Made by a program: the position numbers and the translations under genes
The notes under the pieces: model-generated
What the model was told of the DNA's origin: nothing
What the model saw: only the letters and a program-made list of their open reading frames with translations
Databases searched by the model: none
IMG/VR virus record: IMGVR_UViG_3300033146_004404
Coordinates: 1-64,000 of that record
Source of the DNA: a virus
Taxonomy: Duplodnaviria > Heunggongvirae > Uroviricota > Caudoviricetes
Direction: 5' to 3' (one strand)
DNA: 64,000 bases
Part shown: positions 1 to 64,000 of the stretch, piece after piece
How positions within the stretch are numbered: position 1 is the stretch's first letter
How the letters are laid out: each line of letters opens with the position of its first letter

Positions 1-1
1 G

Positions 2-799
2 GGAGGTAGTACGGGCTGGGAAGATGCTTATGTTGGTTCTTACGGAAATCAATTCCATGATGGTTTTCAGAGTGATACAGAGGGGACTATAGCATGTTTA
101 ATGATAACTCCTTCATCTATTGCAGATCAGACAGTAATAATAGCAGGTAATCCATTATTCTTTAAAGATGGTGACTTGAATATGGCTAATGGTGACATAA
201 TCGAGTTTACACAAGATTATTTCGCATTGGGACATACCGGATTTTCAGGCAAATATTCTGCTGCGATTGGTACAAGTGGATGGTTTGTGAACGAATGGGG
301 TAAAATAACCTTAGATTTTCAATATGATATTGGAAGTGGTTGGAACGGAACTTGGTTAGATACAAGAACACCCGCTAATTGGACGAGTATAACAGTAGAT
401 CCGAGCGTTGGAGTAAAATTAAAACATAGATTTACAGCAACAGGTAATCAGAATGACATGAGCATGTTATTGATAGATACTACCACTTCTTTAACTGCTC
501 AAAAGAATAACTTCTATCCGATTGATCAGACGTTAAGAACTTTTTCATTTTCGTTATCACCTGTTCCAACGCAAGTAGATGAGTTAGGGAGTTTGGCAGG
601 TGCAGTTGAGCTACAAGGCACCGAAACAACAAGTTCTAGTAGTCAAAGCTATGAATATGTTTATACTTCTGATATGCCAATAGCTGTTCAAGTTATATCT
701 CAACCAAACAGCGACTATGTAGAAAATACAACTTACTATACTTTAATTGACAGTGATCAGTCAACAAATATACTAATGAAAAAGGATGATAATAACTAA
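2..799 (+). CDS. virion structural / tail-fibre-like protein; 5' end lies outside the window
   Basis: The frame of the ATG at 101 is open back to nt 2, so the gene probably starts upstream. Gly/Thr/Ser/Asn-rich composition typical of fibre and baseplate proteins. Confidence 0.45.
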   Translation, partial: GGSTGWEDAYVGSYGNQFHDGFQSDTEGTIACLMITPSSIADQTVIIAGNPLFFKDGDLNMANGDIIEFTQDYFALGHTGFSGKYSAAIGTSGWFVNEWGKITLDFQYDIGSGWNGTWLDTRTPANWTSITVDPSVGVKLKHRFTATGNQNDMSMLLIDTTTSLTAQKNNFYPIDQTLRTFSFSLSPVPTQVDELGSLAGAVELQGTETTSSSSQSYEYVYTSDMPIAVQVISQPNSDYVENTTYYTLIDSDQSTNILMKKDDNN

Positions 800-1143
800 T
801 GGAAAAAAGAGAATTACTAATAGATTTACAAAATGCCCATGTTACTCAGCTCACAGATTCAGAAGGGGTTAAAAGCCCTTGGCTTGTAAGACAAAATGAG
901 ACAAATGATGATCTCTATAAGTTACCAGGTCATTGGAAAGAAGAAGATGTGTTTACAGCTTTGGATTTTGCAAGAGAGTTTGAGTTAACAGCTTTAAACG
1001 CAGGAATAAGATATGGCAATAGAATGTCAGTAGATGCATTTACTATTGAAAAGAATAATTTATTGAAAGTAATAGAGGGATTAACAGACTCAAATACAAG
1101 ACTTGCTGAAAAACTTGGTAAGTTTATTGGTGAAGAAGAGTAA
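799..1143 (+). CDS. hypothetical protein
   Basis: ORF with ATG overlapping the upstream stop (ATGA-type coupling), suggesting it is operonic with the fibre-like genes. Confidence 0.5.
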   Translation: MEKRELLIDLQNAHVTQLTDSEGVKSPWLVRQNETNDDLYKLPGHWKEEDVFTALDFAREFELTALNAGIRYGNRMSVDAFTIEKNNLLKVIEGLTDSNTRLAEKLGKFIGEEE

Positions 1144-1181
1144 AGATAATAATATAGAAATTAAACAGGAGATAAAATAGA

Positions 1182-2672
1182 ATGAGTGGTATATTAATAG
1201 ATTTAAGTAATTATGATAGTTTGCTTGTACAGAGTACTCAGGGGAGAGCAGGGACCCCTACAGGTAATGTTTTTTTTGATAAGTCAAATGGTAAAATAGA
1301 GTTTATTTTAAACAGTGAATTAGCAACAATAGATTTAACATCTAAAGGTGGAGCAGCAGATGCTGAAAATCAGCTTTACTCTTTAGAAGGAATTAAATTT
1401 GAAGCAATATATGCTTTCGAGAATCAGGAAAGACGTATAGATGAAGATTTAAGAAAGTATGACAGATGGACATCAGGTACATTTAAGTTTGGTGGAGCAT
1501 ACAATTTTATCAATGGTAGAGTACCTTCTTTACCTGCGGATACTTCGATAATTCGAGGTTCTGGATGGAATGAAATTGATGCTGGCGGAACAACACAAAA
1601 GATATATTTTGGTAACAAAGGACTATCAAACATTGAATTAAGCTCACAACCTTATTATATGATTGACTCAAACGCAGTTCCAACATTGAATGATATTGTT
1701 CCAGTAGACTTTGCAAAAGCTGGACAAATCGACGAAGCAGTTTTAGTATATGAAGATGGAGTCTCTGATAAAAGAGCTTACGAAGGTGTTTCGATAAGAA
1801 CCTTTGGATATAACTTTGATAGAAAAGAAACTGTAGCAGATTTAGGTATTGCAGAATTGGGTGGTTATTCTACTGGTTTTGCTTTAAATGAATCCTCACA
1901 TTTAACGTCAGGAGATTACTCTTTAGCAGATGTTTATGGCGGATCCCAGATTTCTCCTTGGACTGGAATGACTCTTGAGAAGTTGGCTTCTGCAGCCAAC
2001 AAAGATGAGTTTGCAGAAGCAGCAGGAAACTTTACTTGGGTTTTAAACAATACTGCTAATGGCTCAATTTATGAAATAGTTGCTTATTTAGATGCTATTG
2101 CTATGCAGGATGAAGATATTGATAATGGTACTGAAACAACTACTTATGGAAAAAGAGTAGGGACTTGGTATTCTTATAATGCGACTGGACAGATTGTTAC
2201 AAAATCAGGAGCAGATACTTTAGGACTTTATTTATATAATGTTCCTGTAGCAGATCAACAGCTAGTAGTATTTACAGATGATTCTGGAAATATTAAGTCT
2301 TATTCATTTACAGTGTCTATAGAAGCAACAGTAGGAGCAACAGCAAAAGGTGATTCAAATGCTTGGTATCATTCATTCTTTGCAGCAGCCTATAATTCAG
2401 CCGGAGCTGTTACAGTAGAAGACTCAGGAGCAGTAGAAGTAAAAGGGAATGCTAGTTCAGCTAATGGAAGTAATAAAATCGTATTTGCTTTTGATTATAC
2501 TGGAGATACAGTTGGTGGCTCAGCAGATACAAATAAGAACTGTGTATTTGTATGTGAAGGTGATGCCGCTGGTGGACTCACAGGAGCAACTCAGGCAAAA
2601 ACTCTTTACACTATTACAAAAGCAACTACAATATCCTTTTCATGCGCACCAGGATCTGAAGCGAACGCATAA
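1182..2672 (+). CDS. tail-fibre-like structural protein
   Basis: 496-aa ORF with GGAG-like RBS; Gly/Ser/Thr/Ala-rich, low-complexity beta-rich C-terminus. A strong hairpin terminator follows at 2678-2716. Confidence 0.5.
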   Translation: MSGILIDLSNYDSLLVQSTQGRAGTPTGNVFFDKSNGKIEFILNSELATIDLTSKGGAADAENQLYSLEGIKFEAIYAFENQERRIDEDLRKYDRWTSGTFKFGGAYNFINGRVPSLPADTSIIRGSGWNEIDAGGTTQKIYFGNKGLSNIELSSQPYYMIDSNAVPTLNDIVPVDFAKAGQIDEAVLVYEDGVSDKRAYEGVSIRTFGYNFDRKETVADLGIAELGGYSTGFALNESSHLTSGDYSLADVYGGSQISPWTGMTLEKLASAANKDEFAEAAGNFTWVLNNTANGSIYEIVAYLDAIAMQDEDIDNGTETTTYGKRVGTWYSYNATGQIVTKSGADTLGLYLYNVPVADQQLVVFTDDSGNIKSYSFTVSIEATVGATAKGDSNAWYHSFFAAAYNSAGAVTVEDSGAVEVKGNASSANGSNKIVFAFDYTGDTVGGSADTNKNCVFVCEGDAAGGLTGATQAKTLYTITKATTISFSCAPGSEANA

Positions 2673-2677
2673 ATATA

Positions 2678-2716
2678 CAAAACCCTATAGCGCTTATTGG
2701 CGCTATAGGGTTTTGA
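2678..2716 (+). terminator. rho-independent terminator
   Basis: aaaccctatagcgc-ttattg-gcgctatagggtttt. Confidence 0.7.
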
Positions 2717-2731
2717 AAAGAGGAAACTATT

Positions 2732-3049
2732 ATGCGAACAAAATTAAGAACACAGCAAATTGTTATAGATATGCCTAAAGAAGGACAAGATATATGGATG
2801 CACATTACTTTACAAAAAATTGATAAAGATGAAGATGGCAATACTGTAAACGTAAGTCCTCGAAATGAACAAATACATAGAACAGCGTCAAAAATGGCAG
2901 CTGACATGTATACTTTTTATGACCCTGTTCAACAAAAAGATATAACAGTCTCCGGGGCAGGAGTTCACATGGCAATAGCAGAAGCAGTTCTAGGTTGGAC
3001 TGCTGAAGAATTTAATGGTACTAGAGAAGGATTGGAAGTTTGGCTATAA
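2732..3049 (+). CDS. hypothetical protein
   Basis: ORF with RBS (aagaggaaac) before the ATG. Confidence 0.45.
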   Translation: MRTKLRTQQIVIDMPKEGQDIWMHITLQKIDKDEDGNTVNVSPRNEQIHRTASKMAADMYTFYDPVQQKDITVSGAGVHMAIAEAVLGWTAEEFNGTREGLEVWL

Positions 3050-4302
3050 TAAGTTACATTGATGGACCTAATAGAGACATTTACTTATCAGCAGATACAG
3101 TAGGGGCATCAATTCACCCAATAGATATATATAAAGAAATGCGTACTCTGAGAAAAAACAATGAAGAGCTAAGGAAATATGATGTTTTTTTATCCGCCTT
3201 TGGTAACGTAGAAAAAGGTGGAGGAAAGTTTACAGAACGATATGTACGTGAAAACCATGGAACTAGAATTATTCCTTATGATACTTCTCATACTTTAACA
3301 ATAACAGGAATAATAATAACAGATGATGGTCAAGAAGGAATATCTTGTTTTGACAGATCTCCTTTAACTTCTACTACTATTGTAGATATAAATTATACTC
3401 CACCACAAGTGGAAATTATAAAAGTTATTACTGGATCTGGAGTAACATCACAAGATAAAATAGATATAATCAATGGAGTACAGGGATTATTGCTTTACTC
3501 TGGAGAGAAAGGACCTGGCATTTGGGTTGATGATAGTGCTTTTAATATCGGTACAGTTCTAGGAACTGATGGAACTCAAAAGAACCCTGTTTCTACAATC
3601 GCTGCAGCAACTACTCTAGCTGACACAATAGGAGTACAAACTCTTTATTTATTAAATGGAATGACAGTTTTACTTGAGCAGTCATATGTAGGCTGGACTT
3701 TTGTTGGGGTTGGAGCAAGTAATGCTATAAACTTAAATGGACAAAATGTTAGAAACTCTAGTTTTAATACTTTAATACTTACAGGTCAACAAGGTGGCAG
3801 TGGCTTAATTTTAGCTTATGACTGTTGGCTTACTAATTTAACTGATTTCCTAGCGTTCGCTGACGGTTGTTGGTTAACTGGAGATAATTCACTAAGAGCT
3901 GGAAGCCATATTTATGATAAATGTAAATCAGCTATTGCCGGAAACGGCACACCTGCTCTCACACTAGCTGAAGAAGACTCAACAAATATTTCTGTAAGAC
4001 ATTATTCTGGAGGATTACAACTTAATAACGGTAGTCTAAATGACACTGTTAGTTATGAGAGTGACGGACAATTAATTATAGATTCTTCTTGTGATAATCT
4101 TGTTGTATCAGCACGTGGTAATATGATTATCACAGATAATGGAATAGACACAAAATTAACTGGAACTGCTGCTATAAATAATAAGACTATAGCTGAATCA
4201 GTTTGGGATGAAGCTGTCGCAGATCATCAACTAGAGGGTTCAACTGGTCACTGGATAAAGAAAAAACTTCTCACTCTGGGAAACTTTATTGGTTTGAAAT
4301 AA
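3040..4302 (+). CDS. tail-fibre / beta-helix-like protein
   Basis: 420-aa ORF with repeated 'CWLT..D' segments and Asn/Gly/Thr-rich repeats, consistent with a receptor-binding or fibre protein. Terminator follows at 4309-4330. Confidence 0.45.
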   Translation: MAIISYIDGPNRDIYLSADTVGASIHPIDIYKEMRTLRKNNEELRKYDVFLSAFGNVEKGGGKFTERYVRENHGTRIIPYDTSHTLTITGIIITDDGQEGISCFDRSPLTSTTIVDINYTPPQVEIIKVITGSGVTSQDKIDIINGVQGLLLYSGEKGPGIWVDDSAFNIGTVLGTDGTQKNPVSTIAAATTLADTIGVQTLYLLNGMTVLLEQSYVGWTFVGVGASNAINLNGQNVRNSSFNTLILTGQQGGSGLILAYDCWLTNLTDFLAFADGCWLTGDNSLRAGSHIYDKCKSAIAGNGTPALTLAEEDSTNISVRHYSGGLQLNNGSLNDTVSYESDGQLIIDSSCDNLVVSARGNMIITDNGIDTKLTGTAAINNKTIAESVWDEAVADHQLEGSTGHWIKKKLLTLGNFIGLK

Positions 4303-4308
4303 TAATTA

Positions 4309-4330
4309 AGTAGCATTTCTGCTACTTTTT
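4309..4330 (+). terminator. rho-independent terminator
   Basis: gtagca-tttc-tgctac followed by a T7 run. Confidence 0.6.
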
Positions 4331-4425
4331 TTATTCTGAGAGAAATTAATTTCTGACATAGAGAACTGTAGTTCTCATTAATAATATAGTAGAAATCGGA
4401 GATTTCTACTAAGTAGGAAATAAAC

Positions 4426-4454
4426 TTGACAAAAAAAGAATAATATGTTATAAT
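4426..4454 (+). promoter_or_regulatory. consensus early promoter copy 1 (TTGACA-17-TGtTATAAT)
   Basis: cTTGACAaaaaaagaataatatgtTATAATtacatatg; precedes 4460. Confidence 0.7.
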
Positions 4455-4459
4455 TACAT

Positions 4460-4903
4460 ATGAAGAAGATAACAGAGATTATTCAATTAAAGGGAATGTC
4501 AGTAGAGGAGCTTGAAGACTTAGCCGCAGAGTTTTCAACTGCTTTAGCTAGTGCGGAAAAAGAAGCTATTAGAATACAGGATTCGATAGAAAGAACATCA
4601 GCTGCTACTTATATGTCAGAGCTTTACTTAAATGATTTGAGAGAATATATAGACGACGCTCTCTTCTTTATGACAGAACTTCAGCTTTTAACAATTTATG
4701 ATTCAATAACAAAAAAATTAGATGATAAAAAAATTAATTATAAAAAAGCTGAAAGCACAGAACTAGAGAATTCTTATGATACGAGCTATGAAAACGGCTA
4801 TTATGATGGTTTTAGCGATGGGAGGCAAGAAGCAGAAAACATTAAAAGAAATTTAAGAGATTTAAAAGATAAGCTTTCAGATGTCATACTAGGAATTGCT
4901 TGA
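4460..4903 (+). CDS. hypothetical coiled-coil protein
   Basis: First gene downstream of consensus promoter copy 1; charged, helical composition. Confidence 0.5.
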   Translation: MKKITEIIQLKGMSVEELEDLAAEFSTALASAEKEAIRIQDSIERTSAATYMSELYLNDLREYIDDALFFMTELQLLTIYDSITKKLDDKKINYKKAESTELENSYDTSYENGYYDGFSDGRQEAENIKRNLRDLKDKLSDVILGIA

Positions 4904-4928
4904 CAAAAAAAGAATAATATGGTATAAT
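4900..4928 (+). promoter_or_regulatory. consensus early promoter copy 2
   Basis: TTGACAaaaaaagaataatatggTATAATtaagtataa; precedes 4956. Confidence 0.75.
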
Positions 4929-4955
4929 TAAGTATAAAGAAAATAAGGGATAAAC

Positions 4956-5306
4956 ATGGCAGAAATTGAATTGAAAGGTGCTTTCTTAGACTCATTAAAG
5001 AGAAATAACGGACAAATAAAAGCAGCAAGAGCTGCAGCAATTGGTGAAGATACCGAAATTGCTTATCGCAGAAAAGTAGAGGATCTTGAAAGTAAAATTA
5101 AAAAAGTTAAAAGAAGAAGAGATAACATGCTTGATCTTTCACCGGAATCAACAGACAGTCTTATACTTGCAAAAGATTTTAAGGAAGATGAATTTGTAGC
5201 CGAAGATATTCGCCTTTCAAGTGAGCTTCGAAATCTTACAATCTCACTTGAAATTGCAAAAGGTAGATATGATTTTCTGTTCGGTTATACAGAAGGGAAT
5301 AAATAA
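4956..5306 (+). CDS. hypothetical protein
   Basis: Consensus promoter copy 2 plus an AAGGGA RBS. Confidence 0.5.
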   Translation: MAEIELKGAFLDSLKRNNGQIKAARAAAIGEDTEIAYRRKVEDLESKIKKVKRRRDNMLDLSPESTDSLILAKDFKEDEFVAEDIRLSSELRNLTISLEIAKGRYDFLFGYTEGNK

Positions 5307-6157
5307 TGGGAAGCGGAACTTATTCAGCAGACAGATCAGCAACAAGAGCTATGATGTATTCAAACAAGGATAGAGACGAGATCTTCGTCAAAAGATCTCA
5401 ATCCAATTTAATGAGACCTTTTGACGCAGTAAGAGAATGTGTTGATTCTCAAGAACACCCAAATACAATCCCAATAATTATAGCTCTGGACGAGACTGGA
5501 TCGATGGGGCATATCCCTGAAGCATTTGTAAGAGATGAGATGTCAAAAATGATGTCCGGACTTTATAGTGCAGGTCTTGGAGATTCACAAGTTCTCTTTA
5601 TGGGAATTGGTGATATTGAAACTGATAGAGCGCCTCTACAAGTTGGTCAGTTTGAAGCTGACGATGAGCTTATGGATAAGTGGCTTAAAGAGATTTATCT
5701 CGAAGGATGTGGAGGTGGAAATGACGGAGAGAGTTATTCCCTTGCTTGGGCATTTGCTGCAAGAGGAACTAAAATCGATTCCTTTGAAAAGAGAGGAAAA
5801 AAAGGTTATCTATTTACAATAGGTGATGAAAACGATCTTCCTTCAGTTAGCAATGGTGAACTGGCAACTCTTCTTGGAACTACTTCCGGAATTGAGAATT
5901 TGTCTGGTCTTACACCAGCTTCTACGTTACTTCAGGAAGCAAGTGAAAAGTATAACGTTTTTCACATCCATACAAAGGAAACAAGAAATGGTTCAAAAAC
6001 AAAAATTCAGGATAGCTGGAAACAGAATCTTGGAGAGAACGTTCTATTTGTAGATTCATACAAGGAAATCGCAAACCTGATAGCTGAAAAAGTTAATCAG
6101 TTTGAGAAAACTGAGCCAGTAGATGAGCCAGTAGTAAGTGAAATACAATTTCTTTGA
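5306..6157 (+). CDS. von Willebrand factor A (vWA) domain protein
   Basis: MIDAS-like motif 'IALDETGSMG' (DxTGS). Confidence 0.55.
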   Translation: MGSGTYSADRSATRAMMYSNKDRDEIFVKRSQSNLMRPFDAVRECVDSQEHPNTIPIIIALDETGSMGHIPEAFVRDEMSKMMSGLYSAGLGDSQVLFMGIGDIETDRAPLQVGQFEADDELMDKWLKEIYLEGCGGGNDGESYSLAWAFAARGTKIDSFEKRGKKGYLFTIGDENDLPSVSNGELATLLGTTSGIENLSGLTPASTLLQEASEKYNVFHIHTKETRNGSKTKIQDSWKQNLGENVLFVDSYKEIANLIAEKVNQFEKTEPVDEPVVSEIQFL

Positions 6158-6182
6158 CAAAAAAAGAATAATATGGTATAAT
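6154..6182 (+). promoter_or_regulatory. consensus early promoter copy 3
   Basis: Identical core; precedes the purA-like gene. Confidence 0.75.
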
Positions 6183-6209
6183 ATTATTATACCATATTAG
6201 GAGAAATAT

Positions 6210-7334
6210 ATGAAAATAGCTGTAATTGGAATGGGTTTTGGAGACGAAGGCAAAGGTTTAGTTACAGACTATATTTGTAATAGTAGAAAAGTAGAATCTG
6301 TAACTAGATACTCTGGAGGACATCAGGCAGCACATTGTGTTGAAGAAGGAGATTTCAAACATATATTTTCCAACTTTGGATCAGGAACATATAGAGGTGT
6401 TCATACTAAATGGAAAGCAAAAACTTGTTATCCATTTAGTATCATGAATGAATATGAACTTTTAATTGATAAAATGCCGAAAGAAAAAATATCAATGACG
6501 ATAGATCCTGATACTCCTGTGACAACTCCATATGATATAGTAGCAAATTCTTTCAATAAGAGGAATATTAAAGATGGGTCTGTAGGGGTTGGTTTTGGAG
6601 AAACAATACAGAGAGAAGAAAACAACGTTCATCTTCACTTTAAGGATATTGCTTTTCCCGAAGTTTACGCAAAGAAAGTTTCTCTTGTAAAAGACTATTA
6701 CGAAAGAAAGATCGATCGTTCGATTGAAGCTCCTATAAGCCAGAAAGCATTTGACCTTTTTTTTACGGATAGCGAAAAAATTTATAAACTTTTCAGTGCT
6801 GAACCTAATATTGATCATAAACCAATAGAGTTGTTTGAAAGTTCACAGGGGCTTTTACTTGATATGGATTATGGATTTTTTCCTAATGTTACAAGATCAA
6901 GAGTTGGTATGCAAGAACTTGACTTTAATGATTCTTGTGATGAAGTTTTTTTAGTTACAAGAGCTTATCAAACAAGACATGGAAATGGATACTGTCAGGA
7001 TGAAGTTTTCTATCCTAATTATGGTGATAGGCCAGAAACAAATGTTACTGGAGAATTTCAGGGTGATTTCAAAACAAGGATTCTTGATCTTGATCTTTTG
7101 AAATATGCTATTGAATCAGATAAGTATTTGAGAAGTCGTGAAAATATAAATCTTGTTATTACTTGTCTTGACCATATAACTAACGGCAGTTATAGATATA
7201 TTGAAAAAGGTGAGCTTTATGAAACAAAGAAGATTTATGAGTTTATTGATAAGATCTGTGAGATAAAGCATTTCAATCAAGTATATGGAAGTTTTGGATC
7301 ATCAGCAGAAAATGTTAAATTGATCTACCGATAA
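6210..7334 (+). CDS. purA: adenylosuccinate synthetase-like protein (divergent, shortened PurA)
   Basis: N-terminal 'GMGFGDEGKG' P-loop (PurA GDEGKGK), 'YSGGHQAAH' (PurA GGHNAGH), and later 'TCLD' resembling the TKLD guanine-specificity motif. Confidence 0.6.
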   Translation: MKIAVIGMGFGDEGKGLVTDYICNSRKVESVTRYSGGHQAAHCVEEGDFKHIFSNFGSGTYRGVHTKWKAKTCYPFSIMNEYELLIDKMPKEKISMTIDPDTPVTTPYDIVANSFNKRNIKDGSVGVGFGETIQREENNVHLHFKDIAFPEVYAKKVSLVKDYYERKIDRSIEAPISQKAFDLFFTDSEKIYKLFSAEPNIDHKPIELFESSQGLLLDMDYGFFPNVTRSRVGMQELDFNDSCDEVFLVTRAYQTRHGNGYCQDEVFYPNYGDRPETNVTGEFQGDFKTRILDLDLLKYAIESDKYLRSRENINLVITCLDHITNGSYRYIEKGELYETKKIYEFIDKICEIKHFNQVYGSFGSSAENVKLIYR

Positions 7335-7366
7335 ATAAAGGAGCCAATTTGGCTCCTTTATTTTTA
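7335..7366. terminator. bidirectional terminator between convergent genes
   Basis: aataaaggagccaa-tt-tggctcctttattttt; A-run and T-run flanks. Confidence 0.7.
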
Positions 7367-8377
7367 GTATGGGAAGTTAGTTAATCCAGTTACACTTACT
7401 TTATGGTACATTGAATTACCATCAGTAACTTTTGTTATTCCGTATCTATTAAAGATAGCTAATTTACTTGAAAAGTTATCAGCATCTGTTTCTAATAAAC
7501 CAGTCATAACTTGATATGGTGAATAAATAATTCCGCTGCTGATATTTCCTTGACATTTTTTACCAACATACATGTCGTATGTTGTAGAGTCAAATGTATT
7601 AACATAAACATCAAGGTAATCTAATTTACCTATTTTGCTTAATACACCAAATTTTGGTTCTGGGCCAGCTACGAAGCCAGGCATTGAAACAACAACCTGA
7701 GCTAAAGTAGTTGGAACGATAACATAATTAGCAAGACCTTTTTTGGTTGCTGTTGCTATGTTTCCTGAAGCTGCCATTATTGCGGTTTTTAATTCATAGA
7801 GTTTGCTTAAGAATGTTTGTGTTGCTTTATCATAAGACCAAGGATACTCTATTGCTGTATGAAAATCTGAGTGTTCTTTTATTGCTTTCAGTACATCATA
7901 ATCAATACCAGAAGCTATTGCAACACCAACGGCAGCAGCTCTTTCTTTATCTAAATTGAACTTCAAAATTTTTAAATCTTGAGCGAGTTCTTTTGTGTAA
8001 TTAAGTAAAGCTTTTCTTGACTTAGCAACGACAATGCTCTCTCTTAATTTTAGAACGATGTTTGGAATGTCAGCATTTTCAGCAGTAGCAGAAAATGCTT
8101 CATCAAACGCAGCGCCTACTTTCAGGCCAGACAAAACATTTCCAGCTCCGTCTTCAACATCAAGGCCATATACTCTTCCTTCCTTAAAACTGACTGGCTG
8201 AGTATCTACCAAGTCTTTACTAGCTATATTTTCTTGAGTAAAGAAAATAAGCGGCTCTATTAGTTCTGGATGAAAACTACTGTTTGATGAAACTGTTCCA
8301 GCTTCATTTAAAGAGTTTTCAAGGATAGCTGAAGCTATCATTTTATCGCTTTCATTTAATTCATTAAAATATTTCAT
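7364..8377 (-). CDS. hypothetical protein (possibly structural or capsid-like)
   Basis: 337-aa ORF on the opposite strand with an AGGAGA RBS; converges on a bidirectional terminator at 7335-7366. No motif recognised. Confidence 0.4.
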   Translation of the reverse strand: MKYFNELNESDKMIASAILENSLNEAGTVSSNSSFHPELIEPLIFFTQENIASKDLVDTQPVSFKEGRVYGLDVEDGAGNVLSGLKVGAAFDEAFSATAENADIPNIVLKLRESIVVAKSRKALLNYTKELAQDLKILKFNLDKERAAAVGVAIASGIDYDVLKAIKEHSDFHTAIEYPWSYDKATQTFLSKLYELKTAIMAASGNIATATKKGLANYVIVPTTLAQVVVSMPGFVAGPEPKFGVLSKIGKLDYLDVYVNTFDSTTYDMYVGKKCQGNISSGIIYSPYQVMTGLLETDADNFSSKLAIFNRYGITKVTDGNSMYHKVSVTGLTNFPY

Positions 8378-8426
8378 TGTAATTTTTCTCCTGTGTTATA
8401 TATATGTATCTTTACATTTGAAAATA

Positions 8427-8455
8427 TTGACAAAAAAAGAATAATATGGTATAAT
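8427..8455 (+). promoter_or_regulatory. consensus early promoter copy 4
   Basis: Identical core; precedes 8485. Confidence 0.75.
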
Positions 8456-8484
8456 TAAGTATAAAGAAAAAGAGGAGATAAATA

Positions 8485-9072
8485 ATGGCGATGATAATGG
8501 CTGATTTTGATAATGTTTTTGTAGGTGCTGTGGTTTATCTTGGTGAAGAAAAACTTTATGTCTACAAAGTAAATAAGAAATCCTTATATGTTGGTTCTAC
8601 TCCTGAAGAAAAAATCAGCAAAAAATGGAATGAAATAAAAAGCAAAGCAGTAACTTGGGTAAAATACATGGAAAGAAATGGCGGAAAGAAACTGTCATTT
8701 GCTGGACTAAAGATTTCTTCAGAGGAAGCTGCAAAAAGAACTGGATTTATGGCAATAAAAGAAGCCAGAGAGTCTGGACGTGATTGGCTCGGAAAGAAAG
8801 GAAGAGAGATTGTTTCAATGCTTCTTAAAAGAGACAAAAAAGGAAAGAACTCTTTAATCTTTCCAAATGAATTTGGAACTCATACCCTTGTATTACTTGC
8901 AATTCATCCTGATAAAAACGGTCAGGTTCTCTTGAGAATAGATCAAACTTATTTCTTCTATGATGAAAAGACTGAATTGTATGATCGGTTTGATTCCTTA
9001 AAGGATAAAGACGGTAAAAATATAATTTGGCCAGATCGCATTCAGGTTGAAAACCTGGCATTAACAGTATAA
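8485..9072 (+). CDS. hypothetical protein
   Basis: Consensus promoter copy 4 plus an AGAGGAG RBS. Confidence 0.5.
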   Translation: MAMIMADFDNVFVGAVVYLGEEKLYVYKVNKKSLYVGSTPEEKISKKWNEIKSKAVTWVKYMERNGGKKLSFAGLKISSEEAAKRTGFMAIKEARESGRDWLGKKGREIVSMLLKRDKKGKNSLIFPNEFGTHTLVLLAIHPDKNGQVLLRIDQTYFFYDEKTELYDRFDSLKDKDGKNIIWPDRIQVENLALTV

Positions 9073-9235
9073 AATAAAAAAAATAATAAATTTAAAAAAG
9101 TACTATTTAAAAAAAACAATATCTTAAAATTCTTGTCGCCGAACGTCCTACCCTAGTATCGGATAAAAACCCCTAGCATATACCATGTATAAGTCTCTCT
9201 ACCTCTTTTTTTTTTATTCTAATTTTATTATTTTT

Positions 9236-9280
9236 TATTTAAATAGATAAAAATTTATCTATTTAAATAAAAAAATGGAG
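9236..9280. repeat. AT-only perfect palindrome
   Basis: tatttaaatagataaaaatttatctatttaaata. Confidence 0.7.
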
Positions 9281-9336
9281 TTTTTTGAGAAAATAGAGGT
9301 TTTTTTTAATTCCTTGTGAAATTCTCAGAAGGGATT

Positions 9337-9365
9337 GACAAAGAAAGTAAAAAATGGTATGATCG
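9337..9365 (+). promoter_or_regulatory. variant promoter TTGACA-17-TATGAT
   Basis: gggaTTGACAaagaaagtaaaaaatggTATGATcgggg; a second -35-only copy of 'gggattgacaaagaaagtaaaa' at 9481-9502. Confidence 0.45.
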
Positions 9366-9372
9366 GGGTAGG

Positions 9373-9915
9373 AGGTAAAAAAAATAATTCACTGGATTTA
9401 GAGTTTTAGGATTTTAACATTTTTTATGGAATTGCTTGTAATTGCTACAAGTGAACTCCGAGTCAGTACCTTGAAAAAAAAAGGGATTGACAAAGAAAGT
9501 AAAACCGCTCAGGAATCCGATGACATAAAGCAGGACTAAACTCCGTCAGCAGGAGTCCGAATTAGATCTTTAATAATTTAGGGAAGGGCGAGAAGACTGG
9601 TCAAACGAGATAGGTTTGTGACAATCTATCTGGTAAAGATCAAGGATTCTCTATATATCGACAATGGTATATTCGGGTTTAACCTCTATTCGAAAGGTAG
9701 GGCGATAGCCATGATTTATACGGTCGAGTAGTCAGTTAAGAGTAAGTGGCCACAGTTCGGATTAGTCCGGATGGCTGGAAATAGCTGAGGAATTGCCGGT
9801 GGAGGGTCTAACGTTCCCAAAATGGATGGCAATTCAAAGTTACGATACAGGTGGGCTGATTATAAAGATATAAAGGATAGTAAAAACCCCATAAGATTAC
9901 CTTATGGGGTTTTGC
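9373..9915 (+). ncRNA. candidate structured non-coding transcript in a GC-richer insert
   Basis: Variant promoter TTGACA-17-TATGAT at 9337-9372. No ORF longer than about 20 codons over roughly 540 nt. Multiple local stems, ending in a rho-independent terminator at 9884-9916. Confidence 0.3.
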
Positions 9916-9916
9916 T
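9884..9916 (+). terminator. rho-independent terminator
   Basis: aaaaccccataag-attacc-ttatggggtttt. Confidence 0.65.
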
Positions 9917-9917
9917 G

Positions 9918-9981
9918 TTCGGATTTTGACAAAATGGAAATGTTTCACGTGAAACATCTGCATTGTGTCAAAATGATACAA
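9918..9981 (+). promoter_or_regulatory. 60-bp palindromic operator/promoter element, copy 1
   Basis: tttTGACAAAATGgaaATGTTTCACGTGAAACATctgCATTGTGTCAaaatgatacaaagg, with nested inverted repeats; directly upstream of the RBS of 9992. Confidence 0.5.
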
Positions 9982-9991
9982 AGGAGGTAAA

Positions 9992-10270
9992 ATGATAAAT
10001 CATTTTACTGCCGAGCGAGAGATCGCTCGGAATATCACTGCTGAAGAGGCGGCCATTTCTATGGCCGCCTCAAGGAATGAGATTTATGGGGTTCATGTGA
10101 GCCCCACGAAAAAGGCAAAAAAATGCCGAAATAAGAAACCTCAGCTTGAAATAGCTGAGGTTTCCATTGAGAGACTGGATCCTAACGGGATCCAGTTTCA
10201 GGATCGTCTTGCGTCTCTGAGGGCCAAAATAGCCCTCAGAGACGGAGTGGATTTGCGCTCAGTCAACTGA
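9992..10270 (+). CDS. hypothetical protein (GC-richer island)
   Basis: Strong RBS AAGGAGG; preceded by the 60-bp palindromic element. Confidence 0.45.
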   Translation: MINHFTAEREIARNITAEEAAISMAASRNEIYGVHVSPTKKAKKCRNKKPQLEIAEVSIERLDPNGIQFQDRLASLRAKIALRDGVDLRSVN

Positions 10271-10321
10271 GCGCAAAGATCGTTTGAGCCTAAAGGGCTT
10301 GCCAGAGTGCAAGCCAGCTTT

Positions 10322-10386
10322 AAAGAAAAGTATTGACTTTTCTTGTCAGTGGGATTTTACATAAGATCCTATTGACAAGAAAAGTT
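10322..10386 (+). promoter_or_regulatory. inverted-repeat element TTGACTTTTCTTGTCA / TTGACAAGAAAAGTTGG
   Basis: Two -35-like hexamers embedded in a 14-bp inverted repeat upstream of 10431. Confidence 0.3.
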
Positions 10387-10430
10387 GGTCGTATGACCGA
10401 CTTAAATAATGAAACCGTAAGGTAGCCGAA

Positions 10431-10766
10431 GTGGTAGCTCTTCAGGTAGAGATGAAAGAGTATCTGAAGGAAAGAAAAGCTTCAGAAAAAGTCATTGCAA
10501 TCGCAATGATATCAACAAAGATTTCTGATGGTGACGAAGTCACCTGCAGATTTAAGGACGGAGTGGTTGAGGGAGTGGTTGTCGCAAAACGTGACAAATC
10601 TTTGTCTATTCTAACACCGGATGTGCTGAACCTAAAAGGGCAGCCATCCAGACTATCACGGAGCTATGACTCCGTGATAGAAATAAATGGGATGGAGCTG
10701 GAAAAGTATTCAGCTCCATCCGCTAAAGCTGAGGTTGAGGTTGAAGCTTCTGAAGCTGTAAGCTGA
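10431..10766 (+). CDS. hypothetical protein with acidic EV/EA C-terminal tail
   Basis: ORF ends '...AKAEVEVEASEAVS'. The start is uncertain. Confidence 0.35.
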   Translation: MVALQVEMKEYLKERKASEKVIAIAMISTKISDGDEVTCRFKDGVVEGVVVAKRDKSLSILTPDVLNLKGQPSRLSRSYDSVIEINGMELEKYSAPSAKAEVEVEASEAVS

Positions 10767-10800
10767 TCAAAAATCAATAGCCCGTTTAGGGCTATTGATT

Positions 10801-10864
10801 TTGACAAAATGGAAATGTTTCACGTGAAACATCTGCATTGTGTCAAAATGATACAAAGGGGTGA
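10801..10864 (+). promoter_or_regulatory. 60-bp palindromic operator/promoter element, copy 2
   Basis: Near-identical copy upstream of 10868. A partial third copy (gacaaaatggaaatgttt) lies at 10944-10962 inside that ORF. Confidence 0.5.
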
Positions 10865-10867
10865 AAA

Positions 10868-11377
10868 ATGGCTGGAAAAAATGCCAAGCCAGTTCAAGAC
10901 TTAATGACCGCATTGCGGTTCGATAGTCTTGAGCTGAAATGCTTCGACAAAATGGAAATGTTTTCTCTATCAGGAATCTTAACGACTGATAGAGAAAAGG
11001 AAAAAGTGATCTATATGAATATGGATCACACGGAGACGAAAGAGCAAAAAGATATTGTATATATCTTTGCTCTTAATAACAAAATTCTGAAGGTTGGTTC
11101 AACAGGAACTAACCTCAGACAAAGACTTGCCAGTTACAATACTGGCAAGAAAAAATACGCTGATAGTGGAACATGTTCCACTACAAACTTTTTTGTTTTG
11201 CAAAGTTTGTTAAATATAAATGAACCGATTGCGGTTTATACATATTATCCTCCGAAAATGAAAATTGATGTTTTTGGTGAAGAACAGGAAGTTTCCTGTT
11301 CTAAGCTCTTTGAGAAAGCTATTCTAAAGAGCTTAAAGGACTCAGGTAATATGTCTATGTTCTGCACTCAGACATAA
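10868..11377 (+). CDS. GIY-YIG-like nuclease domain protein
   Basis: 'VYIFALNNKILKVGSTGTNLRQRLASY' resembles the GIY-x10-YIG ... R core. Preceded by the second copy of the 60-bp palindromic element. Confidence 0.45.
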   Translation: MAGKNAKPVQDLMTALRFDSLELKCFDKMEMFSLSGILTTDREKEKVIYMNMDHTETKEQKDIVYIFALNNKILKVGSTGTNLRQRLASYNTGKKKYADSGTCSTTNFFVLQSLLNINEPIAVYTYYPPKMKIDVFGEEQEVSCSKLFEKAILKSLKDSGNMSMFCTQT

Positions 11378-11539
11378 TGATTTCAATCAAGAGGCTTAAA
11401 CCTCTTGATTGAAAAATTTTAAGGAAGAAAATGAGTTTATTGAAACTGGGGTACTTTAAATGTATCCAATACTTAAGCGAGGTGAATAAATGATCGGATT
11501 TACTATAATAGTATTCTCTTATATAGCATTTAAAGCTAT

Positions 11540-12205
11540 ATGTTGTCTAAGAAAAAATGGCCTAAAATGGCTGAAGGAATTTATATGAAACTTAGGTTTA
11601 ATTTTGATGATACGTTTTGCGATTTTGACATTCCTTACATCATAAATGAAGGATTCATGACTGAAGAGTCTAAGAAACTCTATGCCTTTAATGAATTGGC
11701 TGAAGCTATTGAAGTTTTAAGCACTAAAAAAAGCAAGTGGTTTGACTATCTTTTAGATAACTGTTATACACTCATGGAAGCTGTTGAAAATGACGCTACC
11801 TTTTTGCTCTTGAAAAAAACAGGTAACTTTGAATATTGTATAGAGGATTATTCATTATTTGAAACTTATGATGACGCTCTTGATTCTTTTTATGACAATT
11901 TTGGTGAAGATTATTGCAGACAAAAAGAAGATTTTTATGTTCTTGATATGATGGAAGATAAAATGATAGAACTTAATAAAACAATTGAGCTTTCACAAGA
12001 AAGCATTTTAATTCTTCATGACAATAAGCTTGTCGATCTTGATAAAGCTAAGGGTGTTTATGACCTATGGGTCAAAAGCAAATTAGGACTTGTTTACGTT
12101 ATGAGTGAAAAACTCAATGATATTAAGAGCTTTATTGATAACAATTCTGTTTATACTATTGATGACTTTTCAATCTTAAACCATGAAAAAAACATGGAAT
12201 TATAA
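11540..12205 (+). CDS. hypothetical protein
   Basis: ORF; the start may be at an internal ATG (11564 or 11576). Confidence 0.45.
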   Translation: MLSKKKWPKMAEGIYMKLRFNFDDTFCDFDIPYIINEGFMTEESKKLYAFNELAEAIEVLSTKKSKWFDYLLDNCYTLMEAVENDATFLLLKKTGNFEYCIEDYSLFETYDDALDSFYDNFGEDYCRQKEDFYVLDMMEDKMIELNKTIELSQESILILHDNKLVDLDKAKGVYDLWVKSKLGLVYVMSEKLNDIKSFIDNNSVYTIDDFSILNHEKNMEL

Positions 12206-12248
12206 AAATCAGGACAATCTTATTACAATAACATTCTAAGGGAAAAAA

Positions 12249-12473
12249 ATGAAAATTGAAAATGGTTTCTACGTATTAAGATATTTCTGGACTGATTCTT
12301 TTAACCAGAAAAGGACTGAATTGTTTGCCGCTAAAGTATTTGATGGTATTGTGATGGATCATGTCGGAGGTGAAGAGGATCCTATTGATTTGAATAAAAT
12401 TGAAGAAACTGACTTTGATAAAATTGAAGTAGTTGAAAAGTTTGAAGTGGAAGAGCTTTTTCAAGGGGAATAA
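12249..12473 (+). CDS. hypothetical protein
   Basis: ORF with RBS. Confidence 0.4.
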   Translation: MKIENGFYVLRYFWTDSFNQKRTELFAAKVFDGIVMDHVGGEEDPIDLNKIEETDFDKIEVVEKFEVEELFQGE

Positions 12474-12665
12474 ATGAGAAAAATAATTGTTGCAACTAAG
12501 TATGAAGTTTTTTTTGGAACAAAGGAAAATTATACTTTAGTTAGAGTGTTTACAAATAGCAAGACAGAAGCAGGTAGAACTACTTTAAATTTACAGGAAC
12601 CGTTCCTAGTAAGAAAAGCATGTTCTGATCCATTTGAAGGATCAAACGTTATAGAAGATTTTTAA
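12474..12665 (+). CDS. hypothetical protein
   Basis: ORF overlapping the upstream stop. Confidence 0.4.
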   Translation: MRKIIVATKYEVFFGTKENYTLVRVFTNSKTEAGRTTLNLQEPFLVRKACSDPFEGSNVIEDF

Positions 12666-12925
12666 ATAAGGTAGTAAAGTATGTTAAAAGAAACTGTATA
12701 TATACTTATCAAAATTAAGGATACAAGAAGCTTAAATGAAATTCAACTATATAGTTGAATCTATATTCAGTTATATAAGTGACATTGAAAGAAAGCTTTT
12801 TATCTATATTGCAGATTTACAGAAGGTGAGAAAATTAATCAGAAGTATATGAAAATATAACAGGCTAGATTTTTATTCCGAAATTGTAAAGTTGCAAAAA
12901 AGGGTTTTTAAAGGAAGGAAACTAA

Positions 12926-13807
12926 ATGAAAATACAAAGTCTGAGTATAGTAATTGCTGGTGGATGCGCAAACAGTTGTAAATTTTGTGTCTCAAAAGTC
13001 ACAAAAGATAAAGTTAATTTTGAGAACCTGATGAAGCCAGAAAATAAACAAGACTATATAGACAGACTTGAATATGCTCAAGTTCTCGGAGCTAATACTG
13101 TTATCATTACAGGAAACGGGGAGCCGGTAATGAATCAAAAGAATTTACAGTATTTCTTTGACCGAAACTCAGAAATGAAAAACCCTTTTATTAACATTGA
13201 AATTCAGACAAGCGGCATAATGCTTGATGATAATATGTTAAAGTATTTGAAAGAAAATGGGGTGAAAACTATATCCCTTTCACTTTCTAATATTTTCAGT
13301 TCTGGAATAAATGGTGAAATTAATCAGACACCAGTTAAATATTTTGTAGACATTGAACTATTATGCGAAAAAATCAAGGCATTATTTAACCTTAGACTTT
13401 CGCTGAATATGTCAATCGTATATACAAAAGGTTATAAATCTTCAAGTTTTTCTATGAAATATGGTGTAAATAAGATCTTTAATGAAGCAAGAAGACTCGG
13501 AGCAGATCAGCTAACTTTTAGAAAGCTGTATAAATCTTCTGATGACAATCCTGTAAATAAATGGATTGAAGAAAATGATGTTTCACACGAACTATGGGAA
13601 GTTTTAAAAAACTATATATATGAAAATGGCAATGCTCTTGAAAGGCTTCCATTCGGAGCATTGAAATATTCAGTTGATGGAATATCAACTGTTGTTGATG
13701 ATGACTGTATGAGTAAAAAAAATGCCGAAGCTGTAAAGTTTTTGATTCTTCAAACTAATGCAAAACTGTATACAAGGTGGGATGATAAAGGTTCACTGAT
13801 AATGTAA
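12926..13807 (+). CDS. radical SAM domain protein
   Basis: N-terminal 'GGCANSCKFC' CX3CX2C cluster and 'ITGNGEP' (GGE-like SAM motif); AAGGAAGG RBS. Confidence 0.6.
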   Translation: MKIQSLSIVIAGGCANSCKFCVSKVTKDKVNFENLMKPENKQDYIDRLEYAQVLGANTVIITGNGEPVMNQKNLQYFFDRNSEMKNPFINIEIQTSGIMLDDNMLKYLKENGVKTISLSLSNIFSSGINGEINQTPVKYFVDIELLCEKIKALFNLRLSLNMSIVYTKGYKSSSFSMKYGVNKIFNEARRLGADQLTFRKLYKSSDDNPVNKWIEENDVSHELWEVLKNYIYENGNALERLPFGALKYSVDGISTVVDDDCMSKKNAEAVKFLILQTNAKLYTRWDDKGSLIM

Positions 13808-13820
13808 CTGAGGAGGAACT

Positions 13821-13976
13821 ATGAAAGTAATAATAAAAGAAAGTGAAATAAAATATGCTCCTACATCGAAGTTAGTATATTTAAACGATGTTTTGTCCGG
13901 AAAAAATGAGTATGCAAACCTTAAAGAAAATATAAGGGCAGAGCTTAAAGAGAGAAAGAAGAAAAGACAATCTTGA
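13821..13976 (+). CDS. small hypothetical protein (51 aa)
   Basis: GAGGAGG RBS 6 nt before the ATG. Confidence 0.3.
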   Translation: MKVIIKESEIKYAPTSKLVYLNDVLSGKNEYANLKENIRAELKERKKKRQS

Positions 13977-14001
13977 CAGAAAAAGAATAATATTCTATAA
14001 T
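13973..14001 (+). promoter_or_regulatory. consensus early promoter copy 5 (spacer variant)
   Basis: TTGACAgaaaaagaataatattcTATAAT; precedes 14031. Confidence 0.65.
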
Positions 14002-14030
14002 TAAGTATAAGAAAAGCGAGGTTTGAAAAT

Positions 14031-14432
14031 ATGATAATTTTAAAGAAAGGATATACTCTGGAAGTTGTTTCATGGGAAAATGACGGAGATAATTATAACA
14101 CCAAAAGTTATACTTTTGATCTTGATAAAAAAGATGAAGCAATAGCTGTCTTACAGATGTGTAAGGATATTTTTGTTTCATGTAATAATGGAGATGGTGG
14201 AATCGGAAATAAGATGGTATTTCGTGACGACCAAAAAGAAATAATTCTTAAATATATGAAAAGCCATCCAGAGCTTTGCGGGAGCTATACGGAAGACGCA
14301 GATTTAATACAAATCTGTATTGAATGGAATTACACACTTCTTGGAAGCTCTGTTTTTTATGAGTTTCGTGTTTTTGAGAGTGGGGTAGTTCTTTATTCTC
14401 CTGAAGATATTGAAGTTGACCGTATAGCATAA
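14031..14432 (+). CDS. hypothetical protein
   Basis: Consensus promoter copy 5 plus RBS. Confidence 0.5.
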   Translation: MIILKKGYTLEVVSWENDGDNYNTKSYTFDLDKKDEAIAVLQMCKDIFVSCNNGDGGIGNKMVFRDDQKEIILKYMKSHPELCGSYTEDADLIQICIEWNYTLLGSSVFYEFRVFESGVVLYSPEDIEVDRIA

Positions 14433-14448
14433 AGAGCGTATATTAAAT

Positions 14449-15678
14449 ATGAAATATGAAAAAATAAGAGAGAAGCTTGAAAACTTAAACAGCAACAGGA
14501 ATCACTATCAAATATCAAACGATGTTTGTACTCCGATGTCATTAGTGGAAATAATGGTATCTAAAATTCCAAAAGGTTTCTGGAAAAAAAAGGATGTTCG
14601 TGTATTAGACCCGTGTGCCGGTAATGGAAATTTTCCGGCCTATATAGAAGAAAGATTCAGACAAAACAAAAATGACAGCTATGAAATTGTAGCTAATGAG
14701 ATCAATCCTTTTCGGATTGAAAACTTAAAAAAGATACTTCCAGATATAACAGTATCAGAACGGGGTTTTTTAAGTTTTCCGGATGATGAGAAATATGATT
14801 TAATTATTGCAAATCCACCTTACGCTCAATTTACAGAGAGTGGGGGAAGGGCAGCAAAAAATCATAATATGTCAAGGAGTTTTGTAAGAAAATCATTAAC
14901 TTTGCTTAATGATAATGGTTATCTTGTGTATATTATTCCTGATAATTGGATGTCACTTTCTGACAGAAATGACATTGTAAAGTTATTAAGCGAGTATCAA
15001 TTTTTATACCTTGACATTCATAACGCAAAAAAATACTTTCCTAATGTTGGAAGTAGCTTTACATGGTTTTGTTTAAGAAAATCTGAAAACAAAACTCCTG
15101 TAATTATTAACAATGGTTATAAATGGAAGCTAGTGGACTTTTGTCCTATTGATAAAGGATCTGAAAACATTCCTTTGTTTTATACAAGAGAGGTCAGATC
15201 TATTGTAAATAAAACTCTTAATGCTGATTGTAAAAGAATCGAAGTCGAGACAACATCAGACTTACATAAATACACTAAAAAGGATATGTTTGGAGAACGA
15301 AGTTCCGATTTTAAATATAAAATATGGCATACCCAGAATCAGGTAGTATGGAGTAAAAGAGAGCATAAGTTCCAGAATGGATGGAAAGTTTTTATATCAT
15401 TAACTTCCTACTACTCAACATTTATTGAGGAAAATTCTGGAATGACTCAAAGTATAGGTTTTGTTTTGTGTAATAGTGAAAATGAAGCAAAGGAAATAAA
15501 AAAGATTTTAGATCATCCTTTGTATGTTTTCTTGAATAATATTCATAGATACGGAAATTTTAATAATGTGAGAATATTGCAGAAGTTTCCTTATCCTGAT
15601 GATGTTGATGATATATATGGAAATTTTAATATAACAGACTCCGAGAAGCAATTAGCTTTGAACTTTTTGAAAACTTGA
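14449..15678 (+). CDS. N6-adenine DNA methyltransferase (gamma-type motif order)
   Basis: Motif I 'VLDPCAGNGNF' followed by motif IV 'IIANPPYAQF'. Confidence 0.8.
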   Translation: MKYEKIREKLENLNSNRNHYQISNDVCTPMSLVEIMVSKIPKGFWKKKDVRVLDPCAGNGNFPAYIEERFRQNKNDSYEIVANEINPFRIENLKKILPDITVSERGFLSFPDDEKYDLIIANPPYAQFTESGGRAAKNHNMSRSFVRKSLTLLNDNGYLVYIIPDNWMSLSDRNDIVKLLSEYQFLYLDIHNAKKYFPNVGSSFTWFCLRKSENKTPVIINNGYKWKLVDFCPIDKGSENIPLFYTREVRSIVNKTLNADCKRIEVETTSDLHKYTKKDMFGERSSDFKYKIWHTQNQVVWSKREHKFQNGWKVFISLTSYYSTFIEENSGMTQSIGFVLCNSENEAKEIKKILDHPLYVFLNNIHRYGNFNNVRILQKFPYPDDVDDIYGNFNITDSEKQLALNFLKT

Positions 15679-15703
15679 CAAAAAAAGAATAATATGCTAT
15701 AAT
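15675..15703 (+). promoter_or_regulatory. consensus early promoter copy 6
   Basis: TTGACAaaaaaagaataatatgcTATAAT; precedes 15735. Confidence 0.75.
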
Positions 15704-15734
15704 TAAGTATAAAGAAAAACAAAAGGGGTAAAAC

Positions 15735-16115
15735 ATGGATTTTACAAAAATGTCAGTAGAAGAGATTGAAGATGTTATTTCAGGTGCAAAGTCAGCACTC
15801 GTTGACGCAAAAGCAGAAGTAAAACTCTTAAAAGCAGAAGAGAAGAAAGATCGACATGATCTTTTTAAAGCTTCACTTCAGGTAGGCGATAAAGTAACGT
15901 TTCTCTATGGTTCAAAAAATGAAACCAAAGAAGGAACAATTGTAAGAGTTTCTGATAAGACAGTTACTGTCGGGTCAGATGCCTTCTCAAAAGGTTCTGG
16001 ATATGTTCGTTTTGATCGCTTTATTGAGATAGTAGAAACTGCAGAAGTAGAAGTAGAAGCAGAAGTAGAAGCAGAAGCAGAAGCAGAAGCAGAAGCAGAA
16101 GCAGAAGCAGTATAA
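15735..16115 (+). CDS. hypothetical protein with C-terminal (EA)n tail
   Basis: Ends 'EVEVEAEVEAEAEAEAEAEAEAEAV', encoded by GAAGCA/GAAGTA repeats. Confidence 0.5.
   Translation: MDFTKMSVEEIEDVISGAKSALVDAKAEVKLLKAEEKKDRHDLFKASLQVGDKVTFLYGSKNETKEGTIVRVSDKTVTVGSDAFSKGSGYVRFDRFIEIVETAEVEVEAEVEAEAEAEAEAEAEAV
16040..16110 (+). repeat. GAAGCA/GAAGTA hexanucleotide tandem repeat encoding an (EA/EV)n tail
   Basis: gcagaagtagaagtagaagcagaagtagaagcagaagcagaagcagaagcagaagcagaagcag. Confidence 0.8.
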
Positions 16116-16232
16116 AAACATATTTAAAAAAGTGGTCTTGACGAGGTGCATATATTGAAAATCCCTTTAACGTATATAATATGCTTAAGGTAACAAGTTG
16201 AAAGCCGTACCAGTTCGAGACAGTATTTAATA

Positions 16233-16262
16233 ACAAGCCCTGCAAATCAGCAGGGCTTTAAT
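16233..16262 (+). terminator. rho-independent terminator
   Basis: aagccctgc-aaatca-gcagggcttt. Confidence 0.6.
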
Positions 16263-16281
16263 TTTCTGCAAGAGAGGATGG

Positions 16282-16779
16282 ATGAGAGTAAAGACATTTA
16301 TTTTTTTTCTGTTTTTTAGTATTTCAGTGATTGCAGCAAAAGACTTTCGTTTGATAATAATCGAAAATTGTATAAAACATGAAGTACCTTACGTTGTAGG
16401 GTTCACTGTGGCCATGACTGAATCAGATATTAGAATGGACATAGAAGAAGAACTAAATCACAATGGAACATATGACATAGGGATATTTCAATTAAATAGT
16501 TATTACATCGGCTGGTTTGAAGAGAAGTATTGGAAAGAGCTTGAAAGCTTTAATCCGTACAATCCAGAACATAATATTGAAATGGGAATAATGTATTTAT
16601 CAGACTTGAGAAAGAGGTTTGAATCATGGGAATTGGCTATTCGTGCTTATAACGTAGGGCCAACAACTGTTTGGAATAACAGAGAAGCTGGGTCTTATTA
16701 TTATGGGAAATATTTGAAGAATGTTAAGAAAGTTGACATAAAAAGAATAATATGCTATAATTATAGTATAAGGAGATAG
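16282..16779 (+). CDS. secreted lytic transglycosylase / lysozyme-like protein
   Basis: N-terminal signal-like 'MRVKTFIFFLFFSISVIAA'; 'MTESDIRMD...GTYDIGIFQLNS' resembles the SLT catalytic Glu-Ser ... GLMQ region. Confidence 0.4.
   Translation: MRVKTFIFFLFFSISVIAAKDFRLIIIENCIKHEVPYVVGFTVAMTESDIRMDIEEELNHNGTYDIGIFQLNSYYIGWFEEKYWKELESFNPYNPEHNIEMGIMYLSDLRKRFESWELAIRAYNVGPTTVWNNREAGSYYYGKYLKNVKKVDIKRIICYNYSIRR
16743..16771 (+). promoter_or_regulatory. consensus early promoter copy 7
   Basis: TTGACAtaaaaagaataatatgcTATAAT, embedded in the 3' coding end of 16282-16779. Confidence 0.65.
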
Positions 16780-16780
16780 A

Positions 16781-16990
16781 ATGATATTTTTAATGTGGAG
16801 ATTATATATTGCTTATAATTCTGTAAAGCGTCAGGGTTACAAAATGGTAAATAGTAAGCAAATTAGAGAGAAGATTTCACTGGCAATGAATCCTTACTTT
16901 GGTATTTTAGCACAGGACTTTTATAAAAGCTCAATTTACTTCAGTTTTGCAATTGAATTATCAATGCTCTGGATGACGTTTTTTGTTTGA
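16781..16990 (+). CDS. small membrane protein
   Basis: Hydrophobic ORF downstream of promoter copy 7. Confidence 0.35.
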   Translation: MIFLMWRLYIAYNSVKRQGYKMVNSKQIREKISLAMNPYFGILAQDFYKSSIYFSFAIELSMLWMTFFV

Positions 16991-17015
16991 CGAAAAAAGA
17001 ATAATGTGGTATAAT
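16987..17015 (+). promoter_or_regulatory. consensus early promoter copy 8 (TTGACG variant)
   Basis: TTGACGaaaaaagaataatgtggTATAAT; precedes the cca head gene. Confidence 0.65.
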
Positions 17016-17035
17016 TAAGTATAAGGAGGCAAAAG

Positions 17036-17779
17036 ATGAGTTTTGAAAAAGCAAAAAGAATCGCACAGATTCTACAAGATAACGGATTCAAAGCTGTCTT
17101 TGCTGGCGGTGCTGTTCGGGATATGGTTCTTGGCGTCGAGCCACATGATTTCGATGTGGCAACTTCAGCAAGACCTGAAGATGTTAAAAGAATTTTTATC
17201 AACTCTAGTTTTGTAGGCGAAAGTTTTGGTGTATCACTTGTTGAAGGCATTGAAGTCGCATCATTTAGAATTGATAAAAGTCAGGTTGATGGTAGAAAAC
17301 CAAACAGTATTGAATTTGCTTCAATGGAAGAGGATTCAAAACGCAGAGACCTGACAATCAATGCTCTGTTCTGGGATCCGATTAGTGAAGAATTCTTTGA
17401 CTTTGTTGGTGGAATGAAAGACATCGAAGAAAAAATAATAAGATTTGTTGGTGATCCAATTAAAAGAATAGAAGAAGATAACTTGAGAATAATGAGAGCT
17501 ATCAGATTTGCTCATAAGTTGAACTTTACTCTTAGCAAGAGTACTACTCTTGCGATTGTTAATAATGCTGAAAAAGTAAAGAGTCTGTCAGGTGATAGAA
17601 TTCTTGAAGAACTAAAGAAGGGTATTGTCTTAGATAAACCTTCTAAGTTTATTTCTCTCTTGTTTTCACTTGGTATTTTGAGACATATTCTTCCTGAAAT
17701 AACTGATCTTTCAGGTTGCGAACAACATATAAAATGGCACCCAGAAGGTGCAACAGCTCAAAAGATTATTTGTGACTAA
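17036..17779 (+). CDS. cca: tRNA nucleotidyltransferase (CCA-adding enzyme), N-terminal head/neck fragment
   Basis: 'GGAVRDMVLGVEPHDFDVAT' class-II nucleotidyltransferase signature and 'RRDLTINAL'. Ends '...WHPEG' followed by a short tail, then stop. Confidence 0.75.
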   Translation: MSFEKAKRIAQILQDNGFKAVFAGGAVRDMVLGVEPHDFDVATSARPEDVKRIFINSSFVGESFGVSLVEGIEVASFRIDKSQVDGRKPNSIEFASMEEDSKRRDLTINALFWDPISEEFFDFVGGMKDIEEKIIRFVGDPIKRIEEDNLRIMRAIRFAHKLNFTLSKSTTLAIVNNAEKVKSLSGDRILEELKKGIVLDKPSKFISLLFSLGILRHILPEITDLSGCEQHIKWHPEGATAQKIICD

Positions 17780-17840
17780 ATATCTGCAAAACAAAAAGTT
17801 GGCGTTGGAAAAATGCTTAACTTTTTTAACGGAGGACTGA

Positions 17841-18512
17841 GTGAAACTAGGAGAAAAAATTCCTTTAGATCCAAAAAATAAAGATCATTACGATAAAACA
17901 AAATATAAAATAACTCCAGGTGACGTTTTTGTTCATACAATGAAGGTTTTGGATAACATCGAATCAAAAGATTGGCGTGTTAGACTTGCTGCTTTATTTC
18001 ACGACATTGGCAAACCTGCAACTGCTGTTGATAAAGGTGAAGGTCGAATTTCAAACAAAGGTCATGATAAAGAAGGCGCAAAGATGGTTTTTGAAATTGG
18101 TAAAAGATTGTCTATGTCAAATGAAAACATTGCCTTAATTTCAAATCTAGTTAAGGATCATATGAACTTTAAAGAAGTTAAGAATATGAAAAGATCAACT
18201 CTTAGACGTTTTCTTTCTAAACCTCATATTGTTGAACTAATCGAACTTTCCAAAGCTGATAGTCTTGGTACTGATTTTGAGCACGATATGTCATTCATTG
18301 ACTTTGCAAAAAATCAGTTGAAAAATTTTGACGATTTGAATGAACCTGTTATGCCAGATCCTTTTGTTGATGGTCATGATTTGATTGCTATGGGCTTCAA
18401 GCCTAGTCCAAAATTTAAAGTTATGTTGGATAAAGTTATGGATTTGCAATTGGAAAATAAAATCAACAGTAAAGAAGAAGGAATCGATTTCATCGTAAAA
18501 AAATTTATTTGA
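17841..18512 (+). CDS. cca: CCA-adding enzyme C-terminal HD-domain fragment
   Basis: GTG start with GGAGGA RBS; 'PGDVFVHT' and 'LFHDIGKP' HD motifs. Continues the HPEG|DVxxHT motif that is split from the upstream ORF. Confidence 0.7.
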   Translation: MKLGEKIPLDPKNKDHYDKTKYKITPGDVFVHTMKVLDNIESKDWRVRLAALFHDIGKPATAVDKGEGRISNKGHDKEGAKMVFEIGKRLSMSNENIALISNLVKDHMNFKEVKNMKRSTLRRFLSKPHIVELIELSKADSLGTDFEHDMSFIDFAKNQLKNFDDLNEPVMPDPFVDGHDLIAMGFKPSPKFKVMLDKVMDLQLENKINSKEEGIDFIVKKFI

Positions 18513-18537
18513 CAAAAAAAGAAGAATATGTTATAAT
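18509..18537 (+). promoter_or_regulatory. consensus early promoter copy 9
   Basis: TTGACAaaaaaagaagaatatgtTATAAT; precedes 18574. Confidence 0.7.
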
Positions 18538-18573
18538 TAAGTATAAGAAAAGTAAAAAGGAGAATGTTTTGAA

Positions 18574-18798
18574 ATGATAATAAATCTTATTGTTTTTATT
18601 GTATTCTTATTTTTTGCCAAGTTTGTTATTTTTAAAGCTTACTCTGCTTTCATGAGGCTGAGCATAAAAGATCCAGCTTGGCAATTAAAAGAAGAAGAGA
18701 AAATGGCAAAGATGGCGAAGAAAGTGGATTTAGAGAAGGGCGTAGAAAACAAAGTTTTCTTAAATAAAGTAAAAAAAGTTTTTAGGCTTTTAAAATAA
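18574..18798 (+). CDS. small membrane protein (possible NfeD-like partner of SPFH protein)
   Basis: N-terminal TM helix and a K-rich tail; immediately upstream of the SPFH-like gene. Confidence 0.35.
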   Translation: MIINLIVFIVFLFFAKFVIFKAYSAFMRLSIKDPAWQLKEEEKMAKMAKKVDLEKGVENKVFLNKVKKVFRLLK

Positions 18799-18894
18799 GT
18801 GATTCTTGGTTTGGGTGCAGGTATGGCTGGAAGTATCTTTGAGACAAATAACGCTGGTTTTTAACAAGTTAAACAGGCAGTAGTTTCTGGTAAT

Positions 18895-19983
18895 ATGTCA
18901 GTAAGAAATGATCCTGGAACGTATGGCCAGATGTTTGGCAATATAACAGAATATAAAATTTCTGATATGAATTACTTTAGCACATCTGATCTTGATGGTG
19001 GTGATGGTGAAGCGGCAGCTCCAATTAAAGTAAGATTTAATGATGGTGGTACTGCGGACATTTCTGGTTCTATAAAGTTTAAGCTGTCACGAAAGACAGA
19101 AAACCAGATAGCGCTACACGAAGATTTCAAAGGTTTTGATGCGGTTCAATCAGATCTTGTAAGACAGGTTTTAACAGAATCACTTATGCAGTCTGCAACG
19201 TTAATGAAGGCTGAGGAGAGTTATTCTACACGAAGAAGTGAATTTACAACACTTGCCGAAATGCAGATTAAAAACGGAATTTATGAAACAGTTTCAGAAG
19301 AGTCAATACAGAAGACTGCTGAAGGAAAAGAGTTTATCGTTCAGGAAGTTAAGGTTAAACTTGACGAAGAAGGTAATCCAATCATAAGAAAAATTTCACC
19401 TTTTAAAAGATATGAAATTGAAGTTCTACAGTTTGTAATTAAAGATATTGACTTTGATTCAACTATTGACAATCTCATAGCGAAGAAGAAAGAAGCAGAG
19501 CAGTTAAAAGTTGTAGGTCAGGCAAATGCTGAAAAAGCAAAACAGGACGCTATAACTGCTGAAGAAACTGGCAAGGCAAGAATTGCTACAGCCACAGCTG
19601 ACGCTGAAGTTAAAAAAGCAACAGCTGTAACACAAGCTCGACAGCTTAAAGAAGTTGCTGAATTGATGGCTACACAGAAATTAGAAGTTGCTAAACTTGA
19701 CGAGCAGAGAGCAAATGCAGAAGCAAACGCTTTACTTGCCAAGAAAATGGCAGATGCTAAAGCAGCAACTTTACTTGTAAAGGCTGGACTTACACCAACA
19801 CAAAGAGCGCAGTTTGAAAAAGATACTGCAATTGGAGTAGCTAAAGCATTGTCAGGAACTCAGTTCCCACAGATAATGAACTTTGGCGTTGATTCAGGAG
19901 TTTCTAGTCCAATGGAAGCAATCGGCTATAATCAAATGTTTGATCTTGTAACAAAGATGAAAGAAACTAAAGCTACTAAATGA
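18895..19983 (+). CDS. SPFH/band-7 (prohibitin-like) domain protein
   Basis: N-terminal globular region followed by a long Ala/Lys/Glu-rich coiled coil, as in stomatin/flotillin-family proteins. Terminator at 19986-20016. Confidence 0.4.
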   Translation: MSVRNDPGTYGQMFGNITEYKISDMNYFSTSDLDGGDGEAAAPIKVRFNDGGTADISGSIKFKLSRKTENQIALHEDFKGFDAVQSDLVRQVLTESLMQSATLMKAEESYSTRRSEFTTLAEMQIKNGIYETVSEESIQKTAEGKEFIVQEVKVKLDEEGNPIIRKISPFKRYEIEVLQFVIKDIDFDSTIDNLIAKKKEAEQLKVVGQANAEKAKQDAITAEETGKARIATATADAEVKKATAVTQARQLKEVAELMATQKLEVAKLDEQRANAEANALLAKKMADAKAATLLVKAGLTPTQRAQFEKDTAIGVAKALSGTQFPQIMNFGVDSGVSSPMEAIGYNQMFDLVTKMKETKATK

Positions 19984-19985
19984 TT

Positions 19986-20016
19986 TAACGAATCCCACTT
20001 CGGTGGGGTTCTTTTT
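19986..20016 (+). terminator. rho-independent terminator
   Basis: aatcccac-ttcg-gtggggtt-cttttt. Confidence 0.6.
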
Positions 20017-20032
20017 ATGTTCATATAAACTA

Positions 20033-20061
20033 TTGACATAAAAAGAATAATATGCTATAAT
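20033..20061 (+). promoter_or_regulatory. consensus early promoter copy 10
   Basis: TTGACAtaaaaagaataatatgcTATAAT; precedes 20082. Confidence 0.7.
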
Positions 20062-20081
20062 TAAGTATAAGGAAGGGAATT

Positions 20082-20432
20082 ATGTCACATTATGATGAGT
20101 GTAGAGAGGAAAACTGTTCTGTTTGCGGTCAAAATAAAACTGTTTGTTCTTGTCTTGACAGTGAAAAGACAAAGCTATTTAATAGCCTTTACAGGCAAAG
20201 AGTTAGTACTTCTTATGCAAGAATTGCATATAATGAACTAATTGAAGTTCTAAAGTTAGAAGAAGCAGATAAGCTTAAAGAAATAAAAGAATGTGCAAGA
20301 ATTATAGAAGAAGATCTTACTAAAAAGATTTTAGATTATTATAATCAAGTAACTTATCTTAATGAATTGATTGTTGATTACATTAAGGAATATGGCGCAG
20401 ACGAAGATTTTAACAGAGAGTTAAGTAAATGA
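20082..20432 (+). CDS. hypothetical protein
   Basis: Promoter copy 10 plus RBS; Cys-rich N-terminus (CxxC...CxC). Confidence 0.45.
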   Translation: MSHYDECREENCSVCGQNKTVCSCLDSEKTKLFNSLYRQRVSTSYARIAYNELIEVLKLEEADKLKEIKECARIIEEDLTKKILDYYNQVTYLNELIVDYIKEYGADEDFNRELSK

Positions 20433-20553
20433 AAGTTTTAGTTGCAGTTTGTTTGTGACAGACAAGGCTTGGGATATAATATTACTAGAAGTAGAGAAGT
20501 GTGTTGTTATATGTAGCAATTGTCATAGAAAGCTACATAATACTGACTATTAA
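20425..20553 (+). pseudogene. remnant of HNH endonuclease C-terminus
   Basis: Translates to '...KAWDIILLEVEKCVVICSNCHRKLHNTDY*', matching the C-terminal motif of the decayed HNH gene at 22431-22772. No start codon or N-terminal part present. Confidence 0.4.
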
Positions 20554-20562
20554 GAGGGAATA

Positions 20563-21855
20563 ATGATTGAGGTTAAAGGAAGATACGGAACAGCTAAAGT
20601 TTTTAATGACGTAGTAGAAGAAACTGCGTTAGAACAAATTAAAGTCGTTATGAACCAAAAAATGGTCGATGGCGCAAAAGTTAGAATTATGAGTGATGTT
20701 CATGCAGGAGCAGGATGTGTTATAGGTTATACAGCAACTATGACAGATCGAGTCTGTGTAAATTTAATTGGCGTGGACATCGGTTGCGGAGTTCTTGCAT
20801 ACAAATTGACTAATAAAGTTATTGACTTCAAAAAGTTAGATAGAACTATTAAAGACAGAGTTCCTACTGGATTTAATATTCATTCAGAAATAAATTTGGA
20901 CTTTGTTGGCTCTTTAGGTTCTGAGATGGAAGTTTTTTACAAAAATGTCTTAAATGTTTGTAAAGAAACAAAACAAGATTATGATTATGCTATGAGATCA
21001 CTTGGAACTCTTGGTGACGGAAATCACTATATTGAAATTGATAAGAATATTGAAACAGGCGAATTGTATTTAATGATCCATACTGGGTCAAGAAAATTTG
21101 GTTTCAATGTAGCTAATCACTTTCAGAATCTTGCTGTAGAAAACTGTACTAATAAAGTTGATGTAGGAAAAATCAAAAATGACTTAATAACTTCTTATAG
21201 AGAAGCTGGAAAAGAAAAAGAAATACAGGCAGCATTAGCTGAAATAGATAGTAGGCTTTTTCCTTCTACGAGAACGGTCCCTGAAGGCATGGAATTTATT
21301 CAAGGGAAAGTACGAAAAGATTATTTACGTTCAATGATGGTCGCTCAGCGATACGCAGAACTAAATAGAGAATATATTGCCAGAATTATTTTGAAATATT
21401 CAGATTTATTTGCCTGTGAGAAGATTGAATCAGTTCATAACTATATAGACAGAGGACATGATTTTACTGGCAGTATTATTAGAAAAGGAGCTATTTCAGC
21501 ATTTAGAGGAGAAGAAGTTTTAATACCTTTGAATATGGCTGATGGAACTTTGCTTGGAACTGGTAAAGGAAATCCTGACTGGAATTTCTCTGCACCTCAC
21601 GGAGCAGGACGATTGATGAGTAGAAAGAAAGCAAGAAGGAACATTGACATAACAGACTATCAAGAAAGAATGAAAGATGTCTGGTCTTCTTGCGTAAATC
21701 TTTCAACTATTGATGAAGCTCCTATGGCTTATAAAAATGCTGATGAAATAAAAAAGTATATTGAGCCTACTGTATCAATCACAGCTCATTTGAAACCAGT
21801 TTATAATTTAAAGGCGAATGACTATATGAAAAGATGTTTATTTAAAGGCGAATGA
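20563..21855 (+). CDS. rtcB: RtcB RNA 3'-phosphate/5'-OH ligase
   Basis: 'MSDVHAGAGCVIG', 'GVDIGCG' and C-terminal 'APHGAGR' RtcB signatures. Confidence 0.85.
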   Translation: MIEVKGRYGTAKVFNDVVEETALEQIKVVMNQKMVDGAKVRIMSDVHAGAGCVIGYTATMTDRVCVNLIGVDIGCGVLAYKLTNKVIDFKKLDRTIKDRVPTGFNIHSEINLDFVGSLGSEMEVFYKNVLNVCKETKQDYDYAMRSLGTLGDGNHYIEIDKNIETGELYLMIHTGSRKFGFNVANHFQNLAVENCTNKVDVGKIKNDLITSYREAGKEKEIQAALAEIDSRLFPSTRTVPEGMEFIQGKVRKDYLRSMMVAQRYAELNREYIARIILKYSDLFACEKIESVHNYIDRGHDFTGSIIRKGAISAFRGEEVLIPLNMADGTLLGTGKGNPDWNFSAPHGAGRLMSRKKARRNIDITDYQERMKDVWSSCVNLSTIDEAPMAYKNADEIKKYIEPTVSITAHLKPVYNLKANDYMKRCLFKGE

Positions 21856-21876
21856 CTATATGAAAAGATGTTTATT
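21809..21876 (+). repeat. perfect 34-bp tandem duplication at the 3' end of rtcB
   Basis: aaaggcgaatgactatatgaaaagatgtttattt repeated twice; the second copy supplies the in-frame TGA stop. Confidence 0.85.
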
Positions 21877-21908
21877 TTTGCTATAGTTTTTTACATGATA
21901 TTTTTAAT

Positions 21909-21937
21909 TTGACAAAAAAAGAATAATATGCTATAAT
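21909..21937 (+). promoter_or_regulatory. consensus early promoter copy 11
   Basis: Identical core; precedes 21956. Confidence 0.75.
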
Positions 21938-21955
21938 TAAGAATAAGGAAAATAA

Positions 21956-22171
21956 ATGAAAATATTTATCACACGTGAAGGTGAAGAAATCAATATTGGA
22001 GACATAAATAACTATACCTGCGAACAAGAAGATGATGTTTTTTATTTGGTTCTTTATTTGACAGATGGTGAAGAAGTTGAGAGCATATATAATATGGATG
22101 AGTTCTATGAGTTCATTGGAGATCTAAGAAAATTAGGAGTAGCTGAAAGTTACATTAAGAAATTTCTATAA
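21956..22171 (+). CDS. small acidic hypothetical protein
   Basis: Promoter copy 11 plus RBS. Confidence 0.45.
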   Translation: MKIFITREGEEINIGDINNYTCEQEDDVFYLVLYLTDGEEVESIYNMDEFYEFIGDLRKLGVAESYIKKFL

Positions 22172-22430
22172 AGAGTTTTTTTGGTAGATGGTAAGGTAAT
22201 AGTATGATAAAGAATTTTACGAAACAAACAGCGATTAATATGACTCCGGAACAGAACTTTGATTATAGAGCGATGAGGAAGGGTGAATTGTAATTCAAAT
22301 ACGGAATGTTTGAACTAGAATCCACCCTTCCCGAAACGGAAGGGTTTTTTTTGATCTATTATTAGATATTAGGGAAGGGATTAAACAGTTTTCACACATT
22401 GTTTCATTTGGAAGTCGTAAGGATAACTAT

Positions 22431-22772
22431 ATGAAAAAGAAAATATGTGGAAGCTGCAAAGTTGAAAAAAATTATGATGAATTTCATAAGAATCCTGCAA
22501 AAAAGATGGCTTACAGAGTATGTGTAAGGATTGCAGAAAAAAATATCATAGAGAACATTACTTAAAGAATAAGGAAAGATATTATACTCAAAATAGTAAT
22601 AGAAAGAAGATGATTCAAGAAGAATATCTTAACTTCAAAAAAACTTTAATTTGTTCTAAGCGATGATGTTTCTGCTATGGCAGGACAAGGTAGTTCAATA
22701 GAAATGATTCTTAAAGAAATTGAAAAGTGCGATGTTCTATGCTCTAACTGCCATAGAGAATTACGTTTTTAG
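22431..22772 (+). pseudogene. HNH homing-endonuclease pseudogene (frameshifted, internally deleted)
   Basis: 'MKKKICGSCKVEKNYDEFHKN' then, +1 after an A6 run, 'KKDGLQSMCKDCRKKYHREHYLKNKE...', then a third frame gives '...EIEKCDVLCSNCHRELRF*'. Typical phage HNH architecture broken by at least two frame changes. Confidence 0.55.
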
Positions 22773-22867
22773 AAAATAATGCGGGTATAGTATAGTGGTA
22801 TTATTACAGCCTTCCAAGCTGAAAACGAGAGTTCTCTCATGATGCTTTTAATTACATCAAATATTAT

Positions 22868-22896
22868 TTGACAAAAAAAGAATAATATGTTATAAT
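22868..22896 (+). promoter_or_regulatory. consensus early promoter copy 12
   Basis: Identical core; precedes the small ORF and the tRNA at 23050. Confidence 0.75.
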
Positions 22897-22920
22897 TAAG
22901 TATAAGAAAGGGGAAATGAT

Positions 22921-23043
22921 GTGAAAAACAAATTATTTGTAAATGAATATGGAAAATGGAAAGTAAATCATGAGATCTTTTCTAAGAAAGAAGAAGTAAA
23001 GCCTTTGATAAAGAAAGACTCTTTTGAAAATGGCGGTAGATAA
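22921..23043 (+). CDS. small hypothetical protein (40 aa)
   Basis: GTG start after GGGGAAATGA, downstream of promoter copy 12. Confidence 0.3.
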   Translation: MKNKLFVNEYGKWKVNHEIFSKKEEVKPLIKKDSFENGGR

Positions 23044-23049
23044 TAATTT

Positions 23050-23118
23050 GCCGGATTAACTCAAGGAAGAGTGTCAGAATTGAACTGAAAGTCGTGGGTT
23101 CGATTCCCACATCCGGTA
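23050..23118 (+). tRNA. tRNA, anticodon probably UUG (Gln)
   Basis: Acceptor gccggat/atccggt, D-stem actc/gagt, T-arm gtggg-ttcgatt-cccac. The anticodon loop has A33 and a 27:43 mismatch. Confidence 0.5.
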
Positions 23119-23163
23119 TAGACCGTTTGACACTAACAGCAATCAAATGAAGAAAAAACTGCA

Positions 23164-23199
23164 AATTTTAAGGTGTGGGTTCGATTCCCACTACGATTG
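23164..23199 (+). other. tRNA-like minihelix (acceptor stem plus T-arm only)
   Basis: aatttta-ag-gtggg-ttcgatt-cccac-tacgatt-g, with no D or anticodon arm. Confidence 0.35.
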
Positions 23200-23266
23200 G
23201 TCATCGTATGGTGTAATGGTAGCATTAATCATTAACGTGTCGAGACTAAAAAGAAAGGGGAGAAAA

Positions 23267-24127
23267 TTGTTTTATGTAAACGAACAAAAGAAAAGGAGTC
23301 TTATAAAATCTCTTCCTAGTCTTAATGAAACTACTTTAGTCAATTTTTTTGACGAAATAGATTTCAGCCTACTAGGCGAAACAAAAACTCGTGATGTTTT
23401 TGATCACATCTATTCAAAAACTGAAAAGAGAATTATTTTATTTCTTAATAAAGCGAAGGTTGAAAGTTCAAATACTTCTTCTAAAAATGGAAATAAAATT
23501 ACCATAAACAATCAAAGGTTTGATGAAGTGTTTATGTCTCATCTAGCTGCAGGAATTTCTGCAGAAAAATTTGAAGAACTCTTTCCTTATATACGCAGAA
23601 TAAATGGGGCTTTTTACTATTTTGATAAAAATGGAAATTCATTAAATAATTACTATTTTGATATGTTTGAGTATAATGCAGTAGAATCAGGTATTGCCGC
23701 CGATATGGAAGCAGTGATAGAGGCCAAAGAAAAAGATTATGGAGATAAGAAAATGGGGAAAATGACTAACACTGTAAAGAATGTTGTAGAGATGAATAAA
23801 TCAGCTGGTAAGCAGGCAGCTCTTGTAAAAATTGGAAAGACTGCAAACCATGCAGTGATTGAAGTTCTACAGAAGAAAGTCATTCCAAAGAAATACAAGA
23901 AAATTGTAGAGAGTCCTTTTTTCGGTCTGGCTATAGCTAATGTTTCAGCAGTTGCAATGAAAGAATATGCTTCCGAAAGAAGTGATGGAGCAAAAGTAGA
24001 AGCAGTCGCTGACGCAATGCTTTTAAGTTCAATGCTTGAAATTACTGATATGATTGATCTTAATAAAATCATAACAGATGTGATCGAATCAGTTGATCTT
24101 AAGTCGCTCGGGTTCAGTGAAGATTAA
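23267..24127 (+). CDS. hypothetical protein
   Basis: The six-frame ORF starting at 23147 overlaps tRNA-like sequence. A TTG start at 23267 after AAAGGGGAG is more plausible. Confidence 0.4.
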   Translation: MFYVNEQKKRSLIKSLPSLNETTLVNFFDEIDFSLLGETKTRDVFDHIYSKTEKRIILFLNKAKVESSNTSSKNGNKITINNQRFDEVFMSHLAAGISAEKFEELFPYIRRINGAFYYFDKNGNSLNNYYFDMFEYNAVESGIAADMEAVIEAKEKDYGDKKMGKMTNTVKNVVEMNKSAGKQAALVKIGKTANHAVIEVLQKKVIPKKYKKIVESPFFGLAIANVSAVAMKEYASERSDGAKVEAVADAMLLSSMLEITDMIDLNKIITDVIESVDLKSLGFSED

Positions 24128-24159
24128 GAAAATTAGCCCGAAGGGCTAATAAATAATAT

Positions 24160-24234
24160 CAGTGTGTGACGGGAAAGGCTTATCCGTGCTCCCCTGGAAG
24201 GAGGAAAATGTGGGTTCGAGTCCCACCTCACTGA
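24160..24234 (+). tRNA. tRNA, anticodon probably UGG (Pro)
   Basis: Acceptor cagtgtg/ctcactg, D-stem acgg/ccgt, anticodon loop cctggaa, T-arm gtggg-ttcgagt-cccac. Confidence 0.45.
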
Positions 24235-24414
24235 CTTTGGTAAATAGTGATAATAGAGAAATATCTCTTGGCACTGGAGAAAGTAATCTGGACGTAAGTC
24301 TTAATTCAATTCCGGAAAAAGAATTAGGATAAGAAGCGATGAAGAAATCGTAAAGGATCATACCCGAGTATAGGGAGACTGCAGGTTCGAATCCTGCGTT
24401 GCCAATATTTTAAT

Positions 24415-24443
24415 TTGACAAAAAAAGAATAATATGGTATAAT
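24415..24443 (+). promoter_or_regulatory. consensus early promoter copy 13
   Basis: Identical core; tRNA-Asp starts about 22 nt after the -10. Confidence 0.75.
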
Positions 24444-24464
24444 TAAGTATAAAGAAATATAAAT

Positions 24465-24538
24465 GCCTTAATAGTTTAATTGGCTAAAGCACTGGTCTGT
24501 CAAATCAGAGAGTCCGAGTTCAATCCTCGGTTAGGGCG
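24465..24538 (+). tRNA. tRNA-Asp (GUC)
   Basis: Full cloverleaf: acceptor gccttaa/ttagggc, anticodon loop ctGTCaa, T-arm ccgag-ttcaatc-ctcgg. Directly downstream of promoter copy 13. Confidence 0.8.
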
Positions 24539-24563
24539 TAAACAAAATTTTATGGAGTGTTAG

Positions 24564-25013
24564 TTGATAACATTAACAGAACAGAATAAAAAAGAGGCAG
24601 CAAGAGTTGTAAGTAATTTGATTCATGAATATCAGGATGTTAAAGATTATTTTATGGATTATAATGACGAGATGGAGAGCATCGAAGGCTTGATTTTTGA
24701 ATATATTGAAAATCATAAATGGCTTCTACAAGAGAAGATTCCTTTTACTGTTACAGTAAATCAGGCTTTTCACTCTTGGTATGAAAATGTATTCTTGTAT
24801 CAGACCTCAGCAATGAGAGCGACGGGAATAAGAAGAGCAGTAATTCATCAGTCGAACAAGGAATTGTTTGACTTAGTCTCAAAAGAATATTATAGTATGA
24901 CAGATAAAGATGATATCTTCTGCTATGCTATAGCTTGTCAAAGAGTCATAAAGAAATATTCTACAAAATGGATATATAAGTTTCTAGCGAAAATTTATAT
25001 GAAAAAAGCATAA
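24564..25013 (+). CDS. hypothetical protein
   Basis: ORF (TTG or a later ATG start). Confidence 0.4.
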   Translation: MITLTEQNKKEAARVVSNLIHEYQDVKDYFMDYNDEMESIEGLIFEYIENHKWLLQEKIPFTVTVNQAFHSWYENVFLYQTSAMRATGIRRAVIHQSNKELFDLVSKEYYSMTDKDDIFCYAIACQRVIKKYSTKWIYKFLAKIYMKKA

Positions 25014-25071
25014 GAGCATTTTACAGTAGTTTTACTGTTTGGAAAGAGTGTTTTAAAGTAAAATGATTTTT

Positions 25072-25143
25072 GGTCTCATAGTATAATGGTTAGTACATAT
25101 GGTTTTCATCCATAAAATCGGAGTTCGATTCTCCGTGAGACTG
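25072..25143 (+). tRNA. tRNA-Glu (UUC)
   Basis: Acceptor ggtctca/tgagact, anticodon stem tatgg/ccata with loop ttTTCat, T-arm cggag-ttcgatt-ctccg. Confidence 0.75.
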
Positions 25144-25156
25144 TAAAGGAATAATA

Positions 25157-25690
25157 ATGAAACACAGAAATGTTTTAAAGTATTCTGAAAGACCATTTAA
25201 GGACATTTCTGAGATGAACGTGAAGCTCCTAGAAAATATCAATAATTCAGTTGAACCTGGAGATGAGATATACTTTTTAGGTGACATAGGGCACTCTCAC
25301 AAAGAAGTGAAGCTCTTTTTTGACAATTTAAAGAGTGGAATTGGTTTTCATTGGATTATTGGAAATCACGATAAAAAGTTATTGACAGCAGCACCAAAGA
25401 AAAGAGTAAGTAGCATTTCATATATTAAAGAGATTTATGTGGAAAAAAAACCTATAATTCTATGTCATTATCCAATGCTTACATGGGATAAGAGTCATTA
25501 TAATTCATGGCATTTATTTGGACATCATCATAAAAACGGACATGATAAAGAAGGTCTTGAAAGTAGACTTACTGGAAAAATGTTTAATGTTAATCTTGAG
25601 TTCAATGATTACCAGATGTATAGTGAAAAAGACATTATAAGAATAATGATGGCAAAAGAAAACAATTGGGATTTTATAAAAGAACGTTAA
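25157..25690 (+). CDS. metallophosphoesterase (calcineurin-like)
   Basis: 'IYFLGDIGHSH' (GDxxxR-like) and 'IIGNHDKKL' (GNHD/E) motifs. Confidence 0.7.
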   Translation: MKHRNVLKYSERPFKDISEMNVKLLENINNSVEPGDEIYFLGDIGHSHKEVKLFFDNLKSGIGFHWIIGNHDKKLLTAAPKKRVSSISYIKEIYVEKKPIILCHYPMLTWDKSHYNSWHLFGHHHKNGHDKEGLESRLTGKMFNVNLEFNDYQMYSEKDIIRIMMAKENNWDFIKER

Positions 25691-25697
25691 AAAAAAC

Positions 25698-25726
25698 TTG
25701 ACAAAAAAAGAATAATATGGTATAAT
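25698..25726 (+). promoter_or_regulatory. consensus early promoter copy 14
   Basis: Identical core; precedes the small ORF and the Thr-Phe-Ala-Met-Asn tRNA array. Confidence 0.75.
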
Positions 25727-25744
25727 TAAGTATAAGGAGAAAAG

Positions 25745-25924
25745 ATGAAATCTTTAACCGTTAAGGAAATGATTGAGAAATTACAAGAGTTGCCGATGGA
25801 TGAAGAAGTCGTTCTTTTTGGAGAGGGAAAAATCTTCCCTTGCCTTGTGATCAATAGGCTTCAATTTGGAGAAGGACATCATATTGAAATAGCTGGTGGT
25901 TGGAACCCTTTAGAAGAAAATTAA
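25745..25924 (+). CDS. small hypothetical protein (59 aa)
   Basis: AAGGAGAAAAG RBS then ATG, downstream of promoter copy 14; precedes the tRNA array. Confidence 0.35.
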   Translation: MKSLTVKEMIEKLQELPMDEEVVLFGEGKIFPCLVINRLQFGEGHHIEIAGGWNPLEEN

Positions 25925-25928
25925 TATT

Positions 25929-26001
25929 CGCATCCATAGCACAACGGATTAGTGCAGGAGTCTTGTAAACTTCTGATCTGGGTTCGATTCCCAGTGGATG
26001 C
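25929..26001 (+). tRNA. tRNA-Thr (UGU)
   Basis: Acceptor gcatcca/tggatgc, D-stem gcac/gtgc, anticodon loop ctTGTaa, T-arm ctggg-ttcgatt-cccag. Confidence 0.8.
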
Positions 26002-26004
26002 TTT

Positions 26005-26063
26005 TAGGCACTTACAGCAATCAAAACTATAATTAGAAAGAATGTAAAAAGCAAAGTGTCTAG
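26005..26063 (+). ncRNA. conserved inter-tRNA hairpin element (copy)
   Basis: tAGGCACTtACAGCAATCAAA...AGTGTCTAg; one copy of a recurring element. Confidence 0.4.
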
Positions 26064-26070
26064 TTTTTAT

Positions 26071-26143
26071 GCCGTTTTAGCTCAGTAGGTAGAGCGTCTG
26101 TTTGAAGAGCAGAGCGTCTCCGGTTCAATTCCGGGAGGCGGCA
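26071..26143 (+). tRNA. tRNA-Phe (GAA)
   Basis: Acceptor gccgttt/aggcggc (with G-U pairs), D-arm tagctcagtaggtagagc, anticodon loop ttGAAga, T-arm tccgg-ttcaatt-ccggg. Confidence 0.75.
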
Positions 26144-26146
26144 AAT

Positions 26147-26217
26147 GGGGTTATAATATAACGGAATTATGGAAGACCTGCAATCTTCATATCGGGGTTC
26201 AACTCCCCGTAGCTCCA
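26147..26217 (+). tRNA. tRNA-Ala (UGC)
   Basis: Acceptor ggggtta/tagctcc with a G3:U70 wobble (the Ala identity element), anticodon loop ccTGCaa, T-arm cgggg-ttcaact-ccccg. Confidence 0.7.
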
Positions 26218-26224
26218 TAAACGT

Positions 26225-26296
26225 AGCGGGGTTGAGGAATTGGAACCTCATAAGGCTCATAACCCTATCATGCAAGTTCGAGTCTTGCCTCCGCCT
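26225..26296 (+). tRNA. tRNA with CAU anticodon (Met or Ile2)
   Basis: D-stem gagg/cctc, anticodon loop ctCATaa, T-arm gcaag-ttcgagt-cttgc. A1:C72 mismatch. Confidence 0.5.
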
Positions 26297-26298
26297 TT

Positions 26299-26358
26299 TA
26301 GACATTAACAGCAATCAAAAAAAACCAAACTGTTAATTTGAAAATAAAAAATGTCTAG
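26299..26358 (+). ncRNA. conserved inter-tRNA hairpin element (copy)
   Basis: TAGACATTAACAGCAATCAAA...ATGTCTAG. Confidence 0.4.
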
Positions 26359-26460
26359 TTTTACTGAAAGTTAGTGTCGGGACGAGAGAGCACAGTAGTA
26401 TGAAAATACTTCCAAGCCTTCTCCCAGACTTTTTCTGTAGTCTTAAAAGAACAGTAACAT

Positions 26461-26534
26461 TTCCTTGAAGCTTATCTGGTAAAGCGCCAAATCGTTAATT
26501 TGGAGTCTTCTTGGTTCGAGTCCAAGCAGGGGAG
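26461..26534 (+). tRNA. tRNA, anticodon probably GUU (Asn)
   Basis: Acceptor ttccttg/cagggga (all paired including G-U), D-stem gctt/aagc, anticodon stem ccaaa/tttgg with loop tcGTTaa, T-arm cttgg-ttcgagt-ccaag. Confidence 0.5.
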
Positions 26535-26674
26535 AAAGCTGAATTTTGAGTAAGGTCGCTACGAAGAACAACTCTAAAACAAAAACAAAAAGGAGAAGCT
26601 ATGAAATTCACATAGGTAAAACCGCCTTAACTGCTATATATAAATGAATAATTTATATATAGGAGAATGAAAAG

Positions 26675-27037
26675 ATGAATGAAGTGATAATGAAAAATAC
26701 TGAAATTAATTATGTAGTAAGAGATTCGATAAGAGAGTTAAAAAAGGATTTAAAGCTTTTATCTGTTAAGATTAGAGAATTTAAAAGAATTAGGGATACC
26801 TCTAAGAACATTGATGAAGTAGCCAGCTGTATGTCAGAGCTTGTAAATATAAGAGAATCTTATAGACTATGTCACATTCTTTACTGTTTAATAAGAGGTA
26901 GAAAATATCTGGAAGTTGAAAACAAGGTAGCTTATGGGAATAAGGGTTCTCTTTCAGCTTTGAAATGCAAATGCTTACAATATAATGGACTTGATCTTGA
27001 TAGTTGCACTGTCAAGCAACTAGAGGGGTTGAGATAA
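26675..27037 (+). CDS. hypothetical protein
   Basis: ORF with RBS (taggagaatgaaaag) then ATG. Confidence 0.45.
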   Translation: MNEVIMKNTEINYVVRDSIRELKKDLKLLSVKIREFKRIRDTSKNIDEVASCMSELVNIRESYRLCHILYCLIRGRKYLEVENKVAYGNKGSLSALKCKCLQYNGLDLDSCTVKQLEGLR

Positions 27038-27039
27038 AG

Positions 27040-27408
27040 ATGGTAAAACAAGTTATTATAGCGAGGACAGATTTAGATATGTCTTCTGGGAGGATGCCTT
27101 CACAGGTCGCTCACGCATCCATTGCAGTTTTTCTCGATATGGGAAAATGGGATGGAGATAATTTTACGTTGAAAAATGTCGATAAGGATATTCAGTATTG
27201 GATGAAAAAATCATTCACTAAGGTAGTTTTAAAAGTCCATAGTGAAGAAGAGTTGGTTAAACTTCAAGAGTTAGCTAAGGGATTAAAACTCCCGAGCGCA
27301 ATGATTGAAGACGATGTAATGGGTAGAGTTGAGAAAACTGCGCTCGCAATCGGGCCTGCTCTTGTTGAGGATATAGATGCTATAACAGGCAAACTATTCT
27401 TGTTTTAA
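27040..27408 (+). CDS. peptidyl-tRNA hydrolase, PTH2 family
   Basis: 'KQVIIARTDLDMSSGRMPSQVAHASIAVF' matches the PTH2 core (VxVVRTDLxMxxGKxAAQxxHA). Start chosen at ATG 27040 immediately after the upstream stop. Terminator at 27413-27432. Confidence 0.7.
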   Translation: MVKQVIIARTDLDMSSGRMPSQVAHASIAVFLDMGKWDGDNFTLKNVDKDIQYWMKKSFTKVVLKVHSEEELVKLQELAKGLKLPSAMIEDDVMGRVEKTALAIGPALVEDIDAITGKLFLF

Positions 27409-27412
27409 ATTT

Positions 27413-27432
27413 TTGGCCCTTCGGGGCCTTTT
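27413..27432 (+). terminator. rho-independent terminator
   Basis: ggccc-ttcg-gggcc-tttt after the PTH2 gene. Confidence 0.65.
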
Positions 27433-27434
27433 AT

Positions 27435-27507
27435 GTGTCTGTCGTATAATGGCTATTACGATGCCTTCTAAAAGCACCAGATCAGGGTTCGAATCCCTGC
27501 AGACACG
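27435..27507 (+). tRNA. tRNA with CUA anticodon (candidate amber suppressor)
   Basis: Perfect acceptor gtgtctg/cagacac, T-arm caggg-ttcgaat-ccctg, anticodon loop ttCTAaa with U33 and A37. The anticodon stem has terminal A-C/C-A mismatches. Confidence 0.4.
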
Positions 27508-27544
27508 ATAGGGCAATGTTGTTCACCCTATAATATTATTTCTT

Positions 27545-27615
27545 GGCACAGTGAAATTGGTTTTCAAGCTAGGCTCATATCTTAGTTTCCGTGGGTTCGA
27601 TTCCCACCTGTGCTT
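27545..27615 (+). tRNA. tRNA with CAU anticodon
   Basis: Acceptor ggcacag/ctgtgct, anticodon stem ctagg/cttag with loop ctCATat, T-arm gtggg-ttcgatt-cccac. Atypical D-arm. Confidence 0.5.
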
Positions 27616-27617
27616 TT

Positions 27618-27689
27618 GCTGGGAGGGCGTTGGAGTCCCAGATCAGGTTCATAACCTGTTTCTTCGTCGGTTCGATTCCGTCCTCAGCT
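27618..27689 (+). tRNA. tRNA with CAU anticodon
   Basis: Acceptor gctggga/cctcagc, anticodon stem cagg/cctg with loop ttCATaa. T-arm carries a U-U mismatch. Confidence 0.45.
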
Positions 27690-27975
27690 ATAATGAGAAA
27701 ATCAAGTAACGAGAGAATTAACAGTGTAGCTTGGCTGTTCGACAGACCAAAATTCTCTCAGTTTTTTAAGAGGTATTTATGAAAGACACAAAAGTAACTA
27801 TGAGTAACTATGAATATTGATGAGTATAACAAATTAGTCAATATAATTGAAAAGACTTTAATATTTAAAGAGAATTTAAAGACTAAGCTTAAGGAAGCCA
27901 TTGTCTATAAAGAAAAAGAGATAAAATCAATGACTTTCTTTGAACTTATGAAAAGGTATCTAGCTAAATAAATCC

Positions 27976-28004
27976 TTGACAAAAAAAGAATAATATGGTA
28001 TAAT
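27976..28004 (+). promoter_or_regulatory. consensus early promoter copy 15
   Basis: Identical core; precedes 28023 and the Arg/Glu tRNAs. Confidence 0.75.
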
Positions 28005-28022
28005 TAAGTACAAGGAAGGGAA

Positions 28023-28220
28023 ATGATGGATTATGTGCAAGTAAGAGTTAAAAAAGAAGGTGCTGAAATTTATCAAATGGCTTGGGTCGAAAAGTTAAAA
28101 AGTGTCGTTGAGGGGTGTAAAATAACTATTGAGGATAATGGAGTTTTTTGGGAAGTGCTTAATTTATATACAGGAAAGCAAGTTCCAAAAGAAGATCTCT
28201 TAAAGGCTTTGGAATATTAA
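28023..28220 (+). CDS. small hypothetical protein
   Basis: Promoter copy 15 plus GGAAGGG RBS. Confidence 0.4.
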   Translation: MMDYVQVRVKKEGAEIYQMAWVEKLKSVVEGCKITIEDNGVFWEVLNLYTGKQVPKEDLLKALEY

Positions 28221-28228
28221 TAAAACAT

Positions 28229-28301
28229 GTACCGTTAGCGTATTGGATGACGCAACAGGCTTCTAACCTGTTAAAACTGGGTTCGATTCCCAGACGGTGC
28301 T
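28229..28301 (+). tRNA. tRNA-Arg (UCU)
   Basis: Acceptor gtaccgt/acggtgc, D-stem gcgt/acgc, anticodon stem acagg/cctgt with loop ctTCTaa, T-arm ctggg-ttcgatt-cccag. Confidence 0.8.
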
Positions 28302-28308
28302 TTTACTT

Positions 28309-28381
28309 GTCCCTGTCGTCTAATGGTTAGGACGCAAGTTTCTCAAACTTGTAATCTTAGGTTCAATTCCTAGTAGGGGTG
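28309..28381 (+). tRNA. tRNA, anticodon possibly CUC (Glu)
   Basis: D-stem cgtc/gacg, anticodon stem caagt/acttg with loop ttCTCaa, T-arm ttagg-ttcaatt-cctag. G-U-rich acceptor; boundaries approximate. Confidence 0.4.
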
Positions 28382-28404
28382 TCAATAAAACAAGGGGTTT
28401 AAAA

Positions 28405-28833
28405 ATGATCTTGAAAGAGTTAAAGAAACAGAAAATAATACTTAAGAAAACAAACCCAGTTAGATCTGGTGTTTTAGCGTCTCTTATAGCAGAGACTGAA
28501 AAAACAGCTAAAGTAGCTAAGAGAGAAGCTCTTCAGGAAGATGTTGAAAAAGCAGCAGCAATGCTTACAAAACAGTTACAGAAAACTGTTGATGAAGTTA
28601 AAGTTGGAGAAGTAGTTGAAGGCTATAAACTCGAGATTGCTGAGCTGAAAGATTTTATTCCAGAAACAGTAAATAGAGAGCTTACTACAGAAATGATCGA
28701 AGAAGTCTTAAAGGAATATCCTGAGCCTTCTATGAAGATTATGGGAAAGGTTATCAGTGAATTGAAGAAAAGATATGGTAATAAGATTGATATGGCGATT
28801 GCTTCGAAAGAAGTGAAAGCTCTATTGAGTTAA
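28405..28833 (+). CDS. YqeY / GatB C-terminal-domain-like protein
   Basis: C-terminal '...EEVLKEYPEPSMKIMGKVISELKKRYGNKIDMAIASKEVKALL' resembles the GatB_Yqey motif (E..P...MGKVMG.VM.K..G.ADG..V...V...L). Confidence 0.5.
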   Translation: MILKELKKQKIILKKTNPVRSGVLASLIAETEKTAKVAKREALQEDVEKAAAMLTKQLQKTVDEVKVGEVVEGYKLEIAELKDFIPETVNRELTTEMIEEVLKEYPEPSMKIMGKVISELKKRYGNKIDMAIASKEVKALLS

Positions 28834-28839
28834 AAATAT

Positions 28840-28913
28840 GCGCCTATAGCTCTAATGGTTAGAGCAGCTCCCTCATAAGGAGACGGTTCTTGGTTCGAGT
28901 CCAGGTGGGCGCA
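28840..28913 (+). tRNA. tRNA with CAU anticodon (Met/fMet/Ile2)
   Basis: Acceptor gcgccta/tgggcgc, D-arm tagctctaatggttagagc, anticodon loop ctCATaa, T-arm cttgg-ttcgagt-ccagg. Confidence 0.7.
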
Positions 28914-28986
28914 TTATCAAGTCAAGAGGTTTCACGAGTGAAAAAATATTTATACGGTTCCTAGCGATAGGAGGAAATATATTATA

Positions 28987-29523
28987 ATGAAATATTACTT
29001 AATGAAAAACAATGACAATCAGGATTTAAGAAAATTTGGCGATTGGTGGGAGCTGATCGCCTTTTTAGACTATAGATGTATTAAGTGCTTTGTTCACAAC
29101 CCTAATGATTCTTACGGAGGTTCTTACGTTTCTAAAAGAATAGGGTTGAAAGAATATGAGCATGTTTATCATGACTATGATGTTTATACTGTCTTTGATG
29201 GATTGATGAGAATTATCAACAAAGTAGAACTACAAGATGGGCTGAAGAAATTTAACCCTTCCTACGGAAGACAGGTAAGAGGAAGAAAACAAAAATATTT
29301 TAATTGGATGAGAAGCAAACGAGGATATCGTTATGCTAATCCAAAAAGAAGAGGAAAACGCTTCAGAATAGAAATGGATGAGGCGAGAAAAATGTTCCCA
29401 AATAAAGGAAGGTTAAATACTTTAGAAGTTGTTACCTCTTGGGGTGACGATTGGGGAACTATAGCTATAAGTAGAAGTTGGAAAGATCAAAGTAAAAAGA
29501 GGAAACAGTGGTTATCCTCATAA
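28987..29523 (+). CDS. hypothetical basic protein
   Basis: ORF with AGGAGGAAAT RBS; Arg/Lys-rich C-terminal half. Confidence 0.45.
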   Translation: MKYYLMKNNDNQDLRKFGDWWELIAFLDYRCIKCFVHNPNDSYGGSYVSKRIGLKEYEHVYHDYDVYTVFDGLMRIINKVELQDGLKKFNPSYGRQVRGRKQKYFNWMRSKRGYRYANPKRRGKRFRIEMDEARKMFPNKGRLNTLEVVTSWGDDWGTIAISRSWKDQSKKRKQWLSS

Positions 29524-29542
29524 TACTTTAAGGGGATAGTAT

Positions 29543-29640
29543 GTCAGTTTTTTTAATTATTTCAATGGCTGTTTTTGTCTGTGCTGTGATAATATATCAG
29601 TTTTTTTAATTATTTCAATGGCTGTTTTTGTCTATGCTAT
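29543..29640 (+). repeat. ~48-bp tandem duplication spanning the start of 29618
   Basis: tcagtttttttaattatttcaatggctgtttttgtctRtgct repeated twice, with two mismatches. Confidence 0.75.
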
Positions 29641-29830
29641 GATTGGGTTTATTACTTTCAAAATATTAAATGAGCATTTATTCATTTTTGATATAGACGA
29701 CTTTGACTGTTTTGTATCTGCGTTTTGGCCGGTTGGATGGTTTGGAATAGCTGCATATTATGCAGGAACAGCTATAGTTGATTTTGTAGAAGATAGGAAA
29801 AAAAATAAAAGAATAAAGTTTGCCCCTTAG
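29618..29830 (+). CDS. small membrane protein
   Basis: Two predicted TM helices; its start lies inside the second copy of a ~48-bp tandem duplication. Confidence 0.4.
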   Translation: MAVFVYAMIGFITFKILNEHLFIFDIDDFDCFVSAFWPVGWFGIAAYYAGTAIVDFVEDRKKNKRIKFAP

Positions 29831-29891
29831 TGTAATGGCTGCACAAAACACTCTGAATGTTTTAGTAGAGGTCCGAATCCTCTAGGGGTTT
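29821..29891 (+). tRNA. tRNA, anticodon probably CUG (Gln)
   Basis: Anticodon stem aaaca/tgttt with loop ctCTGaa, T-arm agagg-tccgaat-cctct, acceptor tgcccct/aggggtt (first pair mismatched). Overlaps the stop of the upstream ORF. Confidence 0.5.
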
Positions 29892-29933
29892 ACTGTAATC
29901 CATTAAGTCTTACATAAACAAAAAGGAATTAAG

Positions 29934-30887
29934 ATGCCACAAGCTGTAATTGTTTCAGGTAGAAGTAATAGACCTTTATCAAAAGATATTCTATTCAACT
30001 TAGGATTAAAGGGAAAAGAAATTCCCACTATTATAATGGATTTTCCCAACAAAGAAATATTTGTTAAGTACAAAGAAAGTATAAGAGGAAAAGACGTATT
30101 CATAATAAATACATTTAATGGTGATCCTAATAAGGATCTAGTAGAAACTTTAATTTTAGCTGATACAGCATTTACGTCATCAGCTAGAAGGATAACGGTT
30201 GTTCTTCCAATCATTTACGGTTCTAGGCAAGATAGAAAAAGTTCGCTTAGAACTCCTGTCACTATATCAATGATGGCTAAAATCTTCAAGTCAGTTGGTA
30301 TAGATCGCATCGTAACGGTTTCGTTACATGCACCACAATCAGCAGCAGCATTTTTTGCGGCTGGTTTACGCTTTGATAATATCTCTGGAAGTGGAATTTT
30401 TCTTTCAGATATGAAAGAGCTTATGAAGACAGAGAATTTTGTCGTCGTATCTCCTGACGCCGGTGGGCTTTCTAGGGCAAGATACTATGCTAAAGTATTA
30501 GATACTGACATAGCATTTGCTGATAAGAGACGAGGAGCTGACAGAAAATCTGAAATCATGAATCTTGTAGGTGACGTTAAAGGTAGAAATGTTTTTATTG
30601 TTGATGATATGATCGATGGCGGTGGAACAATTATTGGTGTAGCAAATGCCTTGAAAGCAGGTGGAGCAGAGAATGTTTATTGTCTTGCTACACATATGGT
30701 GCTTTCAGGTGATGCTGCTGAAAAGCTGAATAACTCAGTTATTAAAACAATTTATGGCAGTAACTCTATCATAAAAAACAGTCTTCCAAGCAAATTCAAA
30801 ATCAAAAGTCTTGGGCCAACACTTTCTAATGTAATAGAGAAAATTCATAATGATGAAAGCGTTGGTGATGCTTGCGAAGAGTTATAA
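29934..30887 (+). CDS. prs: ribose-phosphate pyrophosphokinase (PRPP synthetase)
   Basis: 'RGKDVFIINTFNGDPNKDLVETLILADTAFTSSARRITVVLPIIYGSRQDRK' and 'VVVSPDAGGLSRA' match Prs signature regions. Confidence 0.8.
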   Translation: MPQAVIVSGRSNRPLSKDILFNLGLKGKEIPTIIMDFPNKEIFVKYKESIRGKDVFIINTFNGDPNKDLVETLILADTAFTSSARRITVVLPIIYGSRQDRKSSLRTPVTISMMAKIFKSVGIDRIVTVSLHAPQSAAAFFAAGLRFDNISGSGIFLSDMKELMKTENFVVVSPDAGGLSRARYYAKVLDTDIAFADKRRGADRKSEIMNLVGDVKGRNVFIVDDMIDGGGTIIGVANALKAGGAENVYCLATHMVLSGDAAEKLNNSVIKTIYGSNSIIKNSLPSKFKIKSLGPTLSNVIEKIHNDESVGDACEEL

Positions 30888-30890
30888 TTT

Positions 30891-30919
30891 GACAAAAAAA
30901 GAATAATATGCTATAATTA
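30891..30919 (+). promoter_or_regulatory. consensus early promoter copy 16
   Basis: TTGACAaaaaaagaataatatgcTATAAT; precedes the Rnl2-like gene. Confidence 0.75.
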
Positions 30920-30936
30920 AGCATAAGGAGGAAAAA

Positions 30937-31890
30937 ATGGATTTTAAAAGATGGTGTTCAATAGAGAATCATTACCAGACGGCTACTTTCAATCGCTGGA
31001 TTACAAAGCATCCAGAGGTAAATGGTGCCTCCTACAAAGTTACAGAAAAAATTCATGGTGCTAATTTTTCCATTTTGACTTCTCCTGATGGAACTTTAAA
31101 ATTTGCTTCACGAAACAACATTCTTGAAGAGACAGATAAGTTTTATGGATACAAAGAGATCATGTCTAAGTATCAGGATATTATTGACTTCTTACTTAAA
31201 GAGTCAAAAACAATGGGAGAGGAACTTCAGCTATACGGAGAGGTCTTTGGTGGATCAATCCAGAAAGGCGTATTTTACGGAAAAGAAAAACAGTTTCGTT
31301 GGTACTCTTTAAGAGTTAATGGAACTGTAATTGCTCCAATGGAATCAACTCTTAAACTTCAGGAAATCGGAGAACATGAAGCTCCTGTAATTGGTATTTT
31401 TACAATTAAAAAAGATTTACTTGAATTGATTGAAAGAATCGACACAAAATTTAATTCTAAGCTTACTCCTGTTGGCTATGCTGATGAGAATCTTTGTGAA
31501 GGTGTTGTAATTGTTCCTTATGAAAGGAATTTTTACAATCAGAATTCACTTCTTTTAATCAAGAAGAAGAATAATGAGTTCATAGACAAGCAGCGTAAGC
31601 CAAAAGTAATTAAGTCCATTCCTGAAAATATTCAGAATGTGTTTGCTAATTACTCCTCATTTGTCTGTGAGGTACGTACAAACGATTTGTTTTCTAAAGT
31701 TGGAGAATTTACTGAAATGAAAGAGATTTCAAAATTCGCCAAAGCTTATTTCGAAGACGTTGCAGTTGATTACGAAAAAGAATTTTTGACTGAATGGGAA
31801 GAGCTTTCTAAGGCAGATAAGCAAGCAGTCAAGAAGATGATCGGAACAAGAATTTTTATTGAACTGAAAGAGAGTTTGTCAAGAGCTTAA
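30937..31890 (+). CDS. RNA ligase, Rnl2-family nucleotidyltransferase
   Basis: 'IENHYQ' and 'EKIHGANFS' match the T4 Rnl2 N-terminus and motif I (ENHYN...KIHGTNFS). Confidence 0.7.
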   Translation: MDFKRWCSIENHYQTATFNRWITKHPEVNGASYKVTEKIHGANFSILTSPDGTLKFASRNNILEETDKFYGYKEIMSKYQDIIDFLLKESKTMGEELQLYGEVFGGSIQKGVFYGKEKQFRWYSLRVNGTVIAPMESTLKLQEIGEHEAPVIGIFTIKKDLLELIERIDTKFNSKLTPVGYADENLCEGVVIVPYERNFYNQNSLLLIKKKNNEFIDKQRKPKVIKSIPENIQNVFANYSSFVCEVRTNDLFSKVGEFTEMKEISKFAKAYFEDVAVDYEKEFLTEWEELSKADKQAVKKMIGTRIFIELKESLSRA

Positions 31891-31896
31891 TTTTCA

Positions 31897-31936
31897 GAGG
31901 TGAAGGAATATTGCTGGTTCGACTCCAGCCACCTCT
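31897..31936 (+). other. tRNA-like minihelix (acceptor stem plus T-arm only)
   Basis: gaggtg-(10 nt)-ctgg-ttcgact-ccag-ccacctc; no D or anticodon arm. Confidence 0.35.
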
Positions 31937-31937
31937 T

Positions 31938-31983
31938 TAGACATTAACAGCACAAAAAGCGTGGAAGCAAAAAAATATGTCTA
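31938..31983 (+). ncRNA. conserved inter-tRNA hairpin element (copy)
   Basis: TAGACATTAACAGCAcaaaa...ATGTCTAG. Confidence 0.4.
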
Positions 31984-31996
31984 GCCCCTTACGTTT

Positions 31997-32068
31997 CGTC
32001 CGTTAGAAAAATGGTTAATTCGTCAGCTTGCAACCCTGAAGGTGTGGGTTCGATTCCCACACGGATGT
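31997..32068 (+). tRNA. tRNA, anticodon probably GCA (Cys)
   Basis: Acceptor cgtccgt/acggatg, anticodon stem tcag/ctga with loop ttGCAac, T-arm gtggg-ttcgatt-cccac. Confidence 0.5.
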
Positions 32069-32320
32069 TTAAAATAAAATAAAAGGAAAGGACAGAAAGA
32101 ACTGGCTGATAGAAAATTTATTAACATTGAAGGAGTAAAATATTTTTTCGAGACAACTCTTACTGATGATAGTCCTGCTATTGGAATAGCTTACTTGAGA
32201 TCTAGTGATATAACTAGACTTAAAACGAGAAATTCAAAGAAAGCACTTGAAGAGACTTATGGCACACTAAGAAAATATAGTATAATGTTATAGTGTCATA
32301 TATACTCTAAGGAGTATATA

Positions 32321-32521
32321 ATGGTATTTATTGATGATGACATTAAGATCGAAAAAACAGAATACAATGGGCAGACTTATGTTTCAATCAGGAAGTGGTA
32401 TAAAGATAGAACTTCCGGAGAATCTAAGCCTTCTAAAAATGGTATAAATATGTCGATGGAAGCTTGGGAAGAGTTCACAAGTAAAATTAATGAGATAAAG
32501 GAAGATATTGAATTTTCATAA
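32321..32521 (+). CDS. small hypothetical protein
   Basis: ORF with AAGGAG RBS. Confidence 0.4.
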   Translation: MVFIDDDIKIEKTEYNGQTYVSIRKWYKDRTSGESKPSKNGINMSMEAWEEFTSKINEIKEDIEFS

Positions 32522-32522
32522 G

Positions 32523-32807
32523 GGGGCTGTAAAAGGTTTCGACTGGATGGTAAAGTTTGATCGGTGTTTTAAATTTTTATAGTTGACGAAACAGAAACTT
32601 ATTACGCACAGGTTGCGTAACTGACTCTTGCTTCATTTGTTCCTTCCGTGAAGTAAGAGAGAAAGGAAGGATAGTCTGTTTGTTATTCTCTGACGATAAA
32701 CAAGTAATAACAAGAGGTTTTATTATTGATGATTTCCTTTTAAAAAACAATCTTTCAACAGATCAAAATAGTCATACAGGACGAGGGTCCGATTCCCTCC
32801 AGCTCCA
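32523..32807 (+). ncRNA. ssrA: tmRNA (SsrA), CCA not encoded
   Basis: 5' 'ggggctgtaaaaggtttcgactgg' parallels E. coli ssrA 'ggggctgattctggattcgacggg'. 3' 'caggacgagggtccgattccctccagctcca' parallels 'cggacgcgggttcaactcccgccagctcca'. Acceptor has G3:U70. Internal 'ttatagtt|GAC GAA ACA GAA ACT TAT TAC GCA CAG GTT GCG TAA' gives tag (A)DETETYYAQVA, analogous to 'aatagtc|GCA...ANDENYALAA'. Terminator at 32851-32885. Confidence 0.7.
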
Positions 32808-32850
32808 TTTAGTTTTTTGTTGGTGTAGAGGTTCATGACACAAACCCTGA

Positions 32851-32885
32851 GCCGACAAGAATTTATTCTTGTCGGCTCTTTTTTT
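32851..32885 (+). terminator. rho-independent terminator after tmRNA
   Basis: gagccgacaag-aatttatt-cttgtcggctc-ttttttttt. Confidence 0.75.
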
Positions 32886-32914
32886 TTGACAAAAAAAGAA
32901 TAATATGGTATAAT
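32886..32914 (+). promoter_or_regulatory. consensus early promoter copy 17
   Basis: Identical core; precedes 32916/32934. Confidence 0.75.
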
Positions 32915-32915
32915 T

Positions 32916-33218
32916 ATGTATAGGGAAGAAAAAATGAATAAAACAAAAGAGATATGGGAAAATTTTGTAGGCTCTCAGGCTTATGACTTTATTGCAGAAA
33001 TAATTATTTTGCTAATGAAAGTTTCATTAGTTTATCTCGGCTTAATGTTTTTAGTTGGTGTTTTCTTAGGTATATTAACATCTAGTTTGACAGTGTTCTT
33101 TATGTTCGCAAATGTGTTTACATTTGTATTTGGATCTACCTCATCTTTTTTAATAATTATTTCAAGAATATTTGCATTAGTAATAGCTTCTAGCTATGCT
33201 TTAGGAGCTTTCAGTTGA
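32916..33218 (+). CDS. membrane protein
   Basis: Multi-TM hydrophobic ORF downstream of promoter copy 17; the start may be ATG 32934. Confidence 0.4.
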   Translation: MYREEKMNKTKEIWENFVGSQAYDFIAEIIILLMKVSLVYLGLMFLVGVFLGILTSSLTVFFMFANVFTFVFGSTSSFLIIISRIFALVIASSYALGAFS

Positions 33219-33291
33219 AATACAGAAGAGGTTATGTAAAAAGAAACAGCTTACAATAGAATACGTATAATGATTAAGTTTTTTGGGGGAA

Positions 33292-34374
33292 ATGATGGAA
33301 GCGAAAATTTTTGAAACAAAGGATGTTAAAATCCTAAGAGCTGAAGGGTATAACTTTAACTTTGATAAAAATACAGGATATTTTGAAAGGTGGGGAAAAA
33401 CTCAGGAAGATGATCCGGACTACTCTAAGTTTGGCCCTGAAATTCTCGACCTTGAAATCAGTTCATCTGTAAGACCTGAAGAAAAACATCTTTATGATGA
33501 AACTCGTTTAGTTAATGACGGTGGATGCTTGGGTCGATGTGCGTTTTGTTATAAGTCAAATGGAGAACATCCAACTTATAATATGACTCTCGAAGAGTTC
33601 AAAAAAATCTTTCACGCAATGCCCAAAACAATGGGGCAGATTGCATTCGGAATTTTGAATATTTATTCAAATCCAGATTTTTTCCCTATGATGGAATACG
33701 CCAAAAAAAACGGTGTAGTTCCAAATTATACATGTCACGGTTTTGATGTTGATGAAGAGACAGCAAAGAGAACTGCTGAACTTTGTGGCGCAGTAGCTGT
33801 TTCTATTTATTCAAAGACAGCTTCCTACAACGCAATAAAATCATTCACTGATGCAGGAATGGATCAGGTTAATATTCATTATATGATCGCTGAAGAAACC
33901 TTTGATAAAGTTTTTCAGATTATCGATGATATGAAATCCGATAAGAGACTTGCTAAGATGAATGCAATCGTTTTCCTATCTCTTAAAACAAAAGGTGGAG
34001 GTGAAGACTTTCATAAACTGTCAGATGAGAAATACAAAATTCTTGTTGACTATGCTCTTGAAAAAGGAGTAAGATTCGGCTTTGATAGCTGCGGCGCTCA
34101 TAAATTTTTGAATGCCATAAAGGATCATCCAAACTACAAGCAGTTTGAAGAGATGGCAGAGCCTTGTGAAAGTTCTTGTTTCAGTTCTTACATCAACTGC
34201 CTCGGAGAATATTTTCCTTGTTCTTTTACTGAAGGGCATAAACTGTTCCCTGACGGATTAGATGTTTTAAGTACTGAAAACTTTGCTGAGGAAATCTGGA
34301 ACAGTGATGCAGCAAAAGCTTTTCGGTACAAGCTTTTAAAGAATGAAAGGCGGTGCCCGCTTTATGACGTATAG
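33292..34374 (+). CDS. radical SAM enzyme with N-terminal extension and C-terminal Cys cluster (SPASM/twitch-like)
   Basis: 'GGCLGRCAFCYKS' CX3CX2C about 85 residues from the N-terminus; C-terminal 'CESSCFSSYINCLGEYFPCSF' extra Cys motif. GGGGGA RBS then ATG 33292. Confidence 0.6.
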   Translation: MMEAKIFETKDVKILRAEGYNFNFDKNTGYFERWGKTQEDDPDYSKFGPEILDLEISSSVRPEEKHLYDETRLVNDGGCLGRCAFCYKSNGEHPTYNMTLEEFKKIFHAMPKTMGQIAFGILNIYSNPDFFPMMEYAKKNGVVPNYTCHGFDVDEETAKRTAELCGAVAVSIYSKTASYNAIKSFTDAGMDQVNIHYMIAEETFDKVFQIIDDMKSDKRLAKMNAIVFLSLKTKGGGEDFHKLSDEKYKILVDYALEKGVRFGFDSCGAHKFLNAIKDHPNYKQFEEMAEPCESSCFSSYINCLGEYFPCSFTEGHKLFPDGLDVLSTENFAEEIWNSDAAKAFRYKLLKNERRCPLYDV

Positions 34375-34603
34375 AACTAGAGAATACACACAGGGAGAGA
34401 AAGGATTCTTAATTGGATTTTCTCTCGGCCTCTTTATTTTTTGCTGCCTTGGGTTTATGCTTACAGTTCCAATAACAGCTCATTACAAAAGTGGATATAT
34501 GGATGGGCAACTTGATTATCAAAAAGGGAATATAAAATATATTCTTACAGAGAAAGGTTTTACGGAGATTAATAATGAAAAAAAGAATAGGATTTGTAAG
34601 TAA
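34343..34603 (+). CDS. small membrane protein
   Basis: ORF overlapping the rSAM 3' end, with one TM helix; start uncertain (34343 or 34364). Confidence 0.35.
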   Translation: MKGGARFMTYRTREYTQGEKGFLIGFSLGLFIFCCLGFMLTVPITAHYKSGYMDGQLDYQKGNIKYILTEKGFTEINNEKKNRICK

Positions 34604-34967
34604 CAGTTCTTCAAGCTCATTTGTGATAGTAATAGATGAAACTATCGTTGAAAAAGTAGAAGAGAATCTCTCCCCTCTCAGTAAAGCAATCTTTGATAGA
34701 ATCAAGAAAACGAAATACTCATTCACATCTGTGGATTGGATAGATGGAGAATATGGTGACTTATTTGACGGTGAAGTAAAAGATGTCATTGAAGGCGACA
34801 TCACATTCAAGGCAGATCTTGATAAAGCTATTACTGAGTCAGATCGTGAAGACTTTCAAGACTGGGAATATCTTAGCGAAGTACAAAATACTTTTTCAAA
34901 AGAGCTCTTTGCTGCCTTGAAACAAGAAGATAAATGCTTTTATATCATAAGCAAAACTAATATGTAA
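34575..34967 (+). CDS. tandem paralog 1 with conserved N-terminus MKKRIGFVSNSSSSSF
   Basis: Shares an identical 16-aa N-terminus with the next three genes. Followed by 'VIVIDE', then a divergent acidic body. Confidence 0.6.
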   Translation: MKKRIGFVSNSSSSSFVIVIDETIVEKVEENLSPLSKAIFDRIKKTKYSFTSVDWIDGEYGDLFDGEVKDVIEGDITFKADLDKAITESDREDFQDWEYLSEVQNTFSKELFAALKQEDKCFYIISKTNM

Positions 34968-34977
34968 AGGAGAATAA

Positions 34978-43033: not shown

Positions 43034-44566
43034 GTGGATTACGTAGAAGAAAAAAACAAAGAAATCATTAAGGGATTGGTCAAAAACCACTTCAGTCTTA
43101 ATGAGAAAAGTCTAAAAAGATTTTGTAAGGAATATGACAATAAATTTATTGATCCTATTTATGAAAAACTTGGACTTGATGAAAATTTAAGAGTTTATAA
43201 AAAAATTGATAACTGTGACTTTTTTAGACAATTTGACAAGTCTTATGATTTATTCAAAAGTGATTTTGAAGAGGCTCTCAATATTATGTTTGAAGATGGA
43301 TTTGATGATGTTTATGAGTATTCAGCGTTTATAGACAATAAGATAACTAACAAGAAAAAGAAGTCTACAAACAAGCTCTTTAAAGCACTTAAAAAAGTCT
43401 ATAGAGAAAACTTTAATCTACAATGGGATTTAGTACATTCCCATTGTAGATTACTTTCGCCTTTTGCCAGTTACAGTGAAGAAGATAAAAAAAGGCTTGT
43501 AAAAGATCAGTTTGACAGAGTTTTTGATAGAGAAGTAGAGAAAATTGGTGAGTTTAAATTTCCGAAAGGTGAAATGTACGCAGTTTTAAGTATGAACTTT
43601 AATGACTGGTTTATGAATGCAACTGCTGAAAGTTGGTCTTCATGTCTCAATATGGAAAGTGCATGGGAAGGTGCTTATTGGGCAAACGTTCCTGGAATGA
43701 TTGTTGACGATAACAGGGCAATGTTTTATATAACAGACAAAAAAAGAAAAAAATATCATGGAATAGAGACTGACAGATTTATAATAAGATCATGGGCATC
43801 ATTAACTCTTAACGACACAGTTGTTTTGAATAAATCTTATCCAAACAAGATATTTGCAAAAGATTTATTCTCTAAGGCTTTTAACTCCAGAACAGAAGAT
43901 TTTAGAGACGGATGGGAATCAAAACATTCAATAAATTTCTTGACAAACGTGAATGGATTTTCTGTATTTATTTATCTTGATTCTAGTAGGCTTTTTCTTG
44001 ATTCTGATAGTTGTGAATGGAAGATAGCTGGTGGAAAAATGGATAACTCTTACGAGATTATAAATTCAGAAGGTGTACTTCAAGAAAGCGAAGGATTTTA
44101 CAACTACGAAAACGGTTTATCAAGACTTATCAGTAGCGGAATGAAAATTCATGAAGTTTCTACAGATGAGATTAAGTGTGAGAACTGCGGATGTATCATC
44201 CATCGTGATGATGCTCTTTCCGATCCAGATGAATGTCTTTTATGCGAATTCTGTTATGGCGACTTAGTTACCATCTGTCATTCATGCGGTAGTGCTATTT
44301 GGGAAACGGAGTCGAGTTATGCTGATGGAGAACAGTATTGTAACTCTTGCTTTGAAGATAACTTTTTAAAGTGTGAAGAATGTGGAGACACTATAGAAAT
44401 AGATGCTTCTTATTGTACCCCAAGCGGACATAGTGTTTGCGAATCTTGTTTTGATTCAAAATATAGCATATGCGTAGAATGCAGCGATCCCTTTGAGCAC
44501 AGTGAATTAAACGAAAACAACGAATGTGAAGACTGCGCAGTACAAACTTTAAGGGAGGCAACATGA
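43034..44566 (+). CDS. Cys-rich zinc-ribbon-array protein (paralog A)
   Basis: GTG start after AAGGAGCGCAC. Shares an N-terminal domain with 46177-47580 (the '...SWSSCLNME...' region); the C-terminal 130 aa carries at least 8 CxxC pairs. Confidence 0.5.
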   Translation: MDYVEEKNKEIIKGLVKNHFSLNEKSLKRFCKEYDNKFIDPIYEKLGLDENLRVYKKIDNCDFFRQFDKSYDLFKSDFEEALNIMFEDGFDDVYEYSAFIDNKITNKKKKSTNKLFKALKKVYRENFNLQWDLVHSHCRLLSPFASYSEEDKKRLVKDQFDRVFDREVEKIGEFKFPKGEMYAVLSMNFNDWFMNATAESWSSCLNMESAWEGAYWANVPGMIVDDNRAMFYITDKKRKKYHGIETDRFIIRSWASLTLNDTVVLNKSYPNKIFAKDLFSKAFNSRTEDFRDGWESKHSINFLTNVNGFSVFIYLDSSRLFLDSDSCEWKIAGGKMDNSYEIINSEGVLQESEGFYNYENGLSRLISSGMKIHEVSTDEIKCENCGCIIHRDDALSDPDECLLCEFCYGDLVTICHSCGSAIWETESSYADGEQYCNSCFEDNFLKCEECGDTIEIDASYCTPSGHSVCESCFDSKYSICVECSDPFEHSELNENNECEDCAVQTLREAT

Positions 44567-45552
44567 GTCACAAAGTAAATTATAATCTGTTAAAAGATTT
44601 GTTTAGAATACCTGCTATTAGTGGAAAAGAACAAGCAGTAATTCTTTACATAATAGAAAAGTTAAAAAAAATGAAAATAAGCTATACTATTGACAGTGTA
44701 GGAAATATCTACAATGTAGATAAAGTTGGAAAGCCTTTGCTGTCAGCTCACATGGATACTGTTCAAGGTGCTGCTGACGTATTGGCAATAAAAGATATTC
44801 AATTTTCAAGAGAAATGATTGTAGGAAAGGGAGTTATTGGAGGTGATGATAAATGTGGAATTTATATCATGCTAGAACTCTTGAGAAAAAGAAAAAAAGA
44901 TTTCAACTTCGTTTTCTCAGTCGAGGAAGAAACTGGAGGAGTTGGAATAAGATCTTTTATGGACGTTGTTGATCTAACTCATATGACATATGGGCTGGTT
45001 TTAGATAGATGGGGAAGTTCAGATATTCTATGCAGCGGAAATGAATATGGAACACAATCTTTTGAAGATGCTCTTACTAAAGTAGGGAAGGACTTTAATT
45101 ATGTTCCGGCAATTGGAGTGTTTTGCGATGCTGATTATATATCAGATGATATTAGCTGTGCTAATATCAGTGTAGGTTATTACAAACACCACACAAAAGA
45201 AGAATTTGTTATAATAGAAGATTTAAAAAGAGCAGTTGAGTTCGTAGATGCTGTGCTTGATAATGTCACACAGTATTACATAGCACCTGAAAAAACTGCA
45301 TCAATGCTTTGGAAGAAAGGATATTATGAAGATGTTGATACTAAAGATGAAGTTAGCTTTTTTGAAGGCGATGTAGAATGTGAATTTTGCGGAAAGAAAA
45401 CTGATAAAGTGTATCAAGTCAATTCTGTCTTTGATATGAAAGCGTGCGTGAGTTGCCTTGAAGCGTTGAGAGATGAAACTGATTCTACACTGAAAACTAT
45501 AGATGAAGAAGAATTCTATAGTTGCTTGTTAGATGAGGAGTGGTATGGTTAA
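44563..45552 (+). CDS. M20/M42-family metallopeptidase-like protein with C-terminal zinc ribbon
   Basis: 'ISGKEQAV', 'SAHMDTVQ' and 'GGDDKCG' motifs typical of M20/M42 peptidases; C-terminal CEFCG...CVSC. Confidence 0.5.
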   Translation: MSHKVNYNLLKDLFRIPAISGKEQAVILYIIEKLKKMKISYTIDSVGNIYNVDKVGKPLLSAHMDTVQGAADVLAIKDIQFSREMIVGKGVIGGDDKCGIYIMLELLRKRKKDFNFVFSVEEETGGVGIRSFMDVVDLTHMTYGLVLDRWGSSDILCSGNEYGTQSFEDALTKVGKDFNYVPAIGVFCDADYISDDISCANISVGYYKHHTKEEFVIIEDLKRAVEFVDAVLDNVTQYYIAPEKTASMLWKKGYYEDVDTKDEVSFFEGDVECEFCGKKTDKVYQVNSVFDMKACVSCLEALRDETDSTLKTIDEEEFYSCLLDEEWYG

Positions 45553-45679
45553 AAGCTTATTTGGAATGGCAATAATTGCTTGCATAGTGTATACAGCTGG
45601 CCTATTTCCACACGTAGCAGTAGGCTTGACAGCGATAGCAATAGTTTTTATATTTAAAATGGGGAATTGGTTAGAATAA

Positions 45680-45964
45680 ATGAAATTAGAAAAAGCACTT
45701 AGAGCAATTGAAGACAAACTTTCAATTGCTAAAGATGAAACAATTTATGAGATATGCAACGAGTATTTTCCTGAAGAAAACTTTGGGGTTAGAACAGCAG
45801 GACTTGTCGATGACTTATTCAACATAATGTTAAATACAGCACAAGAAGATAAAGAAGTTGCTGTTGATATCTACGACTTTCTATTTAATGAAAAGATAAC
45901 TATAGACGAAGAAGATCTATATCTAGAAGAGGAGATAAATCATGGCGAATCAAGTGACTATTGA
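45680..45964 (+). CDS. hypothetical acidic protein
   Basis: ORF. Confidence 0.45.
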   Translation: MKLEKALRAIEDKLSIAKDETIYEICNEYFPEENFGVRTAGLVDDLFNIMLNTAQEDKEVAVDIYDFLFNEKITIDEEDLYLEEEINHGESSDY

Positions 45965-46124
45965 ACTAGAACAACCTAGCGATATAAAAGAAGGTACTTC
46001 AGTTAAATTAACTGGCAAAGATGGAAGTAAGACTGAAACAGAAATTTCAGTTCTTGAGAGAACAGAGCCAAAGTCAGGCTTTAGTGTTTCTGTAAGTAAT
46101 TTAGATAATCCTAAAGCTTACTAA
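45942..46124 (+). CDS. small hypothetical protein
   Basis: ORF; terminator at 46128-46150. Confidence 0.4.
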   Translation: MANQVTIELEQPSDIKEGTSVKLTGKDGSKTETEISVLERTEPKSGFSVSVSNLDNPKAY

Positions 46125-46176
46125 AAAGTAAGCCTCCTCGCCAGGAGGCTTTTATAAAAAAGGGGATAGCATTAAC

Positions 46177-47580
46177 ATGATTTTAAAAGATGAATATAAC
46201 TACGTTCAAATAAAAACATTGGTAGAGAATCACTTCGCTCTTGATTCAAACAGTCTTGAAATATTCAACTCAAGACTTCAGAACAAAAACTATATGGATC
46301 AAACTATTCTTGACTTCTTTAAAGGCTCTGATGACGGGAGAGTTTACATAAAAATTAGTAAAGAAGAAGAAGAAAAGAATGGGATAAGTTGGAAAAGATT
46401 TAGAGATGCTGTCCCTGAAAACTTCAAGAAGAAATTTAACCTTAAATACTCAAATTATATTTCAGGAAAAGTTGTCTATAAAAAAAATGAACTTAAGATA
46501 GCTAAAGCTTTAAGAATATATTTTGATGAGTTAAGAGATAAAGATGAAGAAAAGTTTATAATAGAATATACAGTCTTTTATCAAGCATCTAAGGGCGCTG
46601 AGAATTGTTCTTGGAGTTCAAGTAGAAACTTGGACGTTAGAAATAGAATTGGCTCATTATATAAGAATATGTCATATGCCTTAGAAAGGTTTTCAGCTAA
46701 CAAAACTAAAGGTGGAGATGTAGATCTATATGCTGTTCTCAGTATAAACTTCGCAGACTGGTTCTTATGTTCAACTGGAGAAAATTGGTCTTCTTGTCTT
46801 AATATGAATAATGAATATTCTTACTGGACAGGACTTCCTGGATTGCTTGGTGATCCAAATAGAGTTATGATATATATAACTGCAAAAGAAAAAAAGACGT
46901 TTCATGGGATAACAGTAGATAAAGTTCTATCTAGAACTTGGGCAGAACTCGACGCAAAGGATATGTTTCACCACTTAAGATGGTATCCTTCAAAGCTCTT
47001 TAATAACGACATGGTAAAAAAAGCATTGAATATTAACTTCCCTAAGTATAGAGAACATGAGTGGAGATCAAAGAATCCTATTGAACCTATCTTTAATGAG
47101 AGAAAACAAACGTTATTTCCATTTCAAGATTTAAGCATGTTTGATTCGAACTATCCATATAATGAAATATATGTAACTGGAAATGATGAAGGCGGGTTCT
47201 ATTATTACGACTTGGAAGAATATTCAACTTTTAATTATTTAGGTGATGAAAATGAACTTTATAACCTGACTGGACTTGGCGCCTTAATTTGCTCTAATTC
47301 CAGTGTTATAGAATATTGTGAAGATGTTTATAAATGTTCTGAATGTTCTGATACCTATCACTTTTTAGAGAATATGCACGAGCATGAAGGAAGTTTTTAT
47401 TGTGGCTATTGCTACGATTCTATATTTACTACATGCTCTGAATGTGGAAAAACTATAGAGTCAAGATTCTCGTGTTATCTAAATAATTCTGACGATCCTT
47501 TATGCGATGACTGTTTTGAAGAAATTCAAGCAGAAAGGGCAGAAGCAGAAGCAGAAGCAGAAGCAGAAGAAGCGGTATAA
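46177..47580 (+). CDS. Cys-rich zinc-ribbon protein (paralog B) with C-terminal (EA)n tail
   Basis: Paralogous to 43034-44566; C-terminal CxxC array; ends 'QAERAEAEAEAEAEEAV'. Confidence 0.5.
   Translation: MILKDEYNYVQIKTLVENHFALDSNSLEIFNSRLQNKNYMDQTILDFFKGSDDGRVYIKISKEEEEKNGISWKRFRDAVPENFKKKFNLKYSNYISGKVVYKKNELKIAKALRIYFDELRDKDEEKFIIEYTVFYQASKGAENCSWSSSRNLDVRNRIGSLYKNMSYALERFSANKTKGGDVDLYAVLSINFADWFLCSTGENWSSCLNMNNEYSYWTGLPGLLGDPNRVMIYITAKEKKTFHGITVDKVLSRTWAELDAKDMFHHLRWYPSKLFNNDMVKKALNINFPKYREHEWRSKNPIEPIFNERKQTLFPFQDLSMFDSNYPYNEIYVTGNDEGGFYYYDLEEYSTFNYLGDENELYNLTGLGALICSNSSVIEYCEDVYKCSECSDTYHFLENMHEHEGSFYCGYCYDSIFTTCSECGKTIESRFSCYLNNSDDPLCDDCFEEIQAERAEAEAEAEAEEAV
47537..47575 (+). repeat. 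GCAGAA hexanucleotide repeat encoding a C-terminal (AE)n tail
   Basis: gcagaagcagaagcagaagcagaagcagaagaagcg at the 3' end of 46177-47580. Confidence 0.8.
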
Positions 47581-47581
47581 A

Positions 47582-47608
47582 AAAAGGCATCCAATTGGAT
47601 GCCTTTTT
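47582..47608. terminator. bidirectional terminator between plus-strand early genes and the minus-strand sheath gene
   Basis: aaaaaggcatcc-aatt-ggatgcctttttg. Confidence 0.7.
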
Positions 47609-47610
47609 GT

Positions 47611-49560
47611 TTATTCGTCTAGTGAAGCACCAGACTTATGAACCTGCATTGTAATCTCTATAATTTCAATTGTGTTCATAGGAATTATTTTAATAGTTCC
47701 TTTCATTATGTTCTGTGCTATTACGTCAGCTGTATTTACAGTGTCGTCGATAATAACGCTATACTTATCAATACCACCAGCCTGTCTAATAGGTTCGAGA
47801 ATTGCAGTAACTAAGTTAGATGCTTTTCTCCAAGAATCAGGATTATGTGGTTCAAAAATCATTCCCTCAAGGGAAACTTTGATTAACTTTTTAGCAAAGA
47901 TTATCATTCTTCGAACATTAAGTCTATTTAAAGAAGTGTTAGTCCGTACAAGAGTCTTTTGACCATAAACTTCAATACCTTTCGATACGAAATTAACGAT
48001 TGGGTTAACTGCATTGTAGTCACCATAAAGAATTTCTCTCTGTGCAAATGATGGTGATTTCTCATAATCAGCTGCTGTGATTTTTCCTCTAAGGTCACCT
48101 GCTGGTGCTGCCCATGGGCCATAAAGTCTATCTACTTCCATGAACTTTTCAGCCATGAAAACAGAAGGTGGACACCAAACATATTCTTTTGTATCAGTGT
48201 TATATTCTTTTAACCAACTCCAATAAAGAGTTCCATAAGATGAGTCGAGAGCAGTTGTTCTGCCGTGACCGCCAGTTCCATTATGCCAATCAGTTACTTC
48301 ATCATATTTAAGAGCAAATGGTGGATCTACTACATAGATAAAGTCTTTTCTAAATTCACACAATTCAAGAGCTTTATCTTGAACTGTTACTTCAGGCATA
48401 TCAGGTGCGATAAGGATATGGAAATCAAATGCTTCCATATTTCCAAGTTCTGCAGTTGTTTCAAGTTCTGCTATAAATAGAGCTTCATTTGCGCCTTCTG
48501 ACGCAGATGCATCATATCCATCAAGACCTAATACAAAATCATAAGCATCAAGAGTATCAGTTGTTGTGAAAGCAGTATCTCCAGATCCTAATGTATAAGT
48601 TCCATTCTGGAAATCTGTATTTAAAGCATCTGCAGTTAATCCTTCAAGAACGGTAAAACTTACATAATCTGATCCGCCATTATCTGGGTCAGCATTAACT
48701 ACTGTTGCAAAATACTCTGCATCAGCTACTACTAAAGACACTTCGTCAAAAGTTTCTTTTAATACTCCATCGTAATACACTTCAATCTTATGAACTGCTG
48801 CTCCAGATACAGGATTTGTTCTTGAAGTTTTAACTACTGAAATTAAGTTAGTAGAAGAGCCTTTTTCAAGAGATTTAATTTTAATATGATCTGTCTGAGC
48901 TTCACTTGAAGTTCCAGCTATTGCAGGAACTGTTGCCACTCCGTCAGTTCCAATAAGATTAGTTCCGCCAGTTCCTGCTTCAATTAAAACAGTACTTTCA
49001 GTTCCCATAGTTCCAGATGTAATTGTAATTACATCTGTTTCTAAAACAGATGTTGCACCAGTTCCTTCAATTAAAAGAGCTGCGTCGATTGCAGTTTTAA
49101 TCTCTGCGACTGTCATAGAAGTTGACGTAGAAGTTGCAGTTGCAGTAACTGTAGTTCCATCATCAATTGTAATATCTAATGTATAATCTGTTGCGTCTGC
49201 TACAGTAATTGTAGTACCGCCTACATCAAGGCCCATAGTTCCTGCTGTTACAGGAGCTAAATTATGAACGATAACTTCAGCTTCAATTGCTGCGTTATCT
49301 CCGGTTGCTGTTGCCACTCTATCGAAAATTATTTTATTTCCCTGATTGAATGCTCTATAAGCTGCTAATGCGGCATAAGGTGATCCAGTCACAGTTGTGC
49401 CAAAAATCTCATTAAATTCTGAACGTGATGTTACTAGAGTTGGTTCTCCAATAGGTCCTTTGGTAGCATATCCAACTATCGCAAGTACCGTATCAGAAGA
49501 AGTTACTGTATAAGCAGACATATCACTTTCTAAAATTGTAATACTAGGTGATTTAGCCAT
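47611..49560 (-). CDS. contractile tail sheath protein
   Basis: N-terminus 'SPSITILESDMSAY...LAIVGYATKGPIGEPTLVTSRSEFNEIFG', and a C-terminal domain '...LNRLNVRRMIIFAKKLIKVSLEGMIFEPHNPDSWRKASNLVTAILEPIRQAGGI...' typical of gp18/FI sheath proteins. GGAGGA RBS. Confidence 0.85.
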   Translation of the reverse strand: MAKSPSITILESDMSAYTVTSSDTVLAIVGYATKGPIGEPTLVTSRSEFNEIFGTTVTGSPYAALAAYRAFNQGNKIIFDRVATATGDNAAIEAEVIVHNLAPVTAGTMGLDVGGTTITVADATDYTLDITIDDGTTVTATATSTSTSMTVAEIKTAIDAALLIEGTGATSVLETDVITITSGTMGTESTVLIEAGTGGTNLIGTDGVATVPAIAGTSSEAQTDHIKIKSLEKGSSTNLISVVKTSRTNPVSGAAVHKIEVYYDGVLKETFDEVSLVVADAEYFATVVNADPDNGGSDYVSFTVLEGLTADALNTDFQNGTYTLGSGDTAFTTTDTLDAYDFVLGLDGYDASASEGANEALFIAELETTAELGNMEAFDFHILIAPDMPEVTVQDKALELCEFRKDFIYVVDPPFALKYDEVTDWHNGTGGHGRTTALDSSYGTLYWSWLKEYNTDTKEYVWCPPSVFMAEKFMEVDRLYGPWAAPAGDLRGKITAADYEKSPSFAQREILYGDYNAVNPIVNFVSKGIEVYGQKTLVRTNTSLNRLNVRRMIIFAKKLIKVSLEGMIFEPHNPDSWRKASNLVTAILEPIRQAGGIDKYSVIIDDTVNTADVIAQNIMKGTIKIIPMNTIEIIEITMQVHKSGASLDE

Positions 49561-49614
49561 TATTTTCCTCCATTGTTTTTTTTATTATAAAAATAAAATT
49601 ACTTATTATTACCT

Positions 49615-49773
49615 TTACTTCTTTGTTATTTTAATAAATAACAATCCTTTCTTTTCTAAATTAATCATTTGGTTAGTTTTTTCCTCAACCAATATATAAC
49701 TTCTCTGTGGAATTGTCTTACCTATTAATCTAATAGGTTGGTATGTTTTGTTAAAAATCTTATATTCAGCCAT
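49615..49773 (-). CDS. small hypothetical protein (52 aa)
   Basis: Minus-strand ORF with GGAGAAAG RBS, between the sheath gene and the upstream gene. Confidence 0.3.
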   Translation of the reverse strand: MAEYKIFNKTYQPIRLIGKTIPQRSYILVEEKTNQMINLEKKGLLFIKITKK

Positions 49774-49782
49774 TACTTTCTC

Positions 49783-50394
49783 CTATATATCGAAAACTGT
49801 ATCGATAGAAAGAATCCTTCCATAATATTCTTCGTGATTTAGAGGCAAATAAGCTCTAGGCACTACTATGTCAAATCCGTATCGAATTGATACATCTCTA
49901 GCATCTCCAGGGTCTAGCGTACTTTCTGATTGAGGTGTTTTAACTTCAATTTCCATCCATTGTCCATCAACGTTAGCAGCGTATTTTCTATTATTTGGTG
50001 CTGATGACATTGCCTGATATAATAATATATCAGCATCTGATTGTTTCGCTGTCCACATTGTAACTCTATATGTTAATGTGTACACTAAAGGGTGTATTTG
50101 CTCCTCAAAAACATTTTCGTTTGTCTGTGATTGAACATACTTCTTGAAATAACCACTAGGAGTTTGTCCAGCCGCTGGTTCCATACTTTGTAATACGACA
50201 GTTATAGTTGGAAATAAATTACTTCCATTTATTAATGGTGCTATGAGTTTAGCGAATGCCCTTTCTGGGGTTGCATAAAACACATCTACATTTGTTTCTT
50301 CTGGATATTTACTTAGCCACATATTATCCTTTAAGAACTTTTTAACTTCTATAGATTGTTGTTTAAATAAAAAATGTTCAACTAAATTTGGCAT
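49783..50394 (-). CDS. virion morphogenesis protein (unassigned)
   Basis: In the minus-strand operon with the sheath gene, with tightly coupled starts and stops. Confidence 0.4.
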   Translation of the reverse strand: MPNLVEHFLFKQQSIEVKKFLKDNMWLSKYPEETNVDVFYATPERAFAKLIAPLINGSNLFPTITVVLQSMEPAAGQTPSGYFKKYVQSQTNENVFEEQIHPLVYTLTYRVTMWTAKQSDADILLYQAMSSAPNNRKYAANVDGQWMEIEVKTPQSESTLDPGDARDVSIRYGFDIVVPRAYLPLNHEEYYGRILSIDTVFDI

Positions 50395-50663
50395 TAATAA
50401 TTTTCTCCAATTGCCTTTATCATAAAGTATTGATCGTCTATATTATCTTTACTGTTACTTTTTTTTATAGCTCCACCACGAATAAATGTATTCACAACAT
50501 TTTGTCCATCTGTATCTACTGGCTCCACAAACTCTATTTTTAAATCATACCCATCTAAATAAGCTTTCTTTACCGCTGGGTCATTGTCAATAGCTTTCGC
50601 AAGCCTTTTAAGCCTGTCGAGAATCGTACTCTTATAGGCTTTTAATATTGCTCTTGCGTTCAT
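50394..50663 (-). CDS. hypothetical protein (structural module)
   Basis: Overlapping start/stop coupling within the operon. Confidence 0.4.
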   Translation of the reverse strand: MNARAILKAYKSTILDRLKRLAKAIDNDPAVKKAYLDGYDLKIEFVEPVDTDGQNVVNTFIRGGAIKKSNSKDNIDDQYFMIKAIGENY

Positions 50664-50665
50664 CT

Positions 50666-51253
50666 TTACTTAGCGTCAGGAGTTAAAATATAAGTTCCGT
50701 CTGCTTTTCCTTGAAAGTCTATAGACCCATCATTACCACCAAAGTCTTTCCATTTTAAATTCTTTTTTATCATTGCAGCTTTTAAGTCCCGATATAAGTT
50801 CTTATATTCTGGTAATGATGTAAGATCTCCTAACGTTCCTTTAGTTACTTTTCCATCAGCTCTCTTCACAGTAAAGAGCTTTCCATTAAGCTTAATTACA
50901 TCAGCTTTAGGATCTTCAATCTCAACATTAGCTTCTTTCAATTGCTTAACGAAAGAACTTAAAACATCATCTACTTTCTCATTATACTCTTCATTTAAAA
51001 ATCTCATCATCATCTCCGATTTTAAGTGCATATCATCTTTTGATACAGTAACCCCTCCAAAAAAATCTTTATCCTCTTCAGCCTTACTGTTATTTGCTGA
51101 CAACACTTTCTTTATTACTTTCTTATATTTCCATTCAAAATCTTTTATATCAGCTTCTTTATAACCTTTTTCTTTTAATAAAGAAAATTTATTCTCTTTA
51201 TTAGTTCCGTGAAAAAGAATACTTGCGATCTCTCTTTTTTCTTTAGTTTCCAC
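50666..51253 (-). CDS. hypothetical protein (structural module)
   Basis: ORF in the operon. Confidence 0.4.
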   Translation of the reverse strand: METKEKREIASILFHGTNKENKFSLLKEKGYKEADIKDFEWKYKKVIKKVLSANNSKAEEDKDFFGGVTVSKDDMHLKSEMMMRFLNEEYNEKVDDVLSSFVKQLKEANVEIEDPKADVIKLNGKLFTVKRADGKVTKGTLGDLTSLPEYKNLYRDLKAAMIKKNLKWKDFGGNDGSIDFQGKADGTYILTPDAK

Positions 51254-51257
51254 TTAC

Positions 51258-52052
51258 CTACTCCATGTCTATTTTATTTAGACCATAACTACTTTTCTTG
51301 ATCTGGTCTATGTAGTTTCCAGGAAGGTTAAATCGATCAGGAGAAGCTAATTCCAACTGAAGGAACCACAACGTGTAATTCCAACCAAAATCTCCAGCTG
51401 GCTTAGACTCATTTATCTCATAAAGTCTATTTCTCTCAGTTAGCAAAACATCACCGACTTCTATAATATCAGTAATGTTTTCATATGTGTGATCAATTGA
51501 GTATATCTCAATTGATCTATTTACAAACGATGTCTTATTAAATTCTATTAAGTTTATACTTAAATCATTCTTTCCAGTAAATGAAGAAGACCATCCGTCC
51601 ATAGCATTAATCTTCTGAGTTACTTTTCTTACTGAACTGTTATCTGTTGATGAAAGAGCTAGCGATAGCACAACAACATTATTAACATAAAAATTCATTA
51701 CATTATTTAACTTCTCAAGTTTTGAAATTCCACGTCCAGTAAAATTTATTGTTAGAGTGCAAGCATTTTTGTTCTTTAACTCAGTAATAGTAGAAACCAT
51801 ATTGTTAAAATTTATGTGCATTTCAAGCTCTTCTTCTTTCTCGGCGATTCCACCAGAATCTAAAAAGCCAACCCATTTATTTGCATTGTAAATACTTCTT
51901 ATTTCAAAAGGAGGTAAGTAAATCCTGCCGGTTTTAGCTTCGCCATAAAATTCGTCTAGCTGAGTAGCTGTTTTGTCCATTTTAAAAATTTTTACTTTTG
52001 GCCCTACTAAATCTATATAAGATTTTGACATGTAGTTAATCCACTCTTGCAT
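51258..52052 (-). CDS. hypothetical protein (structural module)
   Basis: ORF in the operon. Confidence 0.4.
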   Translation of the reverse strand: MQEWINYMSKSYIDLVGPKVKIFKMDKTATQLDEFYGEAKTGRIYLPPFEIRSIYNANKWVGFLDSGGIAEKEEELEMHINFNNMVSTITELKNKNACTLTINFTGRGISKLEKLNNVMNFYVNNVVVLSLALSSTDNSSVRKVTQKINAMDGWSSSFTGKNDLSINLIEFNKTSFVNRSIEIYSIDHTYENITDIIEVGDVLLTERNRLYEINESKPAGDFGWNYTLWFLQLELASPDRFNLPGNYIDQIKKSSYGLNKIDME

Positions 52053-52252
52053 AAAACCTCTACTTTTTCATTTCATCATTATAACTATAGATCTCTTCTG
52101 TGCTGGTCGTGAAGGGCTGTCCTTCAACATTTTTACTTAAAAGGTCGCTGTAGTTAATTAAATTATTGTTTTTTTCTAACGACTCTCTGTCTTCGGCAGT
52201 AAGTTTATCTAAATCATTTGACACTATTTACTCCTACTATATTATCTTTACA

Positions 52253-52283
52253 ATAAAAAAGCAGAGGTAAAAACCTCTGCTTT
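52253..52283. terminator. hairpin terminator within the minus-strand module
   Basis: aaaaagcagaggt-aaaaa-cctctgcttttttat. Confidence 0.55.
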
Positions 52284-52284
52284 T

Positions 52285-52665
52285 TTATGCTAATTGTATC
52301 TTTGGGGTTACATAAACTGTTCCACCAGTTGGCGGAACTACATAAGGCCCATCGACAAATCTTTCTGCCCAAAGGACTTTATCGCCTTCTGCATTATGAA
52401 CAAAATAACCATAGACAGTTTCTCCTGCCTCAAACACAAAGCTCATCTGTGGGTAGCTTGCTTCTGTAGGATCTCCAGATATAACCCATAAACTATTGCT
52501 TGCGCCATAGGCGGTTACTGAAGTATAAACGAAATCTCCAAATACTGAGTTTTCATCAGGGGTAATATCATTCCCAAACAACCTGACAACCAGATCAGTA
52601 TTTGTTTGTCCAACTATTCTTTTGAGCATTTCTGCTTCGCCTTCATTCGGTACTACTAATGCCAT
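52285..52665 (-). CDS. hypothetical protein (structural module)
   Basis: ORF; a bidirectional hairpin at 52253-52283 follows it. Confidence 0.4.
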   Translation of the reverse strand: MALVVPNEGEAEMLKRIVGQTNTDLVVRLFGNDITPDENSVFGDFVYTSVTAYGASNSLWVISGDPTEASYPQMSFVFEAGETVYGYFVHNAEGDKVLWAERFVDGPYVVPPTGGTVYVTPKIQLA

Positions 52666-52676
52666 TTTTATCTCCG

Positions 52677-53309
52677 TTAAACTTCAGTTTCTTTATTTAT
52701 ATTAATATCTTTAACTAAAGATATTCCTTGCTTCTCAAGAGCTTTTTTTACTGCTGTTGATGCTGCCTGAGCAATCTTTATTCCCAATACTTTTTTAACA
52801 AAAAGATATGAAGGATTTCCAGTGTTTCCATGATGTAATGGAGGCTCTTTAAATACTCTAGTTGTTTCAACAATAACAAGTCTAGTCTTAGTCTTTTCAT
52901 CAACTTGAACTCTTTTGAGGAGTTCTTTTGTAAAACCAGAATCTTTTTCTCTTATAGCTTTATATACGTCAGCAAATTCTTCAATATATTTAATTTCGTC
53001 TTCTCTAACGTCCTGAAGCACTATTTTTGTTGCTCTATCGTCTTTTATATCGCCAATAGCATCTGCAACATCACCAGTAGTAAGTTCATCTCCCTTTCCG
53101 CCTTTCAACTTATTAATCATATTTTTTATAGATACATAAATTGCTTTACCAGCTTTTGTATATCCTATGTATAAAAGATAAGCACCAAACCCACCAACCA
53201 GCAGCATTGAACTTAACCCAAAAACATCAATTAGTGCTCCAACAGTGAATTGCTCATTAATATATTCCTGCTCTTCTTTTTCATCTAAAAACTCTTTAAA
53301 TCTTTTCAT
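52677..53309 (-). CDS. hypothetical protein with one TM segment
   Basis: ORF with an internal hydrophobic helix. Confidence 0.4.
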   Translation of the reverse strand: MKRFKEFLDEKEEQEYINEQFTVGALIDVFGLSSMLLVGGFGAYLLYIGYTKAGKAIYVSIKNMINKLKGGKGDELTTGDVADAIGDIKDDRATKIVLQDVREDEIKYIEEFADVYKAIREKDSGFTKELLKRVQVDEKTKTRLVIVETTRVFKEPPLHHGNTGNPSYLFVKKVLGIKIAQAASTAVKKALEKQGISLVKDININKETEV

Positions 53310-53321
53310 TATATATCTCCA

Positions 53322-55769
53322 TTAGCCGATAATAAATTCGTAAACGTTAGTACTTGATTTCCAAGATTGCTTCAACGCTGCTTTCTCTTCTTTACCATCT
53401 GCCTTTAATTCAGCTCCATTTAACTGTAACATTCCATCACCACCAGGAATTTGATTTCCAAACGTTCCTCTAATTGTTCCTAGTGTTATCTTTGCTTCTG
53501 CTAAAGTAAAGTCTTTAATTGATTGACTATTACTTATTTCACTTAATGATAAAGCTGATTTGTATTTAATACCAACTTTAACAGCCGCAGGCGGTTCTGG
53601 GAACAAGAATAATCTCTTGTTGATAAACTCCCAAGTGATCTCTGTGTTTAATATCATATTAAGGTCTTTTGTAGCAACCAATGAAATATGATAGTCAGCA
53701 GCGTTTGCCATTACACTGTTGTTATTATAGATTGCTTGAATGTAAATATTTGACATCAACTCATCTCTACCATTATAGTATGAGGTTGGATATCTAGGAG
53801 AAAGAATAACATCTGTAACATTCTCTTCTCCGCCAGTCACAGCAGGAATTTCATATCCAGAAGCTGCGGATCCATTAAGAGTAATCATCTCAACATTTTC
53901 CGAGAAGTTTCTCCATTTATTATAATGATAAACAGCTGACGAAATACAATCATCTAACTGCTCATCAGTCAATTCAACTGGAACCTGTGGAGCTCCAAGT
54001 TTAGCTCTAACGAACCTATAAATTTCTGAGTAATCTGAGAACTCACTTATTACTTCAATGTCCTCACCAATATCAGTTGATCCTTCATTATCCCAAACAA
54101 GATCTAAAGCAGATTCTGCATCAGGATGGTCAACTGAAACAATTGCTTCGTTACCAGTATTTAAACTCATTAAAACTAAATGGTAGTTGCCGTCGTCGGC
54201 TGCTGCCGCAAGTCCTGGCACGGATGCATCATCAATAGCTAATTTTATTTCATCTAATGTTACAGCAGACACATCAATTGCAGCAGATGAAACATCAACC
54301 TGCGCTGTTCCGGCATCTGTAGATATTTCGATTATATAATTTGTCTGTAAATCTACAGTTGAACTTATTGCTATTGATCCAGTTACTATAGCTGAAGCAG
54401 AAGCTCCTTCTTCCGTAAGAATAGAAATTTCATCCATCCAAACTGTCTCATCTCCATCGGTATGAAAGAATGCTCTAATTACTACATCATAGTTTTCATT
54501 AAAGAAAAGCTCTTCAAAATTAGTAGTGAAAACTGTAGCTTCTGTTGATTGGTCGAACGTTCCATCTGAAGCTCTCCAAGTATTAGCAAAGAAATAATGC
54601 CATGTAGTTCCAATCTTTACAGAGAAGTTCATTCCAGACTCTGAAGCATTAAGTAATAATCCAGTCACTTCATTTTCTTTATATCCATCTCCAAAGTAAA
54701 TATCTACATAAGGATCACTTGAATCATATTGAGTTAATGGAGTTGTTGCTGGAGTATAGTCCTTTAAATTTCCATAGTTTTCTTGAATTATTAATTCGTC
54801 GATCTTATGATAGTCATCACCAACTTCCGCTCCTGTTAGTATTAAATCTGTTACAACATTCTCTCTAGTAAATCCAGTCATAAATACAGAAAGAAGTTTA
54901 CCTGCTAAGAAAATCTGCCCTATGTTATTATTCCAACTTAGTTCAAGTTCTTTGTATTCAAAGGATCTACTTGAATAGATACCAAGGTCTAAATCAACCT
55001 TTAAAATTCCTGTAGAGTCATACATTTTTAATAGTAAATGGCTGCTAATATCATGAGTCAATATTATAGCATTTGCTAGTCCGGAATCCGGAATCAATCT
55101 AAAAAAATCTAAGTTTAACGAAGGTGCATTTGGAATAATGTATTCATCGACTCCACCCATTAATGCAAGAAGTGATTCACCAGAATCAGGATCTTCCATA
55201 TGGATCTTATCACCTATAATCATAGAGGTTAATTTTATTTTATTTGTATCGTCATCATATAAAACATTTGCATAAGTTGTTAGTGCAATTGACAAAGCAT
55301 TATATACAGCTACTTTATCTGCGCCAATATTGAGCGATATTGAGAAGTCGCCAATTTCAGCATCATCTACAAAAAGTTTTAATCCATAATCTGTATCATC
55401 TGCTAAGACTGCATCTGGCTCTAAGTTAGTGAATAGCTGTTCGCCTCTTGCGTTATCAAAATATGGAGCCATTCTAAAGGAAATACTTCCTTCGTTTAAA
55501 AGGCTTACAAATGAGCCTTTGTCATATGTAACTGTTCCATTTATATCTGCATGTTGAGTAAGGCCAAAAGAATCAAAGTCGGCAATTACAGGATTGCCAG
55601 TTAGTGTCGGTGTATTATTTCCTAATGCGAACTGAGCATCAAAAGTTGAATTAAAATTAGATAAGAAAAGCAGTCCTTCGAAGTATTCCCGAAGCTCTAT
55701 CTTTCCATCATTTTTAATGAATTTACTTTCATCACTATATTCTATCTTTCTGAAAGTTTCTTTTATCAT
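53322..55769 (-). CDS. large virion structural protein (815 aa; unassigned)
   Basis: First gene of the minus-strand module; no consensus early promoter upstream. Confidence 0.45.
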   Translation of the reverse strand: MIKETFRKIEYSDESKFIKNDGKIELREYFEGLLFLSNFNSTFDAQFALGNNTPTLTGNPVIADFDSFGLTQHADINGTVTYDKGSFVSLLNEGSISFRMAPYFDNARGEQLFTNLEPDAVLADDTDYGLKLFVDDAEIGDFSISLNIGADKVAVYNALSIALTTYANVLYDDDTNKIKLTSMIIGDKIHMEDPDSGESLLALMGGVDEYIIPNAPSLNLDFFRLIPDSGLANAIILTHDISSHLLLKMYDSTGILKVDLDLGIYSSRSFEYKELELSWNNNIGQIFLAGKLLSVFMTGFTRENVVTDLILTGAEVGDDYHKIDELIIQENYGNLKDYTPATTPLTQYDSSDPYVDIYFGDGYKENEVTGLLLNASESGMNFSVKIGTTWHYFFANTWRASDGTFDQSTEATVFTTNFEELFFNENYDVVIRAFFHTDGDETVWMDEISILTEEGASASAIVTGSIAISSTVDLQTNYIIEISTDAGTAQVDVSSAAIDVSAVTLDEIKLAIDDASVPGLAAAADDGNYHLVLMSLNTGNEAIVSVDHPDAESALDLVWDNEGSTDIGEDIEVISEFSDYSEIYRFVRAKLGAPQVPVELTDEQLDDCISSAVYHYNKWRNFSENVEMITLNGSAASGYEIPAVTGGEENVTDVILSPRYPTSYYNGRDELMSNIYIQAIYNNNSVMANAADYHISLVATKDLNMILNTEITWEFINKRLFLFPEPPAAVKVGIKYKSALSLSEISNSQSIKDFTLAEAKITLGTIRGTFGNQIPGGDGMLQLNGAELKADGKEEKAALKQSWKSSTNVYEFIIG

Positions 55770-55850
55770 ATTAGTTCCTTGTTTTTGTTTCTATAATTAT
55801 CTTTACTGTTCCAGTTAAGATACTTATATTATATCTTATATAAGCATTAC

Positions 55851-55879
55851 TTGACAAAAAAAGAATAATATACTATAAT
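55851..55879 (+). promoter_or_regulatory. consensus early promoter copy 24
   Basis: TTGACAaaaaaagaataatatacTATAAT; precedes the M23 peptidase, marking the boundary with the minus-strand structural module. Confidence 0.7.
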
Positions 55880-55897
55880 TAACTCAAAGGATGGAAT

Positions 55898-56731
55898 ATG
55901 AAAAATGTATTAATATATCTCTTGCTTGTATCTACAGTATTACTAAGTTTTATGCTGTATCAAACAACTGAGAGAAAATATGAGGTTGAAAATAAATACG
56001 AAAAGACTTTAGATGAAATAAAAATGGAAATCATAAAGAACAGCTCTCTTGAATTAGTCATCGATAATCTTAACAGCGAGATCACTTTAAACAAAATTCA
56101 GTATACGAGCACAATAAAAGAAATAGTTGAAGTAGTTCAAATCACAGACTCGTACCTTTTTATAGGTGGTTTTAGCGAAGAAGATACTGACGATTTTAAC
56201 TTAAAAAAGTATGAAGATATGCTAACTTTAAACACAAGTCTTTCAGAGTTATTGCATAACACGGAAAACTTTTTCGACGAGAGAGTTAAGTACATCGAAA
56301 AAACTCCAAGTGTCTGGCCAATAGAGAATATAGATGACATAAGAATATCTTCTCCGTTTGGAGATAGATATTCTCCATTTTCTGGAAAGAAAACTTTTCA
56401 CAATGGGATTGATCTTGTAGCTCCAGCTTATACAAAAATAAAAGCTACTGCGGAAGGAGTTGTTGTTCAAAACTGGATCATGCACCCAATATATGGAAAG
56501 CTTGTGATTGTAGAACATGCTAACGGAATAAGAACTTGGTATGCTCACATGTCAAAAGTTTGGGTTCACGAAGGGGATAGAATCAAAAAAGGTGCGTCCA
56601 TTGGAAGAATTGGAAATACTGGAGTTTCTACAGGAAGACATTTACATTATTCAGTAGAAAGAAATGGAAAATTTGTAGACCCAACAGAGTATCTAAGATA
56701 CAAGCAAGAAATCTTGACAAAAAAAGAATAA
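55898..56731 (+). CDS. M23-family (LytM-like) peptidase with N-terminal TM anchor
   Basis: 'HNGIDL', 'GNTGVSTGRHLHY' motifs; the 3' end overlaps promoter copy 25. Confidence 0.8.
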   Translation: MKNVLIYLLLVSTVLLSFMLYQTTERKYEVENKYEKTLDEIKMEIIKNSSLELVIDNLNSEITLNKIQYTSTIKEIVEVVQITDSYLFIGGFSEEDTDDFNLKKYEDMLTLNTSLSELLHNTENFFDERVKYIEKTPSVWPIENIDDIRISSPFGDRYSPFSGKKTFHNGIDLVAPAYTKIKATAEGVVVQNWIMHPIYGKLVIVEHANGIRTWYAHMSKVWVHEGDRIKKGASIGRIGNTGVSTGRHLHYSVERNGKFVDPTEYLRYKQEILTKKE

Positions 56732-56742
56732 TATGGTATAAT
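56714..56742 (+). promoter_or_regulatory. consensus early promoter copy 25
   Basis: Identical core overlapping the M23 3' end; precedes the AAA ATPase. Confidence 0.75.
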
Positions 56743-56771
56743 TAAGTATAAATAGAAAAAAGGGGAAAATA

Positions 56772-58220
56772 ATGAAAGAATACTCAAAGCTTTATTATGA
56801 GCTACATAAACACGTAGGCTCAAATTTTGACAATGCTGCTATGAACAAGAAAATTATCAATAAGCTTTCTGAGAAGAAAGTCTACTCTTATCAAGATATG
56901 ACTTATGAATTAAATAGAGCAATCAGATTAACAGAAAAAGAACTTTACATAGACAACACAAAACACTCTCTATTTATCTATGGAGAAACAGGAACAGGAA
57001 AGACGGAAATAATAAAACAGGTCTGTGAGGCAAACAGTTGTGTTTATCACAAGCTTGAAATACAGAAAATTCCGATTGAAGAACTTCAGGGATTCCCGTA
57101 TCTTTATAAAAACAAAGATGAAAAGACGGTTGTAAGACTTGCTCCATCAACAATTCTTCCTCCAAGTGAAGATGATAGAGTTTGGGTTCTTCACTTTGAC
57201 GAGTTCAACAAAGCCGATACAGAATCAATGGCTGCTGTAATGAATCTTATTCTTAATGGAGAAATTGGAGGTTCTGCTGATTATAACGAAGAGACAGGAA
57301 AATCTGAAAAGTATTCTCTACCTAAGAGAACTGTTGTTATTGGTTCTGGCAATAGAAAAATACAAAAGAATGTTTCATCATTTAATGCTGTAAATAATTT
57401 TGATACAGCAACAGCAGAAAGATGGCATAGGAATATTTACATTGGATACAATGCTCCTTCTTGGTTATCAGCATTTGCTTTTAAACCTTTCATTTGGAAA
57501 GAAATGAAACTTCATACAAGAGTTCCATCTATTATTTGTTATTATATTTTTAACAAATATATGGAAGAAGGAAGTGTTGAAGCTCCTTTTCTCATTCCAA
57601 AGAAGAACAGTGATGATGATGAAGGTGATTCAACAATGTCACCAAGAGCTTGGACTCTTCTTTCAAACAACATGATTTACACAATGTATTTCTGGTGGAA
57701 TGAATTTACAGATCACACTCCAAAAAATGATTTTGATTCTTTTGCAGATTATTGTTCTGATCCAAATGTTCAAATTGAAGCTCTTATAGAGAACGTCGCT
57801 GAACTTGGAATCGAAAATGGTGTTGATGTAGCAAAAGATATAATTGGAAAATATGTTTACTTCGCTGAAAATAGAGTTCTTCCAGAAGACGTTCTATTTG
57901 ACTATGTTAATGTAAGACAGAAAATAAAAAATCTTTCTGAGAAGAAAGGTGCTATGCTATTCTTACTTCTTTCAATAGCTCATTCAGTAAATGACGTTAA
58001 AGAGTGGGAAATGGAAGTTAGAGTTCCAGCTTTAAATCTGTCAACATTTCTAACGGATGTTGACATTCCAGCTGAAGATATTACTGTTTTTATCTACGAA
58101 CTTGATAAAATCAAGACAGAAGCAGCAAAAGAATTGGGAGAATTTCTTTATAGCATAAATGATAGATATAAGAATGCTTATCAAGGATTCTATTATACAA
58201 GCGATAAAGAACTAAAATGA
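56772..58220 (+). CDS. AAA+ ATPase (MoxR/CobS-like)
   Basis: Walker A 'GETGTGKT', Walker B 'VLHFDEFNKA'. Confidence 0.65.
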   Translation: MKEYSKLYYELHKHVGSNFDNAAMNKKIINKLSEKKVYSYQDMTYELNRAIRLTEKELYIDNTKHSLFIYGETGTGKTEIIKQVCEANSCVYHKLEIQKIPIEELQGFPYLYKNKDEKTVVRLAPSTILPPSEDDRVWVLHFDEFNKADTESMAAVMNLILNGEIGGSADYNEETGKSEKYSLPKRTVVIGSGNRKIQKNVSSFNAVNNFDTATAERWHRNIYIGYNAPSWLSAFAFKPFIWKEMKLHTRVPSIICYYIFNKYMEEGSVEAPFLIPKKNSDDDEGDSTMSPRAWTLLSNNMIYTMYFWWNEFTDHTPKNDFDSFADYCSDPNVQIEALIENVAELGIENGVDVAKDIIGKYVYFAENRVLPEDVLFDYVNVRQKIKNLSEKKGAMLFLLLSIAHSVNDVKEWEMEVRVPALNLSTFLTDVDIPAEDITVFIYELDKIKTEAAKELGEFLYSINDRYKNAYQGFYYTSDKELK

Positions 58221-58245
58221 AAATAATTTTAATGATGGAGTTTTA

Positions 58246-58431
58246 ATGACAAAAAAAATAATTAAAGATTTACAAAAGAATGGAATTTATTTAATATATT
58301 GCCCAAACGAGAGCTTGGGGCCTGATGGCCCTTTTACTCCAATCAATACAATCGGGGAGTTCAAGTTCTATTATGATTTAGAGCCAGAAAATCCAGAGTT
58401 AAATGATGATGACGAAATAATGAATACATAA
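58246..58431 (+). CDS. small hypothetical protein
   Basis: ORF. Confidence 0.4.
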   Translation: MTKKIIKDLQKNGIYLIYCPNESLGPDGPFTPINTIGEFKFYYDLEPENPELNDDDEIMNT

Positions 58432-58441
58432 GAGAGTTTTA

Positions 58442-59224
58442 ATGGCGGATAAATTTACGTACGAACAAACAGATTGGAAAGTTCCGATAGAACAATCCTT
58501 ATTAACAAATACAGAAATCGACAATGGCTCATTAAGATTATATTTAATTTTATTGAGTTATGCTAGAAATAAAATCACAGCATTTCCATCAAGAGATACA
58601 TTAGCAAAAGATATGGGGTGTAGCGTTAGAAATGTTGATATTTTAAAGAACAAATTAAAAGCACATGGCTTATTATCTTGGGAAACAAAATTTTACGGAC
58701 AGAAGAAGCACAACACTTATACATTACTAAAGTATAAACCAATAACTTCTTCATATAAAGAGAAAAAAAGTTCTTCTCCACAGAGAAAGAAACTTCTCAT
58801 TAATAATACAAATAGTAATAATAAAACTACTAGTAGTGATTTTAAAAAAGTAATTAAGAGTTTCATGAAATCATACAGAGATACTTGTGAGAACATTGAT
58901 CCTGATATAAAGAGAAACATACAGTCAGGATGGATTAACAATAAAAATTACATAGTAACTAATGGTGACAGGAAAAACTTAGCACAGTATCTTCAGGAAA
59001 ACGGTGAAGATGGAATTGAGAAAATTGACATCAGTTTTAAATTTCTTAAATCTTATCTTGAAGATAGACTGGAGTATGGACAGTTTTATAACAGTGATGG
59101 TTCAGAATTAATTCCATCCATCAGCTTATTTCTTAAGTCAAAGATACAACATGATGCAATGATGGAATTTACAAAGCACAGATTAAGAGTAATAACAAAA
59201 GAGCTAGAAAGAGATGAAAGTTGA
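58442..59224 (+). CDS. winged-helix DNA-binding protein (replication-initiator / DnaD-like?)
   Basis: N-terminal 'LRLYLILLSYARNKITAFPSRDTLAKDMGCSVRNV' HTH-like segment. Confidence 0.35.
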   Translation: MADKFTYEQTDWKVPIEQSLLTNTEIDNGSLRLYLILLSYARNKITAFPSRDTLAKDMGCSVRNVDILKNKLKAHGLLSWETKFYGQKKHNTYTLLKYKPITSSYKEKKSSSPQRKKLLINNTNSNNKTTSSDFKKVIKSFMKSYRDTCENIDPDIKRNIQSGWINNKNYIVTNGDRKNLAQYLQENGEDGIEKIDISFKFLKSYLEDRLEYGQFYNSDGSELIPSISLFLKSKIQHDAMMEFTKHRLRVITKELERDES

Positions 59225-59255
59225 TAGTGGAATAATTTAGATATACAGAGCCAGA

Positions 59256-59621
59256 ATGGAAAGCAAGGGAGAAGGTAAGTTGAAAGAGTTTAAGATAATA
59301 AATAACGTACTTAATTACAGAAAAAATGGAGAAAATTGGATTCCATTTTCTATTGAAGAGTTATCTACAATTTTAGCGGATAAAGTTGTAAGCCAGCAAA
59401 TGATAAACGAGGCTTACTTAGAATCCGTTAAAAAACTTTTAGTTCCTTTAGTGAATTCCATATCACAACCTACTGATATGAGATATGACTTAGCTAAGTC
59501 GGTACTGAGTGAATTAATAACAAAGCAAGACAAAGATAGTGTTTACAGCACTATCGAACATTCTTTTGAATATGCTGATGCTTTTATAAAAAAATACAAA
59601 AGAGAAAACAAAAACATGTAG
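59256..59621 (+). CDS. hypothetical protein
   Basis: ORF. Confidence 0.45.
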   Translation: MESKGEGKLKEFKIINNVLNYRKNGENWIPFSIEELSTILADKVVSQQMINEAYLESVKKLLVPLVNSISQPTDMRYDLAKSVLSELITKQDKDSVYSTIEHSFEYADAFIKKYKRENKNM

Positions 59622-59658
59622 TTAATGGCTTTATCAACAATGTTATAAGGGAGAGTTA

Positions 59659-61398
59659 ATGAGAGAAATGAAAAAAAATTTTTTAGACAAAGGCTGGGTT
59701 TGCTTAGTTGATAAAATGGGAGACGACTATAGAATTTTACAGTCAGCAAGAGTTTCTACAGGTGGAGAAGCTTCAAAGGGAGATAAAGCAGATAGAGGAT
59801 TGATTCGATATTTGTATAAAAATAAACATTGCTATGACGATAAAACAGAGATTATGACAGAAAAAGGATTTATTTTATTTAAAGAGTTGAAAGATGAAAA
59901 AGTGGCCACTTTTTCAACAGACTCTTCAAAGTTTTTAAGGTATGAAACACCAAAAGAAAAAATAATTGATAACTACAGCGGAGAAATGTATCATTTTGAC
60001 GGAGATGTTGATTTATGCGTATCTCCAAACCATAAAATTTATTTTAGGAAAGCAAGAGATAAGAAATCAACATATCATTTTGATTTTGCTGCAGGAGAGG
60101 ATTCTTACAATAACCCTAAGAAGATAAAGAATGCTGAAGCACACATAAAAATGAAAAAATCTTCTTCTGGGAGTATTGTTAACTTTAAAGAAAGAGAAAT
60201 GTTTGGAATGGACATAATAAACTTTTCAAAGATTATAGGGTTTTTCATTGGAGAAGGGAACTCTAATTCAAAAAACACTATTGGGTTTCATCTAAAGAAA
60301 AAAAGAAAAATAAAATTTTTAAAAGATATAACGCTAAACTCTAATGTTGAATTAAGAAAATTAAAGAATGATGTTTATATATTTGATTTTCTTAATATAA
60401 AAGAATGGATTGATGAAAACTGCTATGATGAAAATAGAAATAAAAAGATTCCAGAGTTTTATTTCTATGAAAGCAGCATGGTTATTGATGCTCTCTTTGA
60501 AGGATTAAGGAATTCAAATGGATCTAACAAAAGAAGCACTTGGATATATTCTACAACCTCAAAAAAATTAGCTAATCAGTTACAAGCTATAGGTTCCATA
60601 AATGGAAGAACTATAACGCTAAATAGTTCAAGTGATTATTTATATATATTAAATTTTTCCACAAGAAGAGTTGAGGCAAATGTGAATGATAGTAGAGGAG
60701 GAAGTAATTTAAACATTATAAACTATACTGGAAATATATATTCAGTTACAGTTTCTACAGGTTTAATTATGGTTAGAAGAAATAGAAAAATAGTTCTTTC
60801 TGGAAATTCAACACCTTTCGAACAAGTAGTGTTTACGTTTCATTGTAAGATACCAAACTTTGTGGCAACTCATCTTTTACGTCATAGAACTTTTTCATTT
60901 AATATGATTTCACAGAGATATAGTCAAATTAAAGATGATTACTATATCCCTAAAGAGTGGAGAGCTCAGGGAATAACTAATCACCAAGGAAGCGGAGAGA
61001 AATTCGAAAGCGATGAAAACATTCGTTTGCAGAATGAATACGTTAACGAAATAGAAAATTCGTTTTTAAACTATAATGAAATGATAGAAACAAAAGTAGC
61101 AAAAGAAATGGCTAGATTGGTTCTACCTTCTTCAGTATATACAGAGTTATATTTTACTGTAGATTATCGAAATCTTTTACATTTTCTTGAATTAAGACTT
61201 CACGAACATGCGCAATTTGAGACAAGGGTTTTTGCTGAAGCAATAGAGTCTATATTAAATGAAATAGATGGATTAAAATGGTCAATGGAAATCTTCAAAG
61301 AAGACACAGAGCTTCAGTGGAAGATTCAAAAACTTCTTTCCTCAAAGAAAGAACCGGCAACAATACTAAAAGCTCTTGAAGAAGCTTTTGGAATATAG
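59659..61398 (+). CDS. thyX: flavin-dependent thymidylate synthase ThyX, interrupted by an intein
   Basis: Exteins: 'DKGWVCLVDKMGDDYRILQSARVS...RGLIRYLYKNKH' and 'STPFEQVVFTFHCKIPNFVATHLLRHRTFSFNMISQRYS' (ThyX RHRx7S motif). Between KH and STPFEQ lies an insert of about 326 aa starting with Cys and ending in Asn. Confidence 0.8.
   Translation: MREMKKNFLDKGWVCLVDKMGDDYRILQSARVSTGGEASKGDKADRGLIRYLYKNKHCYDDKTEIMTEKGFILFKELKDEKVATFSTDSSKFLRYETPKEKIIDNYSGEMYHFDGDVDLCVSPNHKIYFRKARDKKSTYHFDFAAGEDSYNNPKKIKNAEAHIKMKKSSSGSIVNFKEREMFGMDIINFSKIIGFFIGEGNSNSKNTIGFHLKKKRKIKFLKDITLNSNVELRKLKNDVYIFDFLNIKEWIDENCYDENRNKKIPEFYFYESSMVIDALFEGLRNSNGSNKRSTWIYSTTSKKLANQLQAIGSINGRTITLNSSSDYLYILNFSTRRVEANVNDSRGGSNLNIINYTGNIYSVTVSTGLIMVRRNRKIVLSGNSTPFEQVVFTFHCKIPNFVATHLLRHRTFSFNMISQRYSQIKDDYYIPKEWRAQGITNHQGSGEKFESDENIRLQNEYVNEIENSFLNYNEMIETKVAKEMARLVLPSSVYTELYFTVDYRNLLHFLELRLHEHAQFETRVFAEAIESILNEIDGLKWSMEIFKEDTELQWKIQKLLSSKKEPATILKALEEAFGI
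59830..60807 (+). mobile_element. intein with LAGLIDADG homing-endonuclease domain inside thyX
   Basis: Begins 'CYDDKTEIMT' and ends '...VLSGN' before +1 Ser. Internal 'KIIGFFIGEGNS' and 'IDALFEGLRNSNGS' LAGLIDADG-like motifs. Confidence 0.65.
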
Positions 61399-61563
61399 GA
61401 GAAAATTATGTCAGCAACGGAATTAGCGTTTATTTTAATAATGGGCGGAACAGCTTTTTACTTGATGAACAGGTGGTGGTAGATGATAAGTGTTGGCTCA
61501 GCAATCACTGCAATTATTTTTTCTTTTATAGTTGCTTGGGTAATTTTAAAGATCTTTAAAAAT

Positions 61564-61592
61564 TTGACAAAAAAAGAATAATATGGTATAAT
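61564..61592 (+). promoter_or_regulatory. consensus early promoter copy 26
   Basis: Identical core; precedes the metallopeptidase-vWA gene. Confidence 0.75.
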
Positions 61593-61612
61593 TAAGATAG
61601 AAAGGGGAGAAA

Positions 61613-63205
61613 ATGTCAAGACCAGAAACAATATCAAAACTGTCTTTCTATCTTATGGATAAAGAACCATTAATTTATCTTTTTATAATCAACTCAGATT
61701 TCATCTATGCTAAAGATGAAGAGATTGGTGGACTGGCAGGAGTGACATACAAAGATGGAAGAGTTCAATTCTATTACGGAGATATGTTTATAAATCTTCC
61801 TATAGAAGAACTTTACTTTGTATTAATACATGAAGCTCAACATATATTTAAGAATCATATAAAAATGTATAAAGAACACAAGAATAAAAAAATTCTCAAC
61901 ATAGCTCAAGATGCTATTATCAATAATGAAATAATAGCAACCAAATTTCTTGGTATCGAACCAAAAATGCCTTCGCTTGGAGGTAGTGTGATACCAGATA
62001 AATTTAAAAGAGATTACTCATCAATGGGAGAAGATGCTTATACGTCTGCCAGATTATATAACTGGTATTTAGAGAAAAAAGAAGAACTGAGTAAACTGTC
62101 TAAAAAAGAATTCCTGTTAAAAGTAAAATCTTGTAAGAACACAGTAACAGGAGAATACGGATTAGTATTAAGTGATTCAATAGATCCTGACAAATTAGAG
62201 ATTGGAGTCTTTGATTCTAAAAAAGAAATGCTTGATTCAAGGCATCAATGGAGATACAGACGATCTGAATTAACTCATATAGATGATTTAATGCCAGTAA
62301 TATCAAGAGGAGGTGAAGAAGGTGCTAGTGAAGCAGCAGAGCCAGATTTTGAAGTCGAGATTGATGATCCATTCGATTCAATCGTTAAAGAAGAAGGTGG
62401 AGAAGAAGAAATAATACCTCAGCAGATATTCATAGAGAACATCGTTAAACAAGCAGTTGAAATGGAAGATAATAACGAGGCTTTAAAGCAGGCAAAACTA
62501 ACGGCTGGAATTGGTTCTGAGAACAGCTTGATAGATGCAGTAAAGAAAATACTTGTATCTCAAATTAACTGGAAGAAAGAGTTTAAACAAAAACTAAATC
62601 TTTATATGTCAGATAGAGGTTCTGTAAAAGGGACTAAGAAAAGCTATATTACCTATATGTTAAATCCAAGAAGTCGGTACGGCATAATAGGAAAACATGA
62701 CTTAAAAACAACTATAAAGAAACAGAATTATTTAATTATGGCTGTTGATACATCAGGCTCTTGCTTCTATGACAACTTCGACAAAGAAAGGTTCTTTACA
62801 GAGATTGATGAAATAGCAAGAGAAATGAAATTTAGTGGAACTGGTAAAGTATTTATTTTAATGTGGGATGGATATGTTTCATCTAATGATATAGTTGAAT
62901 ATAATGTAGGTGACTGGAAAAATTTCAAGTTGACAGGAGGAGGTGGAACAAACCCTCATTCTGTTTTTGATTATCTAGAAAGAAGATTAGACGGAAATGT
63001 TCTTAAACTAAATGACAAGGAAAGCATTTATATTGAAAGCCTGACAAAGCTTCCGTTCTTACTATTCTTAACTGACGGATGGTTCTTCTTTAAATTGGAA
63101 AAAAAATCAACTGGGATATATCAAAAGGACTTGGAGAGCTTAATGTTTATGACAAGAGAAGAAAGATATATTGATGAATCAATAAGTAGGGTTATATATA
63201 AGTGA
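61613..63205 (+). CDS. metallopeptidase-like (HExxH) plus vWA domain protein
   Basis: 'VLIHEAQHIF' near the N-terminus and 'LIMAVDTSGSCF' MIDAS motif in the C-terminal half. Confidence 0.55.
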   Translation: MSRPETISKLSFYLMDKEPLIYLFIINSDFIYAKDEEIGGLAGVTYKDGRVQFYYGDMFINLPIEELYFVLIHEAQHIFKNHIKMYKEHKNKKILNIAQDAIINNEIIATKFLGIEPKMPSLGGSVIPDKFKRDYSSMGEDAYTSARLYNWYLEKKEELSKLSKKEFLLKVKSCKNTVTGEYGLVLSDSIDPDKLEIGVFDSKKEMLDSRHQWRYRRSELTHIDDLMPVISRGGEEGASEAAEPDFEVEIDDPFDSIVKEEGGEEEIIPQQIFIENIVKQAVEMEDNNEALKQAKLTAGIGSENSLIDAVKKILVSQINWKKEFKQKLNLYMSDRGSVKGTKKSYITYMLNPRSRYGIIGKHDLKTTIKKQNYLIMAVDTSGSCFYDNFDKERFFTEIDEIAREMKFSGTGKVFILMWDGYVSSNDIVEYNVGDWKNFKLTGGGGTNPHSVFDYLERRLDGNVLKLNDKESIYIESLTKLPFLLFLTDGWFFFKLEKKSTGIYQKDLESLMFMTREERYIDESISRVIYK

Positions 63206-63441
63206 AAAAGAAAATTAATGCCAGCAGCATTGGGACACGTTGTGGTTTTAACGATGAATCATACGGAGAAGAATTAGTTATTAAATCATCTTATGCAACA
63301 CCGGAGTTAATCTTCTATAGGATAACTATAAACAAAAAAGAAAACGAAATTTTAAATAGTTCAGTAGAAGAAAAAAAGAGTATAAATAAAAAAGCTATTA
63401 ATTCATATTGTGACATTTTTGATTCTGCGAAAGAGGCTTAG
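63202..63441 (+). CDS. hypothetical protein
   Basis: ORF overlapping the upstream stop. Confidence 0.4.
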   Translation: MKKKINASSIGTRCGFNDESYGEELVIKSSYATPELIFYRITINKKENEILNSSVEEKKSINKKAINSYCDIFDSAKEA

Positions 63442-63634
63442 CTTGTATAATAAAAAAACAATGGAATGGAAAGAGATAGCAGATGAAAATAGATCGAATT
63501 CGATTACAGTGATTAATAGTCAAGTTCATTCTCCTGGCTTTATCCGTAAAACGGAGAAGAGTTCTAAAGAGATAGTTGAATCATCAATATTGGAGTATAA
63601 TTATCTTTTTTATAGATCTACTATAAAAAAATGA
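63410..63634 (+). CDS. hypothetical protein
   Basis: ORF. Confidence 0.3.
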   Translation: MTFLILRKRLSLYNKKTMEWKEIADENRSNSITVINSQVHSPGFIRKTEKSSKEIVESSILEYNYLFYRSTIKK

Positions 63635-63682
63635 GCAGAACAACAACGCTAGGAATAAAAACAATTACATTAAGGGGATAAA

Positions 63683-64000
63683 ATGAAAGACGCACTAGAA
63701 TTTGTACTAGACAACTACGGAGAAAGTATAAGAGATTATCTTGGAACATTAGATATAATGATTGCATTTTCCACAGACTGTGAACTTGTAGCTGACAAAG
63801 TAGAAAGAAAGATTAATAACACTTTGAGATATAAGAATTTTAATTATGGAGTGATACAGGATTATTCTCTAGACACAGTTAAAGAAGTTGGAGATGTATT
63901 ATCTGACATTAATTTCTGCGAAGTAGATGGAAGTAAATTCATAAAGATAATTACTCCATTTACTCTTGAGAAGTCATATGATTTTATTATAGCAAGAAGA
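63683..64000 (+). CDS. hypothetical protein (3' end outside window)
   Basis: ATG after GGGGATAAA RBS; open to the end of the window. Confidence 0.4.
   Translation, partial: MKDALEFVLDNYGESIRDYLGTLDIMIAFSTDCELVADKVERKINNTLRYKNFNYGVIQDYSLDTVKEVGDVLSDINFCEVDGSKFIKIITPFTLEKSYDFIIARR

Follow-up and report, generated by a model that had tools for sequence, protein, structure and literature searches.

Repeated consensus promoters with a conserved spacer in a distant T4-like phage: putative early expression cassettes

The early promoters of phage T4 are very strong, with UP, -35, TGn and -10 sequences plus further consensus regions, and Alt, which is injected by T4, favours them (PMC2988021). The T4-like phages RB49 and phi1 contain repeated consensus sigma-70 promoters, the so-called PeSLs, terminating in a Shine-Dalgarno sequence (SD) and a start codon; PeSLs are found on either side of ORFans and form mini-circles by recombination (PMC2839356; PMC4122927). 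The sigma-70 factor of E. coli is able to sense spacer sequence near -18 (PMC3130263). Here we describe a family of repeated promoter-like elements in a 64 kb stretch (64,000 nucleotides, hereafter the window) of a metagenomic phage contig of ~201 kb. Judging by its proteins, the source is a distant T4-like myovirus: the gp23-like protein matches both Pfam Gp23 (1.4e-30) and the solved T4 gp23 structures, and a tail sheath family match was found among the window proteins. Its plus strand carries ~75 ORFs in the window, and there are 22 tRNA/tmRNA genes.

The first-pass annotation reported 26 near-identical copies of a 40-bp promoter with 0-3 substitutions. This count holds for a 29-nt core, TTGACAAAAAAAGAATAATATGGTATAAT, which occurs 26 times at 0-3 mismatches, always on the plus strand and never on the minus strand, from 4426-4454 to 61564-61592 as annotated, against a chance expectation of 0.00 in shuffles. 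The 42-mer that includes the leader is found only 17 times at ≤3 mismatches, and leader conservation falls off gradually 3' of the -10 box. Every one of the 25 perfect (12/12) TTGACA-17-TATAAT matches in the window is a member of the core family, and a spacer 12-mer occurs inside these promoters in 25 of 25 cases, never elsewhere. The extended -10 TGn, ascribed to every copy, is present in 24 of 26 (absent at 13973 and 55851). With a profile HMM made from 183 copies of the family, the same 26 were recovered in the window, and no intermediate-score or degenerate copies appeared there. The spacer block itself spans about one helical turn and lacks symmetry. Neither a conserved UP element, which had been suggested, nor a general stem-loop was found upstream of the -35 box: the sequence there carries only 0-0.6 bits, its folding energy is the same as in controls (p = 0.76), and a hairpin precedes only five of the 26 copies. 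The copies are flanked by neither terminal inverted repeats nor target duplications. The leader, also proposed as a shared element, is indeed uniform within this one genome but is mainly an SD whose short distance to the -10 box is fixed.

The copies are oriented as the genes are and stand in fixed register to SD/start codons and tRNA 5' ends; downstream of them is a start codon, a directly following tRNA or a long leader. At most copies 18-36 nt separate the -10 box from the start codon with its SD, and ~20 nt separate it from tRNA-Asp and tRNA-Leu, in line with the promoter placement described earlier. Eleven copies overlap the 3' end of an upstream ORF. As had been noticed, the thioredoxin ORF (42614-42895; Pfam Thioredoxin, 1.2e-20) stops at a TGA within TTGACA, and six further ORFs do the same; three ORFs have LT(K/E)KE C-termini encoded within TTGACAAAAAAAGAATAA, of which the LTKKE form had been pointed out. 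All frames of the element hold a stop codon, so that ORFs from upstream are able to enter it and terminate. The mean promoter spacing is ~1.7 kb. That the copies drive almost every plus-strand gene, as was claimed, goes further than this placement: there are 26 promoters for ~75 ORFs and 22 tRNA/tmRNA genes, and plus-strand stretches without a copy reach 4.8 kb. The minus-strand virion block (47.6-55.8 kb) contains no copies, in agreement with the annotation, and its genes have another conserved motif upstream, GTAAAGATAATATAG (GTAAAG(A/G)TA), also present in related phages, which supports the distinct late-promoter class that had been proposed.

The first copy, 4426-4454 (one mismatch), follows hairpins at 4308-4327 and 4387-4411; ORF 4460-4903 starts 5 nt past its -10 box and would be either leaderless or begun at a later start codon. 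The TGA of this ORF lies in the TTGACA of copy 4900-4928, which precedes ORF 4956-5306 and, like the next two, has no mismatches. Copy 6154-6182 overlaps the TGA of ORF 5306-6157 and precedes an adenylosuccinate-synthetase-like gene (6210-7334), and copy 8427-8455 precedes ORF 8485-9072. It should be mentioned that an inverted repeat of the -10 region lies directly 3' of copy 6154. Back to back with copy 8427, at 8415 on the minus strand, is the late-type motif located before the gp23-like gene. The relaxed copy reported at 9337 (TTGACA-17-TATGAT, with TGn) is present on the plus strand as a sigma-A-like site at 9335-9363, thus starting two bases earlier; it has five mismatches in 29 and no ORF within 400 nt downstream, and its membership in the family is doubtful because the family profile misses it.

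Copy 13973-14001 (three mismatches) precedes ORF 14031-14432, and copy 15675-15703, overlapping the TGA of a DNA methyltransferase gene (14449-15678), precedes ORF 15735-16115. Copy 16733-16761 lies within the 3' end of an SLT transglycosylase ORF (16282-16779), before ORF 16781-16990, whose TGA is in turn overlapped by a TTGACG variant at 16987-17015 that precedes a CCA-adding/poly(A)-polymerase-family gene (17036-17779). The TGA of an HD-domain gene (17841-18512) is overlapped by copy 18509-18537, located before ORF 18574-18798. Copy 20033-20061 begins 22 nt past a terminator-like hairpin (19990-20011) and precedes ORF 20082-20432 and RtcB (20563-21855), 3' of which copy 21909-21937 precedes ORF 21956-22171. 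Copies with tRNA genes downstream are 22868-22896 (a 40-aa ORF and tRNA-Gln 23049-23119), 24415-24443 (20 nt 5' of tRNA-Asp 24464-24539), 25698-25726 (an exact 42-mer; ORF 25745-25924 and a tRNA Thr/Phe/Ala/Met array), 27976-28004 (ORF 28023-28220, tRNA-Arg and tRNA-Glu) and 40652-40680 (20 nt 5' of tRNA-Leu 40701-40777 and a tRNA Trp/Leu/Leu group).

Copy 30889-30917 is located between a PRPP synthetase gene (29934-30887) and an Rnl2-type RNA ligase gene (30937-31890), and copy 32886-32914, 8 nt past a strong terminator (32849-32878) downstream of tmRNA, precedes an ORF ending at 33218 and a radical-SAM gene. The end of ORF 35671-36189 (LTEKE) is overlapped by copy 36172-36200, which precedes an HNH endonuclease gene (36259-36894); copy 36898-36926 is followed by a 104-nt leader and a DUF2828/DUF7788 gene (37031-38503). 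Copy 39145-39173 precedes a metallophosphoesterase gene (39193-39912), and copy 40339-40367 overlaps the end of a cREC_REC gene (39934-40356; LTKKE) and precedes a structured RNA of ~180 nt ending at the terminator 40519-40553. Downstream of copy 42892-42920, which holds the thioredoxin TGA, are a 113-nt leader and ORF 43034-44566. Copy 55851-55879 is divergent from the virion module and precedes an M23 peptidase gene (55898-56731), whose end (LTKKE) is overlapped by copy 56714-56742, located before an ATPase gene (56772-58220). The last copy, 61564-61592, precedes ORF 61613-63205.

We compared the window with ~10 related metagenomic phage contigs that keep the gene order, encode proteins of 29-78% identity and carry the same promoter at orthologous positions. 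At least 13 orthologous promoter positions are shared with one of them, contig G131. Orthologues were found in G131 for copies 16987, 18509, 21909, 39145 and 61564; in G131 and L001 for 36172; in G131 and L030 for 42892; in L001, L014 and L020/G131 for 30889; in G131, L011 and L022 for 55851; and in G131, L028 and L031, with different downstream content there, for 25698. The leader start GACACGAACAGCAA that follows copy 36898 is kept in G131 and L001. In orthologous pairs positions 1-19 are 98% identical and the 30 nt upstream 35%, with 30% in non-orthologous (unrelated) pairs. When the relatives' sites were picked by the two hexamers alone, the spacer block was found at ≤2 mismatches in 92 of 93, the loci having been fetched with a pattern containing the block, which ascertains one copy per locus but not the many extra ones; in these 93 sites positions 9-19 are ≥98% conserved and positions 20-23 vary. 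Conservation throughout the family is thus confined to the two hexamers and the 13 spacer bases adjoining the -35 box, while positions 20-23, including TGn, and the leader differ between genomes; at the variable positions window paralogues are 63% identical and orthologous pairs 52%. The selection proposed on the whole 40 bp therefore extends beyond the hexamers but not to these variable parts. Because positions 1-19 are held at 98% across relatives whose flanks are randomised (35%), the comparison shows purifying selection on the spacer and not recent copying. The block is also intact in copies 8427 and 55851, which diverge from genes of the minus strand, and in 20033 and 32886, just past terminators; since these lie outside any read-through RNA, a function at the DNA level suffices for it.

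From this anatomy we infer that the copies function as promoters. They quite probably serve a large, distant T4-like phage as its early promoters and are most likely read by the host RNA polymerase with its housekeeping sigma-A/sigma-70 factor; early timing and host recognition we infer as well. Each copy would be a compact four-part expression cassette: the -35 box (TTGACA) matches the consensus, the spacer measures 17 nt, the consensus -10 (TATAAT) is preceded by a TRTG-type extended -10, and a very short leader puts an SD (AAGGAG/GGGG) a few bases past the predicted start site. Such cassettes would fire into units of one to six genes, tRNA groups or leaders. The 13 spacer bases by the -35 box (AAAAAAGAATAAT, about -29 to -17) would form an extra, family-specific and base-specific element. 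Almost any spacer is tolerated by ordinary sigma-70 promoters, and spacer bases are normally free to vary. As an element at -29 to -17 is dispensable for such a promoter, its conservation suggests that something reads the spacer bases; candidates are contacts of host RNA polymerase (sigma or beta'), DNA shape or a phage factor. Within this genome, ATGN and the leader TAAGTATAAGGA vary less than in relatives, which we ascribe to concerted evolution among copies or lineage-specific selection.

A phage factor could make this a private promoter class, in which the block binds a protein required for, or strongly boosting, initiation. This protein, delivered by injection or produced very early, could be an activator, a phage sigma or a specificity subunit bound to RNA polymerase. 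Specificity would then be as for T7-type promoters, though the core elements resemble the host consensus. Some 25 positions do not vary between diverged genomes, copies are all-or-none, with no series of degenerate forms, and the asymmetric block of about one helical turn never occurs apart from the hexamers; such invariance and all-or-none copies are more typical of promoters with a dedicated factor or polymerase. RB49 consensus promoters have no such spacer, and T4 offers a precedent in the injected Alt (PMC2988021). However, the consensus -35 box, the 17-nt spacing and the -10 box are already enough for strong host recognition, and no transcription factor, sigma or ADP-ribosyltransferase was found among the window proteins scanned against Pfam (~50) and PHROGs (~30), a scan that covered about one third of the genome and in which many small ORFs lacked assignment. 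Three loci of Clostridia MAGs have the same 19-mer followed by TATAAT, ahead of a tRNA, a lipoprotein gene and a pilin gene; hits of this number are near chance, but they would fit a bacterial promoter of intrinsic strength. We regard a private class as a tentative possibility. The same spacer conservation (92/93 sites; 98% in orthologous pairs) would also be expected of an operator, where a middle or late phage protein on the block silences all early promoters together and the hexamers alone confer promoter activity. This would be a global early-to-middle switch and would fill a known gap, the mechanism of T4 early shut-off (PMC2988021); moreover, a protein bound between -35 and -10 would block RNA polymerase. 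Losing a single operator should be only mildly harmful, so that operator-less promoters are expected, but there is just one among the 93 relatives' sites and none among 25 in the window. With stand-alone sites absent and no candidate repressor found, we consider an operator quite improbable.

It is unlikely, though less so than an operator, that the copies are chiefly mobile cassettes of the PeSL type, with recombination between copies shuffling promoter-plus-gene modules and gene conversion homogenising them. The RB49 and phi1 PeSLs, recombining sigma-70 promoters with SD and start codon, are a precedent (PMC2839356; PMC4122927). Tiny ORFs in hyperplastic stretches of L012, L034 and L009 are preceded by a copy every 80-400 bp, phages differ in what follows several orthologous promoters (e.g., 18509, 21909, 25698, 40339), tmRNA is inserted directly before promoter 32886, and the variable positions are closer within the genome than between orthologous copies. 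The proposal that the copies are recombination substrates fits these comparisons. Homogenisation, however, fails to explain the same 19 bases in every lineage while positions 20-23 drift, and the stem-loop component is absent. No promoter lies near several of the indels and rearrangements that distinguish G131 from the window (e.g., 33.3-35.7 kb, 43-47.6 kb), right-hand borders of variable segments are often away from promoters, and with promoters every ~1.7 kb an association with breakpoints is weak evidence. Many nearly identical copies, whose A/U-rich sequence would occur in read-through RNAs, could also mark a dispersed MITE/REP-like selfish repeat, or an element acting in RNA (for instance, an RNase site of polycistronic transcripts), with only a resemblance to promoters. 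This is very improbable given the single orientation, the fixed register, orthologous positions in phages with change-saturated flanks, and an intact block in 8427 and 55851, which have no plus-strand transcription upstream. The dispersed mobile repeat, named in the first-pass annotation as the alternative to a promoter, we reject on the same orientation, register and positions and on the lack of inverted repeats and target duplications.

Thus, as early promoters probably read by host RNA polymerase, the window cassettes would resemble the T4 early promoters and the PeSLs, being likewise promoter/RBS cassettes of the host sigma-A type. A mechanism that relies on the host only may be incomplete, because ordinary sigma-70 promoters accept nearly any spacer and in this family the block is invariant. 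In this respect the family also differs from the consensus early promoters of RB49, whose spacers are unrelated.

A search of the window with the 29-nt core TTGACAAAAAAAGAATAATATGGTATAAT revealed 26 copies with 0–3 mismatches, all on the plus strand and none on the minus strand. The first copy starts at 4426 and the last occupies 61564–61592, so that both the number and the coordinates reported in the first-pass annotation were reproduced. A further copy with five mismatches was found at 9335. The 42-mer proposed in that annotation, with up to three mismatches allowed, gave 17 matches, all on the plus strand, as compared with 0.00 in shuffled sequences. All 26 copies have a spacer of 17 nt; the -35 and -10 hexamers match the consensus at 12 of 12 positions in 25 copies and at 11 of 12 in one, and TGn is present just upstream of the -10 hexamer in 24. 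When a consensus scanner was used, every 12/12 match to TTGACA-17-TATAAT in the window proved to be a member of the family, and weaker promoter-like matches occurred at background level. A profile HMM built from 183 family copies returned these 26 sites without any match of intermediate score, and no further degenerate copies were detected with it in the window; the family is therefore all-or-none. The element is real and highly non-random.

The information content of the aligned copies rises abruptly at the first T of TTGACA from 0–0.6 bits upstream, peaks through the -10 box and then falls off over about 13 nt of the leader. Thus, the unit previously described as 40 bp long is really a 29-nt core followed by a looser leader bearing the SD sequence. 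The UP element considered earlier has no conserved counterpart upstream of the -35 box, where the relatives show no more than a slight preference for A/T from -6 to -3, and a C at -1.

All copies are located on the coding strand, and most of them end 18–36 nt before a start codon with an AAGGAG-like sequence ahead of it. Two copies (24415 and 40652) lie 20 nt ahead of a tRNA, and four precede longer untranslated stretches. As read directly from the sequence, all three frames of the element contain a stop. The thioredoxin gene does end inside a TTGACA, as had been noticed, and in all seven upstream ORFs use that TGA; likewise, three upstream ORFs terminate in ...LT(K/E)KE* at the TAA of GAATAA, and one reads through an entire copy. 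A terminator-like hairpin precedes only three copies and a tRNA two. The 50 nt upstream of the copies fold with a mean energy of -6.65 kcal/mol versus -6.64 kcal/mol in random control windows (p = 0.76), and the invariant A-rich spacer is incapable of forming a stem.

The leaders following copies 36898 and 42892 fold no better than shuffled sequences (z = -1.0 and -0.7, respectively). Downstream of promoter 40339 lies a structured RNA about 180 nt long (40373–40562; MFE -47.4 kcal/mol, z = -4.6), closed by a terminator hairpin of 16 bp and a U-run. It may act as an sRNA, or it may code for a peptide of 20 aa, MVFNALLSLSLLSSWSNQLR; the orthologous promoter in the related contig L027 is not followed by a conserved counterpart. 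Relaxed Rfam scans of the region after the 9335 copy and of the leaders of 36898, 40339 and 42892 revealed nothing credible.

Pattern scans of viral and metagenome collections yielded about ten contigs with multiple copies of the element. IMG metagenome 3300035698, described by the authors of PMC8542988 as a co-assembly from Ace Lake in Antarctica, is the source of at least one related contig. The most informative comparison was made with G131, a 54.8-kb contig rebuilt from overlapping pieces, which is collinear with the window from 16 to 63 kb and whose proteins are 29–78% identical to those of the window. At least 13 promoter copies occupy orthologous positions in the two genomes. In these orthologous pairs, positions 1–19 of the core are 98% identical, and the 30 nt upstream are 35% identical versus 30% for unrelated pairs. 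Among 93 sites of the relatives picked solely by TTGACA-N17-TANAAT (each fetched locus holds one copy by ascertainment, a bias that touches neither the many additional copies in a locus nor the comparison between orthologues), 92 contain the spacer block AAAAAAGAATAAT with no more than two mismatches, and positions 9–19 are at least 98% conserved. Positions 20–23 and the leader vary in the relatives, with a preferred form that differs genome by genome, and TGn is not conserved there. The first 50 kb of phage RB49 contain consensus early promoters whose spacers are unrelated to the block and to one another.

It had been suggested that selection acts on the whole 40 bp. This holds beyond the hexamers for 13 spacer bases and fails for positions 20–23 and the leader, which drift between lineages. 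These comparisons show that purifying selection constrains the 13 bases next to the -35 box as strongly as it does the hexamers themselves. The remaining positions (ATGN and the leader TAAGTATAAGGA) are 63% identical within the window genome versus 52% between orthologous copies; their uniformity within the genome suggests either concerted evolution or lineage-specific selection.

The window has a GC content of about 33% and encodes 21 tRNAs and a tmRNA, which were the only families revealed by Rfam at gathering thresholds. It encodes a capsid protein of the gp23 family (Pfam Gp23, 1.4e-30), which also matches structures of T4 gp23, and a tail sheath protein with a PHROG match, and on these features it belongs to the T4-like phages. 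An identical capsid protein is encoded by a 201-kb JGI contig. No close relative was found among GenBank phages by megablast of the virion block or tblastn of the 815-aa protein, and an exact look-up of the window proteins in the contig index gave 0 matches. Taken together, the T4-type genes, the lack of a close GenBank relative and the 201-kb contig indicate that the window is part of a large, distant T4-like phage. Inspected by eye, with no family search, related contigs contain large ORFs that resemble T4 gp46, UvsW, UvsX, the major capsid protein and the prohead protease. In the contigs bearing the motif, the largest ORFs, likewise judged by eye, all looked T4-type, and none resembled a different type of phage.

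The minus-strand virion genes do not have the element. They share GTAAAG(A/G)TA followed by (A)ATATAG, located 25–55 nt before the start codons. This candidate late motif is found on the minus strand at 8415, 49618, 50452, 52251 and 55806, before the gp23-like, sheath, 203-aa, 264-aa and 815-aa ORFs, and on the plus strand at 1140, upstream of ORF 1182–2672. It is kept upstream of orthologous genes in five related contigs (G131, L011, L021, L034 and L035). The motif here reads GTAAAGATAATATAG, as opposed to TATAAATA in T4, and the T4 version is not enriched in the window (12 matches versus 9.5 expected). The separate class of late promoters postulated in the first-pass annotation is therefore supported, since the virion genes have a motif of their own, also present in the relatives.

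A large set of nucleotide-metabolism genes is located in the window alongside RNA-repair genes. The toolkit for RNA repair and translation, beside the 21 tRNAs and the tmRNA, is unusually rich: an enzyme of the CCA-adding/poly(A)-polymerase family, an HD phosphohydrolase and an RtcB ligase are encoded within 17036–21855, and PTH2, a YqeY-like protein, an Rnl2-type RNA ligase and a cyclic-phosphate-processing receiver domain protein among 27004–27408, 28405–28833, 30937–31890 and 39934–40356. The PTH2 peptidyl-tRNA hydrolase gene adjoins a tRNA with the anticodon CTA (27434–27508; about 12793–12866 in the related contig L001), an amber suppressor labeled 'Pyl' by ARAGORN. Of genome-wide recoding of TAG, considered on account of this tRNA, there is no sign: six of 60 long ORFs end normally at TAG, and no virion ORF is interrupted. 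The tmRNA (32523–32810; Rfam, 72.9 bits; tag peptide DETETYYAQVA) is followed by a strong terminator, and this pair is inserted exactly between ORF 32321–32521 and promoter 32886. No tmRNA was found in any of the related contigs examined; in L001 and G131 the orthologous ORF runs straight up to the promoter.

A motif of the form (G)GCAC/GACAC-N-AACAGCAATCAAAA was found at 23123–23148, 26001–26026, 26295–26320 and 36932–36955. Three of these sites directly follow tRNAs, and the fourth opens the leader of the DUF2828/DUF7788 gene, where G131 and L001 have kept the motif. It may be a signal for RNA processing or recognition. The DUF2828/DUF7788 gene is located near the RtcB, Rnl2 and CCA-adding-enzyme genes. 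We take DUF2828 proteins to be possibly Ro60-like, and a Y-RNA-like partner for this one is conceivable.

Several other repeats were found in the window. Two copies of a 71-nt element, 96% identical (9922–9992 and 10797–10867), each contain a long imperfect inverted repeat (TTTTGACAAAATGGAAATGTTTCAC/GTGAAACATCTGCATTGTGTCAAAA) that extends into the SD sequence of ORF 9992–10270 and of the GIY-YIG ORF 10868–11377, respectively, and may be a hairpin hiding the ribosome-binding site. Such hairpins have been reported for homing endonuclease genes of T4. Four tandem paralogous ORFs at 34575–36189 have a common N-terminus, MKKRIGFVSNSSSSSF; their number differs in the relatives, L001 being devoid of most of them and G131 containing homologues of two. 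Repeats (GCAGAA)n at 16034–16115 and 47520–47580 encode C-terminal (AE)n tails of ORFs 15735–16115 and 46177–47580.

The element is best read as an early promoter for the host housekeeping holoenzyme, in view of its geometry, its perfect host-type hexamers, its specificity for strand and gene class and the T4-like setting. The first-pass annotation appears to have been right about its main function, that of a promoter, judging from placement, hexamers and orientation; early timing we infer only from gene content (nucleotide metabolism, tRNA, RNA repair) and from the absence of the element from virion genes. A dispersed mobile repeat of the MITE/REP type was rejected, as the asymmetric unit occurs in one orientation only, in a fixed register to start codons and at orthologous positions across phages. 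A repressor site of the operator or stoperator type is unlikely: the spacer 12-mer AAAAAGAATAAT occurs 25 times in the window, 25 of 25 inside promoter copies and never away from promoter hexamers, and a search of the window for stand-alone spacer sites revealed none. As for the invariance of the block, gene conversion alone is insufficient, because positions 20–23 drift between lineages and the block does not. Nor is a role at the RNA level necessary, since copies 8427 and 55851, which have no plus-strand transcription upstream, keep the block.

If the element is read as an early promoter, the block could be sensed by the polymerase itself: sigma-70 senses spacer sequence near -18 (PMC3130263), and the A-tract in the spacer could set DNA shape. 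The all-or-none distribution and base-specific invariance are what would be expected of a dedicated factor. That the 13-nt block (about -29 to -17) is a new promoter element, read base-specifically by a phage protein or through an unusual contact of the host RNA polymerase, is a tentative and rather doubtful proposal. No sigma factor, anti-sigma factor, transcription factor or ADP-ribosyltransferase was found among the window proteins scanned with Pfam and PHROGs, the window covering about one third of the genome and most of its small ORFs having no assignment; the sole HTH protein (58442–59224) looks like a replication initiator. A scan of genome collections revealed single copies only, at three independent loci of Clostridia MAGs, one of them on two contigs. 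The 19-nt block followed by N4-TATAAT occurs once each in L006 (6886–6914), L007 (5367–5395, the same locus as in L004 and L026) and L005 (294–322); the MAGs belong to Ruminococcus, Eubacteriales (the locus recurring on a second contig) and Oscillospiraceae, and the block precedes a tRNA, a lipoprotein gene or a prepilin-like gene. These matches are near chance by a rough estimate and therefore identify no host, though they could hint at a Firmicute promoter of high intrinsic strength. The motif string had no relevant match in a full-text search of the literature.

The novelty of the element rests on the invariant spacer block. The spacer sequence of sigma-70 promoters is usually treated as nearly free, and 13 spacer bases kept constant at more than 150 sites amid randomised flanks amount to a natural saturation experiment indicating that these bases matter. 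If the proposed base-specific element exists, a promoter of the host polymerase would gain the all-or-none specificity known from T7-type promoters, and all early genes could perhaps be switched on or off together through a single handle. Should the host polymerase read the block, it would represent an optimal spacer for a host that is uncultured, low in GC and probably Gram-positive-like, and would supply a very strong promoter/RBS part ready for use. Should a phage factor read it, T4-like phages would have a route of transcriptional takeover or early shut-off that is new; how early genes are shut off is not settled even for T4.

Several known systems resemble the element. Promoters of T7-type phage polymerases have about 23 conserved bp. 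The element resembles them, as well as mycobacteriophage stoperators, in the degree of invariance, all-or-none spread, single orientation and an asymmetric site repeated tens of times per genome. Unlike them, it is a perfect host-type -35/-10 promoter whose invariant block never occurs apart from the hexamers, and no phage RNA polymerase or repressor was found in the window. Voskuil and Chambliss reportedly described in 1998 a -16 'TRTG' motif in Gram-positive sigma-A promoters of the B. subtilis type. The window consensus ...AATATGGTATAAT fits TRTG-n-TATAAT, with TTGACA at 17 nt and a strong AAGGAG RBS, and it is ATGN that yields the TRTG-type extended -10 in the window copies. However, the TRTG part (positions 20–23) varies in related phages.

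The early promoters of T4 have been described as exceptionally strong multi-element promoters (PMC2988021). Like them, the element is present in tens of copies where a T4-like genome has its early genes and tRNAs, has excellent -35, TGn and -10 matches and a consensus beyond the hexamers (PMC2988021), and is absent from late virion genes, which are served by a separate promoter class. It differs from them in having no conserved UP element and in that its additional consensus is not statistical: a contiguous 13-nt spacer block is invariant across phages with 29–78% identical proteins.

The closest described system is that of the PeSLs, the promoter early stem-loop cassettes of T4-like phages. 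These are repeated consensus promoters that extend from a stop codon to SD/ATG, flank ORFans and recombine into mini-circles (PMC2839356, PMC4122927); they belong to RB49/phi1, T4/PST and KVP40/nt-1. The element shares with them repeated near-consensus sigma-70 promoters ending in an SD and a start codon, a dense arrangement ahead of small ORFans in hyperplastic regions of the relatives and a plausible role as sites of homologous recombination. In such regions (L012 1–4100, L034 2100–7600, L009 and L033) a copy is found every 80–400 bp before ORFs of 29–127 aa, and some pairs of copies are just 76–87 nt apart; the local variant common to them (CTTG and TAAAAT) suggests tandem duplication of a cassette. 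Also as in PeSLs, the cargo behind several orthologous promoters changes from one phage to another, and the tmRNA is inserted directly ahead of promoter 32886. A number of breaks in gene order fall at copies and other indels have none, an association made weak by the density of copies. The element is probably a recombination substrate as well, and the repeats mark points of possible module exchange among these phages. In contrast to PeSLs, the stem-loop/terminator part is missing in most copies, and the spacer, which in PeSLs varies and often contains a stem-loop, is invariant here. We therefore class the element as one that works like a T4-type early promoter cassette and not as a strict PeSL.

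Follow-up and report, generated by a model that had tools for sequence, protein, structure and literature searches.

In the early region of this phage, a restriction endonuclease gene of the Hpy188I family lies behind terminator-like hairpins and two exact parS sites, and its coding sequence, together with those of two small upstream ORFs, is saturated with hairpins. We tentatively read the area from 9236 to 11414 as an early-region expression cassette of a T4-like phage of about 200 kb, in which a multilayer throttle, a function we infer, may keep a toxic nuclease scarce relative to its methylase. The window analyzed, which is the whole stretch of DNA under study, covers 64 kb from a 201-kb contig. 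A previous sequence-only reading had described here an acquired GC-rich insert with a promoter, an ORF-less structured transcript, duplicated operators and a GIY-YIG gene; the anomaly that it overlooked is the hairpin island at 9883-11414.

The GIY-YIG gene is confirmed and its assignment can be refined. By homology, R (10868..11377, + strand, 169 aa) is a GIY-YIG Type II restriction endonuclease of the Hpy188I family. Its residues 19-169 align with residues 28-180 of PDB 3oqg_A (E = 6.5e-26), and it matches the full PADLOC REase_II profile (5.5e-28), the PHROG endonuclease family (7e-9) and, weakly, Pfam GIY-YIG. In a 16-sequence alignment, 25 of 25 invariant columns are kept; the retained family residues include Y65, K75, G77, R86, S89-Y90-N91, G93, GTCSTTN and E149, among others, while R differs from the majority at some nearly invariant columns (Cys92 to Thr and Arg98 to Ala). 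The cognate methylase M (14449..15678, + strand) was identified with Pfam as an N6-adenine DNA methyltransferase of the Eco57I/N6_Mtase type carrying an NPPY motif. It matches PADLOC MTase_II (2.9e-110) and is 56% identical to the methylase beside a nuclease homolog in L002. Neither a homing GIY-YIG gene nor the mobile-element remnant suggested earlier is supported, R being a restriction endonuclease that has its cognate methylase. A homing endonuclease was also rejected as a candidate because R is single-domain and collinear with Hpy188I, its homologs are paired with methylases, and no group I intron was detected.

The Hpy188I system of Helicobacter pylori (GIY-YIG Type IIP, TCN^GA, with an N6-adenine methylase; PDB 3oqg/3or3) resembles the present one in the alignment over residues 19-169, in the conservation of all invariant family residues and in a methylase of the type that flanks the homologs. 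In contrast, the system described here is phage-borne, R lies behind terminators and parS palindromes, and R and M, adjacent in relatives, lie 3 kb apart with four other ORFs in between. Moreover, the R coding sequence is hairpin-saturated, unlike those of 24 homologs of the family, and TCNGA specificity is putative for R. Across the window, the TCNGA motif is depleted (159 versus 249 +/- 17). Another known counterpart is T4 endonuclease II (DenA), a GIY-YIG nuclease of a T4-like phage that starts host DNA breakdown and that R matches weakly (PDB 2wsh, E = 0.15). By this analogy, R could plausibly be a functional analogue of DenA, cutting host DNA that lacks protection while the DNA of the phage carries a modification. 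However, R resembles a true restriction enzyme far more closely, and the phage DNA would owe its protection to a cognate methylase instead of to hydroxymethylcytosine.

Comparison with related phages both supported and weakened the proposed horizontal acquisition of the segment. In the relative L125, the nuclease and methylase genes are contiguous and at a different locus, and they are absent from the other relatives examined. As R and M are patchy among related phages, the nuclease gene was plausibly acquired. A single foreign insert, on the other hand, does not fit the presence of ORF92 in the syntenic place in the relative L126, nor the location of the extra GC in hairpin stems. The GC increase itself is real: the bin 10001-11000 has a GC content of 0.434, the highest of the 64 1-kb bins (mean, 0.335; runner-up, 0.380), and 200-nt sliding windows between 9600 and 10800 reach 0.43-0.485. 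Within the hairpin island, GC is 0.48 in the stems versus 0.29 in the remainder, and with the excess confined to the stems, a foreign composition is not indicated.

At the left of the cassette, the reported promoter is present. P1 (TTGACAAAGAAAGTAAAAAATGGTATGAT; 9335..9363, + strand) reads TTGACA-17-TATGAT with an upstream TG and matches 11 of 12 positions. It is a divergent member of a 29-nt phage promoter family with 27 members on the + strand of the 64-kb window (consensus TTGACAAAAAAAGAATAATATGGTATAAT), a family found in L126 too. Scanning the window revealed no family promoters between 9363 and 13973; the nearest promoter upstream of the nuclease is the variant P1, and the gene has no consensus copy of its own. 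At 13973..14001 (+ strand) lies a consensus-type phage promoter predicted to drive ORF133 and the methylase. A 24-nt direct repeat (AAGGGATTGACAAAGAAAGTAAAA) occurs in two exact copies versus 0 expected by chance, both on the + strand: copy 1 (9329..9352) comprises the -35 hexamer and spacer of P1, and copy 2 (9481..9504) is the 5' half of the promoter without the -10 hexamer. The GC-rich sequence begins at 9505, directly after copy 2.

Transcription from P1 would produce an untranslated leader of about 545 nt (9370..9916, + strand, with predicted ends) whose GC-rich core spans 9505-9882. The claim of an ORF-less stretch held, as the longest ORF within 9365-9990 has at most 37 codons; because TAA, TAG and TGA all occur in all six frames, an ORF is not rescued by recoding. 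The claims that this transcript is rich in stems and a structured noncoding RNA were not supported; the extreme structure begins further along, in the coding part. Its core has a folding z score of -2.25 versus a window background of -1.4 +/- 1.9, which is ordinary, and neither an Rfam match nor relatives suitable for covariation were found. A search of Rfam 15 over 9000-11500 gave nothing near the gathering thresholds; the best match (27 bits versus a threshold of 59) fell on the terminator, and the weak Rfam alignments read T1 as a terminator stem. No DNA similar to the leader was found in phage and plasmid collections or in the relatives.

The terminator proposed at the end of the leader was also verified. 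T1 (9883..9916) forms the left edge of the hairpin island and has a perfect 13-bp stem with a 5-nt loop (9883-9913), its 3' arm ending in TTTT. An automated terminator scan passed over it, since the maximal stem takes in the T-run. Being flanked by an A-run and a T-run, it could act in both directions. Two further terminator-like hairpins, like T1 assigned to neither strand, are T2 (10770..10802; perfect 14-bp stem with A-run and T-run flanks) and T3 (11381..11414; 14-bp stem), the right edge of the island. The genes form two units, ORF92 with ORF111 and R by itself, each with a 71-nt junction at its start and a terminator-like hairpin at its end. P1 is separated from the nuclease by the leader and by the strong terminator-like hairpins T1 and T2. 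Between ORF92 and ORF111 lies a stem of 24 pairs (10335..10386, + strand) whose right arm repeats the P1 -35 and spacer in degenerate form; four of its pairs are G.U and can form on the + strand only.

The duplicated palindromic element, previously described as 60 bp, is in fact 71 nt long (9922-9992 and 10797-10867; 96% identity). Within each copy, both on the + strand, lies a 52-nt palindrome whose two 26-nt arms show 88% complementarity. Copy 1 comprises the palindrome at 9923-9974, a Shine-Dalgarno sequence AGGAGG and the first base of the ORF92 ATG (9992-9994), and copy 2 comprises the palindrome at 10798-10849 and a Shine-Dalgarno sequence GGGGTG, ending 1 base before the nuclease ATG (10868). 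The third partial copy reported earlier is likewise present inside the nuclease ORF (10943..10963, + strand; 20 of 21 positions). It corresponds to the left palindrome arm, encodes FDKMEMF and overlaps a 5-residue insertion absent from 15 of 15 other aligned homologs. A promoter scan and inspection found no convincing sigma-70 -10 hexamer in the junction elements, a point against the throttle reading.

The core of the palindrome (ATGTTTCACGTGAAACAT) has exactly 2 occurrences versus 0.05 expected by chance and is an exact 16-bp consensus parS, a predicted ParB loading site. By sequence, parS-1 (TGTTTCACGTGAAACA; 9941..9956) and parS-2 (10816..10831) match the literature consensus for ParB/Spo0J at 16 of 16 positions and lie 875 bp apart, with no strand assigned. 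It is quite improbable that the match is a coincidence in a palindrome-rich region, with the 52-nt palindromes being the largest hairpins, acting in RNA processing or attenuation with no ParB involved. Palindromes are abundant in the island, so palindromy itself costs nothing; the half-site part ATGTTT recurs in the partial copy within R, suggesting a local origin of the arm, and no ParB was found in the 64-kb window, either as a GERRxRA motif or as a phmmer match to an approximate Spo0J query. However, we estimate the occurrence of the specific 8-nt half-site at a spacer-less centre at about 1.5e-5 per palindrome and <1e-3 for the whole island, and all other hairpins have loops of 3-12 nt. 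Furthermore, the identical 18-mer recurs in at least 119 IMG/VR stretches versus 0 for a composition-matched control palindrome, and in these viral contigs it is intergenic, frequently directly 5' of a ribosome-binding site.

These sites share with chromosomal parS, the loading site of the ParB (Spo0J) CTP clamp, the exact match and the presence in two copies. They differ in lying in a T4-like phage, at the centre of a 52-nt palindrome between a terminator and a ribosome-binding site, with no parA or parB within 64 kb. In Pseudomonas aeruginosa, chromosomal ParB on intergenic parS sites represses neighbouring genes (PMC7022226). The ParB-family silencers, such as KorB on RK2 operators and, in P. 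aeruginosa, ParB bound to parS3 and parS4 in front of PA0011 and PA0013, likewise have a ParB-type palindrome immediately 5' of genes, whereas regulation here is putative.

Two parS sites next to an ORF-less transcript could also belong to a plasmid-like maintenance module. The P1 transcript, like ColE1 RNA II and the mycobacteriophage RNA origins by parABS, would then serve to prime or activate replication; the parS pair would be the centromere during a carrier or plasmid-prophage state, and the hairpins would represent structures for single-strand initiation or for an origin. Besides the predicted leader itself and the two consensus sites, this explanation draws on an AT-rich tract directly upstream of the P1 region (9231-9274; GC, 0.22-0.25) that contains a perfect palindrome with 21-bp arms. 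There is also a precedent, as a noncoding RNA by parABS is needed for prophage replication (PMC7157519). In the mycobacteriophages RedRock and Alma (PMC7157519), as predicted here, an ORF-less, promoter-driven transcript of about 0.5 kb adjoins parS; in contrast, the phage studied here has no parAB genes, its parS is of another type, and its leader is stopped by a terminator. We consider this explanation highly improbable, since parA, parB and rep genes are absent from the vicinity of the segment and from the rest of the 64 kb, the leader runs into a strong terminator and has ordinary structure, the hairpins lie inside functional coding sequence, and GC skew across the window does not switch at the 9-11 kb segment. 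Additionally, phages with T4-like capsids are typically virulent. A plasmid-type parABS and origin module was accordingly rejected as a candidate, with no adjacent parA or parB and no Par or Rep domains in the neighbouring ORFs.

The first unit encodes ORF92 (9992..10270, + strand), a small basic early protein, and ORF111 (10431..10766, + strand; alternative start ATG at 10452), an orphan candidate ORF. ORF92 has a homolog in L126 (phmmer, 1e-5; tblastn, 5e-4), which is syntenic and follows a homolog of ORF195 and early promoters; no other match was found among 5.8e9 proteins. The protein search with ORF111 returned only the self match and no family match, and its AF2 model has a pLDDT of 49. 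Searches of Pfam, PHROG and NCBIfam detected no HTH or other DNA-binding family in either protein; both AF2 models are weak, and that of ORF92 has no fold match. A perfect 10-bp hairpin encloses the start codon of ORF92.

These data bear on the model of the sequence-only reading, a self-regulated module of acquired origin whose ORF92 product would bind the palindrome and repress itself and the nuclease in the style of a controller protein, or else a GIY-YIG mobile remnant. The identical palindrome before ORF92 and R, the small basic protein encoded first and the differing places of the R-M genes in related phages agree with it. Nevertheless, we regard it as very improbable, given the lack of a DNA-binding match or a fold match for ORF92 and the nature of R, a restriction enzyme with a cognate methylase and not a homing endonuclease. 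Furthermore, the L126 homolog is preceded by ordinary phage promoters, and its locus contains neither the palindrome nor a parS; ORF92 is thus a native early gene and not the cognate repressor. As the palindrome core equals a ParB site exactly, a ParB protein is pointed to instead. Restriction-modification systems with a C protein and C-box are alike in placing the same palindrome before a small ORF and the nuclease, with a logic that restrains R relative to M, but there is no HTH C protein here, the palindrome is a parS and not a C-box, and M is a separate unit with its own consensus promoter. Control of this kind was rejected as a candidate, there being no HTH controller upstream of R and no co-inheritance of the operator with the ORF92 homolog in L126.

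The hairpin island (9883..11414, + strand) consists of about 42 consecutive local hairpins over ORF92, ORF111 and R, with 68% of the bases paired. Its three parts have z scores of -14.9, -11.5 and -16.3, and a scan gave -5 to -13 in eight successive 300-nt windows, the sole such run in 64 kb. Perfect hairpins of at least 9 bp are similarly concentrated, 13 of the 40 in the window falling in the island. The fold of R alone has a z score of -12 to -16. When codons were shuffled synonymously, z was -10.8 for R, -7.2 for ORF92 and -7.6 for ORF111 versus 0 to -1.9 in the flanking genes. The folding is due to the choice of codons and, in the nuclease, even to replaced amino acids: in the perfect hairpin at 11126-11149, Thr (ACT) stands in place of Cys92, and the Leu87-Ala88 codons are complementary to those of Gly93 and Lys94. 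Comparable structure is absent in the 24 nuclease homologs (4 on other contigs and 20 in bacterial genomes), in the ORF92 homolog, in about 230 kb of related phage DNA and near the parS sites of other phages. The island is a single instance, and no relatives of it were found.

The hairpins may serve the RNA itself, as armour that shields the mRNA from endoribonucleases or from RNA-guided immunity (host toxins, a phage shut-off RNase, Cas13 or type III CRISPR) or as a decoy or sponge for a host factor that binds double-stranded RNA or hairpins, with the three longest stems being RNase III sites between cistrons. The sense strand is favoured in folding (MFE, -663 kcal/mol for the + strand versus -593 for the - strand) and in wobble pairs (45 G.U pairs versus 19; p = 0.002), the island edges coincide with the transcript boundaries T1 and T3, and the three stems of at least 24 bp coincide precisely with the intercistronic positions (9923-9974, 10335-10386 and 10798-10849). 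The phage also encodes RNA functions, namely a tmRNA, 21 tRNAs, a CCA-adding/poly(A) polymerase-like protein, an HD protein and a weak ProQ-like match. However, the loops have no motif in common and thus give no hint of a shared binding protein, the armour is limited to a single cassette in 64 kb, the window yielded no RNase gene, and the exact parS match is left unexplained. A role in the RNA itself appears rather unlikely.

Alternatively, the hairpins could be a mutational by-product, in which locally frequent template switching in quasi-palindromes perfects imperfect inverted repeats, caused by forks stalled at ParB-parS complexes or terminators or by an exposed nontemplate strand in a strongly transcribed unit, with the changes becoming fixed where the proteins tolerate them. 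Template switching at quasi-palindromes is known from classical T4 work. The homogenization of inverted-repeat arms in coding DNA by template switching is documented (PMC8604942). In agreement with such an origin, 316 of the 340 hairpin-stem pairs are perfect Watson-Crick pairs, the minus strand is also far better folded than its shuffles (z = -12 to -14), and the third partial copy shows local copying of a short sequence. On the contrary, about 42 hairpins are packed in 1.5 kb with nothing comparable in the other 62 kb, in the relatives or around the parS sites of other phages, and the edges are sharp at T1 and T3 and asymmetric about the parS sites. The G+C enrichment of the stems suggests selection for stability, and both the substitution accepted at a position that at least 90% of homologs conserve and the excess of wobble pairs on the sense strand are at odds with a by-product, which we judge decidedly unlikely.

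Under the throttle reading, which we prefer with the caution stated above, three layers would act together. First, T1 and T2 would be passed only by read-through or regulated transcription. Second, a ParB-family protein, from the host or encoded elsewhere in the phage, would load at both parS sites and hinder RNA polymerase at the junctions. Third, the structure-saturated mRNA would be translated slowly, and it would offer little single-stranded RNA to Rho or endoribonucleases, so that it may survive though poorly translated. The position of the methylase, directly behind a consensus 29-nt promoter and 3 kb downstream of the nuclease, supports this reading. It is further supported by the identities of R and M, by the junctions of terminator, palindrome and ribosome-binding site, by the exact parS pair, and by the island with its codon-level folding, its sense-strand excess of G.U pairs, its edges at T1 and T3 and the ordinary structure of its homologs elsewhere. 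Several points speak against it: the R ribosome-binding site is largely free of structure, intra-coding structure usually affects translation much less than start-site structure does, and an incoming phage genome, being already methylated, would have less need of a delay than a newly transferred restriction-modification system. ORF92 and ORF111, which have no known toxicity, are yet as structured as R, and this observation also counts against a throttle.

Type I toxin-antitoxin systems offer a parallel, as the toxin mRNAs of hok and aapA are locked by intramolecular structure (PMC6733600). In both cases, the mRNA of a dangerous protein has strong structure, which here includes the buried start codon of ORF92. 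Here, however, the scale is far larger, with about 42 hairpins spread across 1.5 kb and three ORFs; an antisense RNA was not identified, and the ribosome-binding site of R is for the most part unpaired. If the throttle operates as proposed, its likely payoff for the phage would be that unmethylated host DNA is cut while replicating phage DNA is kept ahead of the nuclease by methylation.

The hairpin island that extends from one terminator-like hairpin (T1, 9883-9916) to another (T3, 11381-11414) is the real anomaly of this region. A scan of fold z-scores in 300-nt windows over the whole window returned a single unbroken run with z between -5 and -13, starting at 9801-11201, and nothing comparable elsewhere. 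The predicted fold of 9870-11425 comprises 42 hairpins with 68% of the bases paired, and the window has 40 perfect hairpins of 9 bp or more, of which 13 lie inside the island, a density of 8.4 per kb compared with 0.43 in the rest. On the plus strand, the minimum free energy (MFE) was -213 kcal/mol for 9993-10430 against a shuffle mean of -117 (z = -14.9), -151.8 against -94.4 kcal/mol for 10431-10800 (z = -11.5), and -203.6 against -116.1 kcal/mol for 10860-11420, the nuclease gene (z = -16.3). The corresponding minus-strand values were -193.1 against -109.8 kcal/mol (z = -12.4) for 9993-10430 and -183.2 against -107.0 kcal/mol (z = -13.6) for the nuclease gene. The phage genome is large and AT-rich (GC 0.335 in the window), and the local rise in GC described in the sequence-only reading is confirmed by calculation: the bin 10001-11000 reaches 0.434, the highest of 64 bins, and 200-nt windows reach 0.43-0.485 within 9600-10800. 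The local stems of the island reach a GC of 0.48, whereas the rest of it, at 0.29, falls short of the genome mean; the rise within the island therefore reflects the stems.

The structure of the island is written into its coding sequence. When synonymous codons were permuted within each gene and the MFE recomputed, most of the fold stability was abolished in the nuclease gene R (10868-11377, plus strand, 169 aa; observed -182, synonymous-shuffle -108 +/- 7, z = -10.8), in ORF92 (9992-10270; -140.3, -87.0 +/- 7.4, z = -7.2) and in ORF111 (10431-10766; -132.0, -90.2 +/- 5.5, z = -7.6); z was 0 to -1.9 for ORF195, ORF221 and the 5' part of the methylase gene M. In R, the perfect hairpin at 11126-11149 pairs CTT GCC AGT with ACT GGC AAG, which encode L87 A88 S89 and T92 G93 K94. 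Two of these residues, S89 and G93, never vary in the family, position 92 carries Thr (ACT) here against Cys in at least 90% of homologs, and positions 87-88 (L and A here) are I/V-Q/G in homologs. Another hairpin, at 11164-11183, is built from the invariant GTCST codons together with the variable Ser100. Homologs of R have ordinary structure, both in four other contigs (z = -3.2 to +1.0) and in 20 bacterial genomes (z = -2.5 to +1.0, mean -0.45), as does the ORF92 homolog (z = -0.9), and about 230 kb of related phage DNA contained no parS site and no hairpin island. Searches of IMG/VR with the R and ORF195 proteins and with an R-family profile gave no close relatives, and a capsid protein search of the metagenome collection gave two short contigs only. 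The island stands as one example with no relatives to compare, and claims about it are limited accordingly.

Almost every stem of the island is Watson-Crick, so each strand folds far more stably than chance predicts. A two-strand fold comparison puts the sense strand 70 kcal/mol ahead in stability (-663 against -593), the sense fold contains 45 G.U pairs against 19 in the antisense fold (expected share by base composition 0.52, p = 0.002), and the edges of the island match transcript boundaries, not a zone symmetric around the parS sites. Together these observations favour selection acting on the transcript of the sense strand or on sense-strand DNA in its single-stranded state. A rival explanation, in which the hairpins are a mutational by-product of quasi-palindrome correction, has to be weighed with the good folding of both strands on one side and this asymmetry on the other. 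Another rival sees the structure as RNA armour or a decoy. For ORF92, a perfect 10-bp hairpin is predicted to enclose the start codon together with the two final G residues of the Shine-Dalgarno sequence, and at R the ribosome-binding site is predicted to be largely free and the AUG partly paired.

The gene that the sequence-only reading had called GIY-YIG-like is indeed one: R is homologous over nearly its whole length to the restriction endonuclease Hpy188I (PDB 3oqg, E = 6.5e-26), matches PADLOC REase_II (5.5e-28) and keeps 25 of the 25 invariant columns of a 16-member alignment. R homologs elsewhere adjoin a methylase of Eco57I/N6_Mtase type, and the window has that methylase: M (14449-15678, plus strand) shows 56% identity to the methylase adjoining a nuclease homolog in an IMG/VR contig (L002) and matches PADLOC MTase_II (2.9e-110). 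By this pairing, R and M are assigned to a Type II restriction-modification system whose genes are parted by 3 kb. A protein identical to R is also recorded on a JGI contig of 201 kb. The interval between them includes four ORFs without a consensus promoter at 11540-13807, one of which is a radical-SAM protein (12926-13807). TCNGA, the Hpy188I site, is depleted across the window (159 against 249 +/- 17 expected under a first-order Markov model), and its enrichment in the hairpin island is not significant (12 against 7.3 +/- 2.7, p = 0.06). Farther along, 17036-18512 encodes a CCA-adding or poly(A) polymerase-like protein, an HD-domain protein and a weak ProQ-C-like match.

The duplicated palindromic element reported before ORF92 and R is also real, and its length is 71 nt (9922-9992 and 10797-10867, 96% identity). 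Each copy runs up to a gene's ATG and contains a 52-nt palindrome, and the partial third copy within R holds as well (10943-10963, 21 nt, 20/21), coinciding with a 5-residue insertion unique to the R protein among the aligned homologs. A sigma-70 promoter inside the element was rejected, as TTGACA is present with no acceptable -10 hexamer at 16-18 nt, and the predicted promoter GTGTCA-17-TAAAAT overlaps the ATG. The centre of both palindromes is TGTTTCACGTGAAACA, which a literature sequence search identified as the consensus site of chromosomal ParB/Spo0J, and we therefore read the palindrome core as parS. The rival, a chance match, is to be set beside the counts: the window has two exact occurrences of TGTTTCACGTGAAACA where 0.05 would be expected, and the 18-mer with flanking A and T (ATGTTTCACGTGAAACAT) is found in no fewer than 119 IMG/VR stretches, with GC of 27-70%, against no IMG/VR match for a composition-matched control palindrome. 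In those viral contigs (L004-L122) the 18-mer often stands 10-60 nt upstream of a ribosome-binding site, before varied genes. The many parS sites that precede genes in unrelated viral contigs suggest that a recruitment of host ParB by lytic phages, or its use as a repressor, would not be confined to this phage. The genes behind the viral sites resemble, by eye, holin, terminase, SSB and lysin genes, and several contigs hold multiple copies, up to five (for example L089 at 6135, 7313, 7493, 8571 and 12472; L092; and L113 at 355, 1981, 6508 and 8098). Hairpin islands do not generally accompany phage parS sites (0.23 per kb near sites against 0.14 away), and parS flanked by TTGACA arms had no match in 185,579 genomes.

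A plasmid-like origin with a centromere is a further rival for these sites. In the 64 kb, no ParB was found by a box II motif scan or by phmmer with an approximate Spo0J query, a weak negative; the box II motif (GERRxRA) lies near one of the 119 viral parS loci. A distant-mode search with the DNA of the region matched none of 50,697 phage records and 72,556 plasmids. The sequence-only reading had proposed instead a self-regulated module of repressor and nuclease, with the ORF92 product acting on the element. ORF92 and ORF111 have no family matches and only self matches among 5.8e9 proteins, their single-sequence AF2 models are weak (pLDDT 68 and 49, respectively), and Foldseek with the ORF92 model gave nothing below E = 0.8. 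Compared with known systems, R belongs by homology to the Hpy188I family and the palindrome core is identical to the parS consensus; the cassette falls within none of the C-protein systems, Rfam families, homing endonucleases or parABS modules.

A distant homolog of ORF92 exists in the related phage contig L126 (phmmer 1e-5; GIHVSPTK motif), whose capsid protein is 60% and ORF195 49% identical to those of the window. This homolog occupies the same position, directly after the ORF195 homolog and a promoter cluster, which makes ORF92 an early gene native to this group of phages rather than imported DNA; horizontal acquisition of the segment, as first proposed, does not extend to ORF92. The major capsid protein is of the T4 gp23 type (7364-8377, minus strand; Pfam Gp23, 1.4e-30). 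Its gene is split in the related phage (L126 1835-3478 / L127 11108-12751; residues 1-180 and 178-331), and the interruption of about 650 nt could be an intron or other insertion. Beside the capsid gene, a 374-aa ORF (6210-7334), syntenic in the relative L125, looks like an adenylosuccinate synthetase, judged by eye from a GDEGKG motif near its N-terminus. The window also encodes a tmRNA (32523-32810, tag DETETYYAQVA) and 21 tRNAs (23049-41579), one with anticodon CTA at 27434-27508 (amber suppressor; ARAGORN call Pyl) and another, at 24160-24235, whose anticodon loop is unusual.

The window holds a nearly invariant 29-mer promoter, TTGACAAAAAAAGAATAATATGGTATAAT, in 27 copies, all on the plus strand and spanning 4426 to 61592; a pattern search gave 28 matches against 0.6 expected. 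It is also present in nine IMG/VR contigs, and tandem promoters of one type occur in L126. Its spacer is as strongly conserved as the hexamers, which suggests recognition by more than the host sigma-70. The plus-strand copy at 8427 drives ORF195 and that at 13973 drives ORF133 and the methylase; between 9363 and 13973 there is no member of the family. The promoter claimed before the ORF-less stretch is present as P1 (9335-9363; TTGACA-17-TATGAT with an upstream TG), a divergent variant of the 29-mer. A 24-nt direct repeat at 9329 and 9481 includes the P1 -35 hexamer and spacer; its second copy is the 5' half of a promoter without the -10 hexamer, GC-rich sequence begins immediately after it at 9505, and the arrangement looks like a rearrangement junction. 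Just upstream of P1, in a tract of GC 0.22-0.25, lies a perfect, almost purely A+T palindrome (9231-9274; 21-nt arms, 2-nt centre).

P1 and T1 flank about 545 nt without an ORF, as first described: no ORF exceeds 37 codons from P1 to 9990, and the terminator is a perfect 13-bp hairpin (9883-9913) whose 3' arm ends in TTTT. Recoding through the CTA-anticodon tRNA was excluded, since 9300-9990 has TAA, TAG and TGA in every frame and suppression of TAG yields no gene. The suggestion of a structured ncRNA found no support in Rfam. There was no match in 9000-11500, where a threshold of E<=10 gave sub-threshold terminator-like matches only; at the gathering score the whole window gave tRNAs and the tmRNA, elsewhere only, and a tRNA/tmRNA scan found none in the leader and cassette region. 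The whole leader folds with z = -5.4, a value carried by the terminator and AT-rich hairpins; its GC-rich core (9505-9882) has a diffuse ensemble and z = -2.25, inside the window background of -1.4 +/- 1.9. No related sequence was found in any collection searched or in the related phages. Given the lack of an Rfam match, the ordinary core fold and the lack of relatives, we treat 9370-9916 as a putative long untranslated leader. Its origin as a decayed duplicate of the downstream units was ruled out, only 13-nt and 15-nt matches being present. These lie in the 28 nt at 9763-9790, where 15 nt are antisense to ORF111 at 10641-10655 (14/15) and the following 13 nt are identical to 10148-10160, the 3' arm of an ORF92 hairpin; neither is significant alone, and they give a hint of possible leader-mRNA pairing.

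The most economical reading, which we hold tentatively and at somewhat less than even confidence, is that the nuclease is held back in several layers relative to the methylase. It is meant to account for several facts at once. The nuclease is of a kind that can cut any unmethylated copy of its site. The methylase has a consensus promoter in front of it, and the nuclease is preceded by a variant promoter, a long leader and a pair of terminator-like hairpins (T1 and T2, the latter at 10770-10802). Both units open with identical terminator-parS-RBS junctions, and their messages have a predicted fold that runs almost end to end. ParB could then act as a brake at the DNA level, as in Pseudomonas aeruginosa, where ParB at intergenic parS sites represses adjacent genes (PMC7022226), and RNA structure could limit translation yet protect a poorly translated message. 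A bolder and rather unlikely version takes the island as deliberately structure-saturated messages, with R and its two neighbours recoded at synonymous and conserved non-synonymous sites into about 42 hairpins and bracketed by exact host centromere sites. Hijacked ParB and near-total mRNA folding would then be an undescribed way to lock, time or shield a toxic gene, and many phages would plug host ParB into gene control, because at least 119 viral contigs have the consensus parS a short way ahead of a ribosome-binding site, and in nearly all of them the retrieved stretch shows no ParB motif.

We rate the cassette as a variation on known themes, namely phage restriction-modification control, parS/ParB and toxin-mRNA structure. 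Literature searches of incomplete coverage turned up no gene cassette of a dsDNA phage rewritten as an unbroken array of hairpins and no consensus parS as the junction element of a restriction gene, and this amounts to no more than absence of evidence. Both phage-borne restriction systems and parS sites have precedents, and it is their union in one cassette that is unusual. To this is added a conserved enzyme gene whose codons, and some residues, are bent so that the transcript folds almost end to end, a feature that neither 24 homologs nor any available relative shows. Should the structure prove functional, it would be a natural test case for RNA or DNA structure overriding protein-level constraint and would show how a virus restrains a nuclease able to cut its own replicating genome. 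The parS finding raises the question of whether lytic phages draw host ParB, and perhaps SMC as well, onto their DNA, or employ ParB as an off-the-shelf repressor.

What the first reader, a model, noticed from the sequence alone, without database searches (positions are those of the whole stretch)
17036..32807. tRNA maintenance arsenal: at least 23 tRNAs without encoded CCA, plus CCA-adding enzyme, RtcB, Rnl2-like ligase, PTH2, YqeY-like protein and tmRNA
Two tRNA arrays (23.0-32.1 kb and 40.5-41.6 kb) encode at least 23 cloverleaf tRNAs. None has a genomically encoded 3' CCA; termini are followed by T-rich sequence. This matches the phage-encoded CCA-adding enzyme (17036-18512). The interval also holds both major RNA-repair ligase types: RtcB (20563-21855, ligating 3'-P or 2',3'>P to 5'-OH) and an Rnl2-family ligase (30937-31890, ligating 3'-OH to 5'-P). 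It further encodes PTH2 peptidyl-tRNA hydrolase (27040-27408), a GatB/YqeY-domain protein (28405-28833) and a tmRNA (32523-32807). By established knowledge (T4 Pnk/Rnl1 versus PrrC; RtcB versus colicin/RloC-type cleavage), this combination suggests a counter-defence against host anticodon nucleases and ribosome-stalling defences, together with codon-usage adaptation for an AT-rich genome. Having both ligase chemistries plus PTH2 and tmRNA in one phage is unusual.
Basis: partly seen in the sequence, partly recalled or inferred. Interest (0 to 1): 0.7.

Follow-up and report, generated by a model that had tools for sequence, protein, structure and literature searches.

The report
Jumbo-phage tRNA and RNA-repair island
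A roughly 26-kb stretch of an uncultured ~200-kb phage packs about 20 tRNAs, a tmRNA, two RNA ligases, a CCA-adding enzyme gene split in two, and a Ro60-like protein with Y-RNA-like partners; this is a rich example of a phage toolkit that has already been described.

Summary
Both tRNA arrays, the tmRNA, RtcB, Rnl2, PTH2, YqeY and the CCA-adding enzyme domains pass profile or covariance searches, and no tRNA or tmRNA encodes a 3' CCA.

Corrections:
- There are 20 solid tRNAs plus 2 doubtful ones, not "at least 23".
- The CCA-adding gene is two cistrons (17036-17779 and 17841-18512).
- One "tRNA" (23141-23199) is the tRNA-like domain of a Y-RNA-like RNA.

- A Ro60-like protein (37031-38503), identified by fold match.
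- One long and four short YrlA/YrlB-like RNAs. They show strong covariation and are linked to Ro-like genes in many phages.
- Two metallophosphoesterases and a cREC domain protein, which are candidate 3'-end healers.

No polynucleotide kinase was found. The island is driven by many copies of one perfect sigma-70 promoter cassette.

The counter-defence and translation-maintenance reading is plausible but untested. The claim that the combination is unusual is not supported. Jumbo-phage suites combining tRNAs, any mix of RtcB/Rnl1/Rnl2, CCA-adding enzyme, PTH2, cRec and ROT/TROVE are published (PMC7824862), and so are phage tmRNAs (PMC7162821).

Verdict: a new member of a known kind, of moderate interest.

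The parts
16987..17015 (+). Copy of the 29-nt sigma-70 promoter cassette, upstream of the CCA-adding enzyme genes
   Evidence: 2 mismatches to TTGACAAAAAAAGAATAATATGKTATAAT
17036..17779 (+). CCA-adding enzyme, N-terminal cistron: nucleotidyltransferase head plus RNA-binding neck, 247 aa
   Evidence: Pfam PolyA_pol 108.9 bits and PolyA_pol_RNAbd 49.3 bits. PDB CCA-adding enzymes at E 1e-42. GGxVRD, DxD, RRD and EDxxR positions are invariant in alignment A1.
17780..17840 (+). 61-nt intercistronic spacer inside the CCA gene. It follows the TAA stop and carries a weak hairpin, a GGAGG Shine-Dalgarno sequence and a TGA that closes the second frame
   Evidence: Sequence. About 76 extra nt relative to the contiguous homologues P0004-P0006 and L163. 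No intron family hit and fold z-score -0.7.
17841..18512 (+). CCA-adding enzyme, C-terminal cistron: HD phosphohydrolase domain plus tail, 223 aa, GTG start
   Evidence: Pfam HD 39.6 bits. PDB 3wfo residues 318-501 at E 6e-17. The HD dyad is invariant.
18895..19983 (+). SPFH/Band-7 protein between the CCA and RtcB genes; role unknown
   Evidence: Pfam Band_7 32.2 bits
20563..21855 (+). RtcB RNA ligase (joins 3'-P or 2',3'>P ends to 5'-OH)
   Evidence: Pfam RtcB 187.6 bits, profile positions 13-425 of 426. The Asp/Cys, Asn-His, His and His-Gly-Ala-Gly-Arg motifs align to P. horikoshii RtcB.
22431..22772 (+). Decayed HNH endonuclease gene, present as fragments in three frames
   Evidence: ORF translations carry CxxC...H...CxxC pieces
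22788..22838 (+). Degenerate tRNA(-Gly-like) remnant
   Evidence: Rfam tRNA 25.4 bits, partial, below gathering; sequence
22868..22896 (+). Promoter cassette upstream of tRNA-Gln and the long Y-like RNA
23049..23119 (+). tRNA-Gln(UUG)
   Evidence: 51.8 bits
23126..23245 (+). Long YrlA-like Y RNA. In order: outer stem, ACAGCAA motif, T arm, closed acceptor-like hairpin, D arm. It contains the Rfam 'tRNA' hit 23141-23199.
   Evidence: Rfam YrlA local hit 23.7 bits. Homologue in L163 has a fully compensated hairpin. Member of alignment A5 and model R1. Covariation.
24160..24235 (+). Atypical tRNA, probably Pro(UGG)
   Evidence: ARAGORN gives an undetermined anticodon. Rfam 34.0 bits with permissive filters. 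Loop CCTGGAA read.
24464..24539 (+). tRNA-Asp(GUC)
   Evidence: 60.7 bits
25071..25144 (+). tRNA-Glu(UUC)
   Evidence: 66.1 bits
25157..25690 (+). Calcineurin-like phosphoesterase inside tRNA array 1; candidate 3'-end healing enzyme
   Evidence: phrog_547 'phosphoesterase' 112.8 bits. Pfam Metallophos is only 16.3 bits, below cutoff.
25930..26002 (+). tRNA-Thr(UGU)
   Evidence: 63.7 bits
26004..26064 (+). Short Y-like RNA (YrlB-like) filling the spacer between tRNA-Thr and tRNA-Phe
   Evidence: R1 33.3 bits, E 1.3e-4; short-form alignment A7
26070..26144 (+). tRNA-Phe(GAA)
   Evidence: 60.7 bits
26146..26218 (+). tRNA-Ala(UGC)
   Evidence: 53.9 bits
26225..26296 (+). tRNA with CAU anticodon (Met, fMet or Ile2)
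   Evidence: 43.5 bits
26298..26359 (+). Short Y-like RNA directly after the CAU tRNA
   Evidence: R1 38.2 bits, E 1.2e-5; A7
26461..26534 (+). tRNA-Asn(GUU), missed by ARAGORN
   Evidence: Rfam 47.5 bits; anticodon read
27040..27408 (+). PTH2-type peptidyl-tRNA hydrolase
   Evidence: Pfam PTH2 93.5 bits, full length
27434..27508 (+). Amber-suppressor-type tRNA(CUA)
   Evidence: 51 bits
27545..27615 (+). tRNA with CAU anticodon
   Evidence: 38 bits
27616..27691 (+). Doubtful tRNA(CAU), ARAGORN only
   Evidence: no Rfam hit at E<=1
28229..28301 (+). tRNA-Arg(UCU)
   Evidence: 57.5 bits
28308..28383 (+). tRNA-Glu(CUC)
   Evidence: 52.8 bits
28405..28833 (+). YqeY/GatB-C-like protein
   Evidence: Pfam YqeY 39.8 bits
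28839..28914 (+). tRNA with CAU anticodon
   Evidence: 57.5 bits
29821..29891 (+). tRNA-Gln(CUG)
   Evidence: 50.2 bits
29934..30887 (+). Ribose-phosphate diphosphokinase (Prs)-family protein embedded in the array
   Evidence: Pfam, three domains; NCBIfam TIGR01251 280 bits
30889..30917 (+). Promoter cassette upstream of Rnl2
30937..31890 (+). Rnl2-family RNA ligase (joins 3'-OH to 5'-P)
   Evidence: Pfam RNA_ligase 60.8 bits plus T4_Rnl2_C 33.1 bits. T4 Rnl2 2hvq at E 3e-17 with motifs I, III, IV and V aligned.
31896..31937 (+). tRNA minihelix-like element: 7-bp acceptor stem plus T arm only
   Evidence: Rfam tRNA 24.2 bits, below gathering; sequence
31937..31985 (+). Short Y-like RNA; weakest copy
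   Evidence: R1 25.8 bits, E 0.0044; A7
31997..32068 (+). tRNA-Cys(GCA)
   Evidence: 57.1 bits
32523..32807 (+). tmRNA with reduced pseudoknots, tag (A)DETETYYAQVA and no encoded CCA
   Evidence: ARAGORN. Rfam 72.9 bits against gathering 47. G3:U70 read. Homologue in L081 has compensatory changes in the acceptor and T stems.
36259..36894 (+). HNH endonuclease
   Evidence: Pfam HNH_5 and HNH; PHROG
36898..36926 (+). Perfect promoter cassette. Its predicted transcription start falls at the 5' end of the next element.
36931..36989 (+). Short Y-like RNA or leader, 42 nt upstream of the Ro60-like start codon
   Evidence: R1 35.9 bits, E 3.8e-5. Same position in L164, L183, L193, L194, L216, L217, L232 and L081. 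A7.
37031..38503 (+). Ro60-like protein (TROVE-like helical ring plus vWA with DxSxS MIDAS motif); Pfam DUF2828 plus DUF7788
   Evidence: Pfam. AF2 model pLDDT 85.9, pTM 0.80. Full-length Foldseek hits to phage, frog and Deinococcus Ro60, E 7e-9 to 7e-6. Homologues are annotated 'Ro-like RNA binding protein' in GenBank phages.
39145..39173 (+). Promoter cassette upstream of the phosphoesterase and cREC pair
39193..39912 (+). Metallophosphoesterase-like protein paired with cREC
   Evidence: 55% identical to the Pfam-Metallophos protein of L081 in the same position. No Pfam hit of its own.
39934..40356 (+). cREC (cyclic-phosphate-processing receiver) domain protein
   Evidence: Pfam cREC_REC 43.9 bits; syntenic in L081
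40560..40644 (+). tRNA-Ser(GCU)
   Evidence: 59.8 bits
40701..40777 (+). tRNA-Leu(UAA)
   Evidence: 49.4 bits
41115..41184 (+). Doubtful tRNA-Trp(CCA) with a reduced D arm, ARAGORN only
   Evidence: no Rfam hit at E<=1
41198..41283 (+). tRNA-Leu(UAG)
   Evidence: 40.7 bits
41494..41579 (+). tRNA-Leu(CAA)
   Evidence: 51.8 bits

Best explanation
This is the translation-maintenance and RNA-repair island of an uncultured myovirus-type jumbo phage. The contig is about 201 kb and carries a gp23-like capsid gene and a tail-sheath gene.

Proposed mechanism; every step is inferred except the presence of the parts.
1. Host sigma-70 RNA polymerase transcribes the island from many copies of one perfect promoter cassette, probably early in infection.
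2. Host RNase P and RNase Z cut the polycistronic transcripts into about 20 tRNAs, a tmRNA and several small Y-like RNAs.
3. No tRNA or tmRNA gene encodes CCA, so every product must receive CCA after transcription. The phage supplies a class-II CCA-adding enzyme, made here as two polypeptides: a nucleotidyltransferase and an HD domain with tail.
4. The tRNAs decode the A/U-ending codons the phage prefers. They also replace host tRNAs that are cleaved or depleted.
5. Broken tRNAs are resealed in two ways. RtcB joins 2',3'>P or 3'-P ends to 5'-OH directly. Rnl2 joins 3'-OH to 5'-P after 3'-end healing by the two metallophosphoesterases, cREC and/or the HD domain. A 5' kinase must come from elsewhere in the genome or from the host.
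6. PTH2 and the tmRNA clear peptidyl-tRNA and stalled ribosomes.
7. The Ro60-like protein binds the Y-like RNAs through their shared AGAC..ACAGCAA..GUCU stem. This forms an RNP for surveillance or degradation of damaged structured RNA, as with Ro60, Y RNA and PNPase in bacteria and in Thermus phage phiLo.
For: Components present and intact:
- tRNAs and tmRNA.
- Protein domains.
- Catalytic motifs of RtcB and Rnl2.
- Invariant residues of the CCA enzyme kept in both halves, with a strong GGAGG and GTG start for the second half.

CCA ends: no encoded CCA in the window or its relatives, against 22 of 23 in FelixO1.

Codon match.

Transcription: 26 copies of one 29-nt promoter cassette, all on the + strand, with 0 expected by chance. 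Sixteen lie between 16.7 and 42.9 kb.

Ro60-like fold.

Y-like RNAs:
- 16 of 19 pairs carry compensatory changes.
- 94.4% of cells are paired, against 65.2% when shuffled and 36-47% when slid.
- 58 hits fall in 35 of 82 Ro-like loci, all on the gene's strand and often within 30-350 nt of the gene. In 74 control loci there were only 5 partial hits.
- The Rfam YrlA model recognises family members below its gathering score.

Conservation: the tmRNA, tRNA arrays, Ro-like gene, Metallophos and cREC are syntenic in a second ~203-kb phage contig. CCA, SLT, RtcB and tRNAs are syntenic in L163.

Literature: the published model for such suites (PMC7824862); the rsr-yrlBA-rtcBA tRNA-repair operon (PMC7790460); the phage Ro60-Yrl-PNPase complex (PMC12135203).
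Against: - No host is known, and no anticodon nuclease or other RNA-targeting defence is known, so 'counter-defence' is inference from analogy.
- No polynucleotide kinase was found in the 64 kb. The only Walker-A proteins are an AAA_5 ATPase and one doubtful motif. The Rnl2 branch is therefore incomplete as seen.
- The CCA gene split could be an inactivating lesion.
- The region shows decay elsewhere: HNH fragments, a tRNA remnant and a minihelix.
- Binding of the Y-like RNAs to the Ro-like protein is not shown. The long copy lies 14 kb from the gene.
- The Ro-like protein does not match Pfam TROVE by sequence.
- 'Early' timing rests only on promoter consensus.
Confidence: 0.65

Rival explanations
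1. Pure translational supplementation. The tRNAs exist only to match the AT-rich phage's codon usage, or to sustain translation after the phage itself shuts off or degrades host RNA. On this view the enzymes are tRNA maturation and recycling factors, not a response to host nucleases.
For: The tRNA set matches the preferred codons AGA, GAA, ACA, GCA, UUA and AUA. The CCA enzyme is needed for maturation in any case. No defence or anti-defence gene was recognised next to the island.
Against: Two RNA ligases, three or four phosphoesterase-type proteins and a Ro-like RNP are repair and surveillance functions that are not needed for simple tRNA supply. tRNAs for less-used codons are also present (GAG via CUC, CAG via CUG). 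The two readings are not mutually exclusive.
Confidence: 0.25
2. Partly decayed island. The split CCA gene is a pseudogene, the odd tRNA-like pieces are remnants, and the phage relies on the host CCA-adding enzyme.
For: A stop codon plus frame change sits inside a gene that is contiguous in all 10 aligned homologues. Decay is visible nearby: an HNH gene in three frames, a tRNA remnant and a minihelix. A relative has a split RtcB.
Against: Both halves keep long open frames and every invariant residue of the family. The split falls in a lineage-specific surface insertion at the domain boundary. The second half has a canonical GGAGG, a 5-nt spacer and a GTG start. All of the roughly 20 tRNAs and the tmRNA need CCA addition.
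Confidence: 0.3
3. The short AGAC..ACAGCAA..GUCUAG elements are not Ro partners. They would instead be cis-acting signals: processing sites or 3'-end structures in the tRNA polycistrons, or an autoregulatory leader of the Ro-like mRNA.
For: They abut tRNA 3' ends by 1-3 nt and end in U runs. One copy starts at the predicted transcription start of the Ro-like mRNA. Apart from the stem and the motif they have little structure.
Against: The same stem and motif form the base of the long forms that carry a YrlA-type tRNA-like domain. That is the relation of YrlB to YrlA, which share the Ro-binding stem (PMC4201824). The tight same-strand linkage to Ro-like genes holds in phages of very different hosts.
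Confidence: 0.3

Closest known systems
Jumbo-phage RNA-repair and tRNA suites (Iyer, Anantharaman, Krishnan, Burroughs and Aravind 2021, Viruses 13:63, PMC7824862)
   Same: tRNA arrays combined with RtcB and/or Rnl2, CCA-adding enzyme, PTH2, cRec domain, calcineurin-like or HD phosphatases and a ROT/TROVE protein, in phages of about 200 kb or more. The counter-nuclease and ribosome-rescue rationale is the same.
   Different: This phage has no close relative in GenBank phages: no megablast hit, at most 41% identity for CCA and about 30% for Rnl2. In the window it lacks the usual polynucleotide kinase, RlaP and 2H enzymes. Its CCA enzyme is split. It adds a tmRNA and five Y-like RNAs interleaved with the tRNAs.
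Salmonella rsr-yrlBA-rtcBA RNA-repair operon (Hughes et al. 2020, PMC7790460; Chen et al. 2014, PMC4201824)
   Same: Ro60, a long tRNA-like Y RNA (YrlA), a short Y RNA (YrlB) and RtcB are encoded together and implicated in tRNA repair.
   Different: There is no RtcA or RtcR here. The Ro-like protein is of the DUF2828 type. The Y-like RNAs score below the Rfam YrlA gathering score (23.7 bits in the window) and carry ACAGCAA instead of the GNCGAA motif. The components are spread over 17 kb rather than sitting in one operon.
Phage Ro60 with Y-like RNAs: Thermus phage phiLo (PMC12135203), mycobacteriophages, FelixO1-like phages
   Same: A Ro-like ring plus vWA protein with Y-like RNAs next to the gene. 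The best fold matches are 9kop and 9l5y. Model R1 finds homologous RNAs 100 nt downstream of Lolly9 gp54 and inside the FelixO1 tRNA array.
   Different: Sequence identity to those proteins is 12-37%. Here the Y-like RNAs are multiplied (one long and four short) and embedded between tRNAs.
T4 tRNA cluster with Pnkp/Rnl1 (against PrrC) and Rnl2 (own knowledge, not tested here)
   Same: A phage-encoded tRNA cluster with small stable tRNA-like RNAs. An Rnl2 homologue with all nucleotidyltransferase motifs. The logic of repairing an anticodon-nuclease cut.
   Different: No Pnkp or Rnl1 was found in the window. RtcB supplies the direct 3'-P/5'-OH chemistry that T4 lacks.
Huge-phage translation genes (Al-Shayeb et al. 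2020, PMC7162821)
   Same: tmRNAs and CCA-adding enzymes encoded by phages above 200 kb.
   Different: No SmpB, aminoacyl-tRNA synthetase or ribosomal protein was seen in the part of the genome available.

Membership tests
tRNA (Rfam RF00005) | Cloverleaf scoring at or above the covariance-model gathering score (29 bits), with a 7-nt anticodon loop | tested here: met
   20 loci score 34-66 bits. 2 further ARAGORN-only calls do not reach E<=1. 23141-23199 reaches 31.9 bits only by deleting the D arm, and it belongs to a Y-like RNA.
tmRNA (RF00023) | tRNA-Ala-like acceptor with G3:U70 and a T arm, an internal tag reading frame ending in a stop, and a score above gathering | tested here: met
   72.9 bits against 47. 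Tag DETETYYAQVA followed by a stop. G3:U70 present. Pseudoknots reduced. Homologue in L081 shows compensatory changes. The partner SmpB was not looked for outside the ORFs scanned.
Class II CCA-adding enzyme | Pol-beta head with GGxVRD, DxD, RRD and EDxxR motifs plus body and tail on one polypeptide; CCA (not poly(A), CC or A) specificity | tested here: inconclusive
   The motifs and domains are present but on two polypeptides. All NCBIfam equivalog hits fall below cutoff because each half is partial. Specificity cannot be read from sequence with these tools.
RtcB RNA ligase | RtcB fold with metal-binding Asp, Cys and His residues and the GMP-accepting His in the HGAGR motif | tested here: met
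   Pfam 187.6 bits, nearly full length. DIGCGV, GNHY, HTGSR and PHGAGR align to P. horikoshii D95/C98, N202/H203, H234 and H404 (residue numbers from own knowledge).
Rnl2 RNA ligase | Adenylyltransferase motifs I (KxHGxN), III, IV and V plus the Rnl2-specific C-terminal domain | tested here: met
   EKIHGANFS, YGEVF, EGVVIVP and IKKKNNEF align to T4 Rnl2. The T4_Rnl2_C domain scores 33.1 bits. NCBIfam TIGR02307 scores 96.6 bits, below its equivalog cutoff of 197.
PTH2 peptidyl-tRNA hydrolase | Full-length match to the PTH2 domain | tested here: met
   93.5 bits, profile positions 1-114 of 115
Ro60 / TROVE-vWA | Ring of HEAT-like helical repeats (TROVE) followed by a vWA domain with a MIDAS DxSxS motif | tested here: met
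   The fold is met: full-length Foldseek hits to 9kop, 9l5y, 1yvr, 1yvp and 2nvo, probability 1.0, TM 0.5-0.58. D290, S292 and S294 are invariant. Sequence membership of Pfam TROVE is NOT met (only DUF2828 and DUF7788), and there is no PDB hit by sequence.
Ro60 / TROVE-vWA | Binds Y RNA through a conserved stem | not testable with these tools
   Only genomic linkage of the Y-like RNAs to the gene is available.
YrlA Y RNA (RF02553) | Score at or above gathering (69 bits); 5'/3' stem plus a tRNA-like module ordered T arm, closed acceptor hairpin, D arm; encoded near Ro60 on the same strand; GNCGAA motif | tested here: inconclusive
   The architecture is met, with covariation. The Rfam score is not met: 23.7 bits in the window and 32-49 bits in relatives. 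The motif differs (ACAGCAA). Linkage is met for the family and for the short copy at 36931-36989. The long copy lies 14 kb from the gene.
cREC domain | Match to Pfam cREC_REC and linkage to RNA ligases or phosphoesterases | tested here: met
   43.9 bits. Paired with a metallophosphoesterase here and in L081. The enzymatic activity is only predicted in the literature.
Stop-codon-recoded (TAG) phage | Genes interrupted by in-frame TAG that become whole when TAG is read as sense | tested here: not met
   No ORF pair is joined across TAG. TAG ends 9 of 81 ORFs of at least 100 aa. This holds despite the presence of a tRNA(CUA).
Group I/II intron in the CCA gene | Covariance-model hit or stable structure in the intervening sequence | tested here: not met
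   No intron family at E<=10. Fold z-score -0.7. The insert is only about 76 nt beyond a protein-coding loop that homologues share.

The most novel reading that the evidence does not exclude
The 50-60-nt AGACNN-NACAGCAA...NNGUCUAG elements have four copies here. They also flank Ro-like genes in phages of mycobacteria, enterobacteria and many uncultured lineages, and no Rfam family matches them. They, together with their long tRNA-like relatives, may be a distinct and widespread phage clade of Y RNAs. On this reading they are excised from tRNA polycistrons by the tRNA-processing machinery and load a DUF2828-type Ro protein. This would tie Ro/Y-RNA surveillance directly to phage tRNA arrays and to RtcB and CCA repair. 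In other phages a non-permuted version of the same module sits inside an otherwise normal tRNA scaffold. That suggests how Y RNAs arose from tRNAs by circular permutation.
Probability: 0.35. Interest if true: 0.55.

Novelty: new member of a known kind. Interest (0 to 1): 0.4.

Why it matters
The island adds a divergent, uncultured jumbo-phage lineage to the catalogue of phages that carry their own tRNA supply, repair and ribosome-rescue kit. At least two ~200-kb genomes belong to this lineage.

It gives three concrete handles for experiments:
- A naturally split CCA-adding enzyme, which tests whether the nucleotidyltransferase and HD/tail modules work in trans.
- A lineage in which every tRNA and the tmRNA depend on post-transcriptional CCA addition.
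- A compact Ro-like/Y-like RNA system interleaved with tRNAs, with a covariance model that also finds unannotated copies in classic phages such as FelixO1.

None of this overturns current views. It refines them.

Tried and rejected
- Megablast of the island against GenBank phages found nothing.
- Exact-protein look-ups of the window's own contig failed three times, and the look-up of P0006 failed too. The source is known only as a 201,184-bp JGI contig.
- RtcB-anchored searches of IMG/VR and of metagenomes returned only 42-46% identical proteins from unrelated ~58-kb gut phages. These were useless for synteny but served later as a control set.
- The peptide-pattern search with the CCA N-terminal half in IMG/VR found no relative.
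- Intron, frameshift and bypass readings of the CCA split were rejected. There is no intron model hit and no stable fold. The second frame is closed by TGA directly before its GTG. Excision between the GTGA(A)ACTA repeats would not restore the frame.
- Amber recoding was rejected for this window.
- A canonical YrlA at Rfam gathering score was not found in the window or in 11 Ro-like loci.
- The structured gap 40357-40559 was examined as a candidate Y RNA. It holds a promoter, a 20-codon ORF and a terminator.
- The anticodon-like arm that Rfam draws in 23141-23199 is not conserved in L163, so it was rejected.
- A Walker-A scan for a polynucleotide kinase was negative.
- PurZ identity of the PurA-like protein could not be decided.

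Full report
**What the window is**

The window has about 33% G+C. Nearly all genes lie on the + strand, except for a block at 47.6-55.8 kb. It encodes a gp23-type major capsid protein (7364-8377, minus strand), a tail sheath (47611-49560, minus strand), ThyX and other phage genes. Two window proteins are identical to proteins recorded on a JGI contig of 201,184 bp (P0003 and P0121). The source is therefore an uncultured myovirus-type jumbo phage.

It has no close relative in GenBank phages. Megablast finds nothing. The best tblastn identities are 41% for the CCA enzyme and about 30% for Rnl2. Three contigs share synteny and serve as comparators:
- a 203-kb JGI contig (L081, with a duplicate fragment in L082);
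- a 10-kb contig (L163);
- an IMG/VR contig (L164).

**Check of the observation: RNAs**

ARAGORN reports 21 tRNAs and a tmRNA. Rfam reports 20 tRNA hits at gathering score and the tmRNA at 72.9 bits.
- Eighteen tRNAs are shared by both tools.
- 24160-24235 (probably Pro-UGG) reaches 34 bits with permissive filters.
- 26461-26534 (Asn-GUU) is a clear Rfam-only call at 47.5 bits.
- That makes 20 solid tRNAs.
- Two ARAGORN-only calls (27616-27691 and 41115-41184) are not seen by the covariance model even at E<=1.
- The remaining 'tRNA' (23141-23199, 31.9 bits) is not a tRNA (see the Y-like RNA section).
- A tRNA remnant (22788-22838) and an acceptor-plus-T-arm minihelix (31896-31937) fall below threshold.

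None of the tRNAs or the tmRNA is followed by CCA. The one apparent CCA, in tRNA-Ala, is C71-C72-A73. Relatives L081 (0 of 10), L163 and L164 behave the same way, whereas 22 of 23 FelixO1 tRNAs encode CCA. Missing CCA is therefore a lineage trait.

The tmRNA has G3:U70, a normal T arm, reduced pseudoknots and the tag (A)DETETYYAQVA. The L081 homologue (tag DEFDYAVAA) differs by compensatory changes in the acceptor and T stems.

**Check of the observation: proteins**

- PolyA_pol head plus RNA-binding neck;
- HD domain;
- RtcB (187.6 bits);
- PTH2 (93.5 bits);
- YqeY (39.8 bits);
- RNA_ligase plus T4_Rnl2_C.

RtcB keeps the Asp/Cys, Asn-His, His and HGAGR motifs of the Pyrococcus enzyme. Rnl2 keeps motifs I, III, IV and V of T4 Rnl2.

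The one factual error concerns the CCA-adding enzyme. The interval 17036-18512 holds two ORFs in different frames. ORF1 ends at TAA 17777-17779. The frame of ORF2 is closed by TGA 17838-17840. ORF2 starts at GTG 17841, five bases after a GGAGG.

Ten homologues are contiguous. The three closest of these with an insertion (P0004-P0006, 55-56% identical) carry a ~32-residue in-frame loop (HPEG-ATV...KIPYDPxNPxHxDxTKYKFNHGDVF) between the neck and the first His of the HD domain. The window has the same loop, interrupted by about 76 extra nucleotides that supply the stop, a weak hairpin and the ribosome-binding site.

The insert matches no intron family and does not fold better than shuffled sequence. 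Both halves keep every residue that is invariant in the family. My judgement is that a two-subunit enzyme is somewhat more likely than a pseudogene (about 0.6 against 0.3), but this is inference.

**What else belongs to the island**

- 25157-25690 is a calcineurin-type phosphoesterase (phrog_547, 112.8 bits).
- 39193-39912 is 55% identical to a Pfam-Metallophos protein at the same position in L081.
- It is followed by a cREC domain protein (39934-40356, 43.9 bits).

The literature predicts that cRec and calcineurin-like or HD enzymes clear 2',3'-cyclic and 3'-phosphate ends for ATP-dependent ligases (PMC7824862). I found no polynucleotide kinase in the 64 kb, nor RlaP or 2H among the ORFs scanned.

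**The Ro60-like protein**

The 490-aa protein at 37031-38503 matches only DUF2828 and DUF7788 in Pfam, and nothing in the PDB by sequence. An AlphaFold model built on 30 homologues (pLDDT 85.9, pTM 0.80) matches Ro60 over its full length. The hits are the Thermus phage phiLo protein (9kop, 9l5y), Xenopus Ro (1yvr, 1yvp) and Deinococcus Rsr (2nvo), at E 7e-9 to 7e-6 and TM 0.5-0.58. The vWA MIDAS DxSxS motif is invariant.

The family is common. It occurs in 710 GenBank phage records, some already annotated 'Ro-like RNA binding protein' or 'RNA-binding protein', including FelixO1. In IMG/VR it sits next to tRNA genes in 38 of 60 loci examined, often directly after arrays of 15-30 tRNAs.

**Y-RNA-like partners**

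The weak Rfam tRNA at 23141-23199 overlaps a local hit to the Rfam YrlA model (23.7 bits). That hit draws a T arm, a closed acceptor-like hairpin and a D arm, which is the permuted tRNA-like module of bacterial Y RNAs (PMC4201824). The homologous element in L163 keeps the T arm, D arm and an outer stem (UUGACAC/GUGUCGA). It replaces the hairpin UACGAU/AUCGUA by CUGAA/UUCAG, a complete compensation.

A shared motif, (U/A)ACAGCAA, follows directly after the 5' strand of the outer stem. This motif led to many more copies.
- Thirteen long forms align well. RNAalifold recovers the outer stem, T arm and acceptor-like hairpin, with compensatory changes in 16 of 19 pairs.
- A covariance model built from them (R1) finds four short copies in the window with filters off. 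These keep the outer stem and the motif but lack the tRNA-like module: 26298-26359 (E 1e-5), 36931-36989 (E 4e-5), 26004-26064 (E 1e-4) and 31937-31985 (E 4e-3).
- In 82 loci carrying a Ro-like gene (0.99 Mb) the model gives 58 hits at E<=1e-3 in 35 loci. All are on the strand of the gene, and many lie 30-350 nt before or after it.
- In 74 RtcB loci (1.54 Mb) it gives only five partial hits, all to one tandem-tRNA site.
- On 30 long forms, 94.4% of cells pair, against 65.2% in shuffles and 36-47% when partners are slid. There are 161 double-change cells against 48. This alignment was fitted to the model, which favours it.
- Sixteen short forms show no broken pair in the 7-bp stem and compensatory changes at 6 of 7 positions.
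- The model also finds a copy 100 nt downstream of the 'Ro-like RNA binding protein' of Mycobacterium phage Lolly9.
- It finds an unannotated copy inside the FelixO1 tRNA array.
- The Rfam YrlA model recognises several members at 32-49 bits, below its gathering score of 69.

I conclude that these are divergent YrlA/YrlB-type RNAs. In the window, three short copies start 1-3 nt after a tRNA or minihelix 3' end and end in a U run, in one case right before the next tRNA. tRNA processing would therefore release them. The copy at 36931-36989 begins at the predicted start of the transcript from a perfect promoter, 42 nt before the Ro-like ATG. Binding to the Ro-like protein is inferred from this linkage and from the Ro60-Y RNA precedent. 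It is not shown.

**Transcription**

One 29-nt cassette, TTGACAAAAAAAGAATAATATGKTATAAT, is a perfect extended -10 sigma-70 promoter. It occurs 26 times within three mismatches, always on the + strand, with none expected by chance. Sixteen copies lie between 16.7 and 42.9 kb. They precede the CCA genes, Rnl2, the Ro-like gene, the phosphoesterase and cREC pair, and several tRNA groups. That the island is read by host polymerase, probably early, is an inference from consensus.

**How it most likely works, and alternatives**

The stepwise mechanism is given under Best explanation. In short, the island supplies tRNAs, matures and repairs them, rescues stalled ribosomes, and monitors damaged RNA through a Ro-like RNP.

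The tRNAs fit the phage's codon preferences (AGA 74% of Arg, GAA 78% of Glu, AUA 38% of Ile, UUA 31% of Leu). Codon supplementation is therefore certainly part of the story. Whether host nucleases are the selective force cannot be told from sequence.

The closest cellular analogue is the Salmonella rsr-yrlBA-rtcBA operon, which is induced by broken tRNAs (PMC7790460). The closest viral description is the survey of jumbo-phage RNA-repair systems (PMC7824862).

**Verdict**

The finding is real and biologically coherent, but it is a new member of a known kind. Its added value lies in the corrections (tRNA count, split CCA gene), in the completion of the parts list (phosphoesterases, cREC, Ro-like protein, Y-like RNAs, promoter cassette), and in a testable Y-like RNA family with a usable covariance model. 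Interest is 0.4.

Noticed in passing
window 4426-61592, + strand, 26 sites (for example 4426, 8427, 24415, 36898, 56714): There are 26 near-identical copies of a 29-nt perfect extended -10 sigma-70 promoter cassette, TTGACAAAAAAAGAATAATATGKTATAAT. All are on the + strand and none is expected by chance. The invariant spacer suggests recognition by more than sigma-70 alone, or recent spread.
   Followed up: partly
window 27434-27508: An amber-suppressor-type tRNA(CUA) scores 51 bits, with a Glu/Gln-like 5' half. No gene in the window is interrupted by an in-frame TAG, and TAG is used as a stop. Its role is unexplained. Another Ro-like locus (L183 3506-3579) also carries a tRNA(CUA).
   Followed up: partly
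L163 3901-6098: In a related contig the RtcB gene is split into two ORFs (164 aa and 265 aa), separated by about 900 nt that hold a 44-codon ORF. This may be an intron, an intein remnant or a homing-endonuclease insertion. Rfam found no intron at gathering score.
   Followed up: partly
L173 7527-7640; L185 7529-7644 and 8363-8482; L168 2756-2874, 2887-3001, 5645-5772; L228 around 5560-5700: These are non-permuted relatives of the Y-like RNA, 114-128 nt long. They have a normal acceptor stem, D arm and T arm, but the anticodon arm is replaced by a covarying hairpin (often with a GUUU loop) followed by UAACAGCAAU. They look like circular permutations of the window's long form, and several sit about 90 nt from a Ro-like gene.
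   Followed up: partly
L244 8443-8572 (NC_005282.1, about 24578-24707): Salmonella phage FelixO1 has an unannotated YrlA-like RNA (R1 57.6 bits) between tRNA-Asp and tRNA-Lys. It lies 1 kb downstream of ORF42, annotated 'RNA-binding protein', which is a Ro-like homologue.
   Followed up: yes
window 22431-22845: An HNH endonuclease gene is broken into three frames and is followed by a degenerate tRNA-Gly-like remnant. This points to decay of mobile-element and tRNA genes at the start of array 1. An intact HNH gene lies at 36259-36894.
   Followed up: partly
window 31896-31937: A 42-nt tRNA minihelix has a 7-bp acceptor stem and a T arm but no D or anticodon arm. It sits directly before a short Y-like RNA. 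Such minihelices are substrates of RNase P and CCA-adding enzymes (own knowledge).
   Followed up: no
window 6210-7334: A short (374 aa), divergent adenylosuccinate-synthetase-family protein. Its best PDB matches are cellular PurA at E 2e-14. Whether it is a PurZ-type enzyme of 2-aminoadenine genomes could not be decided.
   Followed up: partly
window 29934-30887: A Prs (ribose-phosphate diphosphokinase) homologue sits between tRNA-Gln and Rnl2. Phage Prs-like enzymes have been linked to NAD+ reconstitution (own knowledge). No Nampt-like partner was seen in the window.
   Followed up: no
L183 4579-5024: A GOLLD RNA (198.8 bits) lies next to tRNAs and 1 kb upstream of a Ro-like gene in a 179-kb viral contig.
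   Followed up: no
window 32523-32807 and L081 4565-4858: Both phage tmRNA tags end in VA or VAA (…YAQVA, …YAVAA) rather than the common …ALAA. Tagged proteins may be handled differently from host-tagged ones.
   Followed up: no
window 23147-23268: The long ORF 23147-24127 probably starts at TTG 23269, after an AAAGGGGAG ribosome-binding site. Its first 40 codons overlap the Y-like RNA, and family matches begin at residue 45.
   Followed up: partly
window 12926-13807 and 33283-34374: Two radical-SAM proteins of unknown role, the second with a SPASM domain. A radical-SAM gene also lies upstream of the tmRNA in L081.
   Followed up: no
window 56772-58220 and 61613-63205: An AAA_5 (MoxR-like) ATPase and a DUF2201 metallopeptidase/vWA-like protein lie near each other. 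Between them is a 579-aa ThyX with a long N-terminal extension (59659-61398).
   Followed up: no
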